From: a virus | DNA length: 64,000 bases | IMG/VR virus record: IMGVR_UViG_3300015360_000032 | Location: 1 to 64,000 of that record | Direction: 5' to 3' (one strand) | In this document: positions 1 to 64,000 of the stretch, in pieces | Layout of the letters: each line of letters opens with the position of its first letter | How positions within the stretch are numbered: position 1 is the stretch's first letter | Program-made: the position numbers and the translations under genes | The notes under the pieces: generated by a model | Seen by the model: the letters and a program-made list of their open reading frames with translations, nothing else | Told to the model about the DNA's origin: nothing | Databases searched by the model: none

Positions 1-1153
1 GAGCCAGTGCGTTGTGGGCTATGCCCAGAACGTCGCGCAGAGCATCGTACGGCTTCTTCATGAAGTCGTCTTTATACTCGATGGGTATCTCTTCTACCCA
101 CGAGCCTGCGGGCATCTCCTCGTTGTCGCTCAGCACGCGCGTATCGTGGTGAATGTCATTGCCGATCACGAGACGAAACTTGCGGCCAGAGAACCGCGAG
201 GCAGGAACAACATCGTACTGCCTGCGGTTGTAAATATACGTGCTCTTGATGCCTTGGGCTTCCACGAATCTCTTGTGCTTGTCGGTGAAGTCCCCGCGAT
301 ACTTGGTCGATGAAGATGCAAAGATGATCCCGAGCATAGGTCCTGGGCGGGTGAAACGGCCGCGCTTGCGTCGTGTCATGGTGCTGTGTACTTGCTGGGC
401 CTGATCGTAGAGGCCGGCTCTGCCGCTCGATAGCTCTGCTTTCTTCGAGCGCAACACAACGTTCATGAAATTAATTTCATCAATAATGCCGCCAATGATG
501 GCCTCACCGAGGATGGCATCCTCGTCTCCGCCAGACTGTGCCACACGAATGTTCTTTTCCTCGAAGTACATCTCGGATTCAATGAGCTTGGTCGGTAAGA
601 AATACTTCTGAAAATAAGGCATTGACTCCACAAACTTCCGCATCGGAACATAGATAACTTTGTTGATGACGCGCGGCTTTGCTCCCATGATGGCGAACAC
701 AATAGAGGTGGTGCTTGGCAGCCCGTAGATGGCCTGAGGGTTCTTCAGGCAGGACAACAAATAGAGATGGTACAGGGTGGTAATCATAGCGACGGACGTT
801 TTGCCCGTAGCCGTGGCCCCCATGAGAATCGCCTCGTTGTACGCACCGTATTCGGTACCTTTCCACCATTTGCAATTGATTTCAATAATTGCCTTGCGGA
901 CCTCGGGCCAAAGTTCAAGGTCCGTCGCGGCAAGAAATTCAGTGCTGTCGATGAACTCTTCAATGCTGACTGGCGTGCGCTCCAATTGCATCATGAAGCG
1001 GAACAGGGAATCATCTCCGTCTAAGTGTCGCTTCACCCCATCGCGGTACATCTCCGCGAACATGCGGTTCTTTACCGTACCTGCCATCGTCTCGACGGCA
1101 TTCAGGAATCGTTGTCTCTTCCGCGCGTTGGCGAACTGCTGTACCTGTGTCAC
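1..1153 (-). CDS. terL: Terminase large subunit, N-terminal ATPase part (runs off window)
   Basis: Not in the ORF track; translated by hand from GTG at 1153, which overlaps the upstream TGA. Open to base 1, with Walker A LMGATATGKTS and Walker B GGIIDEINF; follows a TerS-like gene. Confidence 0.85.
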   Translation of the reverse strand, partial: MTQVQQFANARKRQRFLNAVETMAGTVKNRMFAEMYRDGVKRHLDGDDSLFRFMMQLERTPVSIEEFIDSTEFLAATDLELWPEVRKAIIEINCKWWKGTEYGAYNEAILMGATATGKTSVAMITTLYHLYLLSCLKNPQAIYGLPSTTSIVFAIMGAKPRVINKVIYVPMRKFVESMPYFQKYFLPTKLIESEMYFEEKNIRVAQSGGDEDAILGEAIIGGIIDEINFMNVVLRSKKAELSSGRAGLYDQAQQVHSTMTRRKRGRFTRPGPMLGIIFASSSTKYRGDFTDKHKRFVEAQGIKSTYIYNRRQYDVVPASRFSGRKFRLVIGNDIHHDTRVLSDNEEMPAGSWVEEIPIEYKDDFMKKPYDALRDVLGIAHNALA

Positions 1154-1992
1154 AAACTCTCTACCTCGTTAGAGCTACTGGTAGCGTCAATGTCATCGAA
1201 GGTCATGGGGCCGAAGCCTCCCGCGCGGGGAGCAGCGTCAACCGTGTCATCGTCCTTCAGGCTGTTCATCAACTCTAGCGTTTGAAGCATCAGGTTCTGT
1301 ACGTCAGAGACGTTCGATCCATCATCCGCGCGGCGGAACCGAAGCACATCGAAGACGCCTGCGGTATTGAGAAAGCGCGTACGGTCAGCGTTTGCCGCAA
1401 GTGCAGTCCGCATAGCTGCCAGCTTCATGGGCGTGGGTACTGCCTGGATGGCATTGCCGTTCTCGTCCGTGCGGGCACCAGAGGATGCGATACGCATTGC
1501 CATGCCAGAGATTTCGTCATAGATGGCCTGCTGCCCGCCGATCATCTCTTCGATGTTCAACTGAGTCGCCGCCTCTCTCAAACGGCGCTTCAATTCAGCG
1601 CGATCTTTCTCAACGGTCGAGATGGATACCTGTAGCTGTCGAGCTATCTCGTCCAGGGGAATATTGCGCATTAAGAGTCGATTAAGCAGTGTCAATCGAA
1701 ACTCTTTGGCATACGCTGCGCTGCCTGCTGCCTGTACGGCATTCATGCGTGTGCGCGGGTTCTCTTTGTCCGCGAGTACAGGCGGGTGAAATTGCCCTGC
1801 ACGTATGCGGCGCGACATGGCTTCCGGATTAACCGCATCATCTACTTCATCAGGCTCTGAGTCATCAAGGTCTGATGCACGTAGAGACTCGGACTGGGTT
1901 GAGGTACTTGCACTGAACCCCCCGCCTCCTGCTGAACGGGCGCGGCGCAGGATGACACGTCTGCGCGCGGGCGGAGGGGCATCGTCACTCAT
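1150..1992 (-). CDS. Probable terminase small subunit (HTH)
   Basis: HTH-like IPLDEIARQLQVSISTVEKD plus helical region; translationally coupled to terL. Confidence 0.7.
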   Translation of the reverse strand: MSDDAPPPARRRVILRRARSAGGGGFSASTSTQSESLRASDLDDSEPDEVDDAVNPEAMSRRIRAGQFHPPVLADKENPRTRMNAVQAAGSAAYAKEFRLTLLNRLLMRNIPLDEIARQLQVSISTVEKDRAELKRRLREAATQLNIEEMIGGQQAIYDEISGMAMRIASSGARTDENGNAIQAVPTPMKLAAMRTALAANADRTRFLNTAGVFDVLRFRRADDGSNVSDVQNLMLQTLELMNSLKDDDTVDAAPRAGGFGPMTFDDIDATSSSNEVESL

Positions 1993-2735
1993 TACTTCAC
2001 CGCCAGAAAAGTGCTGAACATCATGAAGCGGAAGGTCTCTTGAATCTCTGTGAAGTGCAGAGAAAAAGTCCTCATTAGCTTGTCATGGCTCATGGGGAAC
2101 ATGGAATTCTTCAGGGCTTCCGTCTTGGCCTCAATCTCTGCAAGGGTGTAGCCATTGCCACGGCGAAACTTGATGTACTGATCGTGGGCCAGATCGCCAA
2201 GCTCTCCCGAGTGGCTTCCCTTGTGTCCGAAGATCAATAAGCCGCCCGGACGAACCAGCTTGAACATCTGAAGCAGGGTGATAATCTGGTGTTCCGGCTT
2301 CACGAATTGTAGTACGTAGTGGGCGCACACCACGTCGTATCGTTTGTCGCTAAGCTGGTCTAGATCACCCTTGGCGATGTCCATCTGGTACACCTTCGCC
2401 GCAGGGAAATCAGTGCGCAACAGGTCACACATTTGCGGGGAGTTATCCACCGCACTGTAGTGGAGGTTATCCAGTGCGCGAACATCCATGCCAGCAGCTT
2501 TGACGAGAGCGCTGTAGAAGGCCCCGCGCGATGCGCCGATGTCGAGGATGTCACACGGCCTTTCGAGACGGCCTAGAACCATCTCCGCGTGTGCTGTGTG
2601 GGTGGCGTGGAAGTTGGGAATCGAACGACTTGCCATGTCGTTAAAGATTCTTGCCACTTCGCCATCGAAGGCAAACTTGTTCGGGTTGGCAGGGAAATGC
2701 ACTGGATTCCCGCCTGCCGCGATTGCTAAACTCAT
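1992..2735 (-). CDS. cmoA: CmoA-like (carboxy-SAM synthase family) SAM-dependent protein
   Basis: FAFDGEVARIFNDMASRSIPNF, LDIGASRG, AVDNSPQM, YVLQF and NGYTLAEIEAK resemble E. coli CmoA motifs. The Arg199-equivalent appears to be Thr. Confidence 0.75.
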   Translation of the reverse strand: MSLAIAAGGNPVHFPANPNKFAFDGEVARIFNDMASRSIPNFHATHTAHAEMVLGRLERPCDILDIGASRGAFYSALVKAAGMDVRALDNLHYSAVDNSPQMCDLLRTDFPAAKVYQMDIAKGDLDQLSDKRYDVVCAHYVLQFVKPEHQIITLLQMFKLVRPGGLLIFGHKGSHSGELGDLAHDQYIKFRRGNGYTLAEIEAKTEALKNSMFPMSHDKLMRTFSLHFTEIQETFRFMMFSTFLAVK

Positions 2736-2771
2736 GCTCTACCCCCTATCGACGCACATCACGCCGACCGA

Positions 2772-2801
2772 AGGATAACAAAGTCTTCTAGTGCATGGCT
2801 A
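2772..2801 (-). promoter_or_regulatory. Putative promoter TAGCCA-N18-TATCCT (extended -10 TG) upstream of cmoA-like/terS/terL
   Basis: Read directly; the same TAGCCA -35 element recurs at two other putative promoters. Confidence 0.4.
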
Positions 2802-2952
2802 TAGCTATCGCGTTAGACACGACGATCATGAAGACAGTTACTCTAAATATCCCGTCTTCCCTCGTGTTCCCCTTAGCCCCTAGAGCCAGGAGAATAACCC
2901 AAACTAATATGTTCCCCCATAGAAAAACACTGACAAATGAAATCAATTTCAT
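2788..2952 (-). CDS. Small membrane protein (54 aa, MKLISFVSVFLWGNILVWVILLALG...)
   Basis: Hand-translated; ATGA overlap with the upstream stop; two hydrophobic segments. Confidence 0.55.
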   Translation of the reverse strand: MKLISFVSVFLWGNILVWVILLALGAKGNTREDGIFRVTVFMIVVSNAIAIAMH

Positions 2953-3164
2953 TTCTCCTTGAACGGCTGAAGAGGCCCCTGAATGTCGAACTCATGCTCT
3001 TCATTCCATCGCTCGCGGCTCAGCTTATCATCAAGCACCATGCTGAAGCAATCGCCTTTGGCATTAACAAAGACAGGTACTGCCTCTGTCGGGCGGGAGG
3101 GGGAAGTAACTAGATACAGCCCGGGTGTTGCCACCATCCTATCAATCTTCTCTTTGGTATTCAT
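2949..3164 (-). CDS. Hypothetical protein
   Basis: ORF coupled to neighbours. Confidence 0.6.
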   Translation of the reverse strand: MNTKEKIDRMVATPGLYLVTSPSRPTEAVPVFVNAKGDCFSMVLDDKLSRERWNEEHEFDIQGPLQPFKEK

Positions 3165-3529
3165 TACGCGCCCATGCCTAGTTGATAGTTGATGACGGAT
3201 TGAAGGAAGATAATTTGCGACTGCATCTCTGTGATGGTTCTTTGCAGGGCTGCACGCTCACCCGCGCTTAGATCAGTAGTTGCTTGTGTCGGTCGAATTC
3301 CTGCCTTCCATAGTTCGTCTAAGAGTGTGTCTGCCGCAGCGAAAGGCATCGACAGCAACGGCGTCTCGTCTATCGCCTTACCCTGCTCGGATTTGGTAAA
3401 AGACCGCTGCATAATAACGCTAGTAGGTACAGATACCCCACCGTTAAAGTGATGGACTGCAAGATATAGCTTTATCTCCCTAGCCCGGATGTCTTTCTGC
3501 ACTAAAAAATCATATAGGTCTGCGCTCAT
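3164..3529 (-). CDS. Hypothetical protein
   Basis: ORF coupled to neighbours. Confidence 0.6.
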   Translation of the reverse strand: MSADLYDFLVQKDIRAREIKLYLAVHHFNGGVSVPTSVIMQRSFTKSEQGKAIDETPLLSMPFAAADTLLDELWKAGIRPTQATTDLSAGERAALQRTITEMQSQIIFLQSVINYQLGMGA

Positions 3530-3960
3530 TTTTCAGGTACCCCTAAGCCGGCCAACTCGTCGGCTCTTTCGTTGCCAATGATCCCTGTGTGTCCCTTGAC
3601 CCATTGCCAAGCAACCTTTTTGTAATCGCAATCCAGATGCCCTAGGCGCTCCCATAGGTCTTTGTTTTTAATTTCTTGGTTTCCCGTACCCCGCCAACCC
3701 GAGCGAAGCCATGAGTCCATATGGTCGGTGATGCCAGCGACAACATAGATCGAGTCGCTGATGACCGTGAGGGTATCGGTGAAGGGCTTAGCACCCTCCA
3801 ACGCCTTGATCGCGGCCAATAGCTCCATGCGGTTGTTCGTTGTCTCGTGGTGTCCCCCGCAAGCGGTCTCTAGCTCCTGATCATTGAGGTACAGGACGTA
3901 GCCCCATCCCCCGCGACCGTCCTTGCGAGAAGCACCATCGGTGTAGGCGACGTAGTTCAC
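3526..3960 (-). CDS. rnhA: Ribonuclease HI
   Basis: YTDGAS, TTNNRMEL, SDSIYV, KNKDLW, WVKGH and NERADELA motifs. Confidence 0.95.
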   Translation of the reverse strand: MNYVAYTDGASRKDGRGGWGYVLYLNDQELETACGGHHETTNNRMELLAAIKALEGAKPFTDTLTVISDSIYVVAGITDHMDSWLRSGWRGTGNQEIKNKDLWERLGHLDCDYKKVAWQWVKGHTGIIGNERADELAGLGVPEK

Positions 3961-4292
3961 CCCCAGCCCTCGGGTAGGCGGCAGTTCTTTGTGGCCCCGA
4001 CAAAGAAGGGTTTGATATCAGTTTCAAAATAGCCCGCGAGGCCGCAGCCTATCTTGGTCACTTCAAATTCAAGCTCTGGGTTGTTGGCGGCGTATCTAAG
4101 AAACTCCGCGACGTACGCCTTGATATAGCCAAGTGGCAGCGGCCTTAGGTAAATGTCCTTCGTCGGGATGGCATAGCTATTGCCTGTCGGCCCGCGACCT
4201 ACCCCCTGCTTGGCTTGATAGTTCTCGCGGGCAAACAGAGCCGCACCCTTGCCGTGCCGGCCTGCAAGATTGCTGCCGAATACGAAGATCAT
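3957..4292 (-). CDS. Conserved phage protein of the IFVFGSN (A1S_2505-like, macro-related) family
   Basis: IFVFGSNLAGRHGKGAA, YAIPTKD and VTKIGCGLAG motifs. Confidence 0.75.
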   Translation of the reverse strand: MIFVFGSNLAGRHGKGAALFARENYQAKQGVGRGPTGNSYAIPTKDIYLRPLPLGYIKAYVAEFLRYAANNPELEFEVTKIGCGLAGYFETDIKPFFVGATKNCRLPEGWG

Positions 4293-4537
4293 TCTTCCCC
4301 CTCGAAGCTGTCAAGTTTGCGGTGCATTCGGCGGGCCAGAAGGGCAATTCCATGCTCCTTCGATACCTCCTCCATGTACCAATAAACGCCGGTCGGTGTC
4401 TTACCCGCCGGATCGCCACGGTTCCATATACGGCGCATTTTCTTTTCGTGCTTGGCCGTGGTGGGCGCGGGAGGTGCTGGCCGGCTTCGGGCCGTGTACG
4501 TCATTTGCGTTCCCCGCGTAATAGTGGAGTCGATCAA
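4289..4537 (-). CDS. Hypothetical protein (start may be 4504)
   Basis: ORF whose stop overlaps the next start. Confidence 0.45.
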   Translation of the reverse strand: MIDSTITRGTQMTYTARSRPAPPAPTTAKHEKKMRRIWNRGDPAGKTPTGVYWYMEEVSKEHGIALLARRMHRKLDSFEGEE

Positions 4538-4664
4538 AGTCGCAAAGCGCGCATTTGCAATCGTGCCCCTGAGAAATCATTCTACATCTTCCCTGTAGTC
4601 GGTCTGCGATCCACTCGCGTGGTCTGCCTGCTGCGGCTGGTATGTCATCGTCGATACCAATCAC
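4401..4664 (-). CDS. Hypothetical protein with CxCxxC
   Basis: GTGA coupling to the upstream gene, but overlaps the downstream ORF. Confidence 0.35.
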   Translation of the reverse strand: MIGIDDDIPAAAGRPREWIADRLQGRCRMISQGHDCKCALCDFDRLHYYAGNANDVHGPKPASTSRAHHGQARKENAPYMEPWRSGG

Positions 4665-4834
4665 TTGGCTTGTCCTTGTTCTTTGCTAGCCGCGCATCTT
4701 GGGCAGTCTGGCTTGCGGTTGCTACCCAAAACCACCCATCCACTTGGCTCATACCCGCACAGCGCGATATTGCTGCCGAGAGCCTTCAAGTGAATTTTTA
4801 TACCCCCGATCCCCCGCACGCGGAGCGGTCGCAT
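4661..4834 (-). CDS. Small Zn-finger-like hypothetical protein
   Basis: H...ALCG...CPRC; TAATG coupling. Confidence 0.5.
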   Translation of the reverse strand: MRPLRVRGIGGIKIHLKALGSNIALCGYEPSGWVVLGSNRKPDCPRCAASKEQGQAK

Positions 4835-4998
4835 TACTTCGCGCACACTAACTGATCGTTGCGATCCCACAAACGTACATGCACCCCTGCAATTTTGAAG
4901 GCGTCATAGATCGACTTCGCGGTGTCCAGATTGGGGTGAGCCACCGTAACAAGTTGCGGCCCTCCACAGAACATTTTGATGTAGGTGACACGGTACAT
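4834..4998 (-). CDS. Hypothetical protein (54 aa, MYRVTYIKMFCGG...)
   Basis: Hand-translated; AAGGAG RBS upstream. Confidence 0.5.
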   Translation of the reverse strand: MYRVTYIKMFCGGPQLVTVAHPNLDTAKSIYDAFKIAGVHVRLWDRNDQLVCAK

Positions 4999-5015
4999 GG
5001 CTCACTCCTTGTCGG

Positions 5016-5351
5016 TTACACTTCTTCTCTGCGCATATCAAGCCACCGATCAAGGCAAACGATAGCCTCTTGCACGTCCTTTTTGGTGTCTTTGCCCCCT
5101 CTGCCCCCCGCAACCAGCATTTTCTTGATTGCATGAGCAATGCAAGGGTCGGTGACGTTAAAAAGCTCAAGCACTCGGTAGACATCAATGTGAGTGTAGG
5201 GGCAGAGCTTGTAGTAGTGAGGGTACTTGTCCGCGAGCGTGGGCGCTTTAGGCTCGTTCGGGGTGGGCAGAACATTCGGTACATACCCCGGAAACGACGG
5301 TAAGGGAGAGGGGGGCATGGAGTCGATAATCTCCTGGAGTTTCTGGCTCAT
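5016..5351 (-). CDS. Conserved phage protein (DUF3310-like)
   Basis: YPHYYK...IDVYRVL...HAIKK...GGRGGKD...DVQEA pattern. Confidence 0.6.
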   Translation of the reverse strand: MSQKLQEIIDSMPPSPLPSFPGYVPNVLPTPNEPKAPTLADKYPHYYKLCPYTHIDVYRVLELFNVTDPCIAHAIKKMLVAGGRGGKDTKKDVQEAIVCLDRWLDMRREEV

Positions 5352-5995
5352 ACAAGCACCTCTGCGAGCGCGGGGAATTGCTCCAACACAATCGCCCGGA
5401 TAGCAATAGCAACCTCGCGGTGTTCCTTTTGAGTACCCGGATCACACCGCAACTGGCAGTAGTGAATGAAGCTGCGGATCGTTCCCGCCATGTAGATGGT
5501 GCTTTCAGTCATGCCCTCGGGCAGTACGTTACGTGCTACCTCTTTCGCAATGCCCTTGCTCAGCGCGGCCTGATAGATAGTGGCGGCTGTATCCGCGATG
5601 CTGTATTGCACCATTCCCCACCAAGCCCGCAACTCGGCGTCCTCAGTCTCGTGGCTGGCCTGTCGGTTCGTTGCGTCCTGCATCCGGGCTTCGCTGATGA
5701 CAGGATCGGACAGGACTGCCGCGTATCGCTGGCTGAATTCCTGAAACGAAAACGAACGGTGACGCAGAATCTGGTGAGCAATGGCGCGCGTAGTGACAAT
5801 CTCCACGGTCATGCTCGCCATCTCAAAAGGAGACCAGTGAGATTTCCTGACGAGGTAGGCCAATAGGCGCGGGGCGGTCTCCGCGTTTGCTTGGTTAGCA
5901 GGGTTGCTAACGCGGGCGCAGTATGCCAGCAAGTCACCTGACTCCTGGCACTCGGGGATCGCCGGCTTGGTGATTGCGATCAATCGAACTTGCAT
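5348..5995 (-). CDS. thyX: FAD-dependent thymidylate synthase
   Basis: HWSPFE, QILRHRSFSFQEFSQRY, KEVARNVLP and TQKEHR motifs. Confidence 0.97.
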   Translation of the reverse strand: MQVRLIAITKPAIPECQESGDLLAYCARVSNPANQANAETAPRLLAYLVRKSHWSPFEMASMTVEIVTTRAIAHQILRHRSFSFQEFSQRYAAVLSDPVISEARMQDATNRQASHETEDAELRAWWGMVQYSIADTAATIYQAALSKGIAKEVARNVLPEGMTESTIYMAGTIRSFIHYCQLRCDPGTQKEHREVAIAIRAIVLEQFPALAEVLV

Positions 5996-6062
5996 ACATT
6001 TTCCCTTTTCAGTTAAGTCTCGGCGGCATCCCGCGCTGCGGCGGCTAGCCGTTCAGTGATGC

Positions 6063-6260
6063 TCATATCAGTCCTTTGTCGAGGGCGATCCATTCAGGTA
6101 CGAAGACGCTGGTGATCCCGTAGCCCTCTCCCGTCTGGTCTGTGATCTGTGACAAAGGAATCCACGCGGGCATCTTTGCTTCAGTCTCAATCAACAGTGC
6201 TTTGTCCGTGACCATCTTGACTTTGCAATTGATTTCAATCGTACCGTCTTTCTTGCTCAT
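6063..6260 (-). CDS. Small conserved phage hypothetical protein
   Basis: TDKALL...WIPLSQI...PEWIA pattern. Confidence 0.65.
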   Translation of the reverse strand: MSKKDGTIEINCKVKMVTDKALLIETEAKMPAWIPLSQITDQTGEGYGITSVFVPEWIALDKGLI

Positions 6261-6430
6261 GGAAGATTACTCCAGCCCCACACAATAAATGAAGTAGTTA
6301 TCAACATTGCCCCGAGCCCTCCTAGGCCAAAACACAAGGAAGGAAATACCCTCTCTATGCTCGTCGGGGGATTAACGAAAATAAAAAGAATCCACCCAAT
6401 TATCCAGAGAGAGATGCCTGTTGCGAACAT
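6257..6430 (-). CDS. Small membrane protein (57 aa, MFATGISLWIIGWILFIF...)
   Basis: Hand-translated; fills the gap exactly, ATGA coupling, two hydrophobic helices. Confidence 0.55.
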   Translation of the reverse strand: MFATGISLWIIGWILFIFVNPPTSIERVFPSLCFGLGGLGAMLITTSFIVWGWSNLP

Positions 6431-6432
6431 GA

Positions 6433-7956
6433 TTAAACCTTTGTCATGAGTCGTTTGCTGAAAGCTGCTCTTGCCTCTTTGGCAAGCCCCATTGTACTCC
6501 CGTCTCTGAAGGGCAGGCTACCGAACTCGAAGTCCAATGCCTCCCCGAGCGCCTTCACATTGATGCCCTTCGCAGCGGTGAGGCGGAAGTAGAAGACATT
6601 GCCACCCGGCCAAAAGTCACTGCTCTTCCAGAAGGTTTCGAACATGGCAGATGCCTCATTCGTGGTGTGAAACTTCTGCACCTTGGGGTTGTTCATGAAG
6701 TCGCCAAGCCGTACCCCGGGCTCGCTGTCAAACGTGAAGTAGTTGGCATTGCGGATGCCACCATACTCGTAGTTGTAATCAGAGATGTCTCGGCACGTAC
6801 CGTAGATCACAGTGGTGCGGGTGCATAGCGCGTGGACTATGGCGAGTACACACATGCGGTCCCGTAGGAATGGAATTGAATTCAGTACTGAGCAAAGGAA
6901 GATGCTGTTGAACTTCAGCTTAGGGTCTTCGATTGCCCGCAAAAATGCTTTGACTTGCTGGCGGGAATACGATGGGCTCGGGAAGCCCGCATCACCTTCG
7001 GGGTCGATCCTGTACGGCTCGAAATCATATGCATCAATGCCCTTTGTTCTGAGATATGGCGCAGCTTTGCCGAGCCCCGCGCCAAAGTCCAGCAAGGCAG
7101 GGCCGTGCATGTCGCGGAACTTGCGCCAGTAATCCACGGAGTACGAATCCTTATCAGGAAGCGTACGTTCACCGTTAGCCCAAAACCGCATTGCTTTGGG
7201 AACCGCACCACGATTGTTCTGAGGGCGGCGGTAGGCGGAAGCACGAAGTAGTTTTTCGAAATCACCATCGACTGCAAAGTCCATCGAAAGATAGTTTAGA
7301 AAATTGAGCGCCACTTCTGCATGAGCATCTGGTATGCGGATGACAGGCCAATCTGTCTCCCCGGCTTCAAGGGCCGCGAACGCGCGGTGTACCCCGTTAA
7401 CGATCTTGCCAGAGATAGACGCAACGACAGGAATCTTGATGCCCATCCTAAACGGCACAAGGGCCATGTTAGCAGCCTTCTTGTCGTAGCGTTCCGCCTG
7501 CCCCTGAGTAAGCGGGGCAAGCTTCTCCGTACGGCAGTTGAGCGCGAACCAATTTTCCCCCTCGAAGTCGGGCAAAGATTCGGCAGCCTTGACCACCTCC
7601 GCAAGATCAAGTTTGCCCGCCGCCTTGCTGCCAGTGTCGAACGCAGTAAAGTCGTTCGTAGCGCGATTGAAAACAAGGTTAATGCCACGTCTCTGATCCT
7701 CCGTCAGTTCAACGACAACGATGGGTACGTTTTTGAAATCAATTTCATTGGCAACCCGTGTACGCTGGTGCCCTGACAAAAGCATGCCCCCTGCCGTGAT
7801 GAAAAGGGGCTGAATGAACCCTAGCTTTTTGAGGGAAAGCTTGAGGAGTCCTAGGCGCGCGGCATCCGCCTTGCGTGGGTTCTCTTTGTCGGGAAATACC
7901 TGCGAAATGGCTAGGTTTCTAACGAGAGATGGGCGGGCCGTACGCTTGATGACCAT
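6433..7956 (-). CDS. Tandem ParB/Srx-fold domains fused to a C-terminal SAM-dependent methyltransferase
   Basis: ENPR...LLSGHQR and KIVNGVHR (ParB GxxR boxes); LLDFGAGLG (motif I) and IFLCSVLNSIP (motif IV-like). Confidence 0.8.
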   Translation of the reverse strand: MVIKRTARPSLVRNLAISQVFPDKENPRKADAARLGLLKLSLKKLGFIQPLFITAGGMLLSGHQRTRVANEIDFKNVPIVVVELTEDQRRGINLVFNRATNDFTAFDTGSKAAGKLDLAEVVKAAESLPDFEGENWFALNCRTEKLAPLTQGQAERYDKKAANMALVPFRMGIKIPVVASISGKIVNGVHRAFAALEAGETDWPVIRIPDAHAEVALNFLNYLSMDFAVDGDFEKLLRASAYRRPQNNRGAVPKAMRFWANGERTLPDKDSYSVDYWRKFRDMHGPALLDFGAGLGKAAPYLRTKGIDAYDFEPYRIDPEGDAGFPSPSYSRQQVKAFLRAIEDPKLKFNSIFLCSVLNSIPFLRDRMCVLAIVHALCTRTTVIYGTCRDISDYNYEYGGIRNANYFTFDSEPGVRLGDFMNNPKVQKFHTTNEASAMFETFWKSSDFWPGGNVFYFRLTAAKGINVKALGEALDFEFGSLPFRDGSTMGLAKEARAAFSKRLMTKV

Positions 7957-7961
7957 GGCGT

Positions 7962-8657
7962 TTACTCCGTGATCCCAAGCCTGCGCTTGATTTCATTCGT
8001 GATCGCAACCTCAGAGAAATTATGCAGTTGTCGAATACCATCCGCCCATACCCTGTACTGCTGAACGGGTAGGAAGAATACTATCTCCCCTAGCACAAAT
8101 CTAGCGGTCTGAGGGGAGCGCCGATTCTGTGAGCCGGCTGCATCTGCGGTAGCCTGCTGCGCGCTGGCTGCGGCGTCTAGACAATCGGCTCCCACGACTT
8201 CATTCAAGCAATCAATCTCTTCCTGGTTCCAGCCGAATTGAGTCCAGTCGATACCGGCATCGCCCAGCTTGGAGATTTCCCCCGCGAGTAGATCGAAGTC
8301 CCAGGTAGCGGACTCGGATACCTTGTTGTCTACAAGGCGGAACGTATTGATTTGCTCCTGCGTCAGGTTCTCCGCGCGGATGCAAGGCACCTCGGTCATG
8401 CCCAGTAACTTAGCGGCTTCAGTTCTCGTGTGCCCTGCGACAAGGATATTGTTCTCGTCAATGACACACGGGACAAGGAAGCCGAAGTTACGAATGGACT
8501 CCGCGACTGCCGGAATGGCTTTCTCATTGTCTCGTGGGTTGAAAGGATACGGGGTGATGTCCGTCAAGTCCACGTATTCAAACTTGACTCTGCGGTGTAT
8601 GTTGACTGGCGCAACCTCGGGCCGGCGCGTTCGTCTTTGAATGTTGGCAGTTGCCAT
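7962..8657 (-). CDS. ParB N-terminal (ParB/Srx) domain protein
   Basis: PYPFNPRDN, SIRNFGFLVP, ILVAGHTR, FRLVDNK. Start moved to ATG 8657 because the longer ORF crosses a terminator and the upstream gene. Confidence 0.85.
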   Translation of the reverse strand: MATANIQRRTRRPEVAPVNIHRRVKFEYVDLTDITPYPFNPRDNEKAIPAVAESIRNFGFLVPCVIDENNILVAGHTRTEAAKLLGMTEVPCIRAENLTQEQINTFRLVDNKVSESATWDFDLLAGEISKLGDAGIDWTQFGWNQEEIDCLNEVVGADCLDAAASAQQATADAAGSQNRRSPQTARFVLGEIVFFLPVQQYRVWADGIRQLHNFSEVAITNEIKRRLGITE

Positions 8658-8685
8658 AGATACCTCGACACAAATTTCAAGAGAT

Positions 8686-8716
8686 AAAAAAAGGGGAGCG
8701 CCGTGAGACGCCCCCC
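8686..8716 (-). terminator. Rho-independent terminator after the 441-aa gene
   Basis: GGGGGGCGTC-TCAC-GGCGCTCCCC followed by T7 on the minus strand. Confidence 0.75.
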
Positions 8717-8748
8717 TGTGCATGCCTTGCGGCAGATGCTTAGACGGC

Positions 8749-10074
8749 TTAAGCCGTCGCGGCTGCGACCCGGCGAGGGGCTGCGGGTGCAACTTTCTTG
8801 CCTGAGACAACCTTGGTTGCGCCAGCCTTCTGCATGGGTGCAGATGCCTTGGTCGCCGGCTTGCCTGCATTGGCGCTTGCCCATTCGTTGATAATCTGCG
8901 CTGCCGCCTGATCGATCGTCTTGAGGCCCAGTTGCTCCCTCGCCGTCTCCAGAATCGCATTGATCGAGTTGCCTTCCTCTTCGAGGAACCGCAGCTTGAT
9001 CGTGCGCTTGACGACAGGCGTGCCCTTGGTGCCGCCGACATACGACATTTCCTTGATGGTCTCGGACAGGTCGGAAACCGTGTTGTTGTTCGCAAGCTCG
9101 ATCAGTTCATCGGGCTTCGAATCATCCTCCAACATCAGCGGCGCAATCGTCTTGGCCTTCGTCCAGCCCATCTTGGCAACAGCTTCTGCCGCGTTGGTGA
9201 TGCCGGCCTTCGTGAACGAGACGTAAATCTTGATCAGGTACATCGCCTTGCGATACTCGATCTGGAAGTAGTCATTCAAGAATGCTTCGAAGCCAGGGAC
9301 CATCCGCCCGTCAACCTTGGTCGGCTCCTTGTACTTTGCGCCATCATCCAAATCGAGGTAGGGCTTTTCCTTGCGGACGTGGTAAAGGATGCCGCCGAGT
9401 TGCCAGTCGGTCGTGACCGATTGCGCTTCCAGTTGTTGGGCAACGCTGATAAGGTCGTCGGTGTCCTTGATAAGGGCCAGGACTTCTTCGTCTTCGTTCT
9501 CCAATTCCATGTCGAGCGGATCAGGCGCAACGTCCTTCGGCGGCTTGACCGCTTTCGGGGGCTTGACCTTCGGGGTCTTCGCCGCAGCCTTGGCCTTGGC
9601 CGGTGCTGCCTTGGCGGGAGCAGCCTTGGCGGGAGCAGCCTTGGCCTTGGCCGGTGCTGCCTTGCCCTTGGCCTTGACGGGTTCCGGTGCAGCCTCCTCT
9701 TCCTCTTCCGCGTCGGCGTCTTCAGCGTCCTGGTCTTCGTCGCCCTCTTCAACGGCTTCGATTTCCGTGTCGAACACTTGAACTTCCAGAGTCTTCGGAT
9801 TGGTTTCCGGATTCTCCTTCTTCTTCGCGTTGAATTCCGGGTTCGGGTACGACAGGATCGGGTCGCCACCGGCGCTATCGCCCTCGGCTTCCGTGAACCC
9901 AACAATTTCGTACGACTCGCCGGCCGTCAGGACCTGCTCATCATCCGGGGTATCGGGAGCGTACCCGAGAAATGCGACCGTCTGGCCGACTTCGAACTCT
10001 GCTGCTACCGCTTCCACGGTGGCGGTAGCTTGTTTCGCTGCGGGCTTTGCCGCTGCCTTTGACTTGGTAACCAT
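8749..10074 (-). CDS. Putative DNA-binding protein: acidic N-domain, histone-H1-like AKAAP linker, DUF3102/ParB-type helical HTH region, RHH-like C-end
   Basis: WQLGGILYHVR...FEAFLNDYFQIEYRKAMYLIKIY...MGWTKAK pattern; PAKAA repeats at about 9586-9677. Confidence 0.6.
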   Translation of the reverse strand: MVTKSKAAAKPAAKQATATVEAVAAEFEVGQTVAFLGYAPDTPDDEQVLTAGESYEIVGFTEAEGDSAGGDPILSYPNPEFNAKKKENPETNPKTLEVQVFDTEIEAVEEGDEDQDAEDADAEEEEEAAPEPVKAKGKAAPAKAKAAPAKAAPAKAAPAKAKAAAKTPKVKPPKAVKPPKDVAPDPLDMELENEDEEVLALIKDTDDLISVAQQLEAQSVTTDWQLGGILYHVRKEKPYLDLDDGAKYKEPTKVDGRMVPGFEAFLNDYFQIEYRKAMYLIKIYVSFTKAGITNAAEAVAKMGWTKAKTIAPLMLEDDSKPDELIELANNNTVSDLSETIKEMSYVGGTKGTPVVKRTIKLRFLEEEGNSINAILETAREQLGLKTIDQAAAQIINEWASANAGKPATKASAPMQKAGATKVVSGKKVAPAAPRRVAAATA

Positions 10075-10124
10075 GATGTCTTCAACCTTTCGGGTGTGGT
10101 GTTAAACCGGGATGGGGAACGCGA

Positions 10125-10153
10125 ATGATAACCAAAATGCTCCCGGTACGCAA
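10125..10153 (-). promoter_or_regulatory. sigma70-like promoter TTGCGT-N17-TATCAT for the 441-aa gene
   Basis: Read directly in the intergenic gap. Confidence 0.55.
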
Positions 10154-10159
10154 CTTCAG

Positions 10160-10765
10160 CTATCTGGGATTTGAAATCAATTGCAACTTGCCTTTGGTAA
10201 TCGGGGTCTGTCGAAGTGCCTCCAACCGATCCGATTTTCCTGCCTTTTCCGTGGGATTTCTAGCGCCACATTTCATTTCCCCTAGCAACATTAAACCAAT
10301 AGCATCTGCTTCGTCATGTTGATTTACGGTGATGCCGAATCGTACTTGCAGGGCTGTAGCAATTCCACGCTTTTCTGCCCGGCCATTGAGTGCGATAACC
10401 GACTTCATCATGGTAGGTGCTATTTCAATATAGTCAATACCCTGCTCCCATAACATCGTTTTCAGGACGCCTCCAAGCTCGCCTAGATGGAAGACATTGT
10501 TGTTCATCTTCCCCCCTGCCCCCATAGCATAGTCCTCATACACAACGAGGGTCGGCTTGGCTGCTTCGATAACCTTAGAAAGCATAAGCCTAATGTAGTA
10601 GAGCCGGTGCGGCCCCCTAAGAGGAGATGTCGTGATCGTGCCAGAGACTACCCTGTCTCCGTGTAGGTAAGCATAACCTGTGCTGCTAAGCGACGGGTCG
10701 ATGCCCAGTATTCTAGGGCGCGCGACGGAGGGCAGAGGAGATGCTGATCTTCTTAGGAGCTTCAT
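10160..10765 (-). CDS. ruvC: RuvC-like Holliday junction resolvase
   Basis: ILGIDPSLSSTG, VVYEDY, ELGGV and DEADAIGL motifs. Confidence 0.85.
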   Translation of the reverse strand: MKLLRRSASPLPSVARPRILGIDPSLSSTGYAYLHGDRVVSGTITTSPLRGPHRLYYIRLMLSKVIEAAKPTLVVYEDYAMGAGGKMNNNVFHLGELGGVLKTMLWEQGIDYIEIAPTMMKSVIALNGRAEKRGIATALQVRFGITVNQHDEADAIGLMLLGEMKCGARNPTEKAGKSDRLEALRQTPITKGKLQLISNPR

Positions 10766-11702
10766 TATTGGTCCCGAAACATGTTGCGCAAACTTCGCAG
10801 TTCTTTGCCTGTGTGACTTGCGCGCTAGCGCAGATACGGGGCGGCAAATTGCCCCCTTCTCGCGCCTGCTTGATCGCTAGGGCATCGGCATAGAGAGGAG
10901 CCAGCCTAGCTACCTCTTCCGGCGCATTCAGCGTAAATTCCTTGACCGGCGAGCCGCTATAGAGCCATCCCCGAGTGATGTAGAGGATTGATATCCGGTC
11001 GGTGAGTCGGTAGCCCTGGCGGTGCAACAGGTCCCAGTAAAAGAGAGTCTGGATTACATGCTCTGGTTTGGGCCTGACTAACTCTTTCCAAGCGTCGTGT
11101 GAAATTGATTTCAATTCGTTGACGTGCAGAGCTTGAAGATCAATCTCGTACGTGATCAGGTCAGGGTTACCGACTACCTTGTGAACGTCATCGCGCACAG
11201 AGAACTCGCGGTAGAAGCACTTGGGGGTGTGGCAGTTGCTACAGAGCTTGGCCTGATCCACCTGTGACAGCAAGGTAGGAACGGAAGTCTTCTGTGTCTT
11301 GCACTGGCATTGCCATAGACCCCACACTCTTTCTGGGTGTGCGGAGGACGCGCGGCGCTTGACCACATCATGAACGACATCCCCCTGCGCAAAAGTAAGT
11401 TCATCAAAGAAGCTCACGCCTTGGGGCTTCGTGGACATGCCAAGCTGCTCGATCAACGCAACCTTGCGTACGCATCTGCCGATCAGGTCTGACACATGCA
11501 TGTAGTCATTGGTGCGCGGTGGCCTTCCCCGCGTGCGGCTCTTACTGAGAATGCCTGACAGCGGTAAGGCTTCCTTGTCCAGCTTGGCAACCGTCCCGTC
11601 TTGAAGAATCTCGCCACTCACCATGCCGGGGTTGACCACCTCACGCTTGATGGTAAGCGCGCCCAACCTACCGGCGAGGGATCGTCGGGTTACCGATGGC
11701 AT
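10713..11702 (-). CDS. PD-(D/E)XK (Cas4-like) exonuclease
   Basis: HVSDL..C, GDVVHD, GNPD...NELKS, QTLFY and C-terminal Cys cluster. Confidence 0.75.
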   Translation of the reverse strand: MPSVTRRSLAGRLGALTIKREVVNPGMVSGEILQDGTVAKLDKEALPLSGILSKSRTRGRPPRTNDYMHVSDLIGRCVRKVALIEQLGMSTKPQGVSFFDELTFAQGDVVHDVVKRRASSAHPERVWGLWQCQCKTQKTSVPTLLSQVDQAKLCSNCHTPKCFYREFSVRDDVHKVVGNPDLITYEIDLQALHVNELKSISHDAWKELVRPKPEHVIQTLFYWDLLHRQGYRLTDRISILYITRGWLYSGSPVKEFTLNAPEEVARLAPLYADALAIKQAREGGNLPPRICASAQVTQAKNCEVCATCFGTNNEAPKKISISSALRRAP

Positions 11703-12076
11703 AGCTGATCCAAGATGTAGCTCGGGACTATCGCAAGCTCTGCGACTTTCTTTCCCGCGCCGTCGTTGAACTCCACGAGGATGATGGGCATTTCGCCGTA
11801 GGGCAGTGCAGCCTCCTCGATCCTCCTCACCATGTCCAGGGTGACAGAGAACGAGCTATGCTTCGTGGTCTTGCACTCGATGCGGCACACGCCAGTCTTG
11901 CGGACATCCCCCTTGATATCCTTCGCGCCAGAGGCCGGGGTAAGGCTACCCCGTACACGCTTGGCCGCTTCCCTCTCCTGCTCGCGCGCCCGTAGGTGCG
12001 ACGGGGAAGGCTTAGGCTTGGGGGCTTTCTTGCCGCGAGGCTCCCTGCCTAGGGCAATAAACAGTTGATTAGCCAA
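11690..12076 (-). CDS. Small PD-(D/E)XK nuclease / resolvase-like protein (start uncertain; ORF extends to 12157)
   Basis: EREAA...TPASGA..KGDV....IECKTT motif. Confidence 0.7.
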   Translation of the reverse strand: MANQLFIALGREPRGKKAPKPKPSPSHLRAREQEREAAKRVRGSLTPASGAKDIKGDVRKTGVCRIECKTTKHSSFSVTLDMVRRIEEAALPYGEMPIILVEFNDGAGKKVAELAIVPSYILDQLCHR

Positions 12077-12287
12077 GGGATGTACTCGGTTTATTGGGTG
12101 CGTACCCGGGATAGTTGGGCGGAGGAATTTGGGGCAAGTCAGTCGCCCCCACCTCAATCAATTCTTTGCGAAGCTGACAAAGCTGATTGTAGACCGTGGA
12201 GGGGTAGAGCGATCCGATCAACTCGAAATACAGGTTGTACTTGGCGTCGAATTCAGCCCTCAGCCTCATTCGCTCTACACGAATCAT
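12069..12287 (-). CDS. Hypothetical protein
   Basis: ORF with RBS between recA and the nuclease. Confidence 0.5.
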   Translation of the reverse strand: MIRVERMRLRAEFDAKYNLYFELIGSLYPSTVYNQLCQLRKELIEVGATDLPQIPPPNYPGYAPNKPSTSLG

Positions 12288-12309
12288 GTCCCGCCCCTTG
12301 AAATCAATT

Positions 12310-13437
12310 TCAATTGCCCAGGAGGTACTGAATGAACTCCTCTGGCATCTTCTGCTGCAAGGCGTTCTGCACTATGAGTTGGATGCGAAGGCTCTCGTAG
12401 ACTTCCTTGTTCTCGTAGAGAAACCTAGCAGCGTGCGCGGCGGAATCAAACCTCTGCTCAAAGTCAGGGAAGGCCAACGATATCCCGCGACGGGCATCCC
12501 CCTCGTACCATCCATACTTGGCAGCAAAGGCCAGCATCGTGGGCGCGTCATCGACGTTGCCCTCTTGCAGTCCGATAGATGGGTCATCACGACGGACAAG
12601 GCGGAATTCACCCGAGCGCATGCCAGCGTTCATCTTGTTCTTCTCGATGGTGAACGCATGCTCATTGAAGGACAGCGTTTCAATACCGTACTCGTCAGCC
12701 TTGATCGTCTCTTTGTTCTTGATGCGTGCCTCTAGCGAGGTGAAGAACCCAAGTGCCTTGCCCCCGGGCAGACTAAGTGGCTCTCCACTAGGGCTCCATC
12801 CACCGATCTTGGATCGTTGCTGGTTGGAAAAGATGATCGAGACAAAGTGATCGCGCTTGCGTTCAGTGATCAGGGCCGCGCTCATCTTGCGCAACATGCT
12901 GGTGATCAGGCGGGATTGTTGTCCCACTAGACTGTCTTCGGCAGACGCTTCCTCCTCCTTCATGGGCAGCAAGGCAGCGAGGGAGTCGATAGCCAGTAGG
13001 GATGTCTCTTTGGCGTGGATCAGGGCAACGGCAATGTCTACGGCCTGTTCGCCTGTGTCCGGGTGAATCAACACCAAGTCATCGTTGTTGACATCCTGCT
13101 TCGCACTCCACGTTTTGTCGTAGGTTCCTTCAACGTCAATGAGTGCCGCCTTTTGTCCCGGCATGGTCATCTGTGCCCCTGCAATGGCCCGGAGCATCAT
13201 AGTCGTCTTGCCGCTGTGCTTGGGGCCGTGAACCATCGTCATCCGGTTGTGGGGTATCCCACCAAGGGTTGCGTAGTCGAATGTGAAAACTCCCGTGCGT
13301 ATCCGAAAGGGCTGGTGAACGTCAGTACCGTTGACTGCGGTACGGTTGCCATAGTTCTTTCTGATAGCGGCGAGGGTCTTCACTAGCTCGTCAGTGAGGA
13401 CAACTTCCTTGGCTTTAGTGCGGCGAATAGCGACCAT
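12310..13437 (-). CDS. recA: RecA-family recombinase
   Basis: GGIP, GPKHSGKTT, IDVEG, AIDSLAAL, NQQRSKIG and PGGKALGF motifs. Confidence 0.93.
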   Translation of the reverse strand: MVAIRRTKAKEVVLTDELVKTLAAIRKNYGNRTAVNGTDVHQPFRIRTGVFTFDYATLGGIPHNRMTMVHGPKHSGKTTMMLRAIAGAQMTMPGQKAALIDVEGTYDKTWSAKQDVNNDDLVLIHPDTGEQAVDIAVALIHAKETSLLAIDSLAALLPMKEEEASAEDSLVGQQSRLITSMLRKMSAALITERKRDHFVSIIFSNQQRSKIGGWSPSGEPLSLPGGKALGFFTSLEARIKNKETIKADEYGIETLSFNEHAFTIEKNKMNAGMRSGEFRLVRRDDPSIGLQEGNVDDAPTMLAFAAKYGWYEGDARRGISLAFPDFEQRFDSAAHAARFLYENKEVYESLRIQLIVQNALQQKMPEEFIQYLLGN

Positions 13438-13440
13438 GAT

Positions 13441-13842
13441 TTATTTCTTTGACTTCCGTGTTTGTACGTTGCCAGTACCTAGCCAAGCAGTTTGCTCTTC
13501 CGCGATCTTGTCAGCGACAAAGTCAGAGGCAATGATGTACGCCTCCTCGATTGAGTCGCGCTTGCACGGGATGCTGACAGAGCAATCAATCCGCAGGGAT
13601 TCGAAGTTGCCTTGATTGATGGTGAGCCCGCCACCGACTCTGACATACGCAGGCGGATCGGACTCATCGAACATCTCACGAAGAACTTCCACTTCGCGGG
13701 TATCCTCGTGATACGGGCCTTGCCTGTCGGTCGTCTTGGTGGCAACGAACCCGGTGCCTCGGGCCTCAACCCTACGGGGGGGAGGGGAGGACGCCCGCGC
13801 GGCGGCAGTATCGGGTCTCACCCGACGTGTTACGGTAGACAT
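13441..13842 (-). CDS. Hypothetical phage protein
   Basis: TINQGNFESLRID pattern seen in phage replication modules. Confidence 0.65.
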   Translation of the reverse strand: MSTVTRRVRPDTAAARASSPPPRRVEARGTGFVATKTTDRQGPYHEDTREVEVLREMFDESDPPAYVRVGGGLTINQGNFESLRIDCSVSIPCKRDSIEEAYIIASDFVADKIAEEQTAWLGTGNVQTRKSKK

Positions 13843-13856
13843 GGAATCTCCTGTTT

Positions 13857-14399
13857 TTAGATATGCTGCGCGCGGTAGGCATGCACGGCTTGGTGCAGAT
13901 GCTCAACGACGTGCCGGTTTTCTGCGGTGAGGTATAGAAAATCTCTCTCATGTTGGCCGATGATTCTAGCCATAACTTCTAGCTCCCCCGCGCTGTAGAC
14001 ACGGAGTTCTTTGTGCGTGTCTGTCAGGTATGGTCGGGGAATTCTGTCTGACTCTATCCAGCGGCGGATGGTTGATACGCTTCGTCCTAGTGCCTCTGCT
14101 GCCTGGGGGATGGTGAACGATTCTACTGCGGAAGGGTGATCCATGTCCCCGGCCAGAACCTCTCTTACCTCGCCCTTCGTGAGGAGGCCATTGGAGAGGC
14201 GCGGCGGCGGTCGGTTCCCCGCATGGTATCGCTCGCGCGACGAAGCCCGTGCCGCATCTGCTGCTCCCGCGTCTGAAGCGTATTTAGCCCGTCTCTGTTG
14301 GTTTCTATCGGCATAGATTTGAGGCGTTTCACTTCCTCTAGAGCTTCGCTCCTTAGGGCCATGGCGTGACATTTTGTCTTTCCTTTTTCGAGGGACCAC
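13857..14399 (-). CDS. MerR/excisionase-type HTH protein
   Basis: FTIPQAAEALGRSVSTIRRWIESDRIPRP. Confidence 0.7.
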   Translation of the reverse strand: MVPRKRKDKMSRHGPKERSSRGSETPQIYADRNQQRRAKYASDAGAADAARASSRERYHAGNRPPPRLSNGLLTKGEVREVLAGDMDHPSAVESFTIPQAAEALGRSVSTIRRWIESDRIPRPYLTDTHKELRVYSAGELEVMARIIGQHERDFLYLTAENRHVVEHLHQAVHAYRAQHI

Positions 14400-15826
14400 T
14401 TACTGACTACGGCTTTGTTCTTCACGTAGTCTGGAATTCTTTGCGCGAGGGAGAACATTGATCGGTAGCTGGCGGTGTCGCAAGTCGTAATCCATATTGG
14501 CGTTTGCTTCCCGTCACTCTTACGCAAAATTCTTCCGTTAATCTGTTCGGCTGTAGACCGGGGCGAAGCGTCCATTCCGCCGCTCAGTCGCGGCTCATCA
14601 ACACCCTTGGCGAACTTCCCATACGTCGCAAAGATAATTCTTGCAGTTGTCTTGATCCTCTCAAGGTCTTGTTTTCTTTTTCGTTTTGAAATCAATGTCA
14701 AACTTATCGGCGTGTACTCGGTCCCCCTCTCGTACCCCTCTGGTCTTCTCACCGGCTTAGCATCCTTGTCGTACCCGTAGGCCATGCCGTACCCGGCATA
14801 GACGCCCATCGCGTCTGGGGGAATGCCAAGATAAAAGCAAAGACTTTGCAGATGCTCTAGCTGTTCGATTCTGTCGCTAAGAACTAGCACATCCCTTCCG
14901 GTGTCATACAGGTACGCTGCTGCTTCCGCCAACATCAAGTTGCGAGACCCATCTTCGGTTACCTCATTTATGAAGCGACCGATCTTCGGAGCCTTGTTTG
15001 CGTACGCAGAGTATACCGTGGGGTTCTGCATCACGTAAACCGCAGAGGGGTCGTGTTCGTCCTCTACGTACACCCTAACTTCACCAAGGTTGTAGTCGAG
15101 AAGCTTCTGCAAACCATCCCGCCTTTTCGGGGTAGCGGAAACGCCAAAACGATACGTCGCGGGAAACTTCAGGAGGACTTTGTGAAACGTCGGGGCACCA
15201 ATGATGTGTACCTCATCGACAATAACCAGCCCGAAGTACGCATACACAGCGGACGGCAATAGCCTCTGGCTCAGTGTCTGCACCATCGCAATCGTTACAG
15301 CCTTGCCCTCGTAGCTGCACTTGTTGCCCTGGATGATCCCGATGTCTTCCTTCGCAAAACCGAAGTGGTCTTGCAGCGACTTTACCCACTGATCCTTCAG
15401 GTTCTCCTGATCGACAAGGATCACCGTAGATACTTTCAGCCGCGCGGCGATGATAAGGGCACCAATAGTCTTACCCCATCCGGTACGAGCGCGGGCAATG
15501 AAGTCGTAATAGGTTTGAGTGCCCTGGTAAATTTCCGCCAGCGGCTCTACTTGGTAGGCACGGGGCTCCGGTACTCGGGGGAACGTAGCTCTCTTGCCGC
15601 CCGATGTCTTGTCCTCGTACGGAATTTCCAGGGCGTTGCAAAGGTCTATGCCGTACTGCCTCGGGACAAGGATCGTGCCCTGCTTTGTGATGACGTACGC
15701 CTTCACTTCTACGGATTCTTCCGCCCCCATAGGCCGGTAGGCCACAGTAAGCTCTTTGCGTACTGTGTTGAAGTCTACCGAGCCTATGGGAATTTCCATG
15801 GCCCCGCGAAGGATTGCGGGGGCCAT
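14165..15826 (-). CDS. Superfamily 2 DNA helicase
   Basis: ARTGWGKT, IVDEVH, SATP, KGVDEP and QINGRILR motifs. Confidence 0.9.
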   Translation of the reverse strand: MAPAILRGAMEIPIGSVDFNTVRKELTVAYRPMGAEESVEVKAYVITKQGTILVPRQYGIDLCNALEIPYEDKTSGGKRATFPRVPEPRAYQVEPLAEIYQGTQTYYDFIARARTGWGKTIGALIIAARLKVSTVILVDQENLKDQWVKSLQDHFGFAKEDIGIIQGNKCSYEGKAVTIAMVQTLSQRLLPSAVYAYFGLVIVDEVHIIGAPTFHKVLLKFPATYRFGVSATPKRRDGLQKLLDYNLGEVRVYVEDEHDPSAVYVMQNPTVYSAYANKAPKIGRFINEVTEDGSRNLMLAEAAAYLYDTGRDVLVLSDRIEQLEHLQSLCFYLGIPPDAMGVYAGYGMAYGYDKDAKPVRRPEGYERGTEYTPISLTLISKRKRKQDLERIKTTARIIFATYGKFAKGVDEPRLSGGMDASPRSTAEQINGRILRKSDGKQTPIWITTCDTASYRSMFSLAQRIPDYVKNKAVVSKWSLEKGKTKCHAMALRSEALEEVKRLKSMPIETNRDGLNTLQTREQQMRHGLRRASDTMRGTDRRRASPMASSRRAR

Positions 15827-15829
15827 GGG

Positions 15830-17047
15830 TTACCTGCGAAGCATTCTGCGCTTCTCTGCAAGGCTGGATGCATCCCGGCGCGGCGCAGCCTCTTCCGCAT
15901 CCGCATCCCCGGCGTCATCCGCTTCTTCCGGGTCGGGTCGTGCTGCCCGTGTCGTGTTCCGGGCAGGAGTAGCAGCGGCGCGTGCTGCCCCGGTACGGGT
16001 AGCCCGGGGCGGTGGCTCTGGCAAATCATCCTCTTCGTTCGGATCATCAACCACGGGAGCAGCGCGTCGAGTGGTGGCCGGGGTGGCGGCTCGGGCAGTA
16101 GGCGCGTGGCGGCGGGTAGCACGCGGGGCCTCTTCTCCTGCCTCCTCTGCCTCTTCCGCATCTTCCTCTGGCGGTGCAACGCTGCGCCCCCTTGTGGCAG
16201 CTACTGCCGTACGGGCTCTCCGGGGCGGTGCCCCATCCGCTGTGTCGTCGTCAAACTCATCACGACTGCGGCCGGCAGGCGCTCTGCGGGCGGGTAGTCT
16301 GGCATCGTCTTCCCGGGACCCCGGCTCTGCCTTGCCGCCGACAATCGCGCGCAGTTGTTGCTCGGTCGGTCGCGGGAAGAGAGCGCCATAGTCGAACACT
16401 TCATGCCCAATGATCGGGTGCTTTTTCTTGTTTTGATCGACGTACTCCGTCTCGTAGGTGAGCAGTTCGTCTTCCTCCATGAAGTCAACGAATTCAATGT
16501 CGTTGCCGATGCCGGAGTCCTTCTCGCCGTCACGAGTCATGTCCAGAATCATCCCTCGCAGAGTGCCGTGCTTCTCGTGGAAGCGAGTGAATTTCTTTTG
16601 CTGCGAAGTCTTAACGACAAGAAGCTTTTTGCTCCAAGGGACGGAGACACCATCCCGGGTCTCGTACGGAGTCAAGTCGAGGCAAGTCAGGAACATGCCG
16701 AAGTAACTGGGCCTGTCCGTAACTTTGCAGACGGGGCAGTTGGCATTCTCATTGATGCACTCGGAGAAGACATCCCACCTGTTGGTGCGACTATTCTTCA
16801 TGCAATGCTCATGCCGGAAGAAGTCCGGAATCTCATCCACGATGGCGATCTGTTTGGTCTCTCCCTCGGGGCAGAAGAATCTGAACGGCATGTTCAGGTT
16901 CTGTGCTTGGGCTTCCTTGCGGGCAACGGCACGTTGCTCCTCAATCTCCATCATTCGCCTTCCTTCGGCTCCACGATAGCCGCCTGATTCGGGGGCTACA
17001 TTGGTGGCGCGGGCGCGGGGTACAACTCTACGTGTAGGCGGGGCCAT
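15830..17047 (-). CDS. Probable ssDNA-binding protein with long disordered C-terminal tail
   Basis: H...C...CPVC Zn site and gp32-like layout; position in the replication module. Confidence 0.6.
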   Translation of the reverse strand: MAPPTRRVVPRARATNVAPESGGYRGAEGRRMMEIEEQRAVARKEAQAQNLNMPFRFFCPEGETKQIAIVDEIPDFFRHEHCMKNSRTNRWDVFSECINENANCPVCKVTDRPSYFGMFLTCLDLTPYETRDGVSVPWSKKLLVVKTSQQKKFTRFHEKHGTLRGMILDMTRDGEKDSGIGNDIEFVDFMEEDELLTYETEYVDQNKKKHPIIGHEVFDYGALFPRPTEQQLRAIVGGKAEPGSREDDARLPARRAPAGRSRDEFDDDTADGAPPRRARTAVAATRGRSVAPPEEDAEEAEEAGEEAPRATRRHAPTARAATPATTRRAAPVVDDPNEEDDLPEPPPRATRTGAARAAATPARNTTRAARPDPEEADDAGDADAEEAAPRRDASSLAEKRRMLRR

Positions 17048-17052
17048 GGTGT

Positions 17053-17661
17053 TTACTTTCCTGAAAACAGTTGGTGGATGCGGTTCATTAGTTCTTTTGC
17101 CAGTCGGGCTGACATACCTGCCAACACTAGGTCAGCGGTTCTCACTGCTTCGTCTAATCTCACTAGACAACTTCCCTTTCCGATTACGGAAACCATCACC
17201 GTCTTACGTGGTAATCCAAGATGGGTCCCGGGGGTTAGGACAATCAGTCGTCGTTCGCTTGTGCGGCGCGACTTCTTAGGTGCTACTTTCGGTGGAGGTT
17301 CCATCCACAGTTTAACGATTTTCTCATGGGTCAATGGGGCTAACGTTTGCAATAGCAAATCTACATTTGCATCAAGAGGAAGCTCTTTCCTCTGCGCACC
17401 ATTGTAAGCAAAGCCCTTAAACAATGCAAGCTTTTTGTTTGCAGTGGCGTGGCGAAAGTAGTGCATGAATCCGCCGACTACCCGCTGGACTTTGCCTTCA
17501 TATACCAGGGCCTCTAACCGCGCGTAGACCTCCCTTCTCGGTAGGCGCATGCGCGCTTGCCGATTGAAGATTTGGTTAGCCGATAGCGGCGTCTCACCGG
17601 CCCCTGGAATCGCGTCTAGGAAATGGCGAAGCTGCTCCGGGTGCGGAGCGTAGGCATGCAT
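17053..17661 (-). CDS. Hypothetical protein (possible winged helix)
   Basis: LSANQIF...REVYARLEALVYEGKV. Confidence 0.5.
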   Translation of the reverse strand: MHAYAPHPEQLRHFLDAIPGAGETPLSANQIFNRQARMRLPRREVYARLEALVYEGKVQRVVGGFMHYFRHATANKKLALFKGFAYNGAQRKELPLDANVDLLLQTLAPLTHEKIVKLWMEPPPKVAPKKSRRTSERRLIVLTPGTHLGLPRKTVMVSVIGKGSCLVRLDEAVRTADLVLAGMSARLAKELMNRIHQLFSGK

Positions 17662-17673
17662 TTGAACTTGATT

Positions 17674-18021
17674 TCAAAGTCCAAGGTCCGCTAGGTACTC
17701 AGCGGCGAAGAGCATGAAGAAGGGATCGTAGGGGTTTTCGTAGGTTGCACAAAGCATCGTGCAAACAGTCGTGCCTGCCTGTAGGAAGACATATTTCTCG
17801 TGGGACCAGTCGAGATAGCCCTGGCGATACTCATCGGTCGCGGCTTCAATCAACACGGAGCTTATCGGCCCGTACTCTAGATGCTTATCCCCTGCCGCAA
17901 TACGAAAGGGCACTCGTCCCGGGTTGATCGGGCAGTAGTCTACCCAGAGGTTGCCGCTTTGGTTGAAGTATTCAGCCTTTGCCCCGCGCGCTATGGCAAA
18001 CTTAACTCGATCTATCATCAT
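17674..18021 (-). CDS. Hypothetical protein
   Basis: ORF with RBS. Confidence 0.55.
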   Translation of the reverse strand: MMIDRVKFAIARGAKAEYFNQSGNLWVDYCPINPGRVPFRIAAGDKHLEYGPISSVLIEAATDEYRQGYLDWSHEKYVFLQAGTTVCTMLCATYENPYDPFFMLFAAEYLADLGL

Positions 18022-18035
18022 GGTGTTTCCCCCTT

Positions 18036-18995
18036 TTAGAACAGTCTTGCCCCTCGAATCATCGATTCGAATTCCTCGGGCTGTAGTTCGCCCGGGTCCT
18101 TGCAGTCGGCGGGGTACTTGACCTTCATCACAGGTACGTACTTCTCGATTAGGGTTCCGGCATTCTTGACGCCCTTTTCCCCCGCCGCATCGTTGTCATA
18201 AAACAAATAAACAGGCAATCCGAAGTCTTTGAGAATTGCTGCCTGCTTCTCCGTCATTGTACTATGCATAACCGCGACTGCTGGCTGTCCACATTCCCAT
18301 CCATTGGCATAGTCGAAGAGCCCTTCGACAACCAGAATCTTGTCGGGCTTCGTCTGCGCGATCAGGTGTGATCCGAGTAGGCATGCCGCTTTCTTTAGGC
18401 CGTAGTAGTCCCGTACTTTCAGTCTGGCTTGGCCCGTGACATCTCTGCCGGTGAGGCCGTACAGGTCTCCCCCCGGCCCGAAGACGGGAAACAGTATTCT
18501 CTCTGCCCCATCGGCAGGGTCGTGAGGATCAATCATCAGTTGCAGAAGCCCCGCCGTCTCATCCGAGATGCCGCGCTCGATCAGGTACGGGTGGCCTGCT
18601 GCGCTGTCGTACAAGTCCAGATACAGTTCTCTGGCGAGGGCGTGTAGTTCGTCGTCATCCGCTCGCGGGGTATCCCAATCAGGCAAAACGCGGGGGCCAA
18701 GGTATGACTCCTCCTCGATTTCACCTATCAAGTCTCCAAGGTCTTCCCCCGTGTAGTCGGCATACCTTTTGAGCATGGCGTGGAAGGGGGCTTTGTTGTC
18801 ACATGTGAAGCAATTGAAGATGCTTGTCCCTGTCGGATTGATTGAGATACCTGCGGATTCTCTGGTGTCACGTCCATGACGGTGTTCGGCCTGCCATCTA
18901 GCTAGCGGGCACCTAATGGATATCCATCCATTGATTTCTTTTCCACCTTCGCCAAAAACCTCCCGCAGAACTTGGTTGATACCATCTGCGTTCAT
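18036..18995 (-). CDS. DNA primase (Zn finger + TOPRIM)
   Basis: CP...H...CFTC; VVEGLFD, FYDNDAAG and KDPGE motifs. Confidence 0.9.
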   Translation of the reverse strand: MNADGINQVLREVFGEGGKEINGWISIRCPLARWQAEHRHGRDTRESAGISINPTGTSIFNCFTCDNKAPFHAMLKRYADYTGEDLGDLIGEIEEESYLGPRVLPDWDTPRADDDELHALARELYLDLYDSAAGHPYLIERGISDETAGLLQLMIDPHDPADGAERILFPVFGPGGDLYGLTGRDVTGQARLKVRDYYGLKKAACLLGSHLIAQTKPDKILVVEGLFDYANGWECGQPAVAVMHSTMTEKQAAILKDFGLPVYLFYDNDAAGEKGVKNAGTLIEKYVPVMKVKYPADCKDPGELQPEEFESMIRGARLF

Positions 18996-18998
18996 AGT

Positions 18999-19550
18999 TT
19001 ACTTTGTGCGAGTCTTGATCTTGCAGCGCTCGATTTTCAATCGCTTGCCCATGAGTTGCCCTGGCGTGACATCAGCGATATCCAGTAACTCTTTCTCCGT
19101 AAGGTGCTGCCTTGCCTTGCCGAGCGCTACATCAATTGAACTCCAGAAGATTTCGTTGTTGACCTTGGCGCGGAAGCTCTTCGGGTCAACGAAGGTTTTC
19201 TGGTTGCTCCACTGCTCTACGATCTTGGCGAGGTGTACCCCGTTCGTATGCTCAAGCAGGTTCGCATCGTTCAAGATAGCGTGGACTGTCTCAGTGGCAT
19301 CATTCAGTGCTTGGGTTGCCTCGTCGATCTGGTGTTCGGCTTTTGAAATCAATTTCAATTGCTCGTCGATCCTCTTTCGTGCCGATGCTTCTTTGGCAAA
19401 TTTCTGGTTTGCCCCTTCCTCCCGGGCGAGACTGGTTCGAAGCACTAGCGTCTTGGCTTTGTCTGTCCTTGCCGCTATCACTTTCTCCATTGCGGAGGTT
19501 TCTACTTTCTTCTGCCCAACTTGCGCCCTAGTACGCAGCATGACTGCCAT
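18999..19550 (-). CDS. Hypothetical coiled-coil protein
   Basis: ORF with RBS between polymerase and primase. Confidence 0.6.
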   Translation of the reverse strand: MAVMLRTRAQVGQKKVETSAMEKVIAARTDKAKTLVLRTSLAREEGANQKFAKEASARKRIDEQLKLISKAEHQIDEATQALNDATETVHAILNDANLLEHTNGVHLAKIVEQWSNQKTFVDPKSFRAKVNNEIFWSSIDVALGKARQHLTEKELLDIADVTPGQLMGKRLKIERCKIKTRTK

Positions 19551-19575
19551 GGTATGAACTCCTTTTTGTGGATTG

Positions 19576-22506
19576 TCAAACGGGGGGTCTAGCCCTACGC
19601 ATTATATGCGCGGAACGGGCTCTCTTTTCCTCCGCCACCTTAACTATTTTATTGCGGCGATTGATAACCATTTGCTTCAGGCTACGCTCTATCCGCTTTT
19701 CTACTTGACGGTTCGTGCCCGCGCGCATCAGGCGATAACGGCGCACAGCGACATGGACGCTTTCATCCTCCGTGTCCTCAGGGGTGGTGTATGCGGAGCG
19801 TTGCAAACGGCCATTGTTTGGGGGGGTTTTCTGTCGGGGTACCTGGATCAAGGGGTTGCCGTCCTTGTCCGTCAAACCGGCGAAATTGAAAGGTTTGTCG
19901 AGGGTGAATCCATCGCATTCGTGGACCGCCCCTAGATTCTCTCCGAACCCAACGTCCGCGACAATGGGCACCTTGAGAGTGAGACCAAAGCGCTCGTGCA
20001 GGGGATTGGTTTCCATGTATCGCTTCAGAGTCTTCATGCCCCAGTCAACGTATTCCTTCTTGACGTAGGCAATGATGGAGTCGTGGACGAAGCCAACAAT
20101 TTGCATAGCTTCGGGGTCTAGCTCCTCATTCATTCTGCCCTGCGCCATCACGCCTAGGCTTGACCCGAACTCCTGCACCGGGGCATTGATCGATTGACGG
20201 CCCGCCTCCTGCTGAATGAATTCCTCGGGTGAGTCGATCATCGGGAGGTGACGGATGCGGCCAGAGAAGGAGCGCACGAACTTGTTCTTCTGTGCGAAGC
20301 CGCGCATGGCCTTGTGCCACGGCTCCAATGAACGGTACTTGGTAAAGAAGTTACTCCGGATGCGCTGCGCGTCCTTCTCGGTAAAGGTGACACCGTAGTC
20401 AGTCTTTGCGTAGCCAATGAACTTGCGCCAGCCCATTCCGTAGATGAATCCGAAATTCACGGCCTTAGCTTTTTGACGGTACTCCTTTTGTTTGTCCTTG
20501 GGCAGTAGGTTGAACTGCTCGACCGTGAGGCCGGCGACGATAGCCGCAGTTGCGCGGTGGATGTCCCCGCCGATGCGATAGATTTCAATCATCGCCTTGT
20601 CACCCGACATGCACGCTGCAATGCGTAGCTCTGCCTGAGACAAGTCAACTTCAATGGCATAGTAGCCGGGAGGGGCCACGAACATCTCGCGGTATGCCTT
20701 GGCTTTCTTTCCGCGCTTGGGGAAATTCTGGCCGTTCGGGTCGTCGGAGCTTGAGCGCCCGGTGACGGCCTTGTGGAGGTGATAGTTAGGACGGACCTTA
20801 CCGCCACGGATGTACTTCTTTTCGAAGCTAATCACGCTCTTGGTCAGCAACGATTCGTCTTGAACGTACTGTGCAAGCTGAACAGTGAACGGCTCGTGGT
20901 CAAAGAAGTACGGGAGGTGATCCTTGGAGGAGACAGAGGGTTCCCGCAACGTCTCGTCATGCAGGTTCTTCGTGCTGTCTGTGAACACCTTCGGCTTGAG
21001 GCGAAACCCACGAGGGTGGGTGAACAGGACTTGCTTTGTAAACTCGGTTCGCGTGAAGCTCAGTGCGTCCTCTGGTGTTTTTTTCTTGTTCGCCGGCTTG
21101 TTCAGAAAGTCAACGACGATGGCTTGCTTCAGGTCGCGCGGTATCTGCCGCAGCAGATCGGACTTTTGTTGCGCGACTTCCTCGATCATGGTCTGCTTGA
21201 AGTTGGCGAGTGCAGTCCCTTCATCGATATACATGCCCCGCGTTTCTAGCGCAGCGAAAGCGTTCAAGCCAGGAATCGTGATGTTGCAGTAGTGAGCCCA
21301 AAGGTAGTCATCGGCCATGATGTCGGACTCTAGCCGCGAGTAGAGACGGAACGCAGCATCGGTATCCCCGCAACCGTAGCCGCACATCTCTGCAATGGGT
21401 ACCTCCCACATGCGGGACTTGTCGTACGTGGCATTGAACACGTCGGCGTATCCGCCCATCTCGGGTACGTAGATTTTCGTCAGTACGTCGAGGTTTTTTT
21501 CTGGCAGGTTCTCGTCAAGGAGTGCAGCCATCATCAGCGTGTCGCCGCCGATACGGAAACGAATGCCCTCTGCCATCCAAAGCCCAACGTTATCAAACTT
21601 GGGATTTTGCCCAACCACTACCCGATCCGGCTTGCAGAGTAGCCGACGCAGTTGGTTGCGCAGCTTGGGTTTCTTGCCCTCGGGTATGGGGTTCTCCGGG
21701 TGATCCCAGACCAGCATGTATCCCTTGCCCGCCGCCGTGGTGAACTGCATCGTCAGAATTTGAAACTTGGGCTTGAATGTAGACTTGCCCTTGTGAAGCG
21801 CCGGCCGGTAGCTGCGGACATCGGCTCCCTCTTGGTACCAGCGAAGGCCCGTCGTCTCCGTGTCGAACGACAGTAGCTCCGCATCCTCTTCGATAAGGAA
21901 TTCCAGATCATCGATAAGCTCGTACTCGCCTTTCTGCTGGCTCGCGGCGGCAGCGACATCGTACTCAGCATCGACTGACCGAGAGAACGATTGGACATCC
22001 GCATCGAACACGGGAGCGTTCTGCGGGTACATGACGACGACGCCAGGAGACATCATCGGGAACACCGCGCAACCAAGCTCTTCAGACTGGCTTACAAACC
22101 CCCGGACCTTGGTAATCTTCGTGGCCTTGCCGAACACCTGAGACGCGGCGGCAGCACCTAGCGGGATAATTGCCTCGTAGTCGTGAGACTCGACTTCCGC
22201 CTGAAAGTGCTGGCGACAGTGCTTCATAGCCGCAGTCTTTATCTTCTGGACATGGGCATTGGGGTCGTACGCGCAATGACAGGTCGGGGTGAACCTGAAG
22301 TCCCCCTTGCCGAATCCAATGTCAATGAGTTTGCCGCTCAGCATCTTCGACTGATGGTTCGTCATCAATCGATCTTCTTCCGCCGACTTCATGGACGGGA
22401 CATCGGTGACGATCAGGAAGCGAGCATCCTCGGGGCCGCGCGCCCCCAGAGGAAGGTAGACGCCCTGGATTGGGCAGCCTTCACATAGGTCGGGGTTAAA
22501 GCTCAC
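19576..22506 (-). CDS. polA: Family A DNA polymerase with N-terminal uracil-DNA-glycosylase-like domain and 3'-5' exonuclease
   Basis: FDTETTG (exo I), DLSQAELR (A), RQKAKAVNFGFIYG (B), VHDS (C); N-terminal CEGC...C...C with a UDG family 4-like layout. Confidence 0.93.
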   Translation of the reverse strand: MSFNPDLCEGCPIQGVYLPLGARGPEDARFLIVTDVPSMKSAEEDRLMTNHQSKMLSGKLIDIGFGKGDFRFTPTCHCAYDPNAHVQKIKTAAMKHCRQHFQAEVESHDYEAIIPLGAAAASQVFGKATKITKVRGFVSQSEELGCAVFPMMSPGVVVMYPQNAPVFDADVQSFSRSVDAEYDVAAAASQQKGEYELIDDLEFLIEEDAELLSFDTETTGLRWYQEGADVRSYRPALHKGKSTFKPKFQILTMQFTTAAGKGYMLVWDHPENPIPEGKKPKLRNQLRRLLCKPDRVVVGQNPKFDNVGLWMAEGIRFRIGGDTLMMAALLDENLPEKNLDVLTKIYVPEMGGYADVFNATYDKSRMWEVPIAEMCGYGCGDTDAAFRLYSRLESDIMADDYLWAHYCNITIPGLNAFAALETRGMYIDEGTALANFKQTMIEEVAQQKSDLLRQIPRDLKQAIVVDFLNKPANKKKTPEDALSFTRTEFTKQVLFTHPRGFRLKPKVFTDSTKNLHDETLREPSVSSKDHLPYFFDHEPFTVQLAQYVQDESLLTKSVISFEKKYIRGGKVRPNYHLHKAVTGRSSSDDPNGQNFPKRGKKAKAYREMFVAPPGYYAIEVDLSQAELRIAACMSGDKAMIEIYRIGGDIHRATAAIVAGLTVEQFNLLPKDKQKEYRQKAKAVNFGFIYGMGWRKFIGYAKTDYGVTFTEKDAQRIRSNFFTKYRSLEPWHKAMRGFAQKNKFVRSFSGRIRHLPMIDSPEEFIQQEAGRQSINAPVQEFGSSLGVMAQGRMNEELDPEAMQIVGFVHDSIIAYVKKEYVDWGMKTLKRYMETNPLHERFGLTLKVPIVADVGFGENLGAVHECDGFTLDKPFNFAGLTDKDGNPLIQVPRQKTPPNNGRLQRSAYTTPEDTEDESVHVAVRRYRLMRAGTNRQVEKRIERSLKQMVINRRNKIVKVAEEKRARSAHIMRRARPPV

Positions 22507-22745
22507 AGGGGGTCGCGCTCCATCTTTGACTGTACGGCACTGATTGCAAGGATCAGTCTCTCTCGCGCACTGTCCTGCATAATTTGCGCGGCATCAGCGG
22601 CGGTGTCTGCCACGGCCCGCGCCTGTATCGCTTTGGCAAGCTGCACTGCCTCTACCGAGTACCTGTGTCCCCGGCAGTACGCGGCTAGGCTAAAGGGGAC
22701 ATCCATGTACCGCGAGAAAATATCCATCGGTGCTAGATCGCTCAT
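22503..22745 (-). CDS. Hypothetical protein
   Basis: ORF coupled to polymerase. Confidence 0.5.
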   Translation of the reverse strand: MSDLAPMDIFSRYMDVPFSLAAYCRGHRYSVEAVQLAKAIQARAVADTAADAAQIMQDSARERLILAISAVQSKMERDPL

Positions 22746-22748
22746 TGC

Positions 22749-24068
22749 TCACTCCCTGTAATAGTCAGAGGTTCTTCGCCCAGGGTCTGGAGACCGCCGG
22801 CCCATCCACTGAACGGTGCCCTCGGTTACTTCCCCTTCCGCCTCGCGCTCTGCAACACTCATTTCGCCCATGTCGAGCGGAGCAAATTTGAAATTGATTG
22901 CAACGCTGCCGTGTTCACCCTCTCTGCCCTTTAGAAAGTCGAACACTCTGGAGTCACGAACATTCTCTGTGGGGCCGTCTTTGAGGGCGATGACCTGAGA
23001 CGAGTGGGTGCCCACCGCATCAGTGAAGCTGATGGTTTCAAGGCTTCCCTCTTTGCCCGACCGTCCCGCCTGCCGGTTAAACTGAGTGGACAGGACGAAG
23101 GGGCATCCGATGTCTAGGTTCATGCCGCGTAGCTCATCGTAGACCGCATGGACTTTTTCTGTTCGGTTGGCGTTGCGCCCCATCTCGCTAGGGCGGAGCA
23201 AGTATACCCCATCAATGAAGATGATATCGGGTGCGAATTCATCAGCAAGGCGAGCGATGGAATCGCACTTGGCATTCATGCCGACGCTGAATACTTTGAA
23301 CCTCTCCCCGCCGATCATATCTCGGTAGACTGCGTTGATGCGCTCTCGCATGTAGGTGGAGATAGTGCCGTTCTTCAGCAATGTGGGGTTCACGCCGGTA
23401 ACTAGGGCAGCGTAGCGGCGAGCCATCTGCTCGATACTCATCTCCGTGGTGACGAACAGGACATGCGCCCCGGCAAGGTGAGCGTTCTGTGCCTGCCTCA
23501 GCATCACATACGTTTTGCCGAGCCCCATTCTCCCTACCCAGGTGATCATGTCACCGTTCTGGTAGCCGCCTGTCATGTAGTCAAAAGTGGGCCAGCCGGT
23601 GGTGATGCCAGATACGCCGCCCGTTCCTTGGATTTGTCTCAGTCTGGCGGTTACGAGGTGGCCTGCCTCATTCATGTTCATTGCCTCGCCGGTCTGGCTT
23701 GCGCCCCTGCGCCGACGACGCAGCACGGACGATATCCCGGAGACCGTGTCGGCCACTAGCGCCATGTTCTTTGTTGCCAGTGCCTCCCGCAGAGGCCCGA
23801 ACCGATCCCGGATCAGGTTGTACTCGTACCGCTCGTTAACAAGGTCGATGTAGTAGGCCAGGGGTTCATTGGCAGCGGGCAGTCGAATGCCAAGCTCTTC
23901 CTGCACTGTCTGGCTGGCCGGCAATTCTCTGTACTGTCGGAGGTGTCCTCTCACAAAGTCGTATGCTGTTATCTCCTGATCTAAAAGCATTTCTCGCTCG
24001 ACCGACGACAACGCCCTGGGGGAGTTGGCAGTTAAAGCTGCTGAAATCAATTTCAAACCGTCGCTCAT
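22749..24068 (-). CDS. dnaB: DnaB-like replicative helicase
   Basis: GRMGLGKT, VTTEMS, FIDGVYL, QFNR and KGREG motifs. Confidence 0.92.
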   Translation of the reverse strand: MSDGLKLISAALTANSPRALSSVEREMLLDQEITAYDFVRGHLRQYRELPASQTVQEELGIRLPAANEPLAYYIDLVNERYEYNLIRDRFGPLREALATKNMALVADTVSGISSVLRRRRRGASQTGEAMNMNEAGHLVTARLRQIQGTGGVSGITTGWPTFDYMTGGYQNGDMITWVGRMGLGKTYVMLRQAQNAHLAGAHVLFVTTEMSIEQMARRYAALVTGVNPTLLKNGTISTYMRERINAVYRDMIGGERFKVFSVGMNAKCDSIARLADEFAPDIIFIDGVYLLRPSEMGRNANRTEKVHAVYDELRGMNLDIGCPFVLSTQFNRQAGRSGKEGSLETISFTDAVGTHSSQVIALKDGPTENVRDSRVFDFLKGREGEHGSVAINFKFAPLDMGEMSVAEREAEGEVTEGTVQWMGRRSPDPGRRTSDYYRE

Positions 24069-24075
24069 GTATCGC

Positions 24076-24681
24076 TTACTTTATTGGAATTGCGTGGAAG
24101 CTAGAGAAAAGCTCTAGGAACTCTGGCAAGTACGGGGCGGGTTCGTCTAGGTCAAGCTCGCCAAGGATTAGGCCACCGCCGCTGTTCACATGTCTTGCCA
24201 GAATGTGCTGGGCGTATTGCCATTCGTGCTTGGGCCAATCTTCAATGCTGCGAGAAATGTCAGGTACTACGAGATACCCCCTCCCGTCGAGGTTTGCAGC
24301 TTCCTCCAAACTCGCGCGGGGGTCTAGGGCATACCTAGCCCACATGAAAAGCTGAGCAATGGGTACGTATTGGACTGACTTGTTCCGAACAACTAGCTCC
24401 TTCGCAAAGATAGCACAGGCCCGTATCACTCGACCCTGCTTTGCATTGGGTACCCTTTGCAACAGGTAGCTTCGATAACCGAACTCACCCATTGAGTACG
24501 AGCCCTCTTCGAGGATGCCAGCTAAAATTAATTGCCTGTCATCTTCAAGGCTCTCCTCGTAAGCGTAGATAGGAATCTTTGCCGCGCGCATTCTAGCCAG
24601 CATGCCAACATTGTTAGCGGCCATGCTTGGCATAGTTCTTCGTTCCACCCTCCTGCCACTCCGGGGGTTCCCAATCATCAT
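24076..24681 (-). CDS. Possible degenerate DnaC/IstB-like helicase loader
   Basis: Position between initiator and DnaB; KSVQYV and YLVVPDI echo loader strands, but there is no Walker A. Confidence 0.4.
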   Translation of the reverse strand: MMIGNPRSGRRVERRTMPSMAANNVGMLARMRAAKIPIYAYEESLEDDRQLILAGILEEGSYSMGEFGYRSYLLQRVPNAKQGRVIRACAIFAKELVVRNKSVQYVPIAQLFMWARYALDPRASLEEAANLDGRGYLVVPDISRSIEDWPKHEWQYAQHILARHVNSGGGLILGELDLDEPAPYLPEFLELFSSFHAIPIK

Positions 24682-26011
24682 CTAGCTCCTTGTTTGATTC
24701 TTTTACGTTGATGGTGGTTAGAGGCGTCAAGGGCGCGCGACGAGTGCGGCGCATAACCTCTAAGGTATTTCTTGATGTTTGTCTTTCCGTCGCAAGCGCG
24801 GATTCAAGCTCTGCGATCCGCTGCTGATCGCCGGTCTTCTTGCTTATGTTCAGGTTGCCCCTGCGGTTAGCGTAGGCCGCGATGAAGTAAGGCAGTCGGT
24901 AGGCCAGCGGGGAAAAGCTCGGGGCCTCAGGAAGAACACTGCCCTTCGAGTACCTGCCCGGGTCCCGTATGAAAGCCGCGCGATTTTGCAGATGAAGTAT
25001 CGTCCACTCGCGGATGCAGAATTCTATGAAGTCGCGTAGGTCAGGTAGCTCGGCAGCCCGTATTCGTTTCTTCATCACGCCGAATGCTCTTTCGGTGACG
25101 ATGATTCTCGGTAGCTCGGGATGATGCACCTTCATGCATGTGTCCAGCATCGCCTGCAAATTCGCGGTGTTGATTTCTCCCGACACGGCGGCGGCGACCC
25201 GGGCAACCCGGCGAACAACACTGGCCTTGGTAGCAGACGCAATTGCCTCCATCGCTGTGTCGTGGGCGGGACCAACGGGGCGAGGTTTTTTGGGTGCTGG
25301 TAAGTTGTGCATACCTACTGAATTTTTGGTTTGAATTTCCGCAGCTACCATCGCCGTGTCGAAGACCGGCGAAAGTAGTTGGTTAGATTTATCTAACCTG
25401 AGATTTGTATGCATTGCCGAAGGCAATACATGTATATTACATGAAGAGGTGTGAAAGTTTTTTATAGGGGGGGTCCCCGTTTTCTTGGCTGCGCGGGCCA
25501 CCCTCTCCTCTACTTTCAGCCTCTTTTCTTCAATAACTTTGGCCTCAATAGCGACTAAAAGACGGAGGTTTCTCCCCTCTACATCGCATGTATTGGCTAT
25601 CTTTTTGACATTGATTTCAAACATTCTGGAGTCATTTTCAGCGCCGGAAGCCCTAGACTTTACGCAGTGAGCATGCACAATATCTGACTCTATCAGGGCC
25701 TTTAGATGCTTTCGAATAGTCGGGAGTGACAGTTGAAGTGGCTTGATAAACTGCTCATCGTCGCCCTCAATACCCTCTAAAAACTCTCGATAGGGGACTC
25801 TCTCCGCCGCTTTCCCTACCAATATTGTCCTGTTTGCCAGCCATAAAAGGATCGAGATGGCGGAAGGATCGAGGGTGCAGACCAATTCGCGGGCTACGAC
25901 GGACAGAAAAAGAGACCCGTATTCCAGCCTCGCGGAAATAATATCTTCCTTGTCCTTGATTACAGCGGTGTATTCCCGCTGAAGGTAGGTGTAGATCATT
26001 TTTCTTCCCAC
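24614..26011 (-). CDS. Putative replication initiator (N-terminal winged HTH)
   Basis: ILLWLANRT...LSLPTIRKHLKALIES; lies upstream of loader and helicase. Confidence 0.5.
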   Translation of the reverse strand: MGRKMIYTYLQREYTAVIKDKEDIISARLEYGSLFLSVVARELVCTLDPSAISILLWLANRTILVGKAAERVPYREFLEGIEGDDEQFIKPLQLSLPTIRKHLKALIESDIVHAHCVKSRASGAENDSRMFEINVKKIANTCDVEGRNLRLLVAIEAKVIEEKRLKVEERVARAAKKTGTPPIKNFHTSSCNIHVLPSAMHTNLRLDKSNQLLSPVFDTAMVAAEIQTKNSVGMHNLPAPKKPRPVGPAHDTAMEAIASATKASVVRRVARVAAAVSGEINTANLQAMLDTCMKVHHPELPRIIVTERAFGVMKKRIRAAELPDLRDFIEFCIREWTILHLQNRAAFIRDPGRYSKGSVLPEAPSFSPLAYRLPYFIAAYANRRGNLNISKKTGDQQRIAELESALATERQTSRNTLEVMRRTRRAPLTPLTTINVKESNKELDDDWEPPEWQEGGTKNYAKHGR

Positions 26012-26532
26012 TCTACTAGGACATCGACTACCTTTTTTTCCCCTAAAGAGTCCTTGATCATCGCCTCTATAGCCTCTTGGTAGTTAGATAACTTCATCGG
26101 CAGAAGGCGAAAAACAATCGGGGTATCCATACTCCAATGCACTCCTGCCGATGTCAGGGGGTCTAAGGTGAAGTGCTTTGTGTACCTCTTCGGGTCATAA
26201 ACCCTGTTCTCTTGGGGGTCGTTGAGTACCGCGCCACGGAAATGCAAGTCTTGCAAGGCGCTGATGTAGTCGAGAAGCCTCATGGATACGGGACCCCCGA
26301 AGATCATGCCATTGATGCGCGTGACGTTCTCTGTAGCCTCCCGACCCGTCATTACATACTGGTCTACCCCAAGTAAGTGCATCCTACCGCAGACCTGTGC
26401 CCCCAAAAACAGCGCATCCTTGCAGATAGCTCCTGAGATAAAAAGCGAATTCAGTGCGTAGGCCACCTGTATTGCACAGACATTTTCTTCTCCCGCCTCT
26501 GTTTCAGGCGGGAAGTCCAGTATGTCAGCCAT
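25996..26532 (-). CDS. Hypothetical protein
   Basis: ORF in operon. Confidence 0.6.
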   Translation of the reverse strand: MADILDFPPETEAGEENVCAIQVAYALNSLFISGAICKDALFLGAQVCGRMHLLGVDQYVMTGREATENVTRINGMIFGGPVSMRLLDYISALQDLHFRGAVLNDPQENRVYDPKRYTKHFTLDPLTSAGVHWSMDTPIVFRLLPMKLSNYQEAIEAMIKDSLGEKKVVDVLVEWEEK

Positions 26533-26535
26533 GTT

Positions 26536-26850
26536 CTACACCATCGTATAAAGGTGTGAGGAGTGCCCGAAGCCTACGGGTGAGCCCGGTTTGACTTCGA
26601 GAAACTTGTTCCTTGTAAGCCACTCTATCGCGTAATTCATTGTCTCCCTTCGGCATCCCGTGCCCTCCACGAATTCTCCCTCCTTTTCAAACCCCTCGTT
26701 TATCTGCCGAAGAGTAAGCTCTAGAGGGAACCCTCCCGTTAGCTCGGCGGCTCCGATAAACCAGACGGCTAGTCGGGCGGTGGCGTTAGAGATATCAGGA
26801 TGTTTGTAGGTAACCTTGCGACAGAAGTTCATCGCTAAATTCGGCGACAT
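26536..26850 (-). CDS. Small winged-helix-like protein
   Basis: GCRRETMNYAIEWLTRNKFLEV; strong AGGAGG RBS. Confidence 0.55.
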   Translation of the reverse strand: MSPNLAMNFCRKVTYKHPDISNATARLAVWFIGAAELTGGFPLELTLRQINEGFEKEGEFVEGTGCRRETMNYAIEWLTRNKFLEVKPGSPVGFGHSSHLYTMV

Positions 26851-26864
26851 GCGGGACCCTCCTA

Positions 26865-26906
26865 AATGTATGCGTACATTCTAGTGCATATCCTTCCAGG
26901 AGTCAA
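26865..26906 (-). promoter_or_regulatory. sigma70 promoter TTGACT-N17-TAGAAT with overlapping inverted repeat AATGTA-N4-TACATT
   Basis: -35 at 26901-26906, -10 at 26878-26883, inverted repeat at 26865-26880; heads the replication gene block. Confidence 0.65.
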
Positions 26907-27178
26907 TCGTCGTCGCGCTCTCCCGAGGCTCGACGTTTCATATCAATTTCCCCTGGCGAGAGCGCCCGCATGCGGGGGTAAATTGTGTGCAATTTGTAGG
27001 CTTTAACCGGCGCGGGAGCCCTGGCGGGTACGTGGATGCTCCGGGCTCTGGTCTCAAGAATTTGCCGGTGAATTGGGTCCTCCAGATACTCGTCTAGAGA
27101 CACCCTCCAATGATCGCGGCGTATGGCATTGAACGCCCGAAACAACAATTCTCTGCTGACTGGCGGGCGTTCGGGCAT
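26903..27178 (-). CDS. Hypothetical protein
   Basis: C-terminal DMKRRASGERDD pattern seen in proteobacterial phage proteins. Confidence 0.55.
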   Translation of the reverse strand: MPERPPVSRELLFRAFNAIRRDHWRVSLDEYLEDPIHRQILETRARSIHVPARAPAPVKAYKLHTIYPRMRALSPGEIDMKRRASGERDDD

Positions 27179-27180
27179 GA

Positions 27181-27531
27181 TCAGAGGGCCGGCAGGTTAG
27201 GGGTGATTCCCCGGATAAACTTCAGAGCCGCGAGCCCTTCGGTACTATTGCGCCCAACCCCCTCAAGACGACAGGCATTCAGCCAAGCTACCTCCACTTG
27301 ACGAGCCCCTTCATAACTCTTAAAGCCTTCGCAGAGTTCTGGCGGGTAGCTGAGAGGAATAGCGGAATCATCGTTTGGGTAACAAAGCGACCACGTTTGA
27401 GTCTCTTCATTGAATTTGATTTCAGTCGCTCGGTGAATCTCTTGCCTACCTAGAAACCCGAGGGGAAACTTGTCGTTGTGCATGGCCTGCACCTCCCCTG
27501 CCGGAGTGAAGTCGATGACGTGTCCTACCAT
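27181..27531 (-). CDS. Hypothetical protein of the DUF1257/DUF2997 neighbourhood
   Basis: LG...IHRATEIKFN...W pattern; RBS. Confidence 0.6.
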   Translation of the reverse strand: MVGHVIDFTPAGEVQAMHNDKFPLGFLGRQEIHRATEIKFNEETQTWSLCYPNDDSAIPLSYPPELCEGFKSYEGARQVEVAWLNACRLEGVGRNSTEGLAALKFIRGITPNLPAL

Positions 27532-27555
27532 GGTATCTCTCCTTTGAAATCAATG

Positions 27556-27870
27556 TCAAAAGTTTCCGGGTTGCGCAACCGCGCGGGTGAGTGCCATCAT
27601 GCCCTCTTGGAAGTGCGTCTTAGCGACGGCTATCCAGCGGGTTGGCTCGGCTTGCTGGATTCTCAAAAACTCGGCATCTTGCTCTGCGGTCAAATCCCCC
27701 TCATGCTCCGCGCCGCGAAGGGCATCGGTAGCCTGATGCTTCAAGTGTATCTGGGCCTTCAGCAAAAGAATCGCTAGGGCGAAACCCTCTTGCTTGATTT
27801 CATTCATCAGGTTAATTTCTTCCGCGCTCAGATCACGGTACCCTTTGATCAGTCGATGTTGATTTTCCAT
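27556..27870 (-). CDS. acb2: Anti-CBASS cyclic-oligonucleotide sponge Acb2
   Basis: MENQHRLIKGYRDLSAEEI...AEPTRW..AKTHFQEGMMALTRAVAQP closely matches the Acb2 signature as I recall it. Confidence 0.88.
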   Translation of the reverse strand: MENQHRLIKGYRDLSAEEINLMNEIKQEGFALAILLLKAQIHLKHQATDALRGAEHEGDLTAEQDAEFLRIQQAEPTRWIAVAKTHFQEGMMALTRAVAQPGNF

Positions 27871-27872
27871 GG

Positions 27873-28067
27873 CTAGCTCCGCTGCCCGATGCCCGTGCCG
27901 GTCTGCACGTAGAAGTCAGGCTTCTTGTTATCCTTGATTTCCCCCCCGGGGCCAGCAAGGACAAGCTCAAGCTCGCGGGTAGCAAGGGCGCATGACTGGC
28001 CCTGGAAACCTTGCGCATCAATGCTCGACGTACCGTCGGGCTTGATTTCAACCACAATCTTTCTCAT
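27873..28067 (-). CDS. DUF2997 family protein
   Basis: IKPDG...GFQGQSC..AT..LE...KPDFY. Confidence 0.8.
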   Translation of the reverse strand: MRKIVVEIKPDGTSSIDAQGFQGQSCALATRELELVLAGPGGEIKDNKKPDFYVQTGTGIGQRS

Positions 28068-28091
28068 GGATATCTCTCCTGTTTTGCGTAG

Positions 28092-28168
28092 TGGCGTGGC
28101 GTAAGGGAGTCGAACCCCTGACCTACCCCTTAGAAGGGGGTTGCTCTATCCTGCTGAGCTAACGCCAC
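28092..28168 (-). tRNA. tRNA-Arg (anticodon UCU)
   Basis: Cloverleaf GTGGCGT...TAGCTCAG...ACCCC-CTTCTAA-GGGGT...GGTTCGACTCC...ACGCCAC-G-CCA. Confidence 0.93.
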
Positions 28169-28179
28169 GAGTTGTTGTA

Positions 28180-28626
28180 TTACAGACCCGCGCCGGTGAT
28201 TTCCAGTGCGACTGTGCCGTCCAGCTTAGAGATGCGGCGAACCATGTGACCCTTGCGGCGTGCCGCTTCCGTGGTCGCGTGAATGCCATACATCTGAAAC
28301 AGCTTGCCCATCTGCGCCTGTTCGCGCGTCTCCGGGCAAGACGCCTTGGCCCCGAGTGCGGCTGCAACGCCACCGCCATAGAAGTCCGTGCGAGCTTCGT
28401 AGCTGCCGTCCGCTGTCTTGTAGAGGCCGACATCATAGCTGGACGAAGCCAGATGGATGACGAAGTCTGCTTGGCCCATGCCTGCCTGATTGGTGAAGTA
28501 GGCGCGGGGCGTGGCGTTCTCAACCAGGGTGCAAGCAATTCCGCTCTTTGCAAGCTCCTCGACTGCGGCGCGCAGCGCGGAGACGGATTGAATCTTGATC
28601 GACTTGATCGAAGAGGTGTGGGACAT
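28180..28626 (-). CDS. DUF1257 (Ycf35-like) protein
   Basis: MSHTSSIK..I.....L..A...YDVG...DG.Y...TDFY...LFQMYG...A...G. Confidence 0.8.
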   Translation of the reverse strand: MSHTSSIKSIKIQSVSALRAAVEELAKSGIACTLVENATPRAYFTNQAGMGQADFVIHLASSSYDVGLYKTADGSYEARTDFYGGGVAAALGAKASCPETREQAQMGKLFQMYGIHATTEAARRKGHMVRRISKLDGTVALEITGAGL

Positions 28627-28660
28627 AGGTGCCTTTCGTGTGTTGGGCTAGAGAATTGAA

Positions 28661-28689
28661 AGTGTACTGGAAAATGAAATTGATTTCAA
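28661..28689 (-). promoter_or_regulatory. sigma70 promoter TTGAAA-N17-TACACT whose -35 is one arm of the 16-bp palindrome
   Basis: Read directly; palindrome at 28674-28689. Confidence 0.6.
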
Positions 28690-28692
28690 AGG

Positions 28693-29304
28693 TCAGGTCC
28701 TCCTCTTAAGGATGATTCTGCGGGTAGGTGTATCCGCGATTTCCCTCATCTGGATACCTGTCGGGGTCGAGATTGCTTTCAGGCTCGGGCGGGGAATGGA
28801 CTCGGGCTGGCTCTCCAGAATCTCAAAGCACTCCCCGATTTCCTCCTCCTCCATGAAGCGGCGAATGTATGAGTTATTGATTTCGATCATCTGCTGTTCT
28901 AGCTCTTCCGCGTTCAGGATGTCCGCATACCCACTGAACATCATGAATCTGTCTCCACACATGTTCTCCCATCCAGTTGGAATGAAAGCCATGATGTTGT
29001 AAAGCGGTGCCCCGACCCGCAGGCGAAGGAACAACGCACCCTCCCTCAGTGGTGCGCCGTTGCGCTTCCAGCTAGCCTGCAAAAGAATCACAGTACCTAG
29101 CGGATGCTCAACAGGCGCGGTAATCAGTACGCCGGTATGCTCGAATTGTCCTACCTGCATCCTGCTCTGCGCCCCCCGACTGGCCCCGCTAGTAACTGCG
29201 GAGATGCGAGCAAACGGCGCAGAGACCTTCATGGCCCCGTAGGTCGCAAGCGTGTTGCTCATGTTGGCTTTGCCAAAGCCGATTGTGACGGTTGCTTTAG
29301 ACAT
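28693..29304 (-). CDS. Hypothetical protein
   Basis: ORF coupled to the AAA ATPase. Confidence 0.6.
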   Translation of the reverse strand: MSKATVTIGFGKANMSNTLATYGAMKVSAPFARISAVTSGASRGAQSRMQVGQFEHTGVLITAPVEHPLGTVILLQASWKRNGAPLREGALFLRLRVGAPLYNIMAFIPTGWENMCGDRFMMFSGYADILNAEELEQQMIEINNSYIRRFMEEEEIGECFEILESQPESIPRPSLKAISTPTGIQMREIADTPTRRIILKRRT

Positions 29305-29306
29305 GG

Positions 29307-30989
29307 TTAGCCCCTGCTAGGGGTAAGAATGCGACGAGTCCTAGGCGTTGCTCCCCCGGGTGATCCCGCTGCTGCGGGCTCGTAGCTCACCGGGGTTGCG
29401 TTGTCTTTGGCCCATTTGAGAATGCGGTCGATGTTCTCTTTGTGCGATTTTGACATAGGCACCATCTCGCGGATAGCCTTCACGATATGCCGCATTTCCA
29501 AGTCTTGCGCATCCTCATCATTGTAGGAATCGATCAATGCCGACTTGACTGCTGACTCAATCTCCGCAGGGACGTACCCCTCAGTTACTGCCATGAACTC
29601 AGCAATCTCCGCAGATTTGAATTTCTTGATGTCACGCTTGCGCTTGCGAAGGTGAATAGCAAGCACGTCTCTACGGTCGATTGCGTCTGGCAACCCCGAT
29701 GCAAAGATTTCGTCGAAGCGACCACGGCGAAGTAGCTCGGGCGGCAAGCTGTCGATACGGTTCGCGGTGACGATGGTAAAGACTGGCGCGGTGTTCTCCT
29801 GCAACCAAGTTAGGAACGTTCCAAGCACGCGGGACGATGATCCTGCATCGCCGCCGCCTGCGCCTGCTCCCCCTAGTCCCTTGTCGATTTCATCTACGAA
29901 CAAGACCACGGGGGCCATGCCCTCGATCATCTTCAATGCCTGACGTACGCGGCTTTCCGAATCGCCAAGCCACTTAGAGAAGACGCGGCCAAAATCCAAA
30001 CGGACCAGAGGAATCTCAAGCTCGAAAGCTGCTGCCTTTGCGACAAGGCTCTTTCCGGTTCCGGGTACGCCGGCCAGTACGATCCCCTTCGGCGGCTGAA
30101 TCCCGTACTCTCGGGCTTCGTCCGTGAAGCAAGTAGCGCGCAGGCGCAACCAATCCTTAAGCCGGCCCATACCACCGACGTTCTCAATGTCTTCGGTGTG
30201 AGTCAGTTCGAGGATTTCTGATTGCCTAACTATGGCAGTTTTCCCCCTCGCTACCCCTTCAAGCAGCCTGTCCGCAGTGATGGCATCGTCCTGCGCCAAA
30301 CTCGCATCAATGACGGAAATTGCCACATAGGTTTCGAACTCCTGCAAGGATAGGCCGAGGCCCATGTTTGCAATCTTGATCAGTTGCTCCTCCGTGACTG
30401 TCGAACCTTTCGGGAACGTGCTTTTGTTCTTCGTCATGTCCTTGATGGAGCGCGAAAGAATGGCCCGCAGTTCCTCTGAATCCGGGGTAGGCAAGTCCGC
30501 GACAACTACGGTACCCACGGCAAGCTCCGTGATCGGGACATCCGGCGTAACGAGAATCGTGCAAACGTTTGTCGATGGCAGGATCGCGGAGTATTGCTGA
30601 AGCATCTCCGTGACAATCGGCATGCCCACGAGGAACGGCATCGGGTTGATGTAGATAAAGTAGTGAACCTTGTCCCTGCGCAGCGAGACTTGGCTTGTCG
30701 GGCCGCGAAGGTCTTCCAGCGGAGCGCGCAACGCTTCAAGAAAGTCTTTACCGTCGCCTGTTACCTTATGGTCCGCAAAGTTCTCCGTAGTGAAGACGCG
30801 GAACCCATTGGTAATGTCCCATTCCTTATAGGGCTCTCCCGAGCCGACAAGATTCTTTCGCAGGATAAGCGCGGCCCGTAAAACCTCCCGGGTACGTATC
30901 TGGATAACTGATCCGCCAGCATCTGCAAGACGGTGAATGCTGCCCATCAGCATAGCTTCGCTGTGGGGCGCTTGTGCAATAGAAGACAT
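29307..30989 (-). CDS. Ycf46/SpoVK-type AAA+ ATPase
   Basis: VGGMGRLKDWL, GVPGTGKS, LFVDEIDK and TANR...PPELLRRGRFDE motifs. Confidence 0.9.
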   Translation of the reverse strand: MSSIAQAPHSEAMLMGSIHRLADAGGSVIQIRTREVLRAALILRKNLVGSGEPYKEWDITNGFRVFTTENFADHKVTGDGKDFLEALRAPLEDLRGPTSQVSLRRDKVHYFIYINPMPFLVGMPIVTEMLQQYSAILPSTNVCTILVTPDVPITELAVGTVVVADLPTPDSEELRAILSRSIKDMTKNKSTFPKGSTVTEEQLIKIANMGLGLSLQEFETYVAISVIDASLAQDDAITADRLLEGVARGKTAIVRQSEILELTHTEDIENVGGMGRLKDWLRLRATCFTDEAREYGIQPPKGIVLAGVPGTGKSLVAKAAAFELEIPLVRLDFGRVFSKWLGDSESRVRQALKMIEGMAPVVLFVDEIDKGLGGAGAGGGDAGSSSRVLGTFLTWLQENTAPVFTIVTANRIDSLPPELLRRGRFDEIFASGLPDAIDRRDVLAIHLRKRKRDIKKFKSAEIAEFMAVTEGYVPAEIESAVKSALIDSYNDEDAQDLEMRHIVKAIREMVPMSKSHKENIDRILKWAKDNATPVSYEPAAAGSPGGATPRTRRILTPSRG

Positions 30990-31067
30990 GAATTGTTCCT
31001 TATGAGGGGCTTACGCCCGGTCGTACTTGGACCGATATGGGGGCTGGAATAGCGACCCATGGGGAAC

Positions 31068-31096
31068 ATTGTAGGACATGTCAACCGACTTGGCTA
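31068..31096 (-). promoter_or_regulatory. Putative promoter TAGCCA-N17-TACAAT upstream of the AAA ATPase
   Basis: Directly downstream of a terminator and 11 bp from a palindrome copy. Confidence 0.5.
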
Positions 31097-31143
31097 CTTC
31101 AGTTTCATTGAAATCAATTTCATTTGTGAGTTGAACGCCCAAT

Positions 31144-31166
31144 AAAAAAGCGCCCCGAAGGGCGCT
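31144..31166 (-). terminator. Rho-independent terminator ending the late/lysis block
   Basis: AGCGCCC-TTCG-GGGCGCT followed by a T-run. Confidence 0.85.
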
Positions 31167-31191
31167 CTGTCCGAAGGCCGTAGCCTGCGGG

Positions 31192-31644
31192 TTAGACCAG
31201 GGCGGTGTAGTCGCCGTAGGTACCTTGGTCGGCATCAGCAACCGCTTGACCGACAGCAACCTTCTCGACGAAACGAGCTTGGAAGCGGCCACCGAGAGTG
31301 GCTACGGTGAGGGCGACATCAGTGCCAGCGCCATTCTTAGCATGCGTGACCTTCACAGCGGTAACGCCAGGAGCCACCGCACCGCCGTAGCCAGCAGCGC
31401 TGACAGTGGTGTAGACCTTGTCTGCGCCGTAGACCGCGTAGTCGCCAGCAACAGCTTGCGGATCATCGCTGGTGAAAGCCAGGGTCACATCGCTCGGGCC
31501 AGCCACCGAGAAAAAGATGTCGTGCGTCTTGGTCGGATCAAGGCCGGTGACCTTGGTAACCGATGTGTTGGCAGTGAACGTAACGGCGTTGACTTGGTCG
31601 TTGCCGATTCTGGCGAGGCCGGTACGGCCAATGGGGGTGCTCAT
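31192..31644 (-). CDS. Hypothetical beta-rich protein, possibly virion-associated
   Basis: Strong RBS, followed by a terminator. Confidence 0.6.
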   Translation of the reverse strand: MSTPIGRTGLARIGNDQVNAVTFTANTSVTKVTGLDPTKTHDIFFSVAGPSDVTLAFTSDDPQAVAGDYAVYGADKVYTTVSAAGYGGAVAPGVTAVKVTHAKNGAGTDVALTVATLGGRFQARFVEKVAVGQAVADADQGTYGDYTALV

Positions 31645-31688
31645 AAAACTCCTTGTGTTGCGGATATCTCCGCGTTGGGTTCGCGCAG

Positions 31689-32012
31689 CTACGGAGTAGC
31701 CCGCTCCTTTTGGACTACTATTTCAAGGTAGTCAGCTAACGTGGTGTGCCGCTGGATGCATTCGGCCAAAGCCTTTGCCATGTCTGCGTAGTCTTGTAGC
31801 AGCGACCCCACCTCGTTGGCGGGCATTGCTGCCGGCAATCCTTCACATCGCTTCAACCAATCCATCTTGATGTTGGCTACTGCAACCTCAGTTTCCGACT
31901 TGAATTTAATTTCAGGCCGTACCTCGTTATGCGCGCAACCAACCAACACTGCGATTATGGCTGCGATCCCGACGCTGGCAAAGGGGCGACAAGCTGTCTG
32001 GCCTTTTTCCAT
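31689..32012 (-). CDS. o-spanin (Rz1-like lipoprotein)
   Basis: Lipobox VLVGC, Cys pair; overlaps the 3' end of the i-spanin. Confidence 0.75.
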   Translation of the reverse strand: MEKGQTACRPFASVGIAAIIAVLVGCAHNEVRPEIKFKSETEVAVANIKMDWLKRCEGLPAAMPANEVGSLLQDYADMAKALAECIQRHTTLADYLEIVVQKERATP

Positions 32013-32359
32013 TCTTCATATCCCCCGGGCGGCAGTGGTTGGGCGTAAAACTCACGAACGATTTCGCGCTCTTTCGTGATGTTGTTCGTGATGGTGGTGT
32101 GTTCTATCTTGATTTTTGCAATGGATTGCAAAAGCTCTTCTCTTCTCTTCTCTGCAAGGTCGCGGTAGAACTTTGTCGAGGCGGCGTGCTTGTCTATCTC
32201 TTTCTGGATGTTTAGTACCGCCTCACTCACGGCCTGCAATTTTCTTTCCTCTTCGCCAGCGCGAGTTACGTTCCAAGTAGTATAGATTGTCAGCGCGACA
32301 AGCGCGGCGAATGCGCCTAGCTTGAGATACAGGGACCAGGGCGCTAGCCAGCTAAACAT
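31955..32359 (-). CDS. i-spanin (Rz-like)
   Basis: N-terminal TM helix plus coiled coil. Confidence 0.75.
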   Translation of the reverse strand: MFSWLAPWSLYLKLGAFAALVALTIYTTWNVTRAGEEERKLQAVSEAVLNIQKEIDKHAASTKFYRDLAEKRREELLQSIAKIKIEHTTITNNITKEREIVREFYAQPLPPGGYEEWKKARQLVAPLPASGSQP

Positions 32360-32362
32360 CGC

Positions 32363-32722
32363 TTAGCTCTTCGAGGCGTAGCCCTGAACCACAGAGCTAG
32401 TGCCCGCTGCCTTGATTCGAACGTTCTGCACGCCCCTAACGTCGAGCTTGATCCAGTGGATGCCAACGCCTGCGGCGGCAAGGTTACCGGACGCCTTCAA
32501 GATCGGGTGATTCGGAGTGGTGAAGTCGCCCGACACACCGGCCATGGGGAGCCAGTTACCCGCACCGACGATTTGATACTCGACGGTGAAGGCACTCAAA
32601 GCGGCCGTAGCAACGGAGAAATCCAGCCACAGCACCGAGTAATCGGATACTTGAAGGGTAGCGACAACCTCTAGGGCGTCGATATCCAGATTAACGAAAT
32701 TCTCTCTCTTTGACAGTGCCAT
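32363..32722 (-). CDS. Hypothetical beta-sandwich protein
   Basis: ORF between endolysin and spanins. Confidence 0.6.
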   Translation of the reverse strand: MALSKRENFVNLDIDALEVVATLQVSDYSVLWLDFSVATAALSAFTVEYQIVGAGNWLPMAGVSGDFTTPNHPILKASGNLAAAGVGIHWIKLDVRGVQNVRIKAAGTSSVVQGYASKS

Positions 32723-32740
32723 TTCGAACTCCTAGTAAGG

Positions 32741-33292
32741 TTAGGTGACGCGGTGCAAAACCCAGCCAAAGATAAAATCTTCTTGTGATTGGTTCTTTTC
32801 CGCGATGTCCATATAGCGACAGGTTTGCAGGCCGTTCAAGATTCGGAGCATGACTTTTTCGCCATCGGGGTATCGATTCATGAGGAAGGTTTTCAGCGTA
32901 TGCACAGTCATCTTTCCGATCTTGCCATCAACAGTAAGGTCCGGATATCTCTTGCCCTGCGCGTTGAGCGCGTTCAATGCTTTTTGCAACCAGCGGCTCG
33001 GGTGATCCGGCCCCATATTCACCCCTGTGTCGAACATCTCTTCGGCTATAGCTTCGCTGACTGTGGAGACCATCCAGAATCCCGTGGCAATCCAGTATCT
33101 CTCTTGGTAGATACTTGCCGCGAGCGTCTTTGAAATTGATTTCATATCGCCAGTGTATCCCCACGCTCTGGCAACTTGCTCTGTGATCCCATGGTTGGTC
33201 GGGCCACCGCGATCATTGGGGTGGTCTACATAGCCGCCCTCTCGGGCGATTAGATCATCAATGTACTTCTGGACTTTCGGGTTCATCATCAT
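32741..33292 (-). CDS. Endolysin, glycoside hydrolase family 108 with peptidoglycan-binding domain
   Basis: REGGYVDHPNDRGGPTNHGIT, FDTGVNMG, VDGKIG and FIFGW motifs. Confidence 0.95.
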   Translation of the reverse strand: MMMNPKVQKYIDDLIAREGGYVDHPNDRGGPTNHGITEQVARAWGYTGDMKSISKTLAASIYQERYWIATGFWMVSTVSEAIAEEMFDTGVNMGPDHPSRWLQKALNALNAQGKRYPDLTVDGKIGKMTVHTLKTFLMNRYPDGEKVMLRILNGLQTCRYMDIAEKNQSQEDFIFGWVLHRVT

Positions 33293-33690
33293 TGGGGTTT
33301 CTCTTCAGCTTGTGGGGGAGGCATGTTGACAGGGGGGGTCTTCACTCCGCGATAAACATCAAGGGCCTGCATAACAAGTAACGAGCCTGACCATACGGAT
33401 GCGTAGAGGACGAACTCCTCCATTTGAATTTTGTCGTTCAACACACGAACAAAGATCGCCCATGTGTGAGTCATGCAGCAGATGAAAGCAAAAAGCCTTC
33501 CCGAGGAGAGCTTACCGCTGTCGGCGCGAAGAAAATCGCTGGCATCAAAGTGGCTGCTCTTCTGTGCCTTGAACAGCACCCAGACAAACATCGCCGCCAT
33601 GCCGATCAGAGTCAGCAATGGCATTAGCCTGTCAAACGCAAAGGCGCTAAACAGAGAGGCCGCAGCCTTTACGTAGTCGGGTCCGTCCAT
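33289..33690 (-). CDS. Holin candidate (3 TM)
   Basis: Hydrophobic helices and GKLSSGR motif; coupled to the endolysin. Confidence 0.55.
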   Translation of the reverse strand: MDGPDYVKAAASLFSAFAFDRLMPLLTLIGMAAMFVWVLFKAQKSSHFDASDFLRADSGKLSSGRLFAFICCMTHTWAIFVRVLNDKIQMEEFVLYASVWSGSLLVMQALDVYRGVKTPPVNMPPPQAEEKPQ

Positions 33691-33747
33691 TCTTGTTTCC
33701 AGTAAGGAGAATGCCCCGGCGCTTCGCGGCAACCGGGGCGTGGCCCT

Positions 33748-34110
33748 TTAGGCCGGGGGCGTATCGGCAGGCACATCCTCAGCCGGATCAGGAGCGGGTG
33801 CCGGTGCGGAGGAGGCCAGCGCGGCGGTAATCTGGGCCTGGACCGCGTCCAGATCATCGGCGGCTTTCTGGAGCATCACCGGGTCACAGTGATTCACCAT
33901 CGCTTCAGCAAGTTGCGTCTTCAGCGACATGAGGGCGTTGACCGCCAACACAGCAACTTGCTTGGTCTCCTCGACTTCTTTGGCGAGATTATTGGATGCT
34001 TGGTTCATGATTTTTGCCCTTTCTATGAGCTTGTCAACGGACAGTCGGAGTGAAGTCAGCAAGTCTGGCGCTTGCTTCTTCGGCGGAAAAATCCACTCAA
34101 ATAGGCACAT
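33748..34110 (-). CDS. Hypothetical coiled-coil protein
   Basis: ORF in the lysis region. Confidence 0.55.
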   Translation of the reverse strand: MCLFEWIFPPKKQAPDLLTSLRLSVDKLIERAKIMNQASNNLAKEVEETKQVAVLAVNALMSLKTQLAEAMVNHCDPVMLQKAADDLDAVQAQITAALASSAPAPAPDPAEDVPADTPPA

Positions 34111-34442
34111 TACTTTCCCTTCCCATTTGAATTGCCAGACGCCTCTTTGCGTAATTCTTCTACGTTTTTTTGTAAATCTTTCAGAGAGCTTTCGATGCGC
34201 AGCAAGGAGGTATTGATAGCCAAGTCCTGCTGGGTGTCCCTCTCCCTCTGATAAATCTTGGCCTCTTCGAGAACGATCACTCGTTTGTCTAGGCTTGACC
34301 AGCCAATGAACAGAGCGATTGCCATTCCAAAGAAGGTGAGGAGGTGCCCTGCGTTAATGGTGGGGTCAAAGGTAAGGCCCCTTCTGTTGTGCGGTGGCAT
34401 AGGGTTATCCTCGTAACGATTATCTTCGAAGTTCACAAGCAT
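34110..34442 (-). CDS. Single-TM coiled-coil membrane protein (holin/antiholin-like)
   Basis: FDPTINAGHLLT...LDKRVIVLE pattern. Confidence 0.55.
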   Translation of the reverse strand: MLVNFEDNRYEDNPMPPHNRRGLTFDPTINAGHLLTFFGMAIALFIGWSSLDKRVIVLEEAKIYQRERDTQQDLAINTSLLRIESSLKDLQKNVEELRKEASGNSNGKGK

Positions 34443-34813
34443 GGAGTGCCCGATTTAGGTTTACGGGGGCGCCTAAAAAGGCCACTATTCGAATTGAATC
34501 TCATGACCGCGTCTGGGTTGTTTTCCAGAGCGTCTGCCGCTTCAGCCCACGTCAATTCATCCAGAATCATGTGTCCGCATTCCATGAGACACCAGCTACG
34601 GCTGTTGACCGTGGCTGAATCGAATATTCTTTTTAGCCCCTCACTTTTTCCTTCTTGATTCTCGTAGCGAAACGGAGGGGGGCTTCGAATAAGAGGGGGC
34701 CTCGGTGGGGAGGGCCTATAGCGAGCTTCCCTGGCTTCCTCTGGTTCGTCGTCTAGGGCGAAGCGGGACTTGAAGAGTCCCCCCCAAACCCGAAACTGCT
34801 TATCGAGCATCAC
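34433..34813 (-). CDS. Hypothetical protein
   Basis: ORF coupled to neighbours. Confidence 0.45.
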   Translation of the reverse strand: MMLDKQFRVWGGLFKSRFALDDEPEEAREARYRPSPPRPPLIRSPPPFRYENQEGKSEGLKRIFDSATVNSRSWCLMECGHMILDELTWAEAADALENNPDAVMRFNSNSGLFRRPRKPKSGTPCL

Positions 34814-35568
34814 TGCACCGAGCAGAGAGCGACAGGGTTTGCAATCGCTACTTGTGTGCCGCTAGGCGCGGGAACAGGAACAGAGCAGTAGTCGCTCGTC
34901 GGTGTACTCCAAATCTCTTTGGTACACGAGCAGACTGTGTACTGAGCTACCCGGGCATACGTGGCCTTGAATTGATTTGCAGCCGGGGGGACGCCACGAA
35001 TAAAATCAAAGACTGCGCGGGTGCCGATGGGGACGGCGTTGCTAGGGGCCTTGACCACTTTGAACACCGGATCGGGCGGCTTCATTGCAAGCATGGCTCC
35101 GTAGTGCGGGCACCAGATCGCAAGTCTTGCCGGATCAGCGGCAGAGGGGAGAGGATACTTCTTTATTGCCAGCTTCGCGGAGGCAAGACGGTCTGCTGAG
35201 GAGAGTACCCCGGGAAGCTCTCCCGTCATGGTGGACATCTCTGCGAATGTCCATGCACCCATCGCCCAATTCCACGTAGTCTTCGTGGGGCAGAATTGCC
35301 AGAGGGTAACCCCCGCACTTGCGCCGGCGAGGACGGACTTGTAATCAAACCCTTTGCCTGTTCCCCCGAAGAGGGTAGGAAGGCACTGGATCGGGTCGAG
35401 CGGCGTTGCCGCAGTATCAGTGGAGTTGACTCTCGTGGGGCCGGTGAGGCCTCCGTACGCCACGCAGACATGGTTCGTTGTCGGCGGGGGTGTACTGGGG
35501 CCATCAACCTGCGCCAGGAGGGGCGCGGGCAAAAGCAAGGCGAGCAGGAGAAAACAAAAGCGGTACAT
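34810..35568 (-). CDS. Secreted Cys-rich hypothetical protein
   Basis: Signal peptide MYRFCFLLLALLLPAPLLA-Q; several Cys. Confidence 0.6.
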   Translation of the reverse strand: MYRFCFLLLALLLPAPLLAQVDGPSTPPPTTNHVCVAYGGLTGPTRVNSTDTAATPLDPIQCLPTLFGGTGKGFDYKSVLAGASAGVTLWQFCPTKTTWNWAMGAWTFAEMSTMTGELPGVLSSADRLASAKLAIKKYPLPSAADPARLAIWCPHYGAMLAMKPPDPVFKVVKAPSNAVPIGTRAVFDFIRGVPPAANQFKATYARVAQYTVCSCTKEIWSTPTSDYCSVPVPAPSGTQVAIANPVALCSVQ

Positions 35569-35651
35569 ATCTCAACCCTCTGGAGAGGATTACAAAGACA
35601 TGGCCTGCCGCCAAGATTTGCAATCAATTTCAAATATGTACCGTTGTCGAG

Positions 35652-35681
35652 ATTATAGAGGCACAGTATCTCCCGTGGCTA
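35652..35681 (-). promoter_or_regulatory. Putative promoter TAGCCA-N18-TATAAT upstream of the lysis-region genes
   Basis: Perfect -10; a palindrome copy lies just downstream (35618-35633). Confidence 0.5.
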
Positions 35682-35693
35682 CCAAACTACATA

Positions 35694-36962
35694 CTACGAG
35701 ACAGTCGGAACCAACCCAACCACAGCGATAGACCCCGCGCCGGGCTTAGCTACATAGCTACCGACAGTGTATGAGCCACTACCCGTGAATGTGAGAACCG
35801 TTTCTTCTCCCGTCGTTGTGACTGTCGGGGAGCCCGTGTGGTTACCACTATAGTTAAAAGTGAGCAGGCGCAGGATAACAACACCGGAGCCGCCTGCACC
35901 GCCAACACCGCCTGCGCCATTAAGACCGCCGCCACCGCCACCGCCATTACCCCGGTTAGCCGTATCCGTAGACCCTGCGGTACTCGTCGTTTCTAAACCA
36001 CCCTCGCCGCCCGCTGCGTATGTCACGGCAGACCCGGAGATGGTACTAACTAAGCCGCTGCCCGCAGTAGTGACGCCACCGGCGCTGCCCGCGCCACCAC
36101 CACCGCCACCTTTGCAGGCTGTGGAGCCAAACGTTCCTATGCCTGCACCGCCATTGTTACCCTGGCCTGCGGTGCCAGCACCACCCGCAGCGCTACCGGC
36201 AGTACCACCGCCACTACCGCCAGCGCCACCCAACTGGAAGCCGCCTCGACCGCCGCCCGTACAAGTTACGGTCGTGAACCCGTCCCCAGAGATAGATGAA
36301 TCGCTTCCTGCGATTCCGGGGACGCCACTCGGGCTGGCCGCGCCTGCACCTACCGTTACAGTAATCACGACTCCGCTAGCCAACGTAGTAAGCTTGCCGG
36401 TTTTCAAGCCCCCCGCGCCACCGCCACCGCCCCCGACGCTAGCGCCGCCGCCGCTACCGCTACCTCCACCGGCCGCGACCAGATAGCTAATGCCATCTGA
36501 ACGATCAACCACAGGGGCTAGACCACTAAACGTGGCTGATCCTTGTGCTGGCGAACGAGTCGAGATAACGGTAGGTGCGAGACCCGCAAACGATACGCTG
36601 CCCCTCCCGGTTACGGCATATATTGTTGTATTGAGAGCCGTAGGGGCATATGTCGTAATGCTTAGTGCGCGGCTGCCCACCGCAATCGGCAAGCCACGGA
36701 AGATATCCAAACCTACCGGGAAGTTGTTGGTGGTAATTCCGAAGAAGATAGCAGGGTCAGCGCGTACATTGACCGCAAACGGGTTGGGCGTTGCGCTTCC
36801 TGTGAATGTAGTCGGGGCGTCACGTAGATTGACCGCAAAAGGATTCGGGGTAGCGCGTCCTAAGAATATATACGGGGACTCGCTGAGCAATACGGGAAAT
36901 GAGTTAACCCCCACACCACGGAAGACATTATTGTTTCCAAAGATATATGGGTTAACTATCAC
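35694..36962 (-). CDS. Glycine-rich tail/virion protein
   Basis: YLVAAGGG...GGAGG...GGSGVVIL glycine-rich domain. Confidence 0.75.
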   Translation of the reverse strand: MIVNPYIFGNNNVFRGVGVNSFPVLLSESPYIFLGRATPNPFAVNLRDAPTTFTGSATPNPFAVNVRADPAIFFGITTNNFPVGLDIFRGLPIAVGSRALSITTYAPTALNTTIYAVTGRGSVSFAGLAPTVISTRSPAQGSATFSGLAPVVDRSDGISYLVAAGGGSGSGGGASVGGGGGGAGGLKTGKLTTLASGVVITVTVGAGAASPSGVPGIAGSDSSISGDGFTTVTCTGGGRGGFQLGGAGGSGGGTAGSAAGGAGTAGQGNNGGAGIGTFGSTACKGGGGGGAGSAGGVTTAGSGLVSTISGSAVTYAAGGEGGLETTSTAGSTDTANRGNGGGGGGGLNGAGGVGGAGGSGVVILRLLTFNYSGNHTGSPTVTTTGEETVLTFTGSGSYTVGSYVAKPGAGSIAVVGLVPTVS

Positions 36963-36974
36963 CGCAAATCCTAA

Positions 36975-37547
36975 TTAGTAAGTCCAAAGACTCGGGAACT
37001 CAATCTTCAGGTTCCGAATACGGTAATTCGTACCGGAGACGATACTGACATCAGGTATTTCCAGATCGGAACCAGAGCCTGGAAGACCTACCGTACCTAT
37101 AAGGCTATGCCGGATACTGTCGCTAAACTGTCCGCCGCCGTTACCCATTCGCAAATGCCACCAAAACCAGGTTGCTGTGCCCGACACAACCGCCGTTTTA
37201 TACCCTGACGTGATAGTTGACGGATTGCTTGTTTGGTCTGTCAGCGCAAAATCATCCGTAGCATACCCCGGGTTGGCACCATCAGCGTGGTGTGTACATT
37301 GAAAATTGACAAGAATATCTGCTGACCGAGCAGAGAAGCCCGTCAAAGAGGCCAGGGAAGCAATGGTGCCTCTCATTATGCCAATCTGGCCCCACGTACC
37401 CGGATCGAAGTAGTTACCTGCGTTCTTCGCCATTAACAGTCCGGCTATAGGCGCGCTGATGCCGAGGCCGTTAGACTCCACGTCCCGCCGAATAACCCGC
37501 GCCGGCAACCCAGCCATTATCCCTGCACTAAGTTCAACTGAAGCCAT
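36975..37547 (-). CDS. Virion structural protein (hypothetical)
   Basis: GTATWF...GTVG..GSGSDL pattern; appears related to the next gene. Confidence 0.6.
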   Translation of the reverse strand: MASVELSAGIMAGLPARVIRRDVESNGLGISAPIAGLLMAKNAGNYFDPGTWGQIGIMRGTIASLASLTGFSARSADILVNFQCTHHADGANPGYATDDFALTDQTSNPSTITSGYKTAVVSGTATWFWWHLRMGNGGGQFSDSIRHSLIGTVGLPGSGSDLEIPDVSIVSGTNYRIRNLKIEFPSLWTY

Positions 37548-37565
37548 TTTGAATTCTCCTAAAAA

Positions 37566-38021
37566 TTAAGACATTGTGGCGGCAAGGCTACCGTCGATGA
37601 TTACTTTGCTAACACCGGACGTAAAGGCGGTACTAGAGAATCTAAGAATGCCGACTCCACCCGCATCGCTTACATCACCAACAGTGAAAATCGTTGTAGG
37701 TAGAGCCGCATTCATTGCACCTAGCGCGGGATTCGTTCCCCAGAGAATGCACCAAGTTCCAGTACCTGTATTGCTCGCGTTGACGGCAGCAGGAATGGCA
37801 GACAGGGAAAGCGTGTTAGTGGAGTACGCCCATGTTGCCCCTACGTAATGCGCCAAGAAGTTTGCGTTGCCGCTGTTGTACGACGCAAAGGCTGCGGCGA
37901 TACCTGCGGCGGAAGGCTTCGATCCCGAGTAAATAGTGATTGCAAAGGGCGAAGCCATAGCCGCAAAGACGCCTTGGTAAACGAAGAGGCCCGCGAGCGA
38001 TGGGGAATATTGCATTGTCAT
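37566..38021 (-). CDS. Virion structural protein (hypothetical)
   Basis: IYSGSKP...TGTGTW...GDVS..GG.G pattern. Confidence 0.6.
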   Translation of the reverse strand: MTMQYSPSLAGLFVYQGVFAAMASPFAITIYSGSKPSAAGIAAAFASYNSGNANFLAHYVGATWAYSTNTLSLSAIPAAVNASNTGTGTWCILWGTNPALGAMNAALPTTIFTVGDVSDAGGVGILRFSSTAFTSGVSKVIIDGSLAATMS

Positions 38022-38048
38022 ATCAGTTTCCTTAGATTGAAATCAATT

Positions 38049-38765
38049 TCAATACGATCCGATGAGGGTGGCTACGAGCCCTTTTGCGGTACCGTTACCT
38101 ATCTGGGTTACGTGGATAGTGACCCGCGAATCGTCGGCAATGGCGACATCGCTGATAACCGCAGGAGTGACAGCCGTAACACTGGTTGTTTCTGTGTTGT
38201 CGATGGTGAGCAATGTACTTAGAACGGTTACTCCATTCTCTCTGATGTCCACAGTGAAGAGCGCGCCGCTTGCTTGCGCCGTTTGCAGAGAGATTCTAAC
38301 CGCAGCCAGGGTAAATGCGCGGGGCTGGCGCCAACCCATAACTTCACCAACCTCCAATGGACTCAGATCATAGTCTGAGCAAGCTACTTGCTTTTCATAG
38401 TAGTTGGTAATGCCCAGAAGACTGGTCAGCGTCACCCAGTTAGCAGAGACGTAGGAGTAGTAGCGGGCCTCATCGACCGCGAAAACCAGCCAACCAGATT
38501 TGGGGGGAAAGAATTCCCAGATCGTACCGTTGTACCTTGCGATTTTCTTGTCATGGGTTGACCAAGACCCTGTAGCCGCTGGACCTACGATGTAGGTATC
38601 CCCCGAGGTAGGTGACCCGGGTGGCGCAGTCAAGTCCTTGTCAATCACCTTGGCTTGAGCTAGAGCGTCAACCTTTCTCAGGTTGGCGTTCATGGCATCG
38701 CCCCAGAGTGTTTCTCCAAGGACCCAACCATGCATCAGTTCAATATTTTGAAGAGCAGCAGGCAT
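38049..38765 (-). CDS. DUF2793-domain tail protein
   Basis: TAPPGSPTSGDTYIV..AATGSW....IA.....W.F..P..GW. Confidence 0.8.
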   Translation of the reverse strand: MPAALQNIELMHGWVLGETLWGDAMNANLRKVDALAQAKVIDKDLTAPPGSPTSGDTYIVGPAATGSWSTHDKKIARYNGTIWEFFPPKSGWLVFAVDEARYYSYVSANWVTLTSLLGITNYYEKQVACSDYDLSPLEVGEVMGWRQPRAFTLAAVRISLQTAQASGALFTVDIRENGVTVLSTLLTIDNTETTSVTAVTPAVISDVAIADDSRVTIHVTQIGNGTAKGLVATLIGSY

Positions 38766-38816
38766 ATCAATTCACCTTTTCTGAAATCAATTTCAATTTA
38801 GTAGATTGTAGGACAG

Positions 38817-41525
38817 TTACGGGGTACCGCCCCAGTCATAGCCCCAACCAACGCCCCAGCCCTTAGTAATGGCTTTCGGCTCATTACCAGATAGAGTGAT
38901 CGTTCCGGTACCAGGGGCAACGCCCTGAGTCATAAAGAAGTCAACTACGTATTTTTGGTATGACTCTAGAGCAGACCGTACAGACCACAACTCAACTCGA
39001 ATGCTGTACGGGCTGCCGTCGCTCTGCCAATCACTATAGTTGTACGTGTAGCTGAGACCAGTGATTCCCGCAACTGTCCGGAGAACTGCACTGGTAATCC
39101 GGTTCGTGATCTTAACCGTGTACGTCGTTCCCGCCTCAGGTGATACGCTTGAATCTTGGTGATATACCAGATTTTCAAACTGAGTTAGACGGTTTCTATG
39201 GAACCAGCTAAGGGCGAAGCTACCCGGGCGGCTGATCACATTAGGGAAGGGAATTCCATTAAATTGAACGTTTGCCGGGGGGTACGGACGGGGATGACGA
39301 AGCACCATCGTCTTCGTAACCGGAGGAGCCAGAGAGAAAGCTAGCGTGCCGTTAGAAGTACGGGTAAGCGCTCTGCCCGTGACCTCCTCAGTTTCAGAGT
39401 AGTAGGTAGGATCGCGCCCCCACCCACTTAGATAGAAATACATCCGAGATAGTGCAGCATGACTTTGAGGAATAGTGTCAGCACATCCTCGGGCTATAGC
39501 CATCACTCCTGTTCCAGCGTCGAAACTAACTATTCTGACAATCTCATCATTAATCATGGCAGGCAATCCCGCCACAATACCCTGCCCAACGAGGCTCGAA
39601 ACTACGATTGAAGTCTGTAGTGGGGTTAGGGCAAGCACACAGACGCAACTAGGCGTCCATTTACCCGTTCCTTTTACACTAAAGGCTCCACCTGTAATGC
39701 CGGTATGAATTCCATAATCCAGAGACAGAGGTGTCGGCCTGACAGAAAGCAACGTGACGAACGTTTCATTGCCGGTCAAGGCATAAAACTGCGGTGCCGC
39801 CATCGCCTTTAGCAAGAAAATATATGGCGACTCGACCATTGCCGTAGCAGTCGCGGCTATCGGAGGGGCGCCTGATGGCGGGGTAACGATGGGGTCAGAC
39901 CCAACAAAAGATGTAGCCGATAGGCCAAACACGTCTTGCAGAGCGGTGACGGCCATGGTGCCGTCGTCCTGGCTGCGATCTTCAATCTTGCCAACGCGCA
40001 AAAGCATAGCGCCTATGCTGCGATTTGCGTCACTAAATCTAAAAACTTGGCCCGGAGTCAGCCTCCATGCCCTGCGATCCATGATGAACTTAAAGCGGCG
40101 AATGGGTGTTCCGCCGACTCTCAGGTCTCTTTGGGCAAGGCGGGCAGCTAACTCTGGGGTAGGAATGCCAGGGTAGCTCACTGACTTGCTGTATATTGCT
40201 CCCGTAGCCTGCGCGGAGCCAACATTTTGCGCTCTGACCTGTCGAGTATCCCCCGTAACAGCGTCCGTGTAGCTGAGAACGACTTCATTGATCAGCGTTT
40301 GCGGAGAGGAAGAATCGTCTTCCTCGATAGAGAGAATGCCGCTGCTGGTCGTGAATTCGGTCAGGTCTTCGATTCGGGTAGCGTCCCGCATAATTCGTAG
40401 GTGAATCAGCCCACTTTCGCGGCTCTCAAAAAGAACCCCACCTATGTGGTCAATGACTTGCTGAACAAAAGCCTCGACAGTGTCTTCCCGCGTCCATCGG
40501 ATACACAAACCAAGCTTCTCAGCGTAGAGGCTGTCCGCGACCTTAGTAAACGTTTCGTTGTCCAGTTTCGCCCGTGGTAAACCTCTGCCCCAGTCTCTAT
40601 TTGTCAGACACTCATAGATAATATGCGCGGGGTTCATTGCCTTTATGGTTGCGCGCTCTGTCGATAGGCCCCCGTTAACAGCCGCAGGGGGAGCAAGTCG
40701 ATCAATCGTATAGAGGATTTCTACCGCCTCACCGGGAGCTATGTAGGTGCCGGCGATGACTTCCGCAGTAGTCCAACTAACCGCGCCTGCATCTAGTTGT
40801 GGGGTGCCTATCTCAAAACCACGGTAAAAAACAGAGAGGACACTCGTGGCTAGGATGCCGTCTGTGTACCAGGGTATCGTAAGTCCGTCCGACCCGACGT
40901 AGGAATATTGAGACAGTGTTACTGTTTCCGTAGCCCCCGAGGCAGGTGCAGGAGTCTCACCGGGGCGAAACAGTTCGATGACGGCTTTTTCTGGGTACCA
41001 AACGGCACCATCCCAGCCCATCAATGCGCGGCGTACTCGAAACTTCCACGGCTTAGGGTATGCGCTCATAGCGCAAATCATGCCGTCAAAGAACAGGGTG
41101 AACATGCCTCGGAAGCCAGAGACAAGACCACCAAGGAATGCTTGTAGACGGGGATTGACAGGCTGATTTGCCTCGCCCATCAAAACCTCTAAAGAGCCTT
41201 GAACACCCCCTTCTTTTTCCTCCCCGCCGAATAGCTCGGGGACGTTGATAGAAATAGTGCCAGATGTCGTGACGGGAGGCGCAGAGTCAATGATTACTTC
41301 TGAGGGGGGAACACATGTCTCGACGACTGCTAGGTTAATACCCGGTATACCCGTAAACGAGTACGTGCATCCGCCGGCTGTTTGAACGGTACTACCAACA
41401 GGCCACGCTGTTTTGTCGCCAATTTTTATTTCGACAAGAGCATCCACTGGGCCACGACATACGCCCATGTGAAGCTTCATAAAATAACGATATCCAATCG
41501 TTACTGGATCGCCCCCACTACTCAT
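38817..41525 (-). CDS. Tail tip / central tail protein (Phage-tail_3, GTA-like)
   Basis: GYRYFM..HMGVCRGPVD, MNPAHIIYECLTN.DWG and RGCADT motifs; start set at MSSGG. Confidence 0.85.
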   Translation of the reverse strand: MSSGGDPVTIGYRYFMKLHMGVCRGPVDALVEIKIGDKTAWPVGSTVQTAGGCTYSFTGIPGINLAVVETCVPPSEVIIDSAPPVTTSGTISINVPELFGGEEKEGGVQGSLEVLMGEANQPVNPRLQAFLGGLVSGFRGMFTLFFDGMICAMSAYPKPWKFRVRRALMGWDGAVWYPEKAVIELFRPGETPAPASGATETVTLSQYSYVGSDGLTIPWYTDGILATSVLSVFYRGFEIGTPQLDAGAVSWTTAEVIAGTYIAPGEAVEILYTIDRLAPPAAVNGGLSTERATIKAMNPAHIIYECLTNRDWGRGLPRAKLDNETFTKVADSLYAEKLGLCIRWTREDTVEAFVQQVIDHIGGVLFESRESGLIHLRIMRDATRIEDLTEFTTSSGILSIEEDDSSSPQTLINEVVLSYTDAVTGDTRQVRAQNVGSAQATGAIYSKSVSYPGIPTPELAARLAQRDLRVGGTPIRRFKFIMDRRAWRLTPGQVFRFSDANRSIGAMLLRVGKIEDRSQDDGTMAVTALQDVFGLSATSFVGSDPIVTPPSGAPPIAATATAMVESPYIFLLKAMAAPQFYALTGNETFVTLLSVRPTPLSLDYGIHTGITGGAFSVKGTGKWTPSCVCVLALTPLQTSIVVSSLVGQGIVAGLPAMINDEIVRIVSFDAGTGVMAIARGCADTIPQSHAALSRMYFYLSGWGRDPTYYSETEEVTGRALTRTSNGTLAFSLAPPVTKTMVLRHPRPYPPANVQFNGIPFPNVISRPGSFALSWFHRNRLTQFENLVYHQDSSVSPEAGTTYTVKITNRITSAVLRTVAGITGLSYTYNYSDWQSDGSPYSIRVELWSVRSALESYQKYVVDFFMTQGVAPGTGTITLSGNEPKAITKGWGVGWGYDWGGTP

Positions 41526-41733
41526 TTTTTGCCTCAGCTTCTCTTTGAGCAAACGCCACAATAGCTTCGACCATAGGACCGCCAGTCGCGGCTAAGTCCG
41601 GTGCGGGTATTCCACTCTTGATAAAGTCCCGCCAATCAAGCCCATAGTGTATGAACCAGTCTCTGGCCCCGGGTGTTAAGCAGTAGCCGCACGACCGTAT
41701 GTGGCGAGGATAAATACGAAGCTCATTAGCCAT
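41518..41733 (-). CDS. Small tail assembly protein
   Basis: YC..GAR.WF..YGLDW..F...GI pattern. Confidence 0.7.
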   Translation of the reverse strand: MANELRIYPRHIRSCGYCLTPGARDWFIHYGLDWRDFIKSGIPAPDLAATGGPMVEAIVAFAQREAEAKNE

Positions 41734-41737
41734 ATGG

Positions 41738-42046
41738 TTACCCCCGCTCTATCGGGGTGGTTGTCAGGTCGCCGTAACTCAGAACCATCCACCCGCCTGT
41801 CCAACAATCACCGAAAATAACCGCTTGTGCAGTTCCCTCGTCTGCCTGCGGGAATTCAAAGTCTTCTATGGTTGCGGCTTGTGGCTGTTGTGTCTTTGGT
41901 TTGGGGGCCAGCGCGCTAGAAACTATTGCGATGATCACCATAATGATGAAGTCATCCCACCCCATCAAGGCACCGAAATAATGCCCCTCAATCACCGGGG
42001 CATTTAGAGCTTGCCAAAAGACAAACAGATTATGCAGGATGTCCAT
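41738..42046 (-). CDS. Small tail assembly protein
   Basis: LAPKPK...FEFPQADEG....VIFG. Confidence 0.7.
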   Translation of the reverse strand: MDILHNLFVFWQALNAPVIEGHYFGALMGWDDFIIMVIIAIVSSALAPKPKTQQPQAATIEDFEFPQADEGTAQAVIFGDCWTGGWMVLSYGDLTTTPIERG

Positions 42047-42067
42047 CGTTATTCCTTGAAATCAATT

Positions 42068-42922
42068 TCAAAAAACAGGGTTTCCGTCGAAAGGGCTCTT
42101 ACCCTGTAGGTGATTGATCCCACCGTAATTCACCATGTTGTTAAACTTCTCACTGCACACACTCGCTATTCTGGCACAGCCGGGGAACGAAGCAACCGTA
42201 TCGCCTGTGCTAAGTGGTGATGTCAACCCTTGCAGGGTGATTGTGTCGCCAATATGAGTGCTGATACCCATTCTTTCCGTCACCCCGGCAAGGCTCTCCC
42301 ACTCAATAAAGCCACCGGAAAAGTATCCATCGGGCGATAGTGCGAGAGAAGTATGCGCTATCGTTATTGCGTCCACTATAGTGATAAACGCCAGAGTCAC
42401 CAGAAAAGAGTTTCTGTTTACGTTGCACCCGCGACCGTAGAGCACATGCGGGCAGTTGCGAGCCCACGATAGGCGCAAGCCCCCACGAGCTAAGGTGATC
42501 TGGCTTGTGTTACACACAAAGACTCGTTCGTTGAGCTTCGTGCGCTTGATAGTTAGGATTGATCCATTCCAATGCACAGGCGCATCCCCAATCAGCGCGG
42601 GGCCAGTGACTACGTTAGCGACGGCTTCATCGATATGTATTTTTCTCAGCCTGATCTGAATCTCTTCGCTAGGGGTGATCGTATCAAGGTAAGTACAAAG
42701 CGGTGCATCCGTGGCTATCGTGATGCTCAGGTCATCAGACGCGGCATCGCCGCTCTGTAGTACCGACCCTATCGAAATGGCTACCGGGGTATACACGTTA
42801 CCTAAAAACGTGATGGGCGTTTCCAAGTTGGTGTACCGCCACGTAATGCCGGTGCGATAGAACTCATAGAGAAACCCCGGTCGCCCGTCCTGCGCCGAAG
42901 TTTCACGACTGTTGAATGACAT
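42068..42922 (-). CDS. BR0599/DUF2163 family tail hub protein
   Basis: CPHVLYGRGC and PGC.....C..KFNN..NYGG motifs. Confidence 0.88.
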   Translation of the reverse strand: MSFNSRETSAQDGRPGFLYEFYRTGITWRYTNLETPITFLGNVYTPVAISIGSVLQSGDAASDDLSITIATDAPLCTYLDTITPSEEIQIRLRKIHIDEAVANVVTGPALIGDAPVHWNGSILTIKRTKLNERVFVCNTSQITLARGGLRLSWARNCPHVLYGRGCNVNRNSFLVTLAFITIVDAITIAHTSLALSPDGYFSGGFIEWESLAGVTERMGISTHIGDTITLQGLTSPLSTGDTVASFPGCARIASVCSEKFNNMVNYGGINHLQGKSPFDGNPVF

Positions 42923-42925
42923 GGT

Positions 42926-45900
42926 TTACCTTTTTGAAATCAATTTATAATCTACGAGCAAGACAACCGCTAAGTCGCTAACACTGGCGACGATAGCTGC
43001 ATCGCTCGGGGCGGTGGCAATATCAATCTTGACTACGTTGCTTCGGTATCCCGGGCTATTCAGATTCCAAATCCATTGACGGAGTGTGGTTAGTTGCAAC
43101 CAAACCCCTGTGGCTGCGCTGATGGGAGATGAGGGTGGAGTACCCGACGTAACTGTTAATTTAACCCAGTGCGTGTTTCCTACCCCCGCCAGGATAGACG
43201 AATACCAGCTTGATCCTGAAGCACTGCCGTTGCCCGTTGTCGATAGCGCGCCGTCTGTGTAGAAATAGACTCCGCAACTGGCGCTGCTTGGCAGTAGTAC
43301 CTCGTCATTAATGTCGAAAACAGGAATCGGATTTACCACGCCTGGGGGAGGTGCCGGCACTACGCCGCCGATGATTACCGCGCCGGCGGGCGGTGTAGAG
43401 ACTACCGGAGGAAAGCCCAAGGTTTCTACTGTGCCCTGCTGTCCAGCGCCATTGCAAAGATATTGAACCTGCAAACTTTGCACGGAGCCCGTTAAAGCAG
43501 GAGGTGTTTGTGTGCCTGTTGCAATGAATTGCCATGTCAATGCAATGCAGAATCCAGCACCACCATAGCAAGTAGCCCAGTGATCGATTTCAGCTTCGAC
43601 CGCAGCGGCGGGCGATCCATAGGTATAGCCAGAAACCGGAGCGCCGCAACTTGCTGTATTCGGGCCGTTGTACCGCCAAAGGCTAGACTGGGGCGGAGGC
43701 GGAGGCGGAGGCGGGGGCGGAGGCGGAGGCGGAGGCGGGGGCGGAGGCGGAGGCGAAGGCGGAGGCGGACAAAGCTGTTTTATCGAAACAGCATCATGGA
43801 ACATTGTGTACCCTGCGTCGTTCGTTGATCCCATTTCAATGTAGTTGATGTTCGAGTTGAACCAAGGCGTAGAGGCAAGACTGCCTGTAAACGCCAAAAC
43901 ACCATCTAAAAGTACGCTGATTGTGTAGGTATCGACCCGTATCGTGACATTGATAGCCCCCGGCCCGGTGGGGGCTACCGCTTCATACAGACTAAACTCT
44001 TCACCGCCTGTTCTGTTTCGTATAGTGATTTCTAGATAACTTGCTCCCAGGTCTGCTCGGTTGCTATACCAATAGACCACAGCGCTACCGCTGATCCCTA
44101 TGTTGAACAGAAAATACCCAAAAGCATCGTACGATGTCGGGCTACCGTTGTACGTGCTGTGTGCTTGGAAATTGATTTCAAAAGGCACAGTAATGGGTAT
44201 GTTGACCGCCGTGCCAATTCCCCCAACGACAAGCTCTCCGGGGGTAGTGTGAGCCCCCGCAGCGGAAGAGGACACGCTGCCTGTGCCGTCTAGAATAATT
44301 ACATCAGAGGGGTTAGCAGGCCACGGGCGCCACTGGAATGTCGTAGGGGCTATATCCGGGGTGTGCGCCGTTATTGCAGTCCCCGCCGTACCCGTAAAAG
44401 TATCCCTAAAGAGGAAATTCGGAATACAAATCGTAGTAGCGGGGGGTACGCCATCTTCGAAGTCCCAGTAGTTGTTTCCACCACCTGTCAACACAGGAGG
44501 GGTGCCAATCGCTTGTCCCGGAAAACTCCACACAACTACACATTGGGTTAAGCCTTCCGTGTCAGCCTTGTGGTTTATCTCAATGCTGTCTAGATCGAGG
44601 TGCCCCAAAGCCAGGTAGCTGATGCAGCGAATGTCATTGATTTCAATGGTTTGGGAGAACGCGGAATTGACACCGATTGCTTCCGTGTCTGCGTCAATCA
44701 CAAGACTATCTGTGATCCGCCTTACGATGTTTGTCCCGTTGCGAAGCTGAATCAGAATACGGTTGCGTCCCTCTTGAAGAGCGAGGTTGGCGGTGTACCC
44801 AATATTGCGAATAACGAAGCTCGCTTGCCCGTTCGGAATTGCCTCCACCACTGTGAAGTCGCTCATGAAGGTAGGCAGCCATATCGAGGTGTGCCGACCG
44901 CGCAGATAGTAGAGCAGTTTGCGCAGATCGTGATTGGCTTCAACGCCCTTGAAAGACCACCGATACGCTATGCTGCTGTACGTGGCGTTAGACGGATTCA
45001 TTATCGAGGGCAGGGAGATTCCGTTGTCTATGATTAGGAACTGTTGCCCGTACTCGAAAGACAAATCCTCGCTATCGTCTGGCCGTTGCGTCAGGATAGG
45101 GATGCCACCAAGCGTAGCGTCGAAGGCAGAGGCAGCAGATGATTCGTTTATCGCAGTAAAGCCAGCCGGAATCGGGTACGTCATCTCGGCTGCGGTCGAG
45201 TGCAGCGTGCAGGTAAATGTAGGGATGTGCGGAAGGTGGTACAACTCGGGCTTGATCGCGGCACCAGCGAAAGAGGTCAGAGTCGAATATGGCTTGAAGT
45301 CAGTAGCCGGGTCGGGTAACGCGCCACTCTCTGACCCAGACCAGAGAGCCCACGCCCCATCCCTTCCAAGCCAGATGTGCCCAAGTTCAATGTCTACCGC
45401 GAACATCAAAGTTCGGGGACCGGACCACTGCGTAGCCATAGAGAAGGGGTTACTACCCCCCAGGCTGTAAATGTTGGGGACCGCACCTATGGATTCAAGT
45501 ATGAGTCCTTGATAGATACAGGCCAGTCGATGCCCCGCAGCCGTGACAAATCCGCACCATCCTACGTCGTTAGAGGCGGAGCTTTGGTCATGAACAAAGA
45601 CTTCCCAGTAGACCTTACCCGTCGAGTTTGAGAATCTGTTACCTGTGACGTTGTGGTAAGTGTGCGGAGAACTGTTGATGAATCCGCCAATCGTTGCGGT
45701 CTTGTTGTTGTTCGAAAGCACTGGCACACCGGAAGACACCCAGAAAACGTCTGGAGAATCAACCACGGTATACGGGTATTTATTGTTCTCTCTGTAGTCG
45801 AATCGCATCGACACTTCAAAGAGTTCATCGCTCTTCTTGGCAGCTTTAGTTTGCTCAGAGATGTACGCAATGGATGCGGGGTAAACTAGAGTGGTAAGGG

Positions 45901-46789
45901 GCCACTCTCGGTCCAGCGGCGGACTAATAGTTACCGTATCGTCGGTCGAGGAGACAATTTCGTATGCTCTGCCCTCTAGCGCATCTGGGCTCAGCAGGAC
46001 AAGATATTCAGCTTTGTCGTATTCACGATATTTAGCATCAACACTGATGATTGTTTGGCCGACACCCAGCCCAGTGGGGTATACAGCACGCTGGGAGGCC
46101 CCCCACGTCTTACCAGAAAGGGAGTGAAGTGTATCCCAGGTGATACCGTCATTGGAGCCCTGTAAATTGAACGATGTAGGGTAAATCCCAAGAACGTCGG
46201 CGGCACTACCGATTGCATAGGATCGAACTACCTGAGCTTGACCTAAATCAATCTGAAGCCAGTGCGGCGGCGGAGTCCCAAACAGAAACAACGATTGACT
46301 AAATCCTAGGTAATTTTCGTCAGTAATTTCATTTTGGAATACAGTTATTCCGCCTTGTGTGCTAGATGCAGTTATAAAAGTTTTTCTGCCGGGCGTCAGA
46401 TTTGTCCCCGTACCGTCAGAATTTAGCCGTAGCTCAAACTCAGCAAGCCCGGAATAGCTCGCGGCATAGCCGGCCAAAATATTTAGCTTGAAGTAGCGGT
46501 AAGCCCTCTCTCTCAGTCTAGAGACTTGATGCCACCGAGGGACGATCCAGAATGGCGTATGAACCGCCGACATCAGTACATCGAAGTGCTGTCGATTCTT
46601 CTTATCGATCAGGAACGTCGCTTCGAAGGATCGGCGCGGCCAGACCCTTCTGGCAATTCTCTGCTCTTCCGTTGATTCACTGCTCTTTAGAATGTCCGTC
46701 TTCCACTCAAGCCGTTCAAGTACCCCATTCTCCCAGTTGGGGCGGAAGGGAAAGAGGGGAGGATTAGTGACAGACATTTCATCTTCCAA
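42926..46789 (-). CDS. Distal-tail-like protein with inserted discoidin, SPRY-like and LamG-like domains and a polyproline linker
   Basis: PNW...ERLEWKTD..EQR; WLQIDLG...LQGSNDG; GKVYWEV; LRGR...WLPTF; lies directly after the tape measure. Confidence 0.75.
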   Translation of the reverse strand: MEDEMSVTNPPLFPFRPNWENGVLERLEWKTDILKSSESTEEQRIARRVWPRRSFEATFLIDKKNRQHFDVLMSAVHTPFWIVPRWHQVSRLRERAYRYFKLNILAGYAASYSGLAEFELRLNSDGTGTNLTPGRKTFITASSTQGGITVFQNEITDENYLGFSQSLFLFGTPPPHWLQIDLGQAQVVRSYAIGSAADVLGIYPTSFNLQGSNDGITWDTLHSLSGKTWGASQRAVYPTGLGVGQTIISVDAKYREYDKAEYLVLLSPDALEGRAYEIVSSTDDTVTISPPLDREWPLTTLVYPASIAYISEQTKAAKKSDELFEVSMRFDYRENNKYPYTVVDSPDVFWVSSGVPVLSNNNKTATIGGFINSSPHTYHNVTGNRFSNSTGKVYWEVFVHDQSSASNDVGWCGFVTAAGHRLACIYQGLILESIGAVPNIYSLGGSNPFSMATQWSGPRTLMFAVDIELGHIWLGRDGAWALWSGSESGALPDPATDFKPYSTLTSFAGAAIKPELYHLPHIPTFTCTLHSTAAEMTYPIPAGFTAINESSAASAFDATLGGIPILTQRPDDSEDLSFEYGQQFLIIDNGISLPSIMNPSNATYSSIAYRWSFKGVEANHDLRKLLYYLRGRHTSIWLPTFMSDFTVVEAIPNGQASFVIRNIGYTANLALQEGRNRILIQLRNGTNIVRRITDSLVIDADTEAIGVNSAFSQTIEINDIRCISYLALGHLDLDSIEINHKADTEGLTQCVVVWSFPGQAIGTPPVLTGGGNNYWDFEDGVPPATTICIPNFLFRDTFTGTAGTAITAHTPDIAPTTFQWRPWPANPSDVIILDGTGSVSSSAAGAHTTPGELVVGGIGTAVNIPITVPFEINFQAHSTYNGSPTSYDAFGYFLFNIGISGSAVVYWYSNRADLGASYLEITIRNRTGGEEFSLYEAVAPTGPGAINVTIRVDTYTISVLLDGVLAFTGSLASTPWFNSNINYIEMGSTNDAGYTMFHDAVSIKQLCPPPPSPPPPPPPPPPPPPPPPPPPPPQSSLWRYNGPNTASCGAPVSGYTYGSPAAAVEAEIDHWATCYGGAGFCIALTWQFIATGTQTPPALTGSVQSLQVQYLCNGAGQQGTVETLGFPPVVSTPPAGAVIIGGVVPAPPPGVVNPIPVFDINDEVLLPSSASCGVYFYTDGALSTTGNGSASGSSWYSSILAGVGNTHWVKLTVTSGTPPSSPISAATGVWLQLTTLRQWIWNLNSPGYRSNVVKIDIATAPSDAAIVASVSDLAVVLLVDYKLISKR
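43690..43769 (-). repeat. GGCGGA hexamer run encoding about 25 prolines
   Basis: Read directly. Confidence 0.9.
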
Positions 46790-49700
46790 TCATTTGCCGA
46801 AGCGTTGACCTGTTCCGCGAAACGAAGTTGAGTAACACTTGTTCGCCCTGCGCTGAAGACATTGCATCCGGAACAAACTTCGGATCAGTGACGAGAACGC
46901 TTCTGATGCTAACCTCTTTGCCCGAAGCTCCTGCGGTAAGCGCAGTGTCAATCGATTGATTCTGGCGCTCCGTCAACACGGTTTCTGCCTTCTCCAAAAT
47001 CGCGGGCACTTCGTTGGACTTAAGACCTGATACCTTGTTCACACCATCGTGAAACTTTTGGGCATTCTTGAAGACCGCAGGGTTCACCAACCTCTGACGA
47101 CCGCCGTTGGCAACATCGCCACCTTCGTGGAAGAAAGATGCGAACAAACCAACGAGGGAACCAATGCCCCCGCCCCCGCCCGCTCCACCACCGCTGAAAA
47201 GTCCGCTGAATAGATCACTTAACGACGAGCCCAGACCTTCGAAGACGCTGAGGAGCGTATCGGTGAGCTTGAACAAAACATCGTCAATTTGAGTGATGAA
47301 GCTGTTCAGCATTCCAGTGATGCCCCCCGGTGCATTGGGGTCGGGCGGGCCAATGTTCGGGTCCGCAGTCTTGGTCACGTTGCCTAGTGGAGTTTTGCGC
47401 GGGTCGGGGATCAGCGTGCCATCGACGTTCTTCACGTAGAAGGGATTGATCGGTGAGCCGTCTGCCTTGCCAGTGAAACCTCCCGAGCTTCCCGGCGTCG
47501 TGCCCACTCCGAACAAGCCACCGATACCACTGATAATTCCACCCAACCCAGGGAACACCGCATTAAACAGGCCGGTAATGGGATTGCCGCCTTGCACCTG
47601 AGAGGATGCGCCAGTGCTTGTATTACCTGCGTTATTGACGACATTACCAAGTGTGCTAGCTGTCCCCGCCAGAGCATCAAAGTTTCTAACGTAGATAGGA
47701 TCGACAGCAGTGCCTAGCGGACCATTGCCATCAGGCTTTTGCAGAACTTTCTGGAAGAACCCGCCGACGCCGCCTGCGCCCCCACTACCAATGCCTCTGA
47801 TAATTTCTTCAGCAATTTTATCCGCGAAGAGCTTCTGGACAGAGCCGACAACACTTCGCAAAAAGTCCTTGACAACATCCTTGAACTTGTCAATGCCAAT
47901 GCGTTGCAATGCGTCCGACAAGCTGTCGGTGATCGACTTGTTCAGGTCGCGGGCAACCTTGTCTGTCTCCAGGAAAAGCTGCTGAAGCTTCAAACGTAGT
48001 GCATCGATCTGAGCGATCTGACGGTCCATGACATCCTGGGTAACCCCTTCAGTCAATTTCAGAACGTCGAGTTGCTTTTGGTAGAGGCGAATTTGCTCCT
48101 CAATTTTCGGGATCGTTTGCTGCACAACATCAGCGTAAGCACGCTCCGCTTCTTGTGCAGTAATAGAGCCGGTGGCCCGAGCAATGTCAATACGCTGTTG
48201 ATCCTGCCCGAGCTTGGTGTACACCCGCTCCATTGCATTCGTGATGGGCTGGATAGAAGACTCGAAAGCCTTTACGTTCAAGCTAGCTAGCAATGCCTCT
48301 GCCAAGTCTCCGCGCCCATTAGCCCGAAGCTCATCAACGAACTTTTGCTGAGCGCCTAACAGAGCATCAAAGTTGGCAGCAAAAATCTGATCAACGTTTT
48401 GCGGCAGGAAGCCATCAGTGAATAGGGTAGCCGTGAGTTGCTTGGCGGACTGTGCAAACTGCTGTTGCGCCTGTTCGATATTGAACTTGATGTCAACGGG
48501 AATTTCCAGGCGGCGCTGCTCAAGCACCTTAAGGTCGCCCTTGGTTCTCTCAAGATCAGTTTCTAGGCGTACTTTCTCAGAGCCCTTGAGTTTCGGCTTT
48601 GTTAGCTCGAACTCAGCCGCCGCCTTGTCCGAATTTTTTCTCTTAATCTCTGCGTCGATGTTAGCAATCTCAATGCGTTGCTTCTCCTTATAGAAACTTG
48701 AAATCGATATCAAACCCTCGTCGTACAGTTTTTGATCCGCTGCCGCCAATTGTTTGTTGATTCCCTCCTTAAGCTTCAGTTCATTCTCGGCTACAACTTT
48801 CTTGAAAGCGAGTTGGGCTCTAGCCAGTTTGCGAGCCTCGGACTCCTCCCCTCCTCCCGTTTTCGCCGGAGCGGCAAGCCCACCCGTGGCCTTCCCGTCG
48901 GGTACTTGGGCATTTTTACCCGTGAACCCTTTGGCGGTCTTTATCTTCAGGGCATTGATTAGTCCCTCTGCTTCGGCCTGCGCAAGTGTAAAGAAGGTAG
49001 AACCGGGCAGAGCGGTCAAGGCATCTTTTGCGGCCTTGGAGATTCCAGGCATTGAGAGCAGTGTCTTAATGAAGGTATCCATGCTCAGCTTCAGGCTGTC
49101 CAGTGCTACTCGCTGATCTTTCACCTGGGCGTTAGTCTCCTCCGCAGTTTTCTTGGCCGCATCCCCCCCACTTTGTGCGGCAGCTATTTGTGTTTTATAC
49201 AATTCCGTAAGCCTCTCAATCTCCGTTTGTGCCTTAACGACAGGAATTAGGTAGGCGTTTACAACTCTCACTGTCTCGTCAGTGAACATGCTTTGGATGA
49301 GCGGCGCTATCGCCTGAAATGCAGCCCCTGTTCTATTCGCAGTGTCCGCGACTCCCTGCAAACGCGCGCTATAGGCATCCATTTGATCCCGCGCTTTAAC
49401 CTGAGTCGCCTCTAGGGCTTCGATGTCCTTTTTCAGAAATTCGACCGGCCCCTTCAGGGCAGGGTTGTTGGGCTGCCTAGCGGACACTCGAAGGGCATCG
49501 TTCAGGTCTTCTTGACGCTGTAGAAGCCTGTTTCGGCCTTCAATCAGGGCCTGCTCCTGAATACGGATCAGGTCTTCAATGTTCTTTCTCTCTTCCTCCC
49601 CGATTTTCTTTGTTTGATTAGGGTCGCTCGCGGCAAGAATAGAACCTAGCTGCTTGGTTGCAGTCTCTCTCTGTTGCGGGCTGTCTGACCGCGCTGCTTG

Positions 49701-52184
49701 CTGAACGATCTTGTCCACTTTCTGGGTATCAAGCTCTCCGCGCACATCAAGGTTTTCGCGCAATGCTTTTGTCTGTGCTTCAATCGCTTCTGTCTGCGCT
49801 ACCCACTTTTTCTTCGCCTCTTCGACAGCGATAGCTTGGTCCCTGTTCGCCTTGGACGTAAGGCCAATGGCATCGGTCAGACGCTGGAAAAGAGGAGACA
49901 GTTTATCGATGATGCCGAGCATGTCGGCAATGGTGAATAGGATACTCACCCAGAAAAACGCCCCTGCCGCAATACGAGCCAGACCGAGCAAGCCGCTTGC
50001 AATGGTACGCATAGCAATACCAAGACTATTAAATGCAGTCTTGGCGGCATTCGTAGCGGTGGTAAGCGCGAAGACTTTACTTGTCGCCCCAGATACGGCT
50101 GCGCCCGCTGTACCTGCCTCTGCTGCCAAGTTTGAGGCGTTGTTAGCTCTGGTATTTTTGCGGGTATTAAGACCGTCTAGTGTGCCGTTTCTCTGGATTA
50201 GAGCAAGACGCTGTGCATTGGTTTGTTTCTGTAGCTCTGCATTATCGATAGCCGCTTGCCTAGCGTAATACGCCTGTGTCGAGCGAATCTGCCTATCGTA
50301 GGAAGCCTGAGTCAGCGCGATCTGGTTTGCTTTCTCAGCTTGGAGTGAGGCAAGTCCCTTGCGTGTACCTGTAGCATCAATGACGGCGCGGTCAGCGTTA
50401 TACTTTGTTTGAATCTGAATCAAACGTTGCTGCTTCAGAGTTTCCGCAGCCGCAATTTTCTCGGCTAACACCTTTTGCTGTTGAACAACAGCCGCGGCTT
50501 GTCTTGCTTCGGCATCGCGCAGAGCTTGACGCTGCGCCGAGGCATTGGCAGAGGCAGTAGCAATGCGCGGGTCTAGTGCGGTGACGGAAGACTGCGCTTG
50601 AAATTTTTGCTGTTCTTTATTCTTGAAAGCAAGCTGTGCAGCCTGCAACTCCCCCTGGGCTACTTTCTGTCTATCAATCGAAGCGTTGTATGTGTTTTGT
50701 AATGCGACGGCTTCTTTAATCCCTAGCGCGGTGAGTGCCCAGTTCTTGACTATTGAACCGGACAGTGTACCTTGCGTAGCTAGGGCTCCTGCGCTGGCGG
50801 TACTTAGTTTGCCTGTTGCTACGGTGGCGGCTGTTGCCCCGATTGCAATCGATTTCAAAGTCACACCAAACAAGCTGAACTTGCCGACGATGCCAATGAT
50901 CGTCTCTGCAAGCTTCAGGCTGATGAAGACCTGGAGAACGCGGATGAAGTTATCCCAGTTAATATTGAATCCCGCGACTACCTTGATAGCAGTAGCGAAG
51001 AATCCTATGAGCCCGCCTATAGCAGCGACTGCGGTGTCAACGAACGTCCTGACCCCCGGGGTTTGCAATGCGGCAGAAAGTTCCCGGGTGTACCTAGTTA
51101 ATGGCTCAAGCAAAGCATTGGCACTATCCGTACCAAGTTTGAACAACGTGTTGCGAAGAATTTCCGCTTGCTTGTTAAGCGTGTTGAGGACAACAGACTG
51201 CTCTTTGATGGCAGAGAGTCCCGACTTGCCCTCAGTGGCGGATTCAAAGTTCTTTGTCAGAACCGTATTGTTTACGTCTTGAATTAGCTTATTGATTAGC
51301 GCGCCAATTCGCCCGCCGCCAAAAAGCTTAACGATTTGCGCTTGTTGATCCTGCGGCTTGAGCTTGCGCAAGCCATCGAGGACAAGCTTGATTGTGCTTA
51401 GACCGTCTGCTTTAAGCAGGCCGATAAAGTCGTCTGCCGATCCCGCGAACCCAACACCCGCCCTGTTCAAGATCGCGGCAAACTTGTCCGCATCCTCAAA
51501 CATGGAGGAGAAAACCTTGGTAAACGAGGTGCCAACCACTTCAGCCGATTGGCCGAAGTCCAAACCCGTTGCGGCCAGCGCGGCTACCTGATCTAGCTTA
51601 AGAGAGCCCGCTGCATCACCGATCCGCCGAATAACGTCCAACAAGTCTTTGCCGTTGGCGGTAGAGTTGTTCGATACCTCATTGAAGATGGATACCGCGT
51701 TTTCCACCTCTTTCAGCGGTACCTTGAAGATGTTGACGATCTTGCCGATATTATCGCCAGCCTCTTCGGCGGTAATATCGAGCACAGATGCCATGCGTTG
51801 CACCGCGTCCGTGAACGCCACAACACCTTCAACCCCGAATCGGCCTAGACCCTGCTCGCCGGCAATGGCTGCGATCTTCGCAAGGTCGAGCGCGGAGATG
51901 TTTGTCCTCAGGGACATATCCAGCAAGGCAGTGCCAAGCTGATCAATACTTCCCTTTGTCTTGGCTAGCTCACCGCGCGTGAAGTCGGTGGTCTTTGAGA
52001 CGTTCGCCAATGCCTCTTCAAAGTCAGCCGCAGCCCGGATAGGCGCAGTGCTGATCCGAAGAGCCGCGAGCGAGGCACTGATGGCCCCGACTACGCGGAT
52101 GATTCTGGATTCAAGTTTGCTGAGGTCGGGGCTGAGTTCGTCTCGACCCCGGATTACTACGTCGATCTGGCTGGTTTGGGCCAT
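46779..52184 (-). CDS. Tape measure protein (TP901 family)
   Basis: 1801 aa, helical and Ala-rich; AADFEEALANVSKT core; FHEGG...EVPAIL C-terminus. Confidence 0.93.
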   Translation of the reverse strand: MAQTSQIDVVIRGRDELSPDLSKLESRIIRVVGAISASLAALRISTAPIRAAADFEEALANVSKTTDFTRGELAKTKGSIDQLGTALLDMSLRTNISALDLAKIAAIAGEQGLGRFGVEGVVAFTDAVQRMASVLDITAEEAGDNIGKIVNIFKVPLKEVENAVSIFNEVSNNSTANGKDLLDVIRRIGDAAGSLKLDQVAALAATGLDFGQSAEVVGTSFTKVFSSMFEDADKFAAILNRAGVGFAGSADDFIGLLKADGLSTIKLVLDGLRKLKPQDQQAQIVKLFGGGRIGALINKLIQDVNNTVLTKNFESATEGKSGLSAIKEQSVVLNTLNKQAEILRNTLFKLGTDSANALLEPLTRYTRELSAALQTPGVRTFVDTAVAAIGGLIGFFATAIKVVAGFNINWDNFIRVLQVFISLKLAETIIGIVGKFSLFGVTLKSIAIGATAATVATGKLSTASAGALATQGTLSGSIVKNWALTALGIKEAVALQNTYNASIDRQKVAQGELQAAQLAFKNKEQQKFQAQSSVTALDPRIATASANASAQRQALRDAEARQAAAVVQQQKVLAEKIAAAETLKQQRLIQIQTKYNADRAVIDATGTRKGLASLQAEKANQIALTQASYDRQIRSTQAYYARQAAIDNAELQKQTNAQRLALIQRNGTLDGLNTRKNTRANNASNLAAEAGTAGAAVSGATSKVFALTTATNAAKTAFNSLGIAMRTIASGLLGLARIAAGAFFWVSILFTIADMLGIIDKLSPLFQRLTDAIGLTSKANRDQAIAVEEAKKKWVAQTEAIEAQTKALRENLDVRGELDTQKVDKIVQQAARSDSPQQRETATKQLGSILAASDPNQTKKIGEEERKNIEDLIRIQEQALIEGRNRLLQRQEDLNDALRVSARQPNNPALKGPVEFLKKDIEALEATQVKARDQMDAYSARLQGVADTANRTGAAFQAIAPLIQSMFTDETVRVVNAYLIPVVKAQTEIERLTELYKTQIAAAQSGGDAAKKTAEETNAQVKDQRVALDSLKLSMDTFIKTLLSMPGISKAAKDALTALPGSTFFTLAQAEAEGLINALKIKTAKGFTGKNAQVPDGKATGGLAAPAKTGGGEESEARKLARAQLAFKKVVAENELKLKEGINKQLAAADQKLYDEGLISISSFYKEKQRIEIANIDAEIKRKNSDKAAAEFELTKPKLKGSEKVRLETDLERTKGDLKVLEQRRLEIPVDIKFNIEQAQQQFAQSAKQLTATLFTDGFLPQNVDQIFAANFDALLGAQQKFVDELRANGRGDLAEALLASLNVKAFESSIQPITNAMERVYTKLGQDQQRIDIARATGSITAQEAERAYADVVQQTIPKIEEQIRLYQKQLDVLKLTEGVTQDVMDRQIAQIDALRLKLQQLFLETDKVARDLNKSITDSLSDALQRIGIDKFKDVVKDFLRSVVGSVQKLFADKIAEEIIRGIGSGGAGGVGGFFQKVLQKPDGNGPLGTAVDPIYVRNFDALAGTASTLGNVVNNAGNTSTGASSQVQGGNPITGLFNAVFPGLGGIISGIGGLFGVGTTPGSSGGFTGKADGSPINPFYVKNVDGTLIPDPRKTPLGNVTKTADPNIGPPDPNAPGGITGMLNSFITQIDDVLFKLTDTLLSVFEGLGSSLSDLFSGLFSGGGAGGGGGIGSLVGLFASFFHEGGDVANGGRQRLVNPAVFKNAQKFHDGVNKVSGLKSNEVPAILEKAETVLTERQNQSIDTALTAGASGKEVSIRSVLVTDPKFVPDAMSSAQGEQVLLNFVSRNRSTLRQMIGR

Positions 52185-52548
52185 GTTCTTTCACTCCTGC
52201 GGCTACTGCCTCAAGCAAATGCGTGTGCATAGTCACAGGAGATGGTTGCCTATCAGAGAACATGCTACCTACGACAGTAGCTAGGTCGGTGACTGTAGCC
52301 GTTCTCTCCTGTGCATCAATTTCTACTATCGCTTCCAGACACATCATAAATCTGGATATCGGGTAGTCCCTGATGTCTCGGAGGCTATGGCCTTTCTGCA
52401 CTAGCCTATTCACTGACTGATTCAACCAACGTGCTTCACTCAGGGTGTAGCCTTCCCCGTCCCTTTTCTCATGTCTTTGAGGGAATTTTTGCTTGCCCAC
52501 AACTTTGTGAAGACCATCAATGTCGGGGGCAAGCTCCGGGAAAAAAAA
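52111..52548 (-). CDS. Tail assembly chaperone T segment, reached by -1 frameshift
   Basis: The -1 frame is open from the T8 run (52541-52548) into ORF 52111..52500. Confidence 0.7.
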   Translation of the reverse strand, partial: FFFPELAPDIDGLHKVVGKQKFPQRHEKRDGEGYTLSEARWLNQSVNRLVQKGHSLRDIRDYPISRFMMCLEAIVEIDAQERTATVTDLATVVGSMFSDRQPSPVTMHTHLLEAVAAGVKEHGPNQPDRRSNPGSRRTQPRPQQT

Positions 52549-53036
52549 TGGTAATTCACCAGGAAGACGGTGCCCACCACTAGAGCCCCTTCGTCTGCCG
52601 TAAGATCACCGAATTCGTCTTCGTCAATGCTGGCGAAGGTAGCGATGAGTTCGGGGACGATTTCCAGGGAGGCCGCGAGCAAGGCCATGAGGAGACTGAC
52701 GTTTCCGAGAGCCTTGCCCACAACCTCCTCAGAGGTGAGGAAAGATAGATCGACCTTCGAGGGGTCTTTGCCCGCCGAGATTGCAGCGCGTTGCGCGGTT
52801 GCAAAGAGGTCGATCAGATCAGCAAGTTGCCGCTTGTCCAGAGCATCCAGAATTCTCTGGAAGAACTTCATGAGCAAGGGAAGCTGCTTCATGGTGGCGG
52901 GGTAAATCCTTACCTCCCGCCCCCGAAACTTGACGGTGTTATCGTGTTCGTCGAACAGAATTCCCGCAGCTAAGGAGATGTCCGTACCGGAGTCATGATC
53001 GGATGACTCGGTTAGAGACGGAGTGGTTTCCAGCAT
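52440..53036 (-). CDS. Tail assembly chaperone G
   Basis: Between major tail and tape measure; carries slippery CAT TTT TTT TCC. Confidence 0.75.
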   Translation of the reverse strand: MLETTPSLTESSDHDSGTDISLAAGILFDEHDNTVKFRGREVRIYPATMKQLPLLMKFFQRILDALDKRQLADLIDLFATAQRAAISAGKDPSKVDLSFLTSEEVVGKALGNVSLLMALLAASLEIVPELIATFASIDEDEFGDLTADEGALVVGTVFLVNYHFFSRSLPPTLMVFTKLWASKNSLKDMRKGTGKATP

Positions 53037-53313
53037 TGTTTGTACCCTTAGGCGACATGTACCGCCGCAACTTTTCAACAGGGCTAAGGGCTTCTACCCG
53101 ATCTAACAGCGCTTCGGTCTCATCCACCTTCTTCGCTATTGAACCGGAACCTTCTCCCAACCTAAAGGGACGTGCCGCATTTGATCGCGCTAAAGACTTT
53201 TGATTCTTCTCGCTTAGTGCGTCAAACACATCCCCCGCCTTGTATTCTGCATTACCTAACAACACTTTTCCAAGAGCTAGCACGGGAAACGCAAATTTTG
53301 ACCTGTCTGTCAT
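52993..53313 (-). CDS. Hypothetical protein
   Basis: ORF with RBS after the terminator. Confidence 0.55.
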   Translation of the reverse strand: MTDRSKFAFPVLALGKVLLGNAEYKAGDVFDALSEKNQKSLARSNAARPFRLGEGSGSIAKKVDETEALLDRVEALSPVEKLRRYMSPKGTNNAGNHSVSNRVIRS

Positions 53314-53334
53314 GGTATTTCCTAAGTTAAAATG

Positions 53335-53363
53335 AAAAGGGCCGGGTAGATTATCCCGGCCCC
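53335..53363 (-). terminator. Terminator after the major tail gene
   Basis: GGGCCGGG-N8-CCCGGCCC-TTTT. Confidence 0.75.
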
Positions 53364-53385
53364 TGCTTTGAAATCAATTTCAAAG

Positions 53386-54171
53386 TTACGCGGCGATGCG
53401 GCGCTCGGTGAAATACTTCGACAACGCCGGGTTGGTAACCAGCGGGTCGGGCAGCATGGTGCCGCCGAATTCGCCAGAGCCCAACTCTTCGTTGATGAAC
53501 TCCATGCCAGTCAGCGGATCGAACGCAGCGCGCGGGATTTCGATCAGGCGGAACGTACCGTCAATCGTGTTCAGGCCTTCGAAGCGCAGGAAACGCTCCG
53601 GGGGCGTGCCCGTGGTAAACGACTCGATCTTGTCGTGCGTGGCGTACGTGTAATCGACCTCCACCATCTCGCCCGGGTCCGCATCAACTACGGTAGACGT
53701 AGAGCGGATGTAGACCATGCCGAACTCGAAGTCCACATGATAGTCCACACCTTCGACCAGAGCGGTCGGGGTCACAACCGTCATGATGCTCAGCGCCGAG
53801 ACATCCGGGAACTTCAGCGGGATGCCAAAGCCACGACGGGCAAGGTGGGCTTCATTCAGGACAGCCGCGCCGGTAACAGACGACCGCGAGCCGTACAGAC
53901 CGAGGGCCAGCAGATCGAGGGTCAGGGACTCAGAGGTGAACTTGAAGTTCGCCTTGCGCTCCTGGATGATCGTCAGGTCAACGGCACGCTCGCCGCTCAT
54001 CGATTCCTTGTGTTCGAACTTCGTGATTTCGATGTCGATGGACAGCGAGGTTACGTTACCGACGAAGACAACGTTCTTCCATTCGCCAGTGCTGGGGTTT
54101 CTATCGCCAATACCCAGACGGCCTTGACCGCTGTAGTAGTAGGACGTGGGGACAGGACGTACGGTAGGCAT
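53386..54171 (-). CDS. Major tail tube protein
   Basis: YYSGQG...VGNV..L...EHKESMSG...LRFEGLNT pattern. Confidence 0.88.
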   Translation of the reverse strand: MPTVRPVPTSYYYSGQGRLGIGDRNPSTGEWKNVVFVGNVTSLSIDIEITKFEHKESMSGERAVDLTIIQERKANFKFTSESLTLDLLALGLYGSRSSVTGAAVLNEAHLARRGFGIPLKFPDVSALSIMTVVTPTALVEGVDYHVDFEFGMVYIRSTSTVVDADPGEMVEVDYTYATHDKIESFTTGTPPERFLRFEGLNTIDGTFRLIEIPRAAFDPLTGMEFINEELGSGEFGGTMLPDPLVTNPALSKYFTERRIAA

Positions 54172-54193
54172 TTCGGAAATCTCCTTGGAGGGG

Positions 54194-54718
54194 TTAAGTA
54201 ACTATCGGGCCTACGGTGATCACCGCAACACGCCACACTTGTGCGTAATACAGCATCGTATCAGTAGACTCTGGGATGTTGGGTCCCTCTCTTGCAAACG
54301 CCCAAGTCCTGTTTGCAAGGTCCCCAGAAATGTGTGTACCAAGAATCCTGCGACGCAGAACCGTCAACAGTTTTGCGGCTTTCGCCCGCTCATCACACGT
54401 CTTGCCTGTAGGTACCGCGAGGATGATTTGAAATATGTAGTCAATGGTCTTTGCCGCCTGTCCACCGGCCACATTCAAATGATCCTTCGGGTTCGTTGTT
54501 ATCCTCGTCGGCTCAGCACCCGCATATGCTACCCCAACTCCGATCTTTTGGCACAGGTCTGTCTCTGTTTTGTTCTCTAAGTCGTCAATGCTGAACACGC
54601 CATACACAGTTTGAGCGATTCCGGCCGCAGTAACTGCAAGCTGAACCTTGTCAACTAGGTCCTGCTCCATGCGCGAGAGCATGTCATCATCAGCGTTTAG
54701 TCTTAGTACCGTAGCCAT
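54194..54718 (-). CDS. Tail terminator-like protein
   Basis: Position and size. Confidence 0.6.
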   Translation of the reverse strand: MATVLRLNADDDMLSRMEQDLVDKVQLAVTAAGIAQTVYGVFSIDDLENKTETDLCQKIGVGVAYAGAEPTRITTNPKDHLNVAGGQAAKTIDYIFQIILAVPTGKTCDERAKAAKLLTVLRRRILGTHISGDLANRTWAFAREGPNIPESTDTMLYYAQVWRVAVITVGPIVT

Positions 54719-55197
54719 CAGGCGCCCTCGATTTGTCTTGCTTTGCGTCTCATGAGGCTGTCAACCGCCCGCACATCCAGAGCCGCGATTCCTAGGAACC
54801 TGCGAGCCGGAATCCTGCCCGTGCCGTTGTTTTGCACTCGGGCGTATTCTGCAATGTCCGGGTCTTGAATACCGATGCGGAATCCGCCGCCCGTGTTGAT
54901 TGCGAAGCTGCCCAGGCCACCCACAACTCGACGGATCGAATTTCGTAGGTCTCTGGTGTTGACCAAAATCTTGCTGCCGCCGAAGTTTTTCTTTCGACGC
55001 TTTAGTGTGGCGTCGGACAGCGGAGCCCACGGTATCCCGTCTGGAGTCACTTCGCTGTCAAAACGCTGCAATGTGCGGCGAAGAATGAGGGCACCGACCT
55101 CCTCCGTGAGCGGCGGGAGTGCAGCCGTCCTACGGATTCTTGCTATACGGTCTCTGAGCTTATCGGCACCGCGAACGAATGGAGTATCCGTAGCCAT
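54718..55197 (-). CDS. Virion morphogenesis / tail completion protein (Phage_tail_S-like)
   Basis: PDG.PW.PLS..T...L..T..LRNSI...YA..Q..G...IPARRFLG. Confidence 0.85.
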   Translation of the reverse strand: MATDTPFVRGADKLRDRIARIRRTAALPPLTEEVGALILRRTLQRFDSEVTPDGIPWAPLSDATLKRRKKNFGGSKILVNTRDLRNSIRRVVGGLGSFAINTGGGFRIGIQDPDIAEYARVQNNGTGRIPARRFLGIAALDVRAVDSLMRRKARQIEGA

Positions 55198-55865
55198 CAG
55201 CTATCTCTTGCCTCGCCCCAGATCACTTGCTGTCGCGGGCGCTGATACCGGCTGTAGATTCGGGTGGTAATAATTCTTTGCAGACTGGACGAGACGAAAT
55301 TGGTGTCCATCTCCTTAGTCAGTCGCGGCGATAGATGCTCGACGCGATACCACTGCACAAGACAATCAACAACAATTGCCTTTAGCCATAGAGGGATGTT
55401 TTCTAGAACTCTTTGACACTCATCGTAAGGGGTAGGCAAAGGGGATGGCGTGATCGGCTCAAACCCAGAGATGTACGAAACAGTGATCACCCCTTTGTTC
55501 CAGTTTTCAAGGGTGATGATCCCTTTATGAAGATCGATGTCGTCTTCCGCCGTGAAATCAATTTCAATTCCCTCCGCGTCGAACATCTGCAACGTGTCGG
55601 GTACAACAAATCCGTTGGTCAGGCGCAGAATCAACGTAGGCGTGGGCGGGTTCAGCGAGGGAAAAGTCGGCGCGATATAGGCGGGCAAACGAAACCGATC
55701 AACATGCTCGCCCAGGGTAAGGCTATCCACATTCAGAGCATCCTCTACCCGGGGGGTGATTAGCTCTAGGATCGAAATCATTCCCGCGTCTGTGTCGGAA
55801 ATTACAGACCCCCCGCAGCTAGCTCCTATGGCTAATGCGACTGCTGACGGTGAAATCAAAAGCAT
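55197..55865 (-). CDS. Head-tail connector protein
   Basis: ITVSYISGF...IP.WLK pattern; position. Confidence 0.65.
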   Translation of the reverse strand: MLLISPSAVALAIGASCGGSVISDTDAGMISILELITPRVEDALNVDSLTLGEHVDRFRLPAYIAPTFPSLNPPTPTLILRLTNGFVVPDTLQMFDAEGIEIDFTAEDDIDLHKGIITLENWNKGVITVSYISGFEPITPSPLPTPYDECQRVLENIPLWLKAIVVDCLVQWYRVEHLSPRLTKEMDTNFVSSSLQRIITTRIYSRYQRPRQQVIWGEARDS

Positions 55866-55886
55866 GGGGGTCGCCTTAGTTGCGGT

Positions 55887-56231
55887 TTAAGCCGTGGCTT
55901 GCGCAGTGCGCGTACGCATCGTACGCCGGCGCTGCGGCGGGGCTGTTTCTTTCTCGTCATCATCCCCGGCAACCTCTTCGATCAATCGCTTGGGCTTGTT
56001 CGGCACTGCCGTGAGCTTGACCTCAGAGAAGTCCCAGTGATATGCCGTTTCCGAGGGCTGCTCCGTCCAGTAGGCAATGAATTCGCCTTCCGCGTTAGTA
56101 CGTCCGGATTCGAGAAGCTTTTCAGCAACTTCATCCGAGAACAGGCAGCACTCTTTTTTCTTGACAATAGTGCCCATCGTTGCACGACCAACGTACGTTT
56201 GCAGTGCGACAAGCTTCAAAATCTTCGACAT
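55887..56231 (-). CDS. Hypothetical protein
   Basis: ORF with RBS. Confidence 0.6.
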   Translation of the reverse strand: MSKILKLVALQTYVGRATMGTIVKKKECCLFSDEVAEKLLESGRTNAEGEFIAYWTEQPSETAYHWDFSEVKLTAVPNKPKRLIEEVAGDDDEKETAPPQRRRTMRTRTAQATA

Positions 56232-56307
56232 GTTTCATTCCTTCAGGGTTAGAGCGTGTACCACGCCGAATAGGGCACAGTATTATGTGCCATAGAAAAC
56301 CCCAAAG

Positions 56308-56619
56308 CTACATAGATCGACCAATCAACACGATTGATCTGTCGAGTGTCAATGGCGAGGCCCCAGATGTAGTGATGCGGCAAGTGACTGTGTACTTCAC
56401 TTTGTCCACAACGCCAAAGATGTCCAGGCTGACAACTCCTGCAAGCGCGGTAAGAGAGACTACCGTGAGTGGCATACCCACCGGCAGAACAATTTCAAAG
56501 GAGGCGATTGTGAGTCCCCCTTTGGAAGTTAGCCACGGATTAAAATTCCAGTGATACCTGCCCGTGTTGTTCGGGTCGAGGTATCTGCGCGGGGGGATGT
56601 ACGGGGTTTCGCAACTCAT
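56308..56619 (-). CDS. Small virion protein (fibre adaptor-like)
   Basis: DP....Y.WNF..WL...YTVTCRITT...DRSI. Confidence 0.6.
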   Translation of the reverse strand: MSCETPYIPPRRYLDPNNTGRYHWNFNPWLTSKGGLTIASFEIVLPVGMPLTVVSLTALAGVVSLDIFGVVDKVKYTVTCRITTSGASPLTLDRSIVLIGRSM

Positions 56620-56642
56620 GGTAGTTCCTTCAATATTGTAGA

Positions 56643-59261
56643 TTAGACACTAAAAGTGTCGCCTTCGCCACAGGGCTCTACAGCATCTTCTGGTTGGGCA
56701 CATACCTCTACGTTATCCGTCTCGCCATAAACGATAACAGTGTCTTCTTCCGCGCCTATGATTATCTGGCCTGCAAGGATTGCCCCGCCGACTCTGACAG
56801 TAGGCAGACGGCCTAGGATTACTACCGTGCCAGTGCCTGCGTTAGCTGTCTTGCTAACCGTCGCGGTAGGGGCAAAACCTTGAAGCGCAATAGAGCCCGC
56901 ACCGACCTCTAGGGCTGACTTTGTTGTCTGCGGGGTTTGCCCTTCGACGCGGATAAGTCCTGACGGAACCCCGACGAAGACATTTCCGTCAATCCGAGGC
57001 GCCTGCCCTTGGGTAGATACTGACCCCGCGCCAGCTTGTATGACGACACTTACGACAACCGTAGGTGCGGGGCCTTCTAGCGAAACTGCTCCCGCGCCAG
57101 GACTAGCCGACGAAGCTGCACTCGCCGAAGGCGTCTGGCCTGCAACAGATACGACGCCCGAGCCCGGCTGGGTCAGTTGGTTGCCAAGAATCGTAGAGGT
57201 TTGACCCGCAACCGATACCGACCCCACGCCCGGTGAGACAACGAAGCCAACATTTACGATGGGGGCTGCCCCGGCTATCGTGACCTGTCCACTTGTCGGC
57301 TGAGCAATACGGTTTTGGATGACCGTAGGCGCTAGGCCCGTGATCGAAACGTTGCCCGCACCCGGTTGCTCTATGGCGTTAACCAGTAGAGCCGGGGCCA
57401 GACCTGTGATCGAGACCGCGCCTGTCGGCACTCCAACCGCACGACCAATCAGTATGCTAGGCGTGAGCCCTTGAATCGCAATCGAGCCCGCAGGGATCGG
57501 CATACCCAGCAACAAGCCGGGTGCATAGCTGACAATCGAAATTTGCCCTGCGTTGGGCGCAAAATTAGTATTCCCCGGCGCAGTGATGATTACTGACGGG
57601 GCGCTTCCTGCAAGGGATATCAGGCCCGAGCCGGGAACAAAGACTCTGCCGGTTACCGCATTCGGCGCACGCCCTGTGAAATTGATTTCAAAAGTTGCAG
57701 GCTGGACGACGCGCCCAGACACCAGCGTAGACGTGAGTCCGCTGATCGATATAGAGCCGGCTCCGGGCTGGACAAGCCCGCCACGGATGATTGCGGGCGC
57801 TAGGCCGGCGAGGGAAACATTGCCCTGCCCTGGCTGCTCAATTTGCCCAATTAACGCCTGTGGGGCCTGCCCTGCTACCGAGAGAGCCCCTGCCCCTGGG
57901 CTGACGACGAATCCTCGAATAGCTGCGGTATTTTGCCCAACAAAAGCAACGCTACCGACCGCAACAGGGAAGGCGCGATCAAGACCCGGGGCTTGGCCGG
58001 ATACAGTGATTGCTCCGGGTCCTGGCTGCGCGATAGACCCGCGAAGGGCAATCGGGGTAAGACCAGTCAGCGTTACAGAGCCAGAAGCGGGAGTAGCTGC
58101 CGCTTCTTGGTTTAGAGAAGGTGTTTGTCCGTTTACCGCGATCTGGCCCGCACTCGGCGCGGCAACAGACCCGAGCAATGCAATCGGGGTCTGTCCTATT
58201 GCATTGACTGCCCCCGCGCCGACCGATATCGATACACCGGCTGACGCCGTGGTGAACGTGGCACTGACATCGACATTCGAGTCAGTCGTACCATCCGACC
58301 AAACAAACGCTAGCTTGTAATCAGTACCCGCTGTGAGTCCTGTGGCGGGATTCGACAGCGTAAAAGTCGTGGTCGCAGTGGGGGATGACTCATGGCCTGC
58401 CGCGATTGCTGCGCTGCTTGTGGCGTCTTGCCCAGCCTTGATTTGCGCAGCATTCGGCGCGCTGCCTGCGGCGGCATAGATTACCCAGTAAATCTGTGGA
58501 TTGACTAGGGTTTGGCCGATGACGTTAATTGCACCGACAGGAACGCTGATAACCGTGAAGTTAAGGACTGCGGGAGTCTGCCCAGCAATCGTGATGGAGC
58601 CGACTGGAACACCGATGATGGTCGGGGCGACAGCATCCGGAGTGAGACCTACAGACGTGATTACACCCGCGCCGATAGAGACGATGGTGTCTCTGAGAGC
58701 AACGGGTGTTTGGCCGGATACGGCGATAGTTCCCTGCGCGGGAGCAGTAATCGAGCCCACAAGGGCTATAGGCGGCGGGCCTGTGATTGTCGCCGCACCA
58801 GACCCTGGCGCGAGAATGTCACCTCTCAGTGAAATTGATTGCAATCCTGTGGTCGTGATTGCCCCGACTCCGGGGGAGGCAAACGCCGCTACAAAAGCAA
58901 CCGTGGTTTGCCCGGTAACAGTAACCGCCCCTTGAGCCACGCCAATAACCGTATCACGAAGAGCGACAGGAAGCTGCCCAGAAGCTGCAATAACGCCGGA
59001 AGGAATACCAATGAGTGTGGCTTGAGCAACAGCGGGGGTTTGCCCCGAGATGACGGTAGCCCCCTGCGCTACCTCAATGATCGTATCTCTTAGAAGTGCA
59101 GGAGTCTGGCCTGTAACGCCTATTGAACCGGAATCGGGCGTGACAGCGACGTTAGGGTCAGCGATTCCAAACGATAGAGACGAGTCGAACCACGCCAGCG
59201 GCGAGACGAACTGCGCGCCGAAGGGATCATTGATTGGGGAGGCTTTTCGGGGTAGAGGCAC
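56643..59261 (-). CDS. Repeat-rich virion fibre protein
   Basis: Dozens of ~21-aa repeats of type PGAGSISIAGQTP, with one inserted non-repeat domain. Confidence 0.7.
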   Translation of the reverse strand: MPLPRKASPINDPFGAQFVSPLAWFDSSLSFGIADPNVAVTPDSGSIGVTGQTPALLRDTIIEVAQGATVISGQTPAVAQATLIGIPSGVIAASGQLPVALRDTVIGVAQGAVTVTGQTTVAFVAAFASPGVGAITTTGLQSISLRGDILAPGSGAATITGPPPIALVGSITAPAQGTIAVSGQTPVALRDTIVSIGAGVITSVGLTPDAVAPTIIGVPVGSITIAGQTPAVLNFTVISVPVGAINVIGQTLVNPQIYWVIYAAAGSAPNAAQIKAGQDATSSAAIAAGHESSPTATTTFTLSNPATGLTAGTDYKLAFVWSDGTTDSNVDVSATFTTASAGVSISVGAGAVNAIGQTPIALLGSVAAPSAGQIAVNGQTPSLNQEAAATPASGSVTLTGLTPIALRGSIAQPGPGAITVSGQAPGLDRAFPVAVGSVAFVGQNTAAIRGFVVSPGAGALSVAGQAPQALIGQIEQPGQGNVSLAGLAPAIIRGGLVQPGAGSISISGLTSTLVSGRVVQPATFEINFTGRAPNAVTGRVFVPGSGLISLAGSAPSVIITAPGNTNFAPNAGQISIVSYAPGLLLGMPIPAGSIAIQGLTPSILIGRAVGVPTGAVSITGLAPALLVNAIEQPGAGNVSITGLAPTVIQNRIAQPTSGQVTIAGAAPIVNVGFVVSPGVGSVSVAGQTSTILGNQLTQPGSGVVSVAGQTPSASAASSASPGAGAVSLEGPAPTVVVSVVIQAGAGSVSTQGQAPRIDGNVFVGVPSGLIRVEGQTPQTTKSALEVGAGSIALQGFAPTATVSKTANAGTGTVVILGRLPTVRVGGAILAGQIIIGAEEDTVIVYGETDNVEVCAQPEDAVEPCGEGDTFSV

Positions 59262-59305
59262 GACTGGACTCTTTTGGGATTAAATATCTGGGGCTTAACT
59301 ACCGC

Positions 59306-60565
59306 TTAGTTATCGCTCACGCAGCTATGCCCGGCAAGCTCAAACGCTGAGGTCGTCACAGTCACGTTTGCCGTACCGTTCGACATGGCAAGCTCCTGAC
59401 CCATGAATGCAGTAATCAGTGGGATAGTCGTGCTAGTTGTCGTGTCCACCAGAGTTGTGCCTGTTGAGCCATCAACCAGAGCATAACCAATGACACCGCC
59501 ACTCGGCGCAGACCATATAAAGGCATCGAACCATTGACCGGCCGCAAGAGCGGCCCCGAGGGTGATCGCTGCCTTGGTAGCTGTCGTGCCGTCTCGTGTC
59601 ACAAAATTCAGCACAGTGGCCGCTTCAGTCGTGTCATGCCAGAACCCGCAGCCGTTGCCGGTGAGCGTATCTGAAATGACCCACCCCGCATTGCTGTCGT
59701 TGAGACCTACGAAGAGCCGCACTGTCGCGGCGGGCCACAGCCCGATCTGAAAACGGGCGTGGAAATCCCAGCCCCCAAGCCCGGCTGCATTACCTCTCCA
59801 AAATCTTTTTTCTGCTGTCTCGGTTCTCAGCCCGAGAATCTGATTTGTTGTCGTGACAATGTTGGCCCAGCGGGTACGTTTTTGTTGATTGTAAAGCGCA
59901 GGAGCCGTGCTTGACGGGGTAGGGTGAGAGACTGTCCCGCCCGTAGTCCATCCAAGGCCGTAGTTCAAGCCGACCGTGGTGCCGTTGTTCGGCAAGTACA
60001 TTGAATAGCCGTTTTCGCTAAGCTTGTCCTGCACCGTCTGGTCTACCCCTGACGGGACGATGTACTTTAGCTTCATTCGCCCTGCACGTTTGCGGGCAAA
60101 CACAGCTAGAGTATCTGTGTCTGCGGCGGGGTGAGTGCCACCGATGTAAGCCCCGAATATCAAATCTTGAATCGTGCCCTGGAGCTTGATGACGCCATCG
60201 GCACCGTAGTATGTCCAGCCACCACCCTCATCCAGTATCACTCTCTCCCCCGCGAGCAGCGTGCCTTTCCACAGAATAGCGGCGTCAGTGCCGTCGAACA
60301 TATCTACAGTGCAGAGATTCGACGTGGCCGCGTTATTGTGCGCCGTGATTTCCCTGACGCTGCGGGCCGTACTTGCGGCCGGGCTGCCGATAATGGTAGT
60401 CGTTGCAGCCGTTGTGATATTCGTTGGCACGTCGCCGAAAACAGTAAAATTCGATGAGGACGACATCGGGTTCGGCACGTCCACGTAGGAGACCGAGACT
60501 TCGATGTCTCCTACTGACCCGGGGGTAAGGCGGATGACCTGGGAGGTAGTGGTGAGGGCTTTCAT
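59306..60565 (-). CDS. Virion-associated beta-rich hypothetical protein
   Basis: Thr/Gly-rich; lectin-like C-terminal half. Confidence 0.6.
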   Translation of the reverse strand: MKALTTTSQVIRLTPGSVGDIEVSVSYVDVPNPMSSSSNFTVFGDVPTNITTAATTTIIGSPAASTARSVREITAHNNAATSNLCTVDMFDGTDAAILWKGTLLAGERVILDEGGGWTYYGADGVIKLQGTIQDLIFGAYIGGTHPAADTDTLAVFARKRAGRMKLKYIVPSGVDQTVQDKLSENGYSMYLPNNGTTVGLNYGLGWTTGGTVSHPTPSSTAPALYNQQKRTRWANIVTTTNQILGLRTETAEKRFWRGNAAGLGGWDFHARFQIGLWPAATVRLFVGLNDSNAGWVISDTLTGNGCGFWHDTTEAATVLNFVTRDGTTATKAAITLGAALAAGQWFDAFIWSAPSGGVIGYALVDGSTGTTLVDTTTSTTIPLITAFMGQELAMSNGTANVTVTTSAFELAGHSCVSDN

Positions 60566-60579
60566 AGCAGGGTAGTTCC

Positions 60580-60741
60580 TTAGAAAGTGATCGTCACGCG
60601 GGGCGTAACAGTCGTTGTCATAATTGCGGTTACGGTCGCGGCAGAAAGGACAGGGGCGGGTACTTGACCCTGATACGCCGGCACCAACAACGCTTTGTCC
60701 GTCGCGTCATACCGGGGAATGAAGACCGCTTGGGTGGTCAT
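60580..60741 (-). CDS. 53-aa hypothetical protein or gene remnant
   Basis: ATGA coupling to the upstream gene. Confidence 0.4.
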   Translation of the reverse strand: MTTQAVFIPRYDATDKALLVPAYQGQVPAPVLSAATVTAIMTTTVTPRVTITF

Positions 60742-61037
60742 TGCTGTACCCAACCAAAGACGCCGGGCTCCCACGCATTAGAGTTAATGGCTGAAGTCCA
60801 TTTACAGTCTGCATGGAGAACAAATGCCCCTAAGGCATAGGCACTTTGGGGGTCTACAGGGCGCACCCACGGCAAAGTCAAATCCGCCAATGTCACGTCT
60901 TCTGCGTAGTAGGTCCATCCTTCCGGGGGAAGTGTTCCATCCGCATAATCCGCTACATACAGGGTATAGGCGGGCGTGGCTATGTACCTGTGTGCCACAA
61001 CCATTTCACCATTAACGATCCCGACGAGTCTTGGCAT
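60738..61037 (-). CDS. Small protein with CBM5/12-like carbohydrate-binding module
   Basis: WVRP....AY.LG..V.H....W.S....NAWEPGVFGW. Confidence 0.65.
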   Translation of the reverse strand: MPRLVGIVNGEMVVAHRYIATPAYTLYVADYADGTLPPEGWTYYAEDVTLADLTLPWVRPVDPQSAYALGAFVLHADCKWTSAINSNAWEPGVFGWVQQ

Positions 61038-61051
61038 GATTTATTTTCCTT

Positions 61052-63349
61052 TTAGCCTGTCACCGTCCAGCCTTTGGCCGTGGCAATACTAGGATTGTCC
61101 CCCGCCGTGCCGTAGTTATTGGAGACCGTTATGGTTCTCGCTGCGACTCCCGACTTCAGATTGGTGTAGATGCGGTTAAGCTCAGTGGCGGATAGTTTGC
61201 ATCCCGTATATGAGTGCGTAATAGGTGTTCCCGCGAGTGCGGCAGATTGCAGTGAGAAGCAGCTAATAAACATATTGCTGAAAATCGTACCTGCTGCCGT
61301 GTTGAACAGCGGTACAGATTGCAGAGTGCGGCAGTTATTAAACATGCTGCCGAAATTCGTACCTGCTGCCGTGTTGAACAGCGGTACAGATTGCAGTGAG
61401 TAGCAGTTAATAAACATGCTGCTGAAATTCGTACCTGCTGCCGTGTTGAACAGCGGTACAGATTGCAGAGCGCGGCAGTTATTAAACATGTTGCTGAAAC
61501 TCGTACCTGCTGCCGTGTTGAACAGTGGTACAGATTGCAATGCGAAGCAGTTAATAAACATGCTGCTGAAACTCGTACCTGCTGCCGTGTTGAACAGTGG
61601 TACAGATTGCAATGCGAAGCAGTTATTAAACATGTTGCTGAAACCCGTACCTGCTGCCGTGTTGAACAGCGGTAGGGATTGCAGTGCGAGGCAGCTAATA
61701 AACATGCTGCTGAAATTCGTACCTGCTGCCGTGTTGAACAGCGGTACAGATTGCAGTGAGTAGCAGCTAATAAACATGCTGCTGAAATTCGTACCTGCTG
61801 CCGTGTTGAACAGCGGTAGGGATTGCAGTGCGGAGCAGCTATTAAACATGCTGCTGAAATCCGCACCTGCTGCCGTGTTGAACAGCGGTAGGGATTGCAG
61901 TGAGTAGCAGTTAATAAACATGCTGCTGAAACTCGTACCTGCTGCCGTGTTGAACAGTGGTAGGGATTGCAGTGCGGAGCAGCTATTAAACATGTTGCTG
62001 AAATTCGTACCACGCACCACGTTGCCGCTGCCGTCTGTAGTTAACGCTATTGCATCCCCACCATAACTAAAGGCGACCTGAAAAGTATTGGCTGTCTGAC
62101 CAACAACAAAGTAGCTTGAGTAGGCACTGATTTCGGTTGTGCTGGTGATGCTGGTGAAGATCGCGGTATCACCATTGCGAAACCCGTGGGCCGTTGCGGT
62201 TACTGTGTCACCAGCATCTTGGAAAGTGCAAGCCAGAGTGGCGGAAGCGGTAGCGCTAGTCACCAACTGCGCTATGTTGAGCAATTTATAGTTGTTGAAA
62301 AACAGATAGTCTAGTTGCCGCAAATCGCTGTTAACTATGCTGGCTCTTTGTAGCTCAGAAAAATTAATGACCTGTGTAGGGTCCCCAGGAGTTTGCACTC
62401 CGATCCGCAAATCTGTCATCGCGGCAAACGACATTGCGATGTCTAAGAACAGGGATGAGTAAGTCTGCAACAACGCTGTTGAATGTTTGACGTGCAAATT
62501 CAACTGGGTGATGGTTGAAGCGTTTGGCACTACTGTGATGATGACTTGACGGTACTGGGGGACATAGACCGACCCGCTGCCGTTTGTAGTCAATGCAATT
62601 GCAGACCCGCCAATCGTCGAAGCTACTTGGAATGTGTTGGTTGTTTGACTGACCACGTAGTAAGTGGTGTACGTGCTGATGCCGGTGGTGCTGGTAATCG
62701 CCGAGAAGGCGACAGCCCGTCCGTTTGCCCAACCGTGAGCATTAAGGGTTACGGTATCCCCCGTGTCCTGAAAAGTGCAAGCCACTGCGGTTGCAATACC
62801 TACGTCAGAGGTATTGAGAGCGCTGGCCCAGGTGATTTCCTTTTCAGCCGTGCCCCCGCTGGCTACGTTTTGCGTAGCAGAGCCATCACCCCAGTCAACC
62901 GTGTAGTTGCCGGCAGCAGAGAATGCTACGAAATTGCCTTCGGGCCAGACAGCGTGCAATCCTGCGAACTTCTCATCGCTTGAGATGATCGAAGGCATCG
63001 CCAACCACGCGGCGGGGCGAACCCAGGTACTCACTGGTCCGATTGATGTGCCGGAAGCAATGGAGGCAACTTCGAGCTTCGATGCAAAGACCGGCGAGTC
63101 GCGGTGATCGGTGAGGTTGCGCTTGTAGCAAATCAGAAAGCCAAACTCACCAACGGCCAGACCTGTCACGTTGTCGAGGTCAATCTTGATCCAACCATCC
63201 GCGTCTGTGGTCAAGACTCCCGACTTTCCCTTGATCTGGGTAAAGTCAACAACGGAAGCTGAGTCTAGCCACACGACTTCAATCGCAGTCTGATTCGCCA
63301 TGGGCGAGCCGGCTGCGTTGTATAGACGAACTTCTACGCCCTTAGGCAT
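61052..63349 (-). CDS. BspA/DUF285-type leucine-rich-repeat adhesin-like protein
   Basis: Eleven 24-aa repeats; VDWGDG motif; duplicated TFQDxGDTVT..AHG module. Confidence 0.8.
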   Translation of the reverse strand: MPKGVEVRLYNAAGSPMANQTAIEVVWLDSASVVDFTQIKGKSGVLTTDADGWIKIDLDNVTGLAVGEFGFLICYKRNLTDHRDSPVFASKLEVASIASGTSIGPVSTWVRPAAWLAMPSIISSDEKFAGLHAVWPEGNFVAFSAAGNYTVDWGDGSATQNVASGGTAEKEITWASALNTSDVGIATAVACTFQDTGDTVTLNAHGWANGRAVAFSAITSTTGISTYTTYYVVSQTTNTFQVASTIGGSAIALTTNGSGSVYVPQYRQVIITVVPNASTITQLNLHVKHSTALLQTYSSLFLDIAMSFAAMTDLRIGVQTPGDPTQVINFSELQRASIVNSDLRQLDYLFFNNYKLLNIAQLVTSATASATLACTFQDAGDTVTATAHGFRNGDTAIFTSITSTTEISAYSSYFVVGQTANTFQVAFSYGGDAIALTTDGSGNVVRGTNFSNMFNSCSALQSLPLFNTAAGTSFSSMFINCYSLQSLPLFNTAAGADFSSMFNSCSALQSLPLFNTAAGTNFSSMFISCYSLQSVPLFNTAAGTNFSSMFISCLALQSLPLFNTAAGTGFSNMFNNCFALQSVPLFNTAAGTSFSSMFINCFALQSVPLFNTAAGTSFSNMFNNCRALQSVPLFNTAAGTNFSSMFINCYSLQSVPLFNTAAGTNFGSMFNNCRTLQSVPLFNTAAGTIFSNMFISCFSLQSAALAGTPITHSYTGCKLSATELNRIYTNLKSGVAARTITVSNNYGTAGDNPSIATAKGWTVTG
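61243..62011 (-). repeat. Tandem 72-bp coding repeat, about 11 units
   Basis: Core ACCTGCTGCCGTGTTGAACA recurs every 72 bp from 61289 to 61937. Confidence 0.95.
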
Positions 63350-63448
63350 GTGGACTCCAGGCGGCGAAAACTAGGCGTGGGTAAGGTGCATTACTGCATT
63401 TTTGAAATCAATTTCAAAGCCCTAGGGTCGGGTTTACCCAAGCTACCC

Positions 63449-63883
63449 TTAAACCATCGTGAAGATTCCAAGCGCGTTGTTCTGGATCGTCAACGTGTTC
63501 GGTGACGTGATCGTGAACTGAGCGGTAGACAGCCTCGACCAGCACAGCGCCTTGGCACCGGAAGTGCCAATGACGGCGAACTTCACGTTGATCAGCGACG
63601 AACCAGATGCGGTGAACACCAAGTCAGCCGCGTTAAAGCGGAAAGACTTAGCAGAGGCACCTACCGTCCAAGTCATCGTAGCCAGTAGCCGGCCACCAAC
63701 GACATAACCCCCACGGGCTGAAATCTCATTCGTGATAGCGGCGAAGGTCGAGAGGGTGAAGGTAGAGGCATTTGAAGCTGAAGTGTGGAGCTTCATCTTC
63801 ATAACAGTCGTCCCAAGGACGATGGTGCCATTACCAATGTACTTTTTAGCAGTGTTGTAAAGCAGCCAAGCGGTAGCGGGCAT
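63449..63883 (-). CDS. Virion structural protein (hypothetical)
   Basis: W.LYN..K...NEI....GY..GG..L...FTASG pattern common in head-fibre gene clusters. Confidence 0.6.
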   Translation of the reverse strand: MPATAWLLYNTAKKYIGNGTIVLGTTVMKMKLHTSASNASTFTLSTFAAITNEISARGGYVVGGRLLATMTWTVGASAKSFRFNAADLVFTASGSSLINVKFAVIGTSGAKALCWSRLSTAQFTITSPNTLTIQNNALGIFTMV

Positions 63884-63885
63884 GA

Positions 63886-64000
63886 TTAGGATTCCTTTTG
63901 ATGGGAGGTTGCGATATCAGAGCCAGTTTGAATCATGTGCCTAATGAGTCCGTCACCGTAGACGGCAAGTTCAACCTCGTCACCCAGCATCTGGACGACA
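63886..64000 (-). CDS. C-terminal end of an upstream gene (...ELAVYGDGLIRHMIQ...)
   Basis: Open frame from the window edge to TAA at 63886. Confidence 0.5.
   Translation of the reverse strand, partial: VVQMLGDEVELAVYGDGLIRHMIQTGSDIATSHQKES

Follow-up and report, generated by a model that had tools for sequence, protein, structure and literature searches.

The window analysed here spans 64,000 bp, bases 1-64000 of the 80,923-bp genome of an uncultured tailed phage (G0), in which nearly all genes lie on the minus strand. Four of its genes encode candidate DNA-binding proteins or possible partners:

6433..7956, minus: 507-aa ParB_N + Methyltransf_23 fusion (phrog_5475), candidate part of the system
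7962..8657, minus: 231-aa ParB_N-only protein (phrog_620; motif AGHTR), candidate part of the system
8749..10074, minus: 441-aa candidate reader, the gene with the most strongly biased codon usage of this genome
13857..14168, minus: 103-aa HTH_17/MerR-like protein, rival candidate reader, just after the helicase gene

A dispersed 16-bp palindrome

Scored at ≤2 mismatches, the 16-bp palindrome TTGAAAT-YR-ATTTCAA has 36 sites in the window, six of them exact copies of TTGAAATNNATTTCAA, as compared to 0.19 and 0.00, respectively, in dinucleotide shuffles (maximum 2 matches in any shuffle). The preliminary description of this DNA had counted about 34 copies, with a mean spacing of about 1.9 kb, a largest gap of about 4.6 kb, and far less than one near-match expected by chance, and our values bear this out (spacing ~1.8 kb; largest gap 4573 bp, from 58829 to 63402). 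Genome-wide, we found 47 sites, nine exact and 38 at ≤1 mismatch. The dispersed lattice is thus confirmed as an observation; our literature search returned no published description of such a phage array.

Sites in the window (coordinates; strand "." throughout; mismatches; context):
465..480: 2; in TerL gene, frame EINF
870..885: 1; in TerL gene
2937..2952: 2; gene boundary, overlapping the stop of gene 2949-3164
4012..4027: 2; in-gene
6223..6238: 1; start codon 22 nt before
7733..7748: 1; in ParB_N-methyltransferase gene
10171..10186: 1; 111 nt upstream of the 441-aa start, 17 nt upstream of a -35-like hexamer
11099..11114: 1; in exonuclease gene
12298..12313: perfect; TGA terminates the RecA-like gene
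14686..14701: 1; in SF2 helicase gene
17662..17677: 1; TGA is a stop codon, next ATG directly after
19343..19358: perfect; in 183-aa gene; G2 counterpart at 101184
22888..22903: 1; in DnaB-like gene
24041..24056: 1; DnaB-like start codon 12 nt before
25605..25620: 1; in 465-aa gene
27410..27425: 2; in-gene
27544..27559: 1; TGA is a stop codon, followed by AGGAG and an ATG 12 nt downstream
28674..28689: 1; intergenic; G2 site at the same junction (92826)
31108..31123: 1; flanked by a terminator and a promoter-like element, ahead of the AAA ATPase operon
31900..31915: 2; in-gene
32116..32131: 2; weak site TTGCAATGGATTGCAA, in-gene
33130..33145: 1; in-gene
35618..35633: 1; intergenic, 19 nt downstream of a TAGCCA-N18-TATAAT promoter-like element
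38037..38052: perfect; occupies the gap from a stop (its own TGA) to the next ribosome-binding site and ATG
38781..38796: 1; intergenic, ATG 16 nt later
42056..42071: perfect; TGA is a stop codon, next ATG 10 nt downstream
42934..42949: 2; final codons of 1287-aa gene
44166..44181: 1; in 1287-aa gene
48481..48496: 2; in 1801-aa tape-measure-like gene
48698..48713: 1, CG centre; in 1801-aa tape-measure-like gene
50843..50858: 1, CG centre; in 1801-aa tape-measure-like gene
53368..53383: perfect; intergenic, after 261-aa tail-like gene
55552..55567: 1; in-gene
57676..57691: 1; in 872-aa gene
58829..58844: 2; in 872-aa gene
63402..63417: perfect; intergenic, 765-aa gene 53 nt later

The half-site is TTGAAAT, with GTGAAAT and ATGAAAT as its commonest variants, and a preference for W at the flanks extends the symmetry to 18 bp. 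At the centre, 39 sites have CA/TG, five CG and two TA (genome-wide); the orientation of this dinucleotide is random relative to transcription, both directions being equally used with respect to the sense strand.

Sites occur at a genome-wide density of about one per 1.7 kb, also inside genes. When genes were reshuffled 300 times with every protein and its codon usage preserved, 5.2 ± 1.9 sites (maximum 11) fell wholly in-gene, compared with 31 in the real genome; the codon-preserving control proposed beforehand hence did not reproduce the observed count. The earlier statement that most copies lie inside genes is numerically right (31/47), but needs correcting for a 4-fold enrichment at gene boundaries, which hold 16/47 sites against an expected 7.8% (~4; P = 3e-7). 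Of the nine perfect copies, six sit at a boundary or between genes, and another, at 75659, owes its in-gene status solely to its own TTG having been called as a start codon. As to the claim that the motif is written through coding sequence in all three frames, two peptide readings—LK(L/S)IS and EI(D/N)F—were recovered, while the third frame is limited to eight sites genome-wide (six in the window, two beyond) at which the motif's TGA doubles as a gene's stop codon. The gaps are more even than under random placement (CV 0.60 vs 0.97, P ~1e-4; largest gap, P = 0.01), which answers the question of spacing regularity raised with the first observation.

Conservation of the core in related phages

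The motif proved to be conserved beyond this genome: the core TG(A/C)AA-N4-TT(G/T)CA is present in seven distinct cultured or complete relatives and in several contig fragments, including Samunavirus SM1 (Pseudomonas), Vibrio SIO-2, Aeromonas HJ05, Rhizobium L338C and Rhodobacter RcTiptonus, and also in L155 and L157, with reversed-pattern controls giving 0. It is kept at 25-65% protein identity and 45-63% GC, with the arms changing symmetrically, as in G2 (GTGCAAT-YR-ATTGCAC, 35 sites) and SM1 (GTGCAAR-CG-YTTGCAC, 33 sites). Such symmetric co-variation fits a dimeric, phage-encoded reader and lends support to that part of the preliminary description. An exception to symmetry is G008, where 25/26 sites have their central dinucleotide in one and the same orientation, beyond what a purely symmetric reader explains.

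Only about 20% of site positions are kept between genomes. Among these, the junction upstream of the AAA ATPase operon carries a site in G2 (89432) and SM1 (23651) that begins 7-12 nt past a -10 box, and the junction at the 261-aa tail-like gene also has one in SM1 (3839) and G2 (69165), the motif's ATG serving there as start codon. A conserved site in a scaffold-like gene is read as LKSIS in G0 and as GAINC in G2. This change of frame between relatives, together with the in-gene excess over codon shuffles, argues for selection at the level of DNA rather than protein, as originally proposed.

Candidate readers of the palindrome

On sequence and model grounds, we hold with moderate confidence that the palindromes would serve as docking sites for the 441-aa protein encoded by the phage itself, acting as a dimer. 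Its predicted layout comprises an SH3-like barrel (27-110), a disordered acidic and Ala/Lys/Pro-rich tract (112-185), a ParB/KorB-type helix-turn-helix domain (~200-350) and a ribbon-helix-helix-like end (~353-408). Fold searches with a domain-only model returned the ParB DNA-binding domain on parS (6s6h_B; Z 8.0, rmsd 4.4, 115 aligned), Spo0J (1vz0_A; Z 7.6, rmsd 3.0, 104 aligned), the KorB DNA-binding domain on its operator (1r71_A; Z 6.3, 109/114 aligned), KorB 8qa8 (5.5), SopB (5.2), VirB (4.7) and P1 ParB (4.2), moderate matches (Z ≤8) in a range in which helical domains may align by chance; the Rubisco factor Raf1 scored as high (Z 8.6). The ParB, Spo0J, KorB, SopB, VirB and P1 ParB matches all rank within the top 21 of 48,161 chains, and the full-length model gave the same ParB matches. 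For the last 55 residues the matches are ribbon-helix-helix proteins (Z 4-5), the closest named relatives in the viral structure library BFVD are DUF3102 proteins, and Pfam and PDB sequence searches detected no ParB helix-turn-helix.

The protein family is rare (54/50,697 phage records), and a lattice was present in 6/6 tested cultured phages with a homologue. Conversely, four of five contigs chosen solely for holding several motif copies encode a family member (E 5e-123 to 3e-13), the fifth being 66% complete. Since lattice-bearing phages form one broad group with a common DnaB-helicase-RecA-TerL module, this co-occurrence cannot fully separate the 441-aa family from other module genes. In G0, G2, SM1, HJ05, L338C, RcTiptonus and G007, the family's start codon is preceded at 96-144 nt by a site just before a sigma70-like promoter, in contrast to the low positional conservation of the sites as a whole. 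All nine phages share the putative recognition helix, YRKA-x-YLIxIY, in which residue x varies with motif position 4 (Met with A; Asn with A and C mixed; Thr, Arg, Val or Phe with C), a co-variation drawn from few independent lineages. Among the readers put forward in the preliminary description, the 441-aa protein is the best candidate on the basis of its fold, its co-occurrence with the lattice and the site in front of its promoter, while coating, organising, marking or silencing of the genome, as suggested there, would be putative roles. It has no CTPase domain, the ParB_N proteins being separate neighbouring genes, so that a sliding clamp of the ParB/KorB/Noc type is not established and the even spacing is not explained by a known clamp mechanism.

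Those neighbours offer an alternative that we consider unlikely, namely that the sites are targets of the 231-aa ParB_N protein or the ParB_N-methyltransferase, acting alone or recruited by the 441-aa protein, and either receive methyl marks or nicks or serve as loading points for an NTP-driven clamp split over several polypeptides ('split ParB'). Two ParB_N genes directly follow the 441-aa gene in G0, G2, SM1 and G007, and one lies within ~1 kb of it in G009; phages commonly encode ParB_N-methyltransferase fusions, some of which bind ATP (PMC12704722), and the even spacing, 1.7-3 kb, is similar in magnitude to the KorB sliding range, 1.5 kb (PMC11790492). Against this, no helix-turn-helix was detected in the ParB_N proteins, their Box II reads GHTR instead of GERRxR, the complete genome G011 yielded no ParB_N homologue, no Pfam ParB_N was detected beside the SIO-2 homologue, and a methyltransferase target need not be over-represented.

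Comparably doubtful is the idea that the 103-aa protein reads the sites, as a dimeric transcription factor or a roadblock acting where genes meet. It matches Pfam HTH_17, MerR_1 and HTH_23, a small helix-turn-helix gene occupies the same syntenic place in G2, SM1, SIO-2, HJ05, L338C and RcTiptonus, and Arg versus Lys at the start of the recognition helix splits A-type from C-type motifs (n = 5 sequences). Yet this helix varies widely among phages with the same DNA core, the profile matches only one or two of the five motif-selected contigs and neither G009 nor G010, and tblastn hits among cultured phages are confined to Samunavirus.

We regard it as very improbable that the motif works in RNA, as a short intergenic hairpin controlling translation start, mRNA processing or stability. 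With nearly all genes on one strand the sites are transcribed, and in G0, G2 and SM1 many abut a ribosome-binding site, ending 9-15 nt before the ATG. However, this adjacency follows from tight gene packing, two-thirds of the sites are in-gene, the stem (six A/U-rich pairs, 4-nt loop) would be very weak, within-genome variants disrupt pairing without compensation, and the centre orientations are equally frequent on the sense strand. There is similarly little to recommend a conserved host protein—nucleoid-associated or a LacI-type regulator—recruited or titrated by the phage. Phages of Pseudomonas, Vibrio, Aeromonas, Rhizobium and Rhodobacter share a similar core, and the motif resembles generic LacI/GalR operators, but symmetric arm changes between related phages are expected of a reader that coevolves with the phage, and a phage protein of suitable fold tracks the motif. 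Least credible is a stoperator-like array through which an immunity repressor would silence a prophage: Cluster A mycobacteriophages likewise have numerous dispersed sites concentrated in short intergenic gaps, but the present sites are palindromic and randomly oriented to transcription, and no tyrosine integrase was found in G000, G002, G007, G011 or SM1. Samunavirus UF_RH6 is moreover reported to be lytic (PMC10281142; Cluster A is named in PMC4351075).

A putative array of bound dimers

If the 441-aa protein is the reader, each helix-turn-helix would contact one heptamer, (T/G/A)TG(A/C)AAT, on either side of a flexible pyrimidine-purine step at the site centre. The ribbon-helix-helix-like C-terminal end is the likely dimerisation module, and a long acidic, lysine/alanine/proline-rich (histone-H1-like) linker would join the DNA-binding part to the SH3-like N-terminal barrel. 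The VirB site ATTTCAGtATGAAAT has the half-site (A/G)(A/T)GAAAT, like the BoxA of P1 ParB (PMC6410309); the phage half-site is the same heptamer, but the two halves of the site are everted. ParB and KorB also differ in having a CTPase domain that makes them slide.

With about one site per 1.7-3 kb, more evenly placed than by chance, the lattice may support a genome-wide array of bound dimers; one site precedes the promoter of the 441-aa gene itself, and others overlap promoter -10/+1 regions or fill intergenic gaps. The neighbouring ParB_N proteins may participate. By analogy with KorB on RK2 or VirB on the Shigella plasmid, dispersed sites would allow one protein to organise the phage chromosome, with a possible role in the global tuning of transcription or accessibility across the whole chromosome during lytic growth.

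Placement and spacing of the palindrome array

In the 64-kb window, the palindrome TTGAAATNNATTTCAA was present in six exact copies and in 36 copies with up to two mismatches, compared with 0.00 and 0.19 in dinucleotide-preserving shuffles of the same sequence, and the full record of 80,923 bp contained 47 sites. Each site is a 16-bp inverted repeat (TTGAAAT-YR-ATTTCAA; 18 bp including the flanks, where T is favoured on the 5′ and A on the 3′ side), with a central dinucleotide that is CA/TG at 39 sites, CG at five and TA at two; site forms named beside the 441-aa protein discussed below or the cultured phage SM1 are GTGCAAGCGCTTGCAC and TTGAAATCAATTTCAA.

The genes lie nearly all on the minus strand, and the sense-strand motif reads T-TGA-AAT-TGA-TTTCAA or T-TGA-AAT-CAA-TTTCAA. 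Two reading frames pass through it, giving LK(L/S)IS and EI(D/N)F, and the third is possible only where the TGA of the motif is the gene's own stop codon, as at eight sites. The preliminary description had taken this frame independence as a sign of selection on the DNA, and that view held when synonymous codons were permuted within each gene, with every protein and the codon usage kept: 31 in-gene sites were observed against 5.2 ± 1.9 expected (maximum 11 in 300 shuffles). The lattice-like spacing it reported was likewise borne out, with gaps more even than chance (CV 0.60 versus 0.97 for random placement, P about 1e-4) and a largest gap of 4.6 kb against a mean of 7.4 kb in random placements; the spacing, though even, followed no fixed period.

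Gene boundaries and intergenic regions held 16 of the 47 sites, against an expected 7.8% (P = 3e-7), and these were of better quality, with perfect copies at 6/16 boundary sites versus 3/31 in-gene sites. Many boundary sites occupy the entire gap from a stop codon to the next ribosome-binding site, an outcome to be expected of any 16-bp element where genes are tightly packed. A few sites overlap −10/+1 promoter regions, and promoters occurred at individual sites only; since promoter-like and terminator-like counts equalled those in shuffles, we dropped an association with sigma70 promoters or terminators. The symmetry of the motif, and its frequent position a mere 9–15 nt from the ATG, led us to reject the idea that a phage RNA polymerase or sigma factor uses it as a promoter. 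At window positions 27544-27559 and 28674-28689, the first hexamer of the motif (TTGACA or TTGAAA) scores as the −35 element of promoter-like sites, a resemblance that is probably incidental, as the GTGCAA versions in relatives do not show it. Two in-gene sites are followed after 10–11 nt by an in-frame ATG, one at genome position 67517 (L122:3517-3532) in a scaffold-like 479-aa gene and one at 64610 (L122:610-625) in a 499-aa gene; judged by sequence, internal translation starts are possible there.

Conservation across a group of lytic phages

The record (54% GC, 85% estimated completeness, large-terminase gene cut at the contig start) had no match in a megablast search of 20 kb against cultured phages, and its relatives were reached through proteins only. 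These place it near the genus Samunavirus (SM1, PaMx31 and UF_RH6, lytic P. aeruginosa siphophages; 45–60% identity, full synteny), with Vibrio phage SIO-2 as a more distant relative, an affiliation that replaces the cyanophage origin first suggested by tail-fibre matches. Synteny extends, at 35–65% identity, to G002, a complete uncultured relative whose 104-kb genome has direct terminal repeats. The gene order runs from DnaB, polymerase, primase-like protein, SF2 helicase, a small HTH protein and RecA to a Holliday-junction resolvase, Cas4-like exonuclease, RuvC, the 441-aa protein, a ParB_N protein, a ParB_N-methyltransferase and ThyX. As a single-protein query, or as its alignment, the helicase found few loci. 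The sequencing runs listed are DNA only, from microbial mats.

The relatives carry the same palindrome architecture, with changes that are symmetric on both arms and, in most of them, TGCAA in place of TGAAA; reversed-pattern controls gave zero in every case.

Palindrome forms in related phages
G001, L124, L126, L127, L131: TTGAAAT-YR-ATTTCAA; 47–61% GC
L125: TTGCAAT-CG-ATTGCAA
L155: TGAAAT-CG-ATTTCA
G002, G003, L157: GTGCAAT-YR-ATTGCAC; 35 sites in G002
SM1: GTGCAA-R-CG-Y-TTGCAC; 33 sites, CV 0.63
SIO-2: TG(A/C)AAT-YR-ATT(G/T)CA; 12 exact
Aeromonas HJ05: TTG(C/A)AAC-NN-GTTGCAA
Rhizobium L338C: TGCAAC-NN-GTTGCA; 25 in 40 kb
Rhodobacter RcTiptonus: TGCAAT-CG-ATTGCA; 16 in 40 kb

Only about one-fifth of the sites are positionally kept between our phage, G002 and SM1; most individual sites thus come and go, and it is their density and even spacing that persist.

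Conserved site positions
70546: before the HNH/portal genes
67517: inside the scaffold-like gene; the frame through the motif differs between our phage and G002, and the downstream protein aligns
31108: promoter of the AAA-ATPase operon
53368: after a tail-like gene
10171: in front of the 441-aa gene

At position 69165 of G002 (L136) and position 3839 of SM1 (after a tail-like gene), the first three bases of the motif, ATG, form the start codon of the next gene, and both downstream proteins carry the palindrome-encoded N-terminus MQ(S/T)(I/L)AP. When viral contigs were scanned with the A-type motif, matches were mostly lone chance occurrences in AT-rich contigs. The lattice-bearing genomes examined all come from a single broad group with a common replication and recombination module, and co-occurrence of the array with any gene of that module is therefore partly confounded by common descent.

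Several other repeats were seen. The contig end of our phage (genome 80700-80923; L122:16700-16923) holds short tandem and interspersed repeats with units like CACCACTGCACCACT and CACCATAGACATA, which probably explain the assembly break. Its counterpart in G002, a 1.2-kb non-coding region at 37000-38200 (L134), is rich in repeats (CTCTATAGGG, CGGGCGGA, GCTGGTG-like) and is followed by seven palindrome sites clustered within 4.5 kb; these regions may represent an origin or early control region. In SM1 (NC_041877, about 29460-29520), a pair of direct repeats of TCCAAAATTTGGCAC, separated by 8 bp, is found within an initiator-like gene beside DnaB, the homologue of window 24614-26011. They look like iterons, and judging from their sequence the origin could lie inside the initiator gene, as in lambda.

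A candidate reader encoded in the shared module

Two conserved DNA-binding candidates are encoded within the shared gene module, the small HTH protein and the 441-aa protein.

Candidate reader genes and an adjacent gene (window coordinates)
8749-10074, minus strand: 441-aa protein
13857-14168, minus strand: small HTH protein (103 aa, HTH_17/MerR-like)
13857-14399, minus strand: open frame of the small HTH protein, overlapping the 3′ end of the helicase gene
14165-15826, minus strand: helicase

The small HTH protein, encoded after the helicase, has a recognition helix that is highly variable across phages with the same DNA core, and a profile search found it missing from several lattice-bearing contigs. 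SM1 shows this HTH/helicase overlap too, and its record annotates only a 62-aa remnant (gp044) of the small gene.

For the 441-aa protein, every cultured phage with a homologue that was tested carries the lattice. Conversely, when five contigs were selected on multiple motif matches alone, four proved to encode a homologue, the fifth being incomplete; among 50,697 phage records, only 54 have a member of the family. A profile search of genome contigs added only four short MAG contigs, with no host or prophage information. In seven genomes a palindrome lies 96–144 nt upstream of the gene start, immediately 5′ of a sigma70-like promoter, a sequence arrangement typical of an autoregulated DNA-binding protein. 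Codon usage in the gene suggests very high expression: its score per codon exceeds that of every other gene in the genome by a wide margin, and its GC3 is 0.72.

The protein is modelled with an SH3-like N-terminal barrel, a disordered tract that is acidic and rich in Ala/Lys/Pro, and a C-terminal half that is helical and well predicted. Residues 112-185, in the tract, recall histone-H1-like proteins in having PAKAA-type repeats after an acidic run; a tail of this kind is also present in a second protein, encoded at genome 78584-79126 (counterpart in G002 at 39686-40186). A domain-only model searched against 48,161 PDB chains matched the DNA-binding domains of several ParB-family proteins.

Fold matches of the domain-only model
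6s6h_B, ParB DNA-binding domain bound to parS: Z 8.0, rmsd 4.4, 115 aligned
1vz0_A, Spo0J: Z 7.6
1r71_A, KorB DNA-binding domain bound to its operator: Z 6.3, 109/114 residues aligned
8qa8, KorB: Z 5.5
3mkw, SopB: Z 5.2
3vwb (3vwb_A), VirB: Z 4.7
1zx4 (1zx4_A), P1 ParB: Z 4.2

For the C-terminal 55 residues, the matches were ribbon-helix-helix proteins (ArtA, NikR, MazE, Arc; Z 4–5). Because Raf1 scored Z 8.6 in the same search, and Pfam and PDB sequences gave no ParB-type match at the sequence level, we place moderate confidence in the predicted ParB-type helix-turn-helix fold. The SH3-like N-domain was the only part of the full model for which Foldseek found a match in the PDB, and hmmsearch of the family profile against PDB sequences returned only low-complexity matches. 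Protein-atlas leads (ParB HTH, DUF3102) were weak: DUF3102 reached a TM of 0.47, BFVD structural matches to DUF3102 proteins had E about 3e-3, and no Pfam match to DUF3102 (PF11300) was obtained at E ≤ 0.01. The annotation of some homologues as a 'putative single-stranded DNA binding protein' found no support, as RcTiptonus has a separate gp32-like SSB and the predicted fold combines helix-turn-helix and ribbon-helix-helix elements.

The putative recognition helix, YRKA-x-YLIxIY, is kept in nine of nine phages, and its residue x tracks position 4 of the motif: Met goes with A, Asn with a mixture of A and C, and any of Thr, Arg, Val and Phe with C. Pfam detected no ParB_N domain (PF02195) in the 441-aa protein, whose N-terminus models as the SH3-like barrel; ParB_N is found instead in two genes downstream, encoding a 231-aa protein with this domain only and a 507-aa protein. 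ParB_N proteins are encoded beside the 441-aa family in most relatives, and one of them is fused to a methyltransferase (in our phage the 507-aa protein), an arrangement common in phages and of unknown role (PMC12704722). In SM1 the 441-aa homologue is gp050 (YP_009594461.1), with gp051 as the ParB_N protein and gp052 as the homologue of the ParB_N-methyltransferase.

Known systems and possible functions of the array

The nearest published description of such a lattice is that of Cluster O mycobacteriophages, in which a 17-bp palindrome of unknown function, TGTTCGG-N3-CCGAACA, occurs in 34 copies over a genome of ~70 kb (PMC4351075). Roughly one-third of its copies are intergenic, one-third near gene starts and one-third within genes, with no meaningful orientation, and its authors considered it a likely site for a dimeric protein, proposing no reader beyond three generic DNA-binding proteins (PMC4351075). 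Our array shares the presence of more than 30 genome-wide 7+7 inverted repeats, intergenic and in-gene and without orientation, but differs in sequence, spacer (2 instead of 3), host phylum and phage lineage. It thus fits the Cluster O type of dispersed palindrome, a class that is descriptive and has no known mechanism.

Among systems of known function, KorB on RK2 is a ParB-family protein with dispersed operators that slides up to 1.5 kb and represses promoters (PMC11790492). Both systems have a single palindrome dispersed over a mobile genome of 60–100 kb, sites near and far from promoters and an array not paired with ParA in partition, and the helix-turn-helix predicted for our candidate reader would be of the ParB superfamily, as that of KorB is; ParA (PF13614, PF01656) had no match in our phage genome (85% complete), with controls matched in 14/14 genomes. 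KorB, however, carries its own CTPase domain (GARRYR), slides as a clamp and is locked by KorA (PMC11790492), whereas the 441-aa protein is without ParB_N, and the ParB_N proteins are separate adjacent genes. The phage array, moreover, is found in lytic phages, has 3–4 times more sites, many of them in-gene, and is unrelated to OB in sequence.

The sequence itself is closer to the VirB site, ATTTCAGtATGAAAT, with its half-site (A/G)(A/T)GAAAT, like BoxA of P1 ParB (PMC6410309). Our phage has the same heptamer (TTGAAAT, with the variants GTGAAAT and ATGAAAT), again as an inverted repeat, but the geometry is reversed: in the VirB site the AAAT ends face outward around a 1-nt spacer, while in the phage they face inward around a 2-nt YR centre, so that the halves are everted. 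On the modelled structure, a ribbon-helix-helix-like dimerisation module in place of the ParB C-domain could account for this. VirB has a ParB-type helix-turn-helix, as predicted for the 441-aa protein, and acts on transcription, not segregation, but it contains a CTPase domain and has few sites.

Noc/NBS and ParB/parS combine 14–16-bp palindromes with dimers of ParB-type helix-turn-helix proteins, Noc with many dispersed sites, yet these are CTP-dependent clamps with an N-terminal ParB domain that serve segregation and nucleoid occlusion. In parS, TGTTTCAC-GTGAAACA, the GTGAAA word faces the opposite way to that of our phage.

Stoperator-like silencing is unlikely. Cluster A stoperators are asymmetric 13-bp sites in one orientation to transcription, in temperate phages with an immunity repressor, whereas our sites are palindromic, and their centre orientation relative to the gene strand is random (15:14 in our phage, 20:13 in G002, and likewise in SM1, G007 and SIO-2); no tyrosine integrase was found in five genomes. 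In the 101-kb uncultured relative G008 (IMGVR_UViG_3300033516_000084, L287-L292), 25 of 26 asymmetric sites have their centre pointing the same way with respect to the minus-strand genes (binomial P = 8e-7), and no gene of the 441-aa family was found in this contig (66% complete). Although the palindrome presumably also resembles LacI/GalR, ARG-box, CRP/FNR, IHF and sigma54 sites, these leads were displaced by the ParB-type candidate reader, and recognition by a host factor is unlikely, as is a role of the sites as RNA hairpins.

The even spacing hints at a range-limited process such as clamp sliding from a loading site. By analogy, KorB on RK2 and VirB, a ParB-family anti-silencer, would be the closest working models, with the difference that the 441-aa protein is without the CTPase domain those proteins need. 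Because of this, and because the ParB_N proteins adjoin it, we limit ourselves to inferring that a genome-wide array of bound dimers would organise or globally regulate the phage chromosome in lytic growth. Variants of this reading would be anti-silencing, or a role of the ParB_N proteins in marking or nicking the sites. At the speculative end, and in our judgement improbable, a phage chromosome-management system not described before would be made up of the lattice and the 441-aa protein, the latter being a ParB-type protein that lost or never had a CTPase domain, carries histone-H1-like tails and would nucleate at evenly spaced everted BoxA palindromes. The protein would act either as a VirB-like shield against H-NS/MvaT-type silencers for a genome AT-richer than its host's or as a 'split ParB' clamp in trans with the neighbouring stand-alone ParB_N NTPase. 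Such a system would be common to a large assemblage of lytic siphophages infecting Alpha- and Gammaproteobacteria, possibly also to unrelated jumbo phages.

Dispersed operator arrays read by ParB-family proteins are already known from plasmids (KorB on RK2, VirB). In the literature searched, we found neither a description of these repeats in SM1/Samunavirus, SIO-2-like, RcF (RcTiptonus) or L338C phages nor a function for DUF3102. New here are the conservation of the array over a broad range of lytic phages, of which several are in culture (SM1/Samunavirus, SIO-2 and relatives, L338C, RcTiptonus), a concrete candidate reader of unusual architecture, a site related to BoxA/virS with inverted geometry, and a spacing more even than chance. 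As SM1 and its host are easy to handle, the role of genome-wide phage palindromes becomes directly testable. Should it prove to govern when genes are transcribed, how the DNA is compacted or how the phage escapes host silencing, the array would represent a general, overlooked layer of phage genome organisation; it would also serve as a practical marker by which to spot this phage group in metagenomes.

Follow-up and report, generated by a model that had tools for sequence, protein, structure and literature searches.

A ParB-fold protein, a tandem-ParB methyltransferase fusion and a CmoA-family enzyme form a conserved phage gene module beside the terminase genes

What do ParB-fold proteins do in a phage genome where no ParA is found, and on what does a transferase fused to two such folds act? 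Chromosomal and plasmid ParB and Noc are CTP-gated clamps loaded at parS or NBS sites. The window analysed here (64,000 nucleotides, positions 1 to 64,000 of an 80.9-kb phage contig that is 85% complete) encodes, side by side on the minus strand, proteins of 441 (8749–10074), 231 (7962–8657) and 507 (6433–7956) amino acids. A sequence-only reading had correctly placed these three genes together, and had proposed that the first protein reads a dispersed 16-bp palindrome and loads ParB clamps that carry the transferase along the DNA. It had also noted the absence of ParA and integrase, which holds for the whole contig: family profile searches for the ParA ATPase (PF13614) and tyrosine integrase (PF00589) return no match on its 80.9 kb. 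A plasmid-like partition system of a phage-plasmid would account for the ParB-fold proteins, but is scarcely credible here: no ParA, integrase or HTH domain was found, the relatives are lytic siphoviruses, and the canonical partition ParB model TIGR00180 covers only the N-domain of the 231-aa and 507-aa proteins (scores of 27.4 and 33.6 bits against a cut-off of 58.45).

The 231-aa protein does carry the ParB N-domain, with AGHTR, that had been assigned to it (PF02195 ParB_N, 27.9 bits, cut-off 26.3; phrog_620, E = 7e-50). A family alignment resolves this N-domain (NPR, AGHTR and DNK boxes), a helical linker and a C-terminal domain of ~45 aa; an HTH was searched for in the protein and none was detected. 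Its profile matches Noc/ParB in the PDB (E = 4e-13), aligning GHTR with the GERR of Noc, and the Box II (P-motif) arginine of this motif, R78, is invariant in the family. Noc and ParB give the best sequence and structure matches to the phage proteins and have the N-terminal fold and Box II arginine in common with them. The phage proteins differ in having GHxR for GERR and FN or DN for EN in Box III, in falling below the TIGR00180 cut-off, and in lacking an HTH DNA-binding domain, ParA and a ParA-binding context.

Phage ParBs without a DNA-binding domain activate T-dioxygenases on double-stranded DNA, as in the ParB-dependent 5mYOX (PMC13229309). Like ParB176 of the 5mYOX176/ParB176 pair, the 231-aa protein is a phage ParB that stands alone and combines a nucleotide-binding with a C-terminal domain but has no obvious DNA-binding domain, and its gene adjoins that of a partner enzyme, there a post-replicative DNA modifier and here a putative DNA-acting transferase (PMC13229309). 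The partner here is a SAM transferase with two ParB folds of its own, not an Fe/2OG dioxygenase. The architecture expected of such an activator (ParB_N, linker, small C-terminal domain, no HTH match) is what we find, and the ParB gene lies directly upstream of the ParB–methyltransferase gene in 69/69 loci, with a median gap of −7 nt.

In the 507-aa protein, a full-length member of phrog_5475 (E = 4e-126), PF02195, hhalign and an AF2 model (pLDDT 93.4, pTM 0.91) bear out the two ParB boxes (SGHQR and NGVHR) and SAM transferase (DFGAG) first noticed from the sequence alone. Domain 1 (aa ~10–100; 7657–7929, minus strand), with NPR, SGHQR and FNRATND motifs, matches PF02195 over aa 12–95 (31.3 bits, cut-off 26.3) and, in Foldseek, the CTP-γ-S-bound ParB of M. 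xanthus (PDB code 7bnr, E = 8.9e-6); N26, P27, R28, S61, G62 and R65 are invariant among 90 relatives. Domain 2 (aa ~135–228; 7273–7554, minus strand) has no Pfam match. Profile–profile comparison pairs it with domain 1 (hhalign, 98.1%, E = 9.6e-14) and with the stand-alone ParB family (98.2%), and neither G188 nor R191 varies in the family alignment; by these profiles it is a cryptic, diverged duplicate of the ParB fold. Both Box II arginines of the fusion, R65 (GHQR) and the equally invariant R191 (GVHR), align with the GERR of Noc. Relatives of the fusion number 161 cluster representatives at E ≤ 1e-30, and the best 150 of these are mostly ~500 aa long and matched over nearly their full length. 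One natural fusion (P0199, 706 aa) joins the two proteins, residues 1–187 matching the stand-alone ParB family (99.7%, E = 5.8e-27) ahead of a full (ParB)2–methyltransferase.

The C-terminal part (aa ~229–465; 6562–7272, minus strand; LDFGAG, FEP and VLNSIPF..DR) is a class I SAM-dependent methyltransferase fold in which motif I and the acidic residue after β2 are present; among the 90 relatives G292 and G294 of motif I are invariant, and D290 and E313 are at least 90% conserved. Methyltransf_23 (PF13489) matches at E = 4.5e-6 and 26.9 bits, just below its cut-off of 27, and is matched by 49 of the 90 relatives; nine match TIGR04096, a dnd-associated putative methyltransferase (best E = 5.5e-5). 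SVLNS does stand in place of DPPY/NPPY, as had been pointed out, and a PC catalytic motif is likewise absent, motif IV being a generic VLNSIPF; the ‘NSxPF’ corresponds to the generic Methyltransf_23 motif ‘vlehvpd’. The nearest PDB structures (Z 11–13) are small-molecule or tRNA methyltransferases. Family HMMs for C5 (PF00145), N6/N4 (PF01555) and D12 (PF02086) DNA methyltransferases find no match on the whole contig, so the fusion and a CmoA-like protein are the only SAM enzymes found there.

This CmoA-family enzyme (247 aa; 1992–2735, minus strand) is the third member of the module and was missing from the gene set first named. In 57/57 loci with at least 2.5 kb of sequence, its gene follows the ParB–methyltransferase gene downstream on that strand, mostly within 0–900 bp. 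The conserved unit is ParB, (ParB)2–methyltransferase and CmoA-family enzyme, placed before terS and terL. Its order is identical in the cultured phages Pseudomonas SM1, Aeromonas HJ05 and Gordonia Evaa, and it recurs at 421 IMG/VR loci, in hundreds of uncultured phages; the module is widespread and uncharacterised. Linkage persists across clades that are 33–37% identical and have differing terminases (terL is GpA-type in L062), and the 57/57 association of both enzymes across such distant phages argues for one pathway. In the window, the CmoA-like stop overlaps the start of a small terminase candidate (280 aa; 1150–1992, minus strand), assigned by position; it is 50% identical to SM1 gp054, which itself lies between a CmoA-like gene and terL. 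The large terminase (2–1153, minus strand), truncated at the contig end, is 55% identical to SM1 gp055 and 37% to HJ05 gene 5. An insertion of ~3.7 kb has displaced the CmoA-like gene here, parting it and the terminase from the ParB pair with no module gene lost.

We think it probable, though by no means assured, that the module marks phage DNA late, after replication and before packaging, with ParB as clamp or activator. The class I domain would transfer an alkyl group to DNA, the donor being SAM itself or a derivative of it that the CmoA-like enzyme supplies; the two ParB folds of the fusion and the separate HTH-less ParB may, dependent on NTP, keep the enzyme on duplex DNA or switch it on there, by analogy with the ParB activators of phage T-dioxygenases. 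The sequences show the domain architecture, the conserved SAM- and NTP-motif residues, the strict linkage of the genes and their place beside terS/terL; a DNA substrate, the part played by ParB and the kind of group transferred are inferred. In favour count the linkage across distant clades, the P0199 fusion, the lack of any match to a known DNA methyltransferase family on the contig, the Box II arginine in all three ParB-fold domains (R78, R65 and R191) and SAM motif I with E313. Against it, the closest likenesses of the transferase domain are to enzymes that methylate small molecules or tRNA and not to known DNA methyltransferases, our literature search found no report of DNA modification for any relative, and a position beside the terminase would also fit a role in packaging. 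In such a role the ParB folds would aid the terminase in pac recognition, nicking or condensation while both methyltransferases modify a protein or small molecule; the module does immediately precede terS/terL regardless of the type of terminase, its last stop runs into terS, and small-molecule enzymes come closest in fold to its transferase. We nevertheless judge a packaging accessory improbable, as the insertion separates the ParB pair from the terminase at no cost in genes, a separate TerS candidate is present, and known phage ParB–enzyme pairings act on DNA bases.

For DNA marking there are published precedents (PMC13229309, PMC12783734), among them the phage-enriched fusions of a ParB-CTPase to Methyltransf_23 (bioRxiv 10.1101/2025.10.10.680097). 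The outline of the earlier proposal, a ParB and a ParB-fused transferase acting on phage DNA, is plausible; its 441-aa loader and 16-mer site, discussed below, are not supported. ParBc proteins accompany CmoA/CmoX systems, in which CmoA and a DNA carboxymethyltransferase have ParBc neighbours (PMC12783734). The CmoA–CmoX(–CmoY) 5-carboxymethylcytosine system of Synechococcus phage S-B43 likewise links a phage CmoA-family enzyme to a DNA-directed SAM-type transferase, with ParBc (PF02195) proteins frequently encoded nearby, as here (PMC12783734). In contrast to that system, two ParB folds are here joined to a transferase that belongs to class I and is of Methyltransf_23 type, Arg199 is absent from the CmoA-like protein, and the contig yields no match to a CmoX-type C5-methyltransferase homologue (PF00145, SPPC, R350) or to the AMP-forming ligase CmoY (PF00501).

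The CmoA-like enzyme matches TIGR00740 over model positions 13–239 of 239 (E = 3.8e-29) and E. coli CmoA over the full length (PDB code 4gek, E = 2.8e-21), and the family retains CmoA-specific N-terminal and DNSPxM/LQF motifs. Its 102 bits lie below the equivalog cut-off of 193.3, as do the scores of all its relatives (51–121 bits). Arg199 is the sole contact of CmoA to the carboxy-SAM carboxylate (PMC4482062); Thr205 occupies this column here. All members of the near clade have Thr or Ser, other clades have Glu, Asn or Ala, and Arg is confined to the L079/L080/L084/L090 clade. Because Arg199 is replaced and every CmoA-like protein scores below the cut-off, synthesis of carboxy-SAM, and with it its use, looks uncertain and indeed doubtful from these sequences.

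The unconserved Arg199 and the low scores would also suit a fusion that works as a plain SAM-dependent methyltransferase of DNA (or RNA), with its ParB domains as tether; the CmoA-like protein would then be another methyltransferase acting independently, or an anti-defence enzyme that consumes SAM, and no special cofactor would be involved. The SAM-pocket motifs of the fusion are generic, and ParB–methyltransferase fusions are common in phages: the available part of the Le laboratory survey of ParB-CTPases describes the same ParB-CTPase–Methyltransf_23 (PF13489) fusion as a phage-enriched architecture and, in that part, gives it no tandem ParB, obligatory ParB or CmoA-like neighbours, terminase linkage or function (bioRxiv 10.1101/2025.10.10.680097). 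Set against the 57/57 linkage of both enzymes in very distant phages and the retained CmoA-specific motifs, we regard this arrangement as unlikely. Within the DNA-marking reading, we tentatively raise the possibility that the 507-aa protein is the founding member of a new class of DNA alkyltransferases: of Methyltransf_23 type and unrelated to the C5-methyltransferase-derived CmoX, supplied with a SAM derivative by a divergent, Arg199-less CmoA-family enzyme, driven along phage DNA or activated on it shortly before packaging by three NTP-gated ParB folds, and yielding an undescribed modification.

By modifying their DNA, phages overcome restriction and CRISPR defences, and the modifications are also a source of tools for epigenetic chemistry. 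DNA carboxymethylation has a single natural route known to us, which depends on a C5-methyltransferase homologue; the transferase that partners the CmoA-family enzyme in this module is of an entirely different kind. If DNA marking is correct, the newly recognized partnership of ParB folds with DNA-modifying enzymes would gain a second enzyme class. Since cultured Pseudomonas, Aeromonas and Gordonia phages carry the module, it is directly testable, and Samunavirus phages are in therapeutic use, which gives knowledge of their DNA chemistry practical value.

The 441-aa gene (phrog_17202, E = 1e-29) adjoins the module, and that is as far as its supposed membership of a single cassette goes. An AF2 model predicts an SH3/KOW-like barrel (aa 30–107), a disordered acidic and AKP-rich histone-H1-like stretch (111–190) and a helical domain (196–402). 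In structure, the helical domain bears a weak likeness to ParB DNA-binding domains (Z 6.1 and 5.4), and Foldseek, Pfam and PDB profile searches with the protein return nothing, which leaves the proposed HTH-like region unestablished; the supposed RHH-like region is a pattern picked out by eye and is likewise not established. Between this gene and the ParB gene lies a strong intrinsic terminator (8692–8717, minus strand; an 11-bp stem with 8 G–C pairs, then TTTTTTT). The gene always follows a RecA–resolvase–exonuclease–RuvC block, including in phages SIO-2 and L338C, which lack the ParB–methyltransferase, and is absent at 11 of 12 distant loci with the ParB pair. Jointly with DNA marking by the module, and with the same restrained confidence, we read it as the last gene of the recombination block, a transcription unit of its own that is unrelated to the ParB pair.

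The dispersed 16-mer itself is real, with 32 copies at ≤1 mismatch where 0.01 are expected. One copy, TTGAAATCAATTTCAT (7733–7748), falls within the ANEIDFKN codons of ParB domain 1, and another (10171–10186) lies at the ruvC 3′ end, 97 nt upstream of the 441-aa start. The density of this motif (about one per 1.8 kb), the Z 6.1 resemblance and the occurrence of the 441-aa and motif families on the same phage backbone all suit a 441-aa HTH protein that loads ParB clamps at the palindromes and so carries the transferase over the ~2 kb between sites. We hold that model to be very improbable: to the terminator and the distribution of the 441-aa gene is added a failure of cassette and palindrome to co-occur, no repeated palindrome being found in 13 distant cassette-bearing loci examined and the motif family being absent from 24, an outcome that the sequence-only reading had itself named as refuting its proposal. 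The motif family instead tracks the SM1-like phage backbone, including L338C, where it and the 441-aa gene are present without the ParB–methyltransferase. The 16-mer usually abuts ribosome-binding sites, its intergenic copies lying directly 5′ of Shine–Dalgarno sequences. Although they differ from it in sequence, the Cluster K start-associated sequences and Cluster O 17-bp dyad repeats of mycobacteriophages are likewise short, conserved repeats with dyad symmetry, scattered through lytic phage genomes and in many cases placed just upstream of genes (PMC4351075).

The 507-aa protein (6433–7956, minus strand) is modular, formed by two ParB segments and a carboxy-terminal methyltransferase, and belongs along its whole length to phrog_5475, a family without functional annotation (E = 4e-126). 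Pfam recognizes ParB_N at aa 12–95 and Methyltransf_23 at aa 286–364. A library of 1.8 billion representatives gave 161 matches at E ≤ 1e-30, the best 150 of which are mostly ~500 aa and near-full-length; aligning 89 diverse relatives yielded an AlphaFold2 model with a pLDDT of 93.4 and a pTM of 0.91. Residues 140–225 repeat the secondary-structure pattern of residues 10–100, and profile–profile comparison of the two ParB segments (98.1% probability, E = 9.6e-14) places SGHQR over NGVHR. Because both segments align with each other and also with the stand-alone ParB family (99.7% and 98.2%), the tandem ParB arrangement suggested by the sequence-only reading is correct. The C-terminal half is likewise a class I SAM transferase, as that reading had it, with G292 and G294 invariant among the aligned relatives, D290 at least 90% conserved and E313 almost unchanged. 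Among solved structures, this half comes closest to methyltransferases of small molecules and tRNA (Z 11–13), not to those acting on DNA. We considered N359-S-x-P-F as an NPPY-like amino-methyltransferase motif and rejected it because the segment corresponds to the generic Methyltransf_23 'vlehvpd' stretch. PADLOC returned only generic similarity to a ParB-fused methyltransferase and to the mad2 methyltransferase domain, and a protein atlas only generic Methyltransf_23 clusters. Nine of 90 relatives of the fusion match the putative dnd-associated methyltransferase family TIGR04096 (best E = 5.5e-5), which may offer a further, weak lead. One relative of the 507-aa protein, P0248 (891 aa), carries a LAGLIDADG (intein-like) insertion between its ParB and transferase parts.

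The fusion belongs to a conserved unit of three genes: a stand-alone ParB, the fusion itself and a CmoA-like methyltransferase. A locus search of viral contigs with the single protein as query found nothing; the family alignment found 421 relatives in IMG/VR, from which 80 loci were fetched. In 69/69 loci, the gene immediately upstream of the fusion is the stand-alone ParB (median gap −7 nt), and HMM searches place a methyltransferase downstream on the same strand in all 57 loci with at least 2.5 kb of downstream sequence, mostly 0–900 bp away. The best NCBIfam match of this methyltransferase is CmoA (TIGR00740), both for the window's copy and for each of the five copies scanned from relatives (E = 3.8e-29 here; 1e-13 to 7e-35 in phages SM1, HJ05 and Evaa and loci L062 and L083), with all scores below the family cut-off; the CmoA-like protein aligns with E. 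coli CmoA (4gek) from end to end. In the loci inspected, terL comes after the trio, including L062 with its lambda GpA-type terminase. Here, an insertion of ~3.7 kb (2736–6432) separates the fusion from the CmoA-like gene (1992–2735, minus strand) and encodes ThyX (5348–5995) and RNase H (3526–3960); it also holds several small ORFs, one of which (57 aa) appears hydrophobic by eye. The stand-alone ParB (7962–8657, minus strand; 231 aa) bears the ParB N-domain assigned to it from sequence alone (ParB_N, 27.9 bits against a cut-off of 26.3) and matches phrog_620; its family profile pairs AGHTR with the GERR motif found in Noc and ParB, and DNK with EN of Box III. One cluster representative, P0199 (706 aa), is a natural fusion that joins the stand-alone ParB to the (ParB)2-methyltransferase, which supports joint action of the two.

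All three ORFs of the originally proposed cassette (441, 231 and 507 aa) are present as described, and their C-terminal pieces have no mutual relation (hhalign <6%). Their grouping as a single unit fails, since a strong intrinsic terminator (8717–8692, minus strand; 11-bp stem with 8 G-C pairs, T7 run) sits between the stop of the 441-aa gene (8749–10074, minus strand) and the ParB start, and since that gene, found in 35/35 near-clade loci, occurs in only 1 of the 12 distant loci with enough upstream sequence among the 80 fetched. Homologues of its C-domain occur in 50 phage records, including the Vibrio phage SIO-2 group and Rhizobium phage L338C; the ParB-methyltransferase is found in only 16, with 0 from Vibrio or Rhizobium phages. 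In SM1, HJ05, SIO-2 and L338C, the 441-aa homologue is always preceded by RecA, a resolvase, a Cas4-like exonuclease and RuvC. The AlphaFold2 model of the 441-aa protein has three parts: an SH3/KOW-like barrel (aa 30–107), a stretch rich in acidic residues and AKP that is disordered, and a helical domain (aa 196–402). Foldseek, PDB profile searches and Pfam made no assignment for the family, and the sole HTH hint is similarity to ParB DNA-binding domains at Z 6.1 and 5.4, below the tool's trusted level for helical domains. A role for this protein as HTH reader and ParB loader is not supported.

The dispersed palindrome that was to serve as loading site, TGAAATYRATTTCA, is present in 32 copies in the window at up to 1 mismatch (0.01 expected; for example, 12298–12313, 38037–38052, 38781–38796 and 42056–42071) and in 44 copies in the whole contig at up to 2 mismatches. 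For 15 of these 44, a gene start follows within 60 nt downstream, and many run straight into a Shine–Dalgarno sequence and ATG. One dyad family, TGMAA-N4-TTKCA, occurs on all SM1-like backbones, each lineage having its own version with particular half-sites and centres: TGCAAGCGTTTGCA in SM1, TGCAACCCGTTGCA in locus L066 and TGCAACTTGTTGCA in Rhizobium phage L338C, with further members in L040, L045 and L009. Intergenic copies of this family are found immediately 5' of the Shine–Dalgarno sequence. L338C has its version of the motif yet lacks the ParB-methyltransferase. Twenty-four distant loci that carry the trio and span at least 8 kb lack the motif family (0–1 copies), and a direct search in 13 of these found no repeated palindrome (maximum 1–2 copies, against 1–3 in shuffled controls). 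The cassette thus occurs without a repeated palindrome and the motif without the fusion, which tells against a ParB loading site. Together, the distribution across the SM1-like backbone, the absence from distant trio loci and the positions at gene starts show the 16-mer to be an element of the backbone as a whole, linked to gene starts, and not a dedicated loading site of the ParB cassette. The motif family co-distributes with the gene for the 441-aa AKP-rich protein, as do many backbone genes. The 16-mer recalls start-associated sequences and the 17-bp dyad repeats of Cluster O (PMC4351075), and TGMAA-N4-TTKCA is a candidate start-associated, operator or nucleoid-organising site; the motif in a nick-motif paper (PMC11780129) proved unrelated. 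In L338C (L091; record positions 66658–69782), four annotated ParB-like ORFs flank a PAPS-reductase-like gene; gp086 and gp087 look like one split gene, and the others are gp088 and gp090. This is a putative further pairing of ParB with a DNA-modification enzyme, in a phage without the ParB-methyltransferase.

The domain anatomy read from sequence is therefore confirmed, and the 441-aa loader and 16-mer loading site are not supported. ParB-assisted DNA modification is the best-fitting reading of the trio, which would be a variant of known ParB-associated phage DNA-modification systems. T-dioxygenases are activated, specifically on dsDNA, by phage ParBs that combine nucleotide-binding and C-terminal domains but lack one for DNA binding (PMC13229309), and phage CmoA provides carboxy-SAM for the DNA C5-carboxymethyltransferase CmoX, with frequent ParBc neighbours of unknown role (PMC12783734). 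ParB-CTPase/Methyltransf_23 fusions appear in a preprint's listing as phage-enriched, with no function assigned in that listing (bioRxiv 10.1101/2025.10.10.680097). Building on these recent papers, and on the observed linkage and architecture, we propose that the trio is a DNA-alkylation module working late, before packaging; DNA as the substrate and an alkyl moiety as the transferred group are what we infer. In CmoA, Arg199 is the sole residue touching the Cx-SAM carboxylate (PMC4482062; numbering checked via Phe133). It aligns with Thr205 of the CmoA-like protein here, and its column holds T/S throughout the near clade and, outside that clade, E, N or A, with Arg in one sub-clade only (L079, L080, L084 and L090); other CmoA signature motifs are retained. 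This replacement makes carboxy-SAM a doubtful cofactor for the module, and the retention of Arg in a single sub-clade suggests that cofactor chemistry may differ among sub-clades.

The trio is uncharacterised, widespread and testable in cultured phages. The nearest cultured relatives are Samunavirus (Pseudomonas siphoviruses SM1 and PaMx31; ~58% amino acid identity for the 507-aa protein), for which we found no literature on DNA modification, with Aeromonas phage HJ05 (36%) and Gordonia phage Evaa (31%) farther away. The 80,923-bp IMG/VR virus contig (estimated completeness 85%), of which the window covers bases 1–64000, comes from a microbial-mat metagenome, the sole sequencing run holding the stretch and probably its source sample; a search of sequencing runs listed no RNA dataset containing it. 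Nearly all genes lie on the minus strand. The reported lack of ParA and integrase extends to the whole contig, where neither ParA nor a tyrosine integrase was found, nor were C5, N6/N4 or D12 DNA methyltransferases or an AMP-binding ligase. A family A DNA polymerase (19576–22506; 976 aa) bears an N-terminal uracil-DNA-glycosylase-superfamily domain (PF03167, aa 24–162). Ten tandem 72-nt (24-aa) repeats (61164–62111) lie within a 765-aa ORF that probably encodes a structural protein with repeat domains, and a GGCGGA-type repeat of 12-nt period (43673–43774) lies within a 1287-aa ORF on the minus strand.
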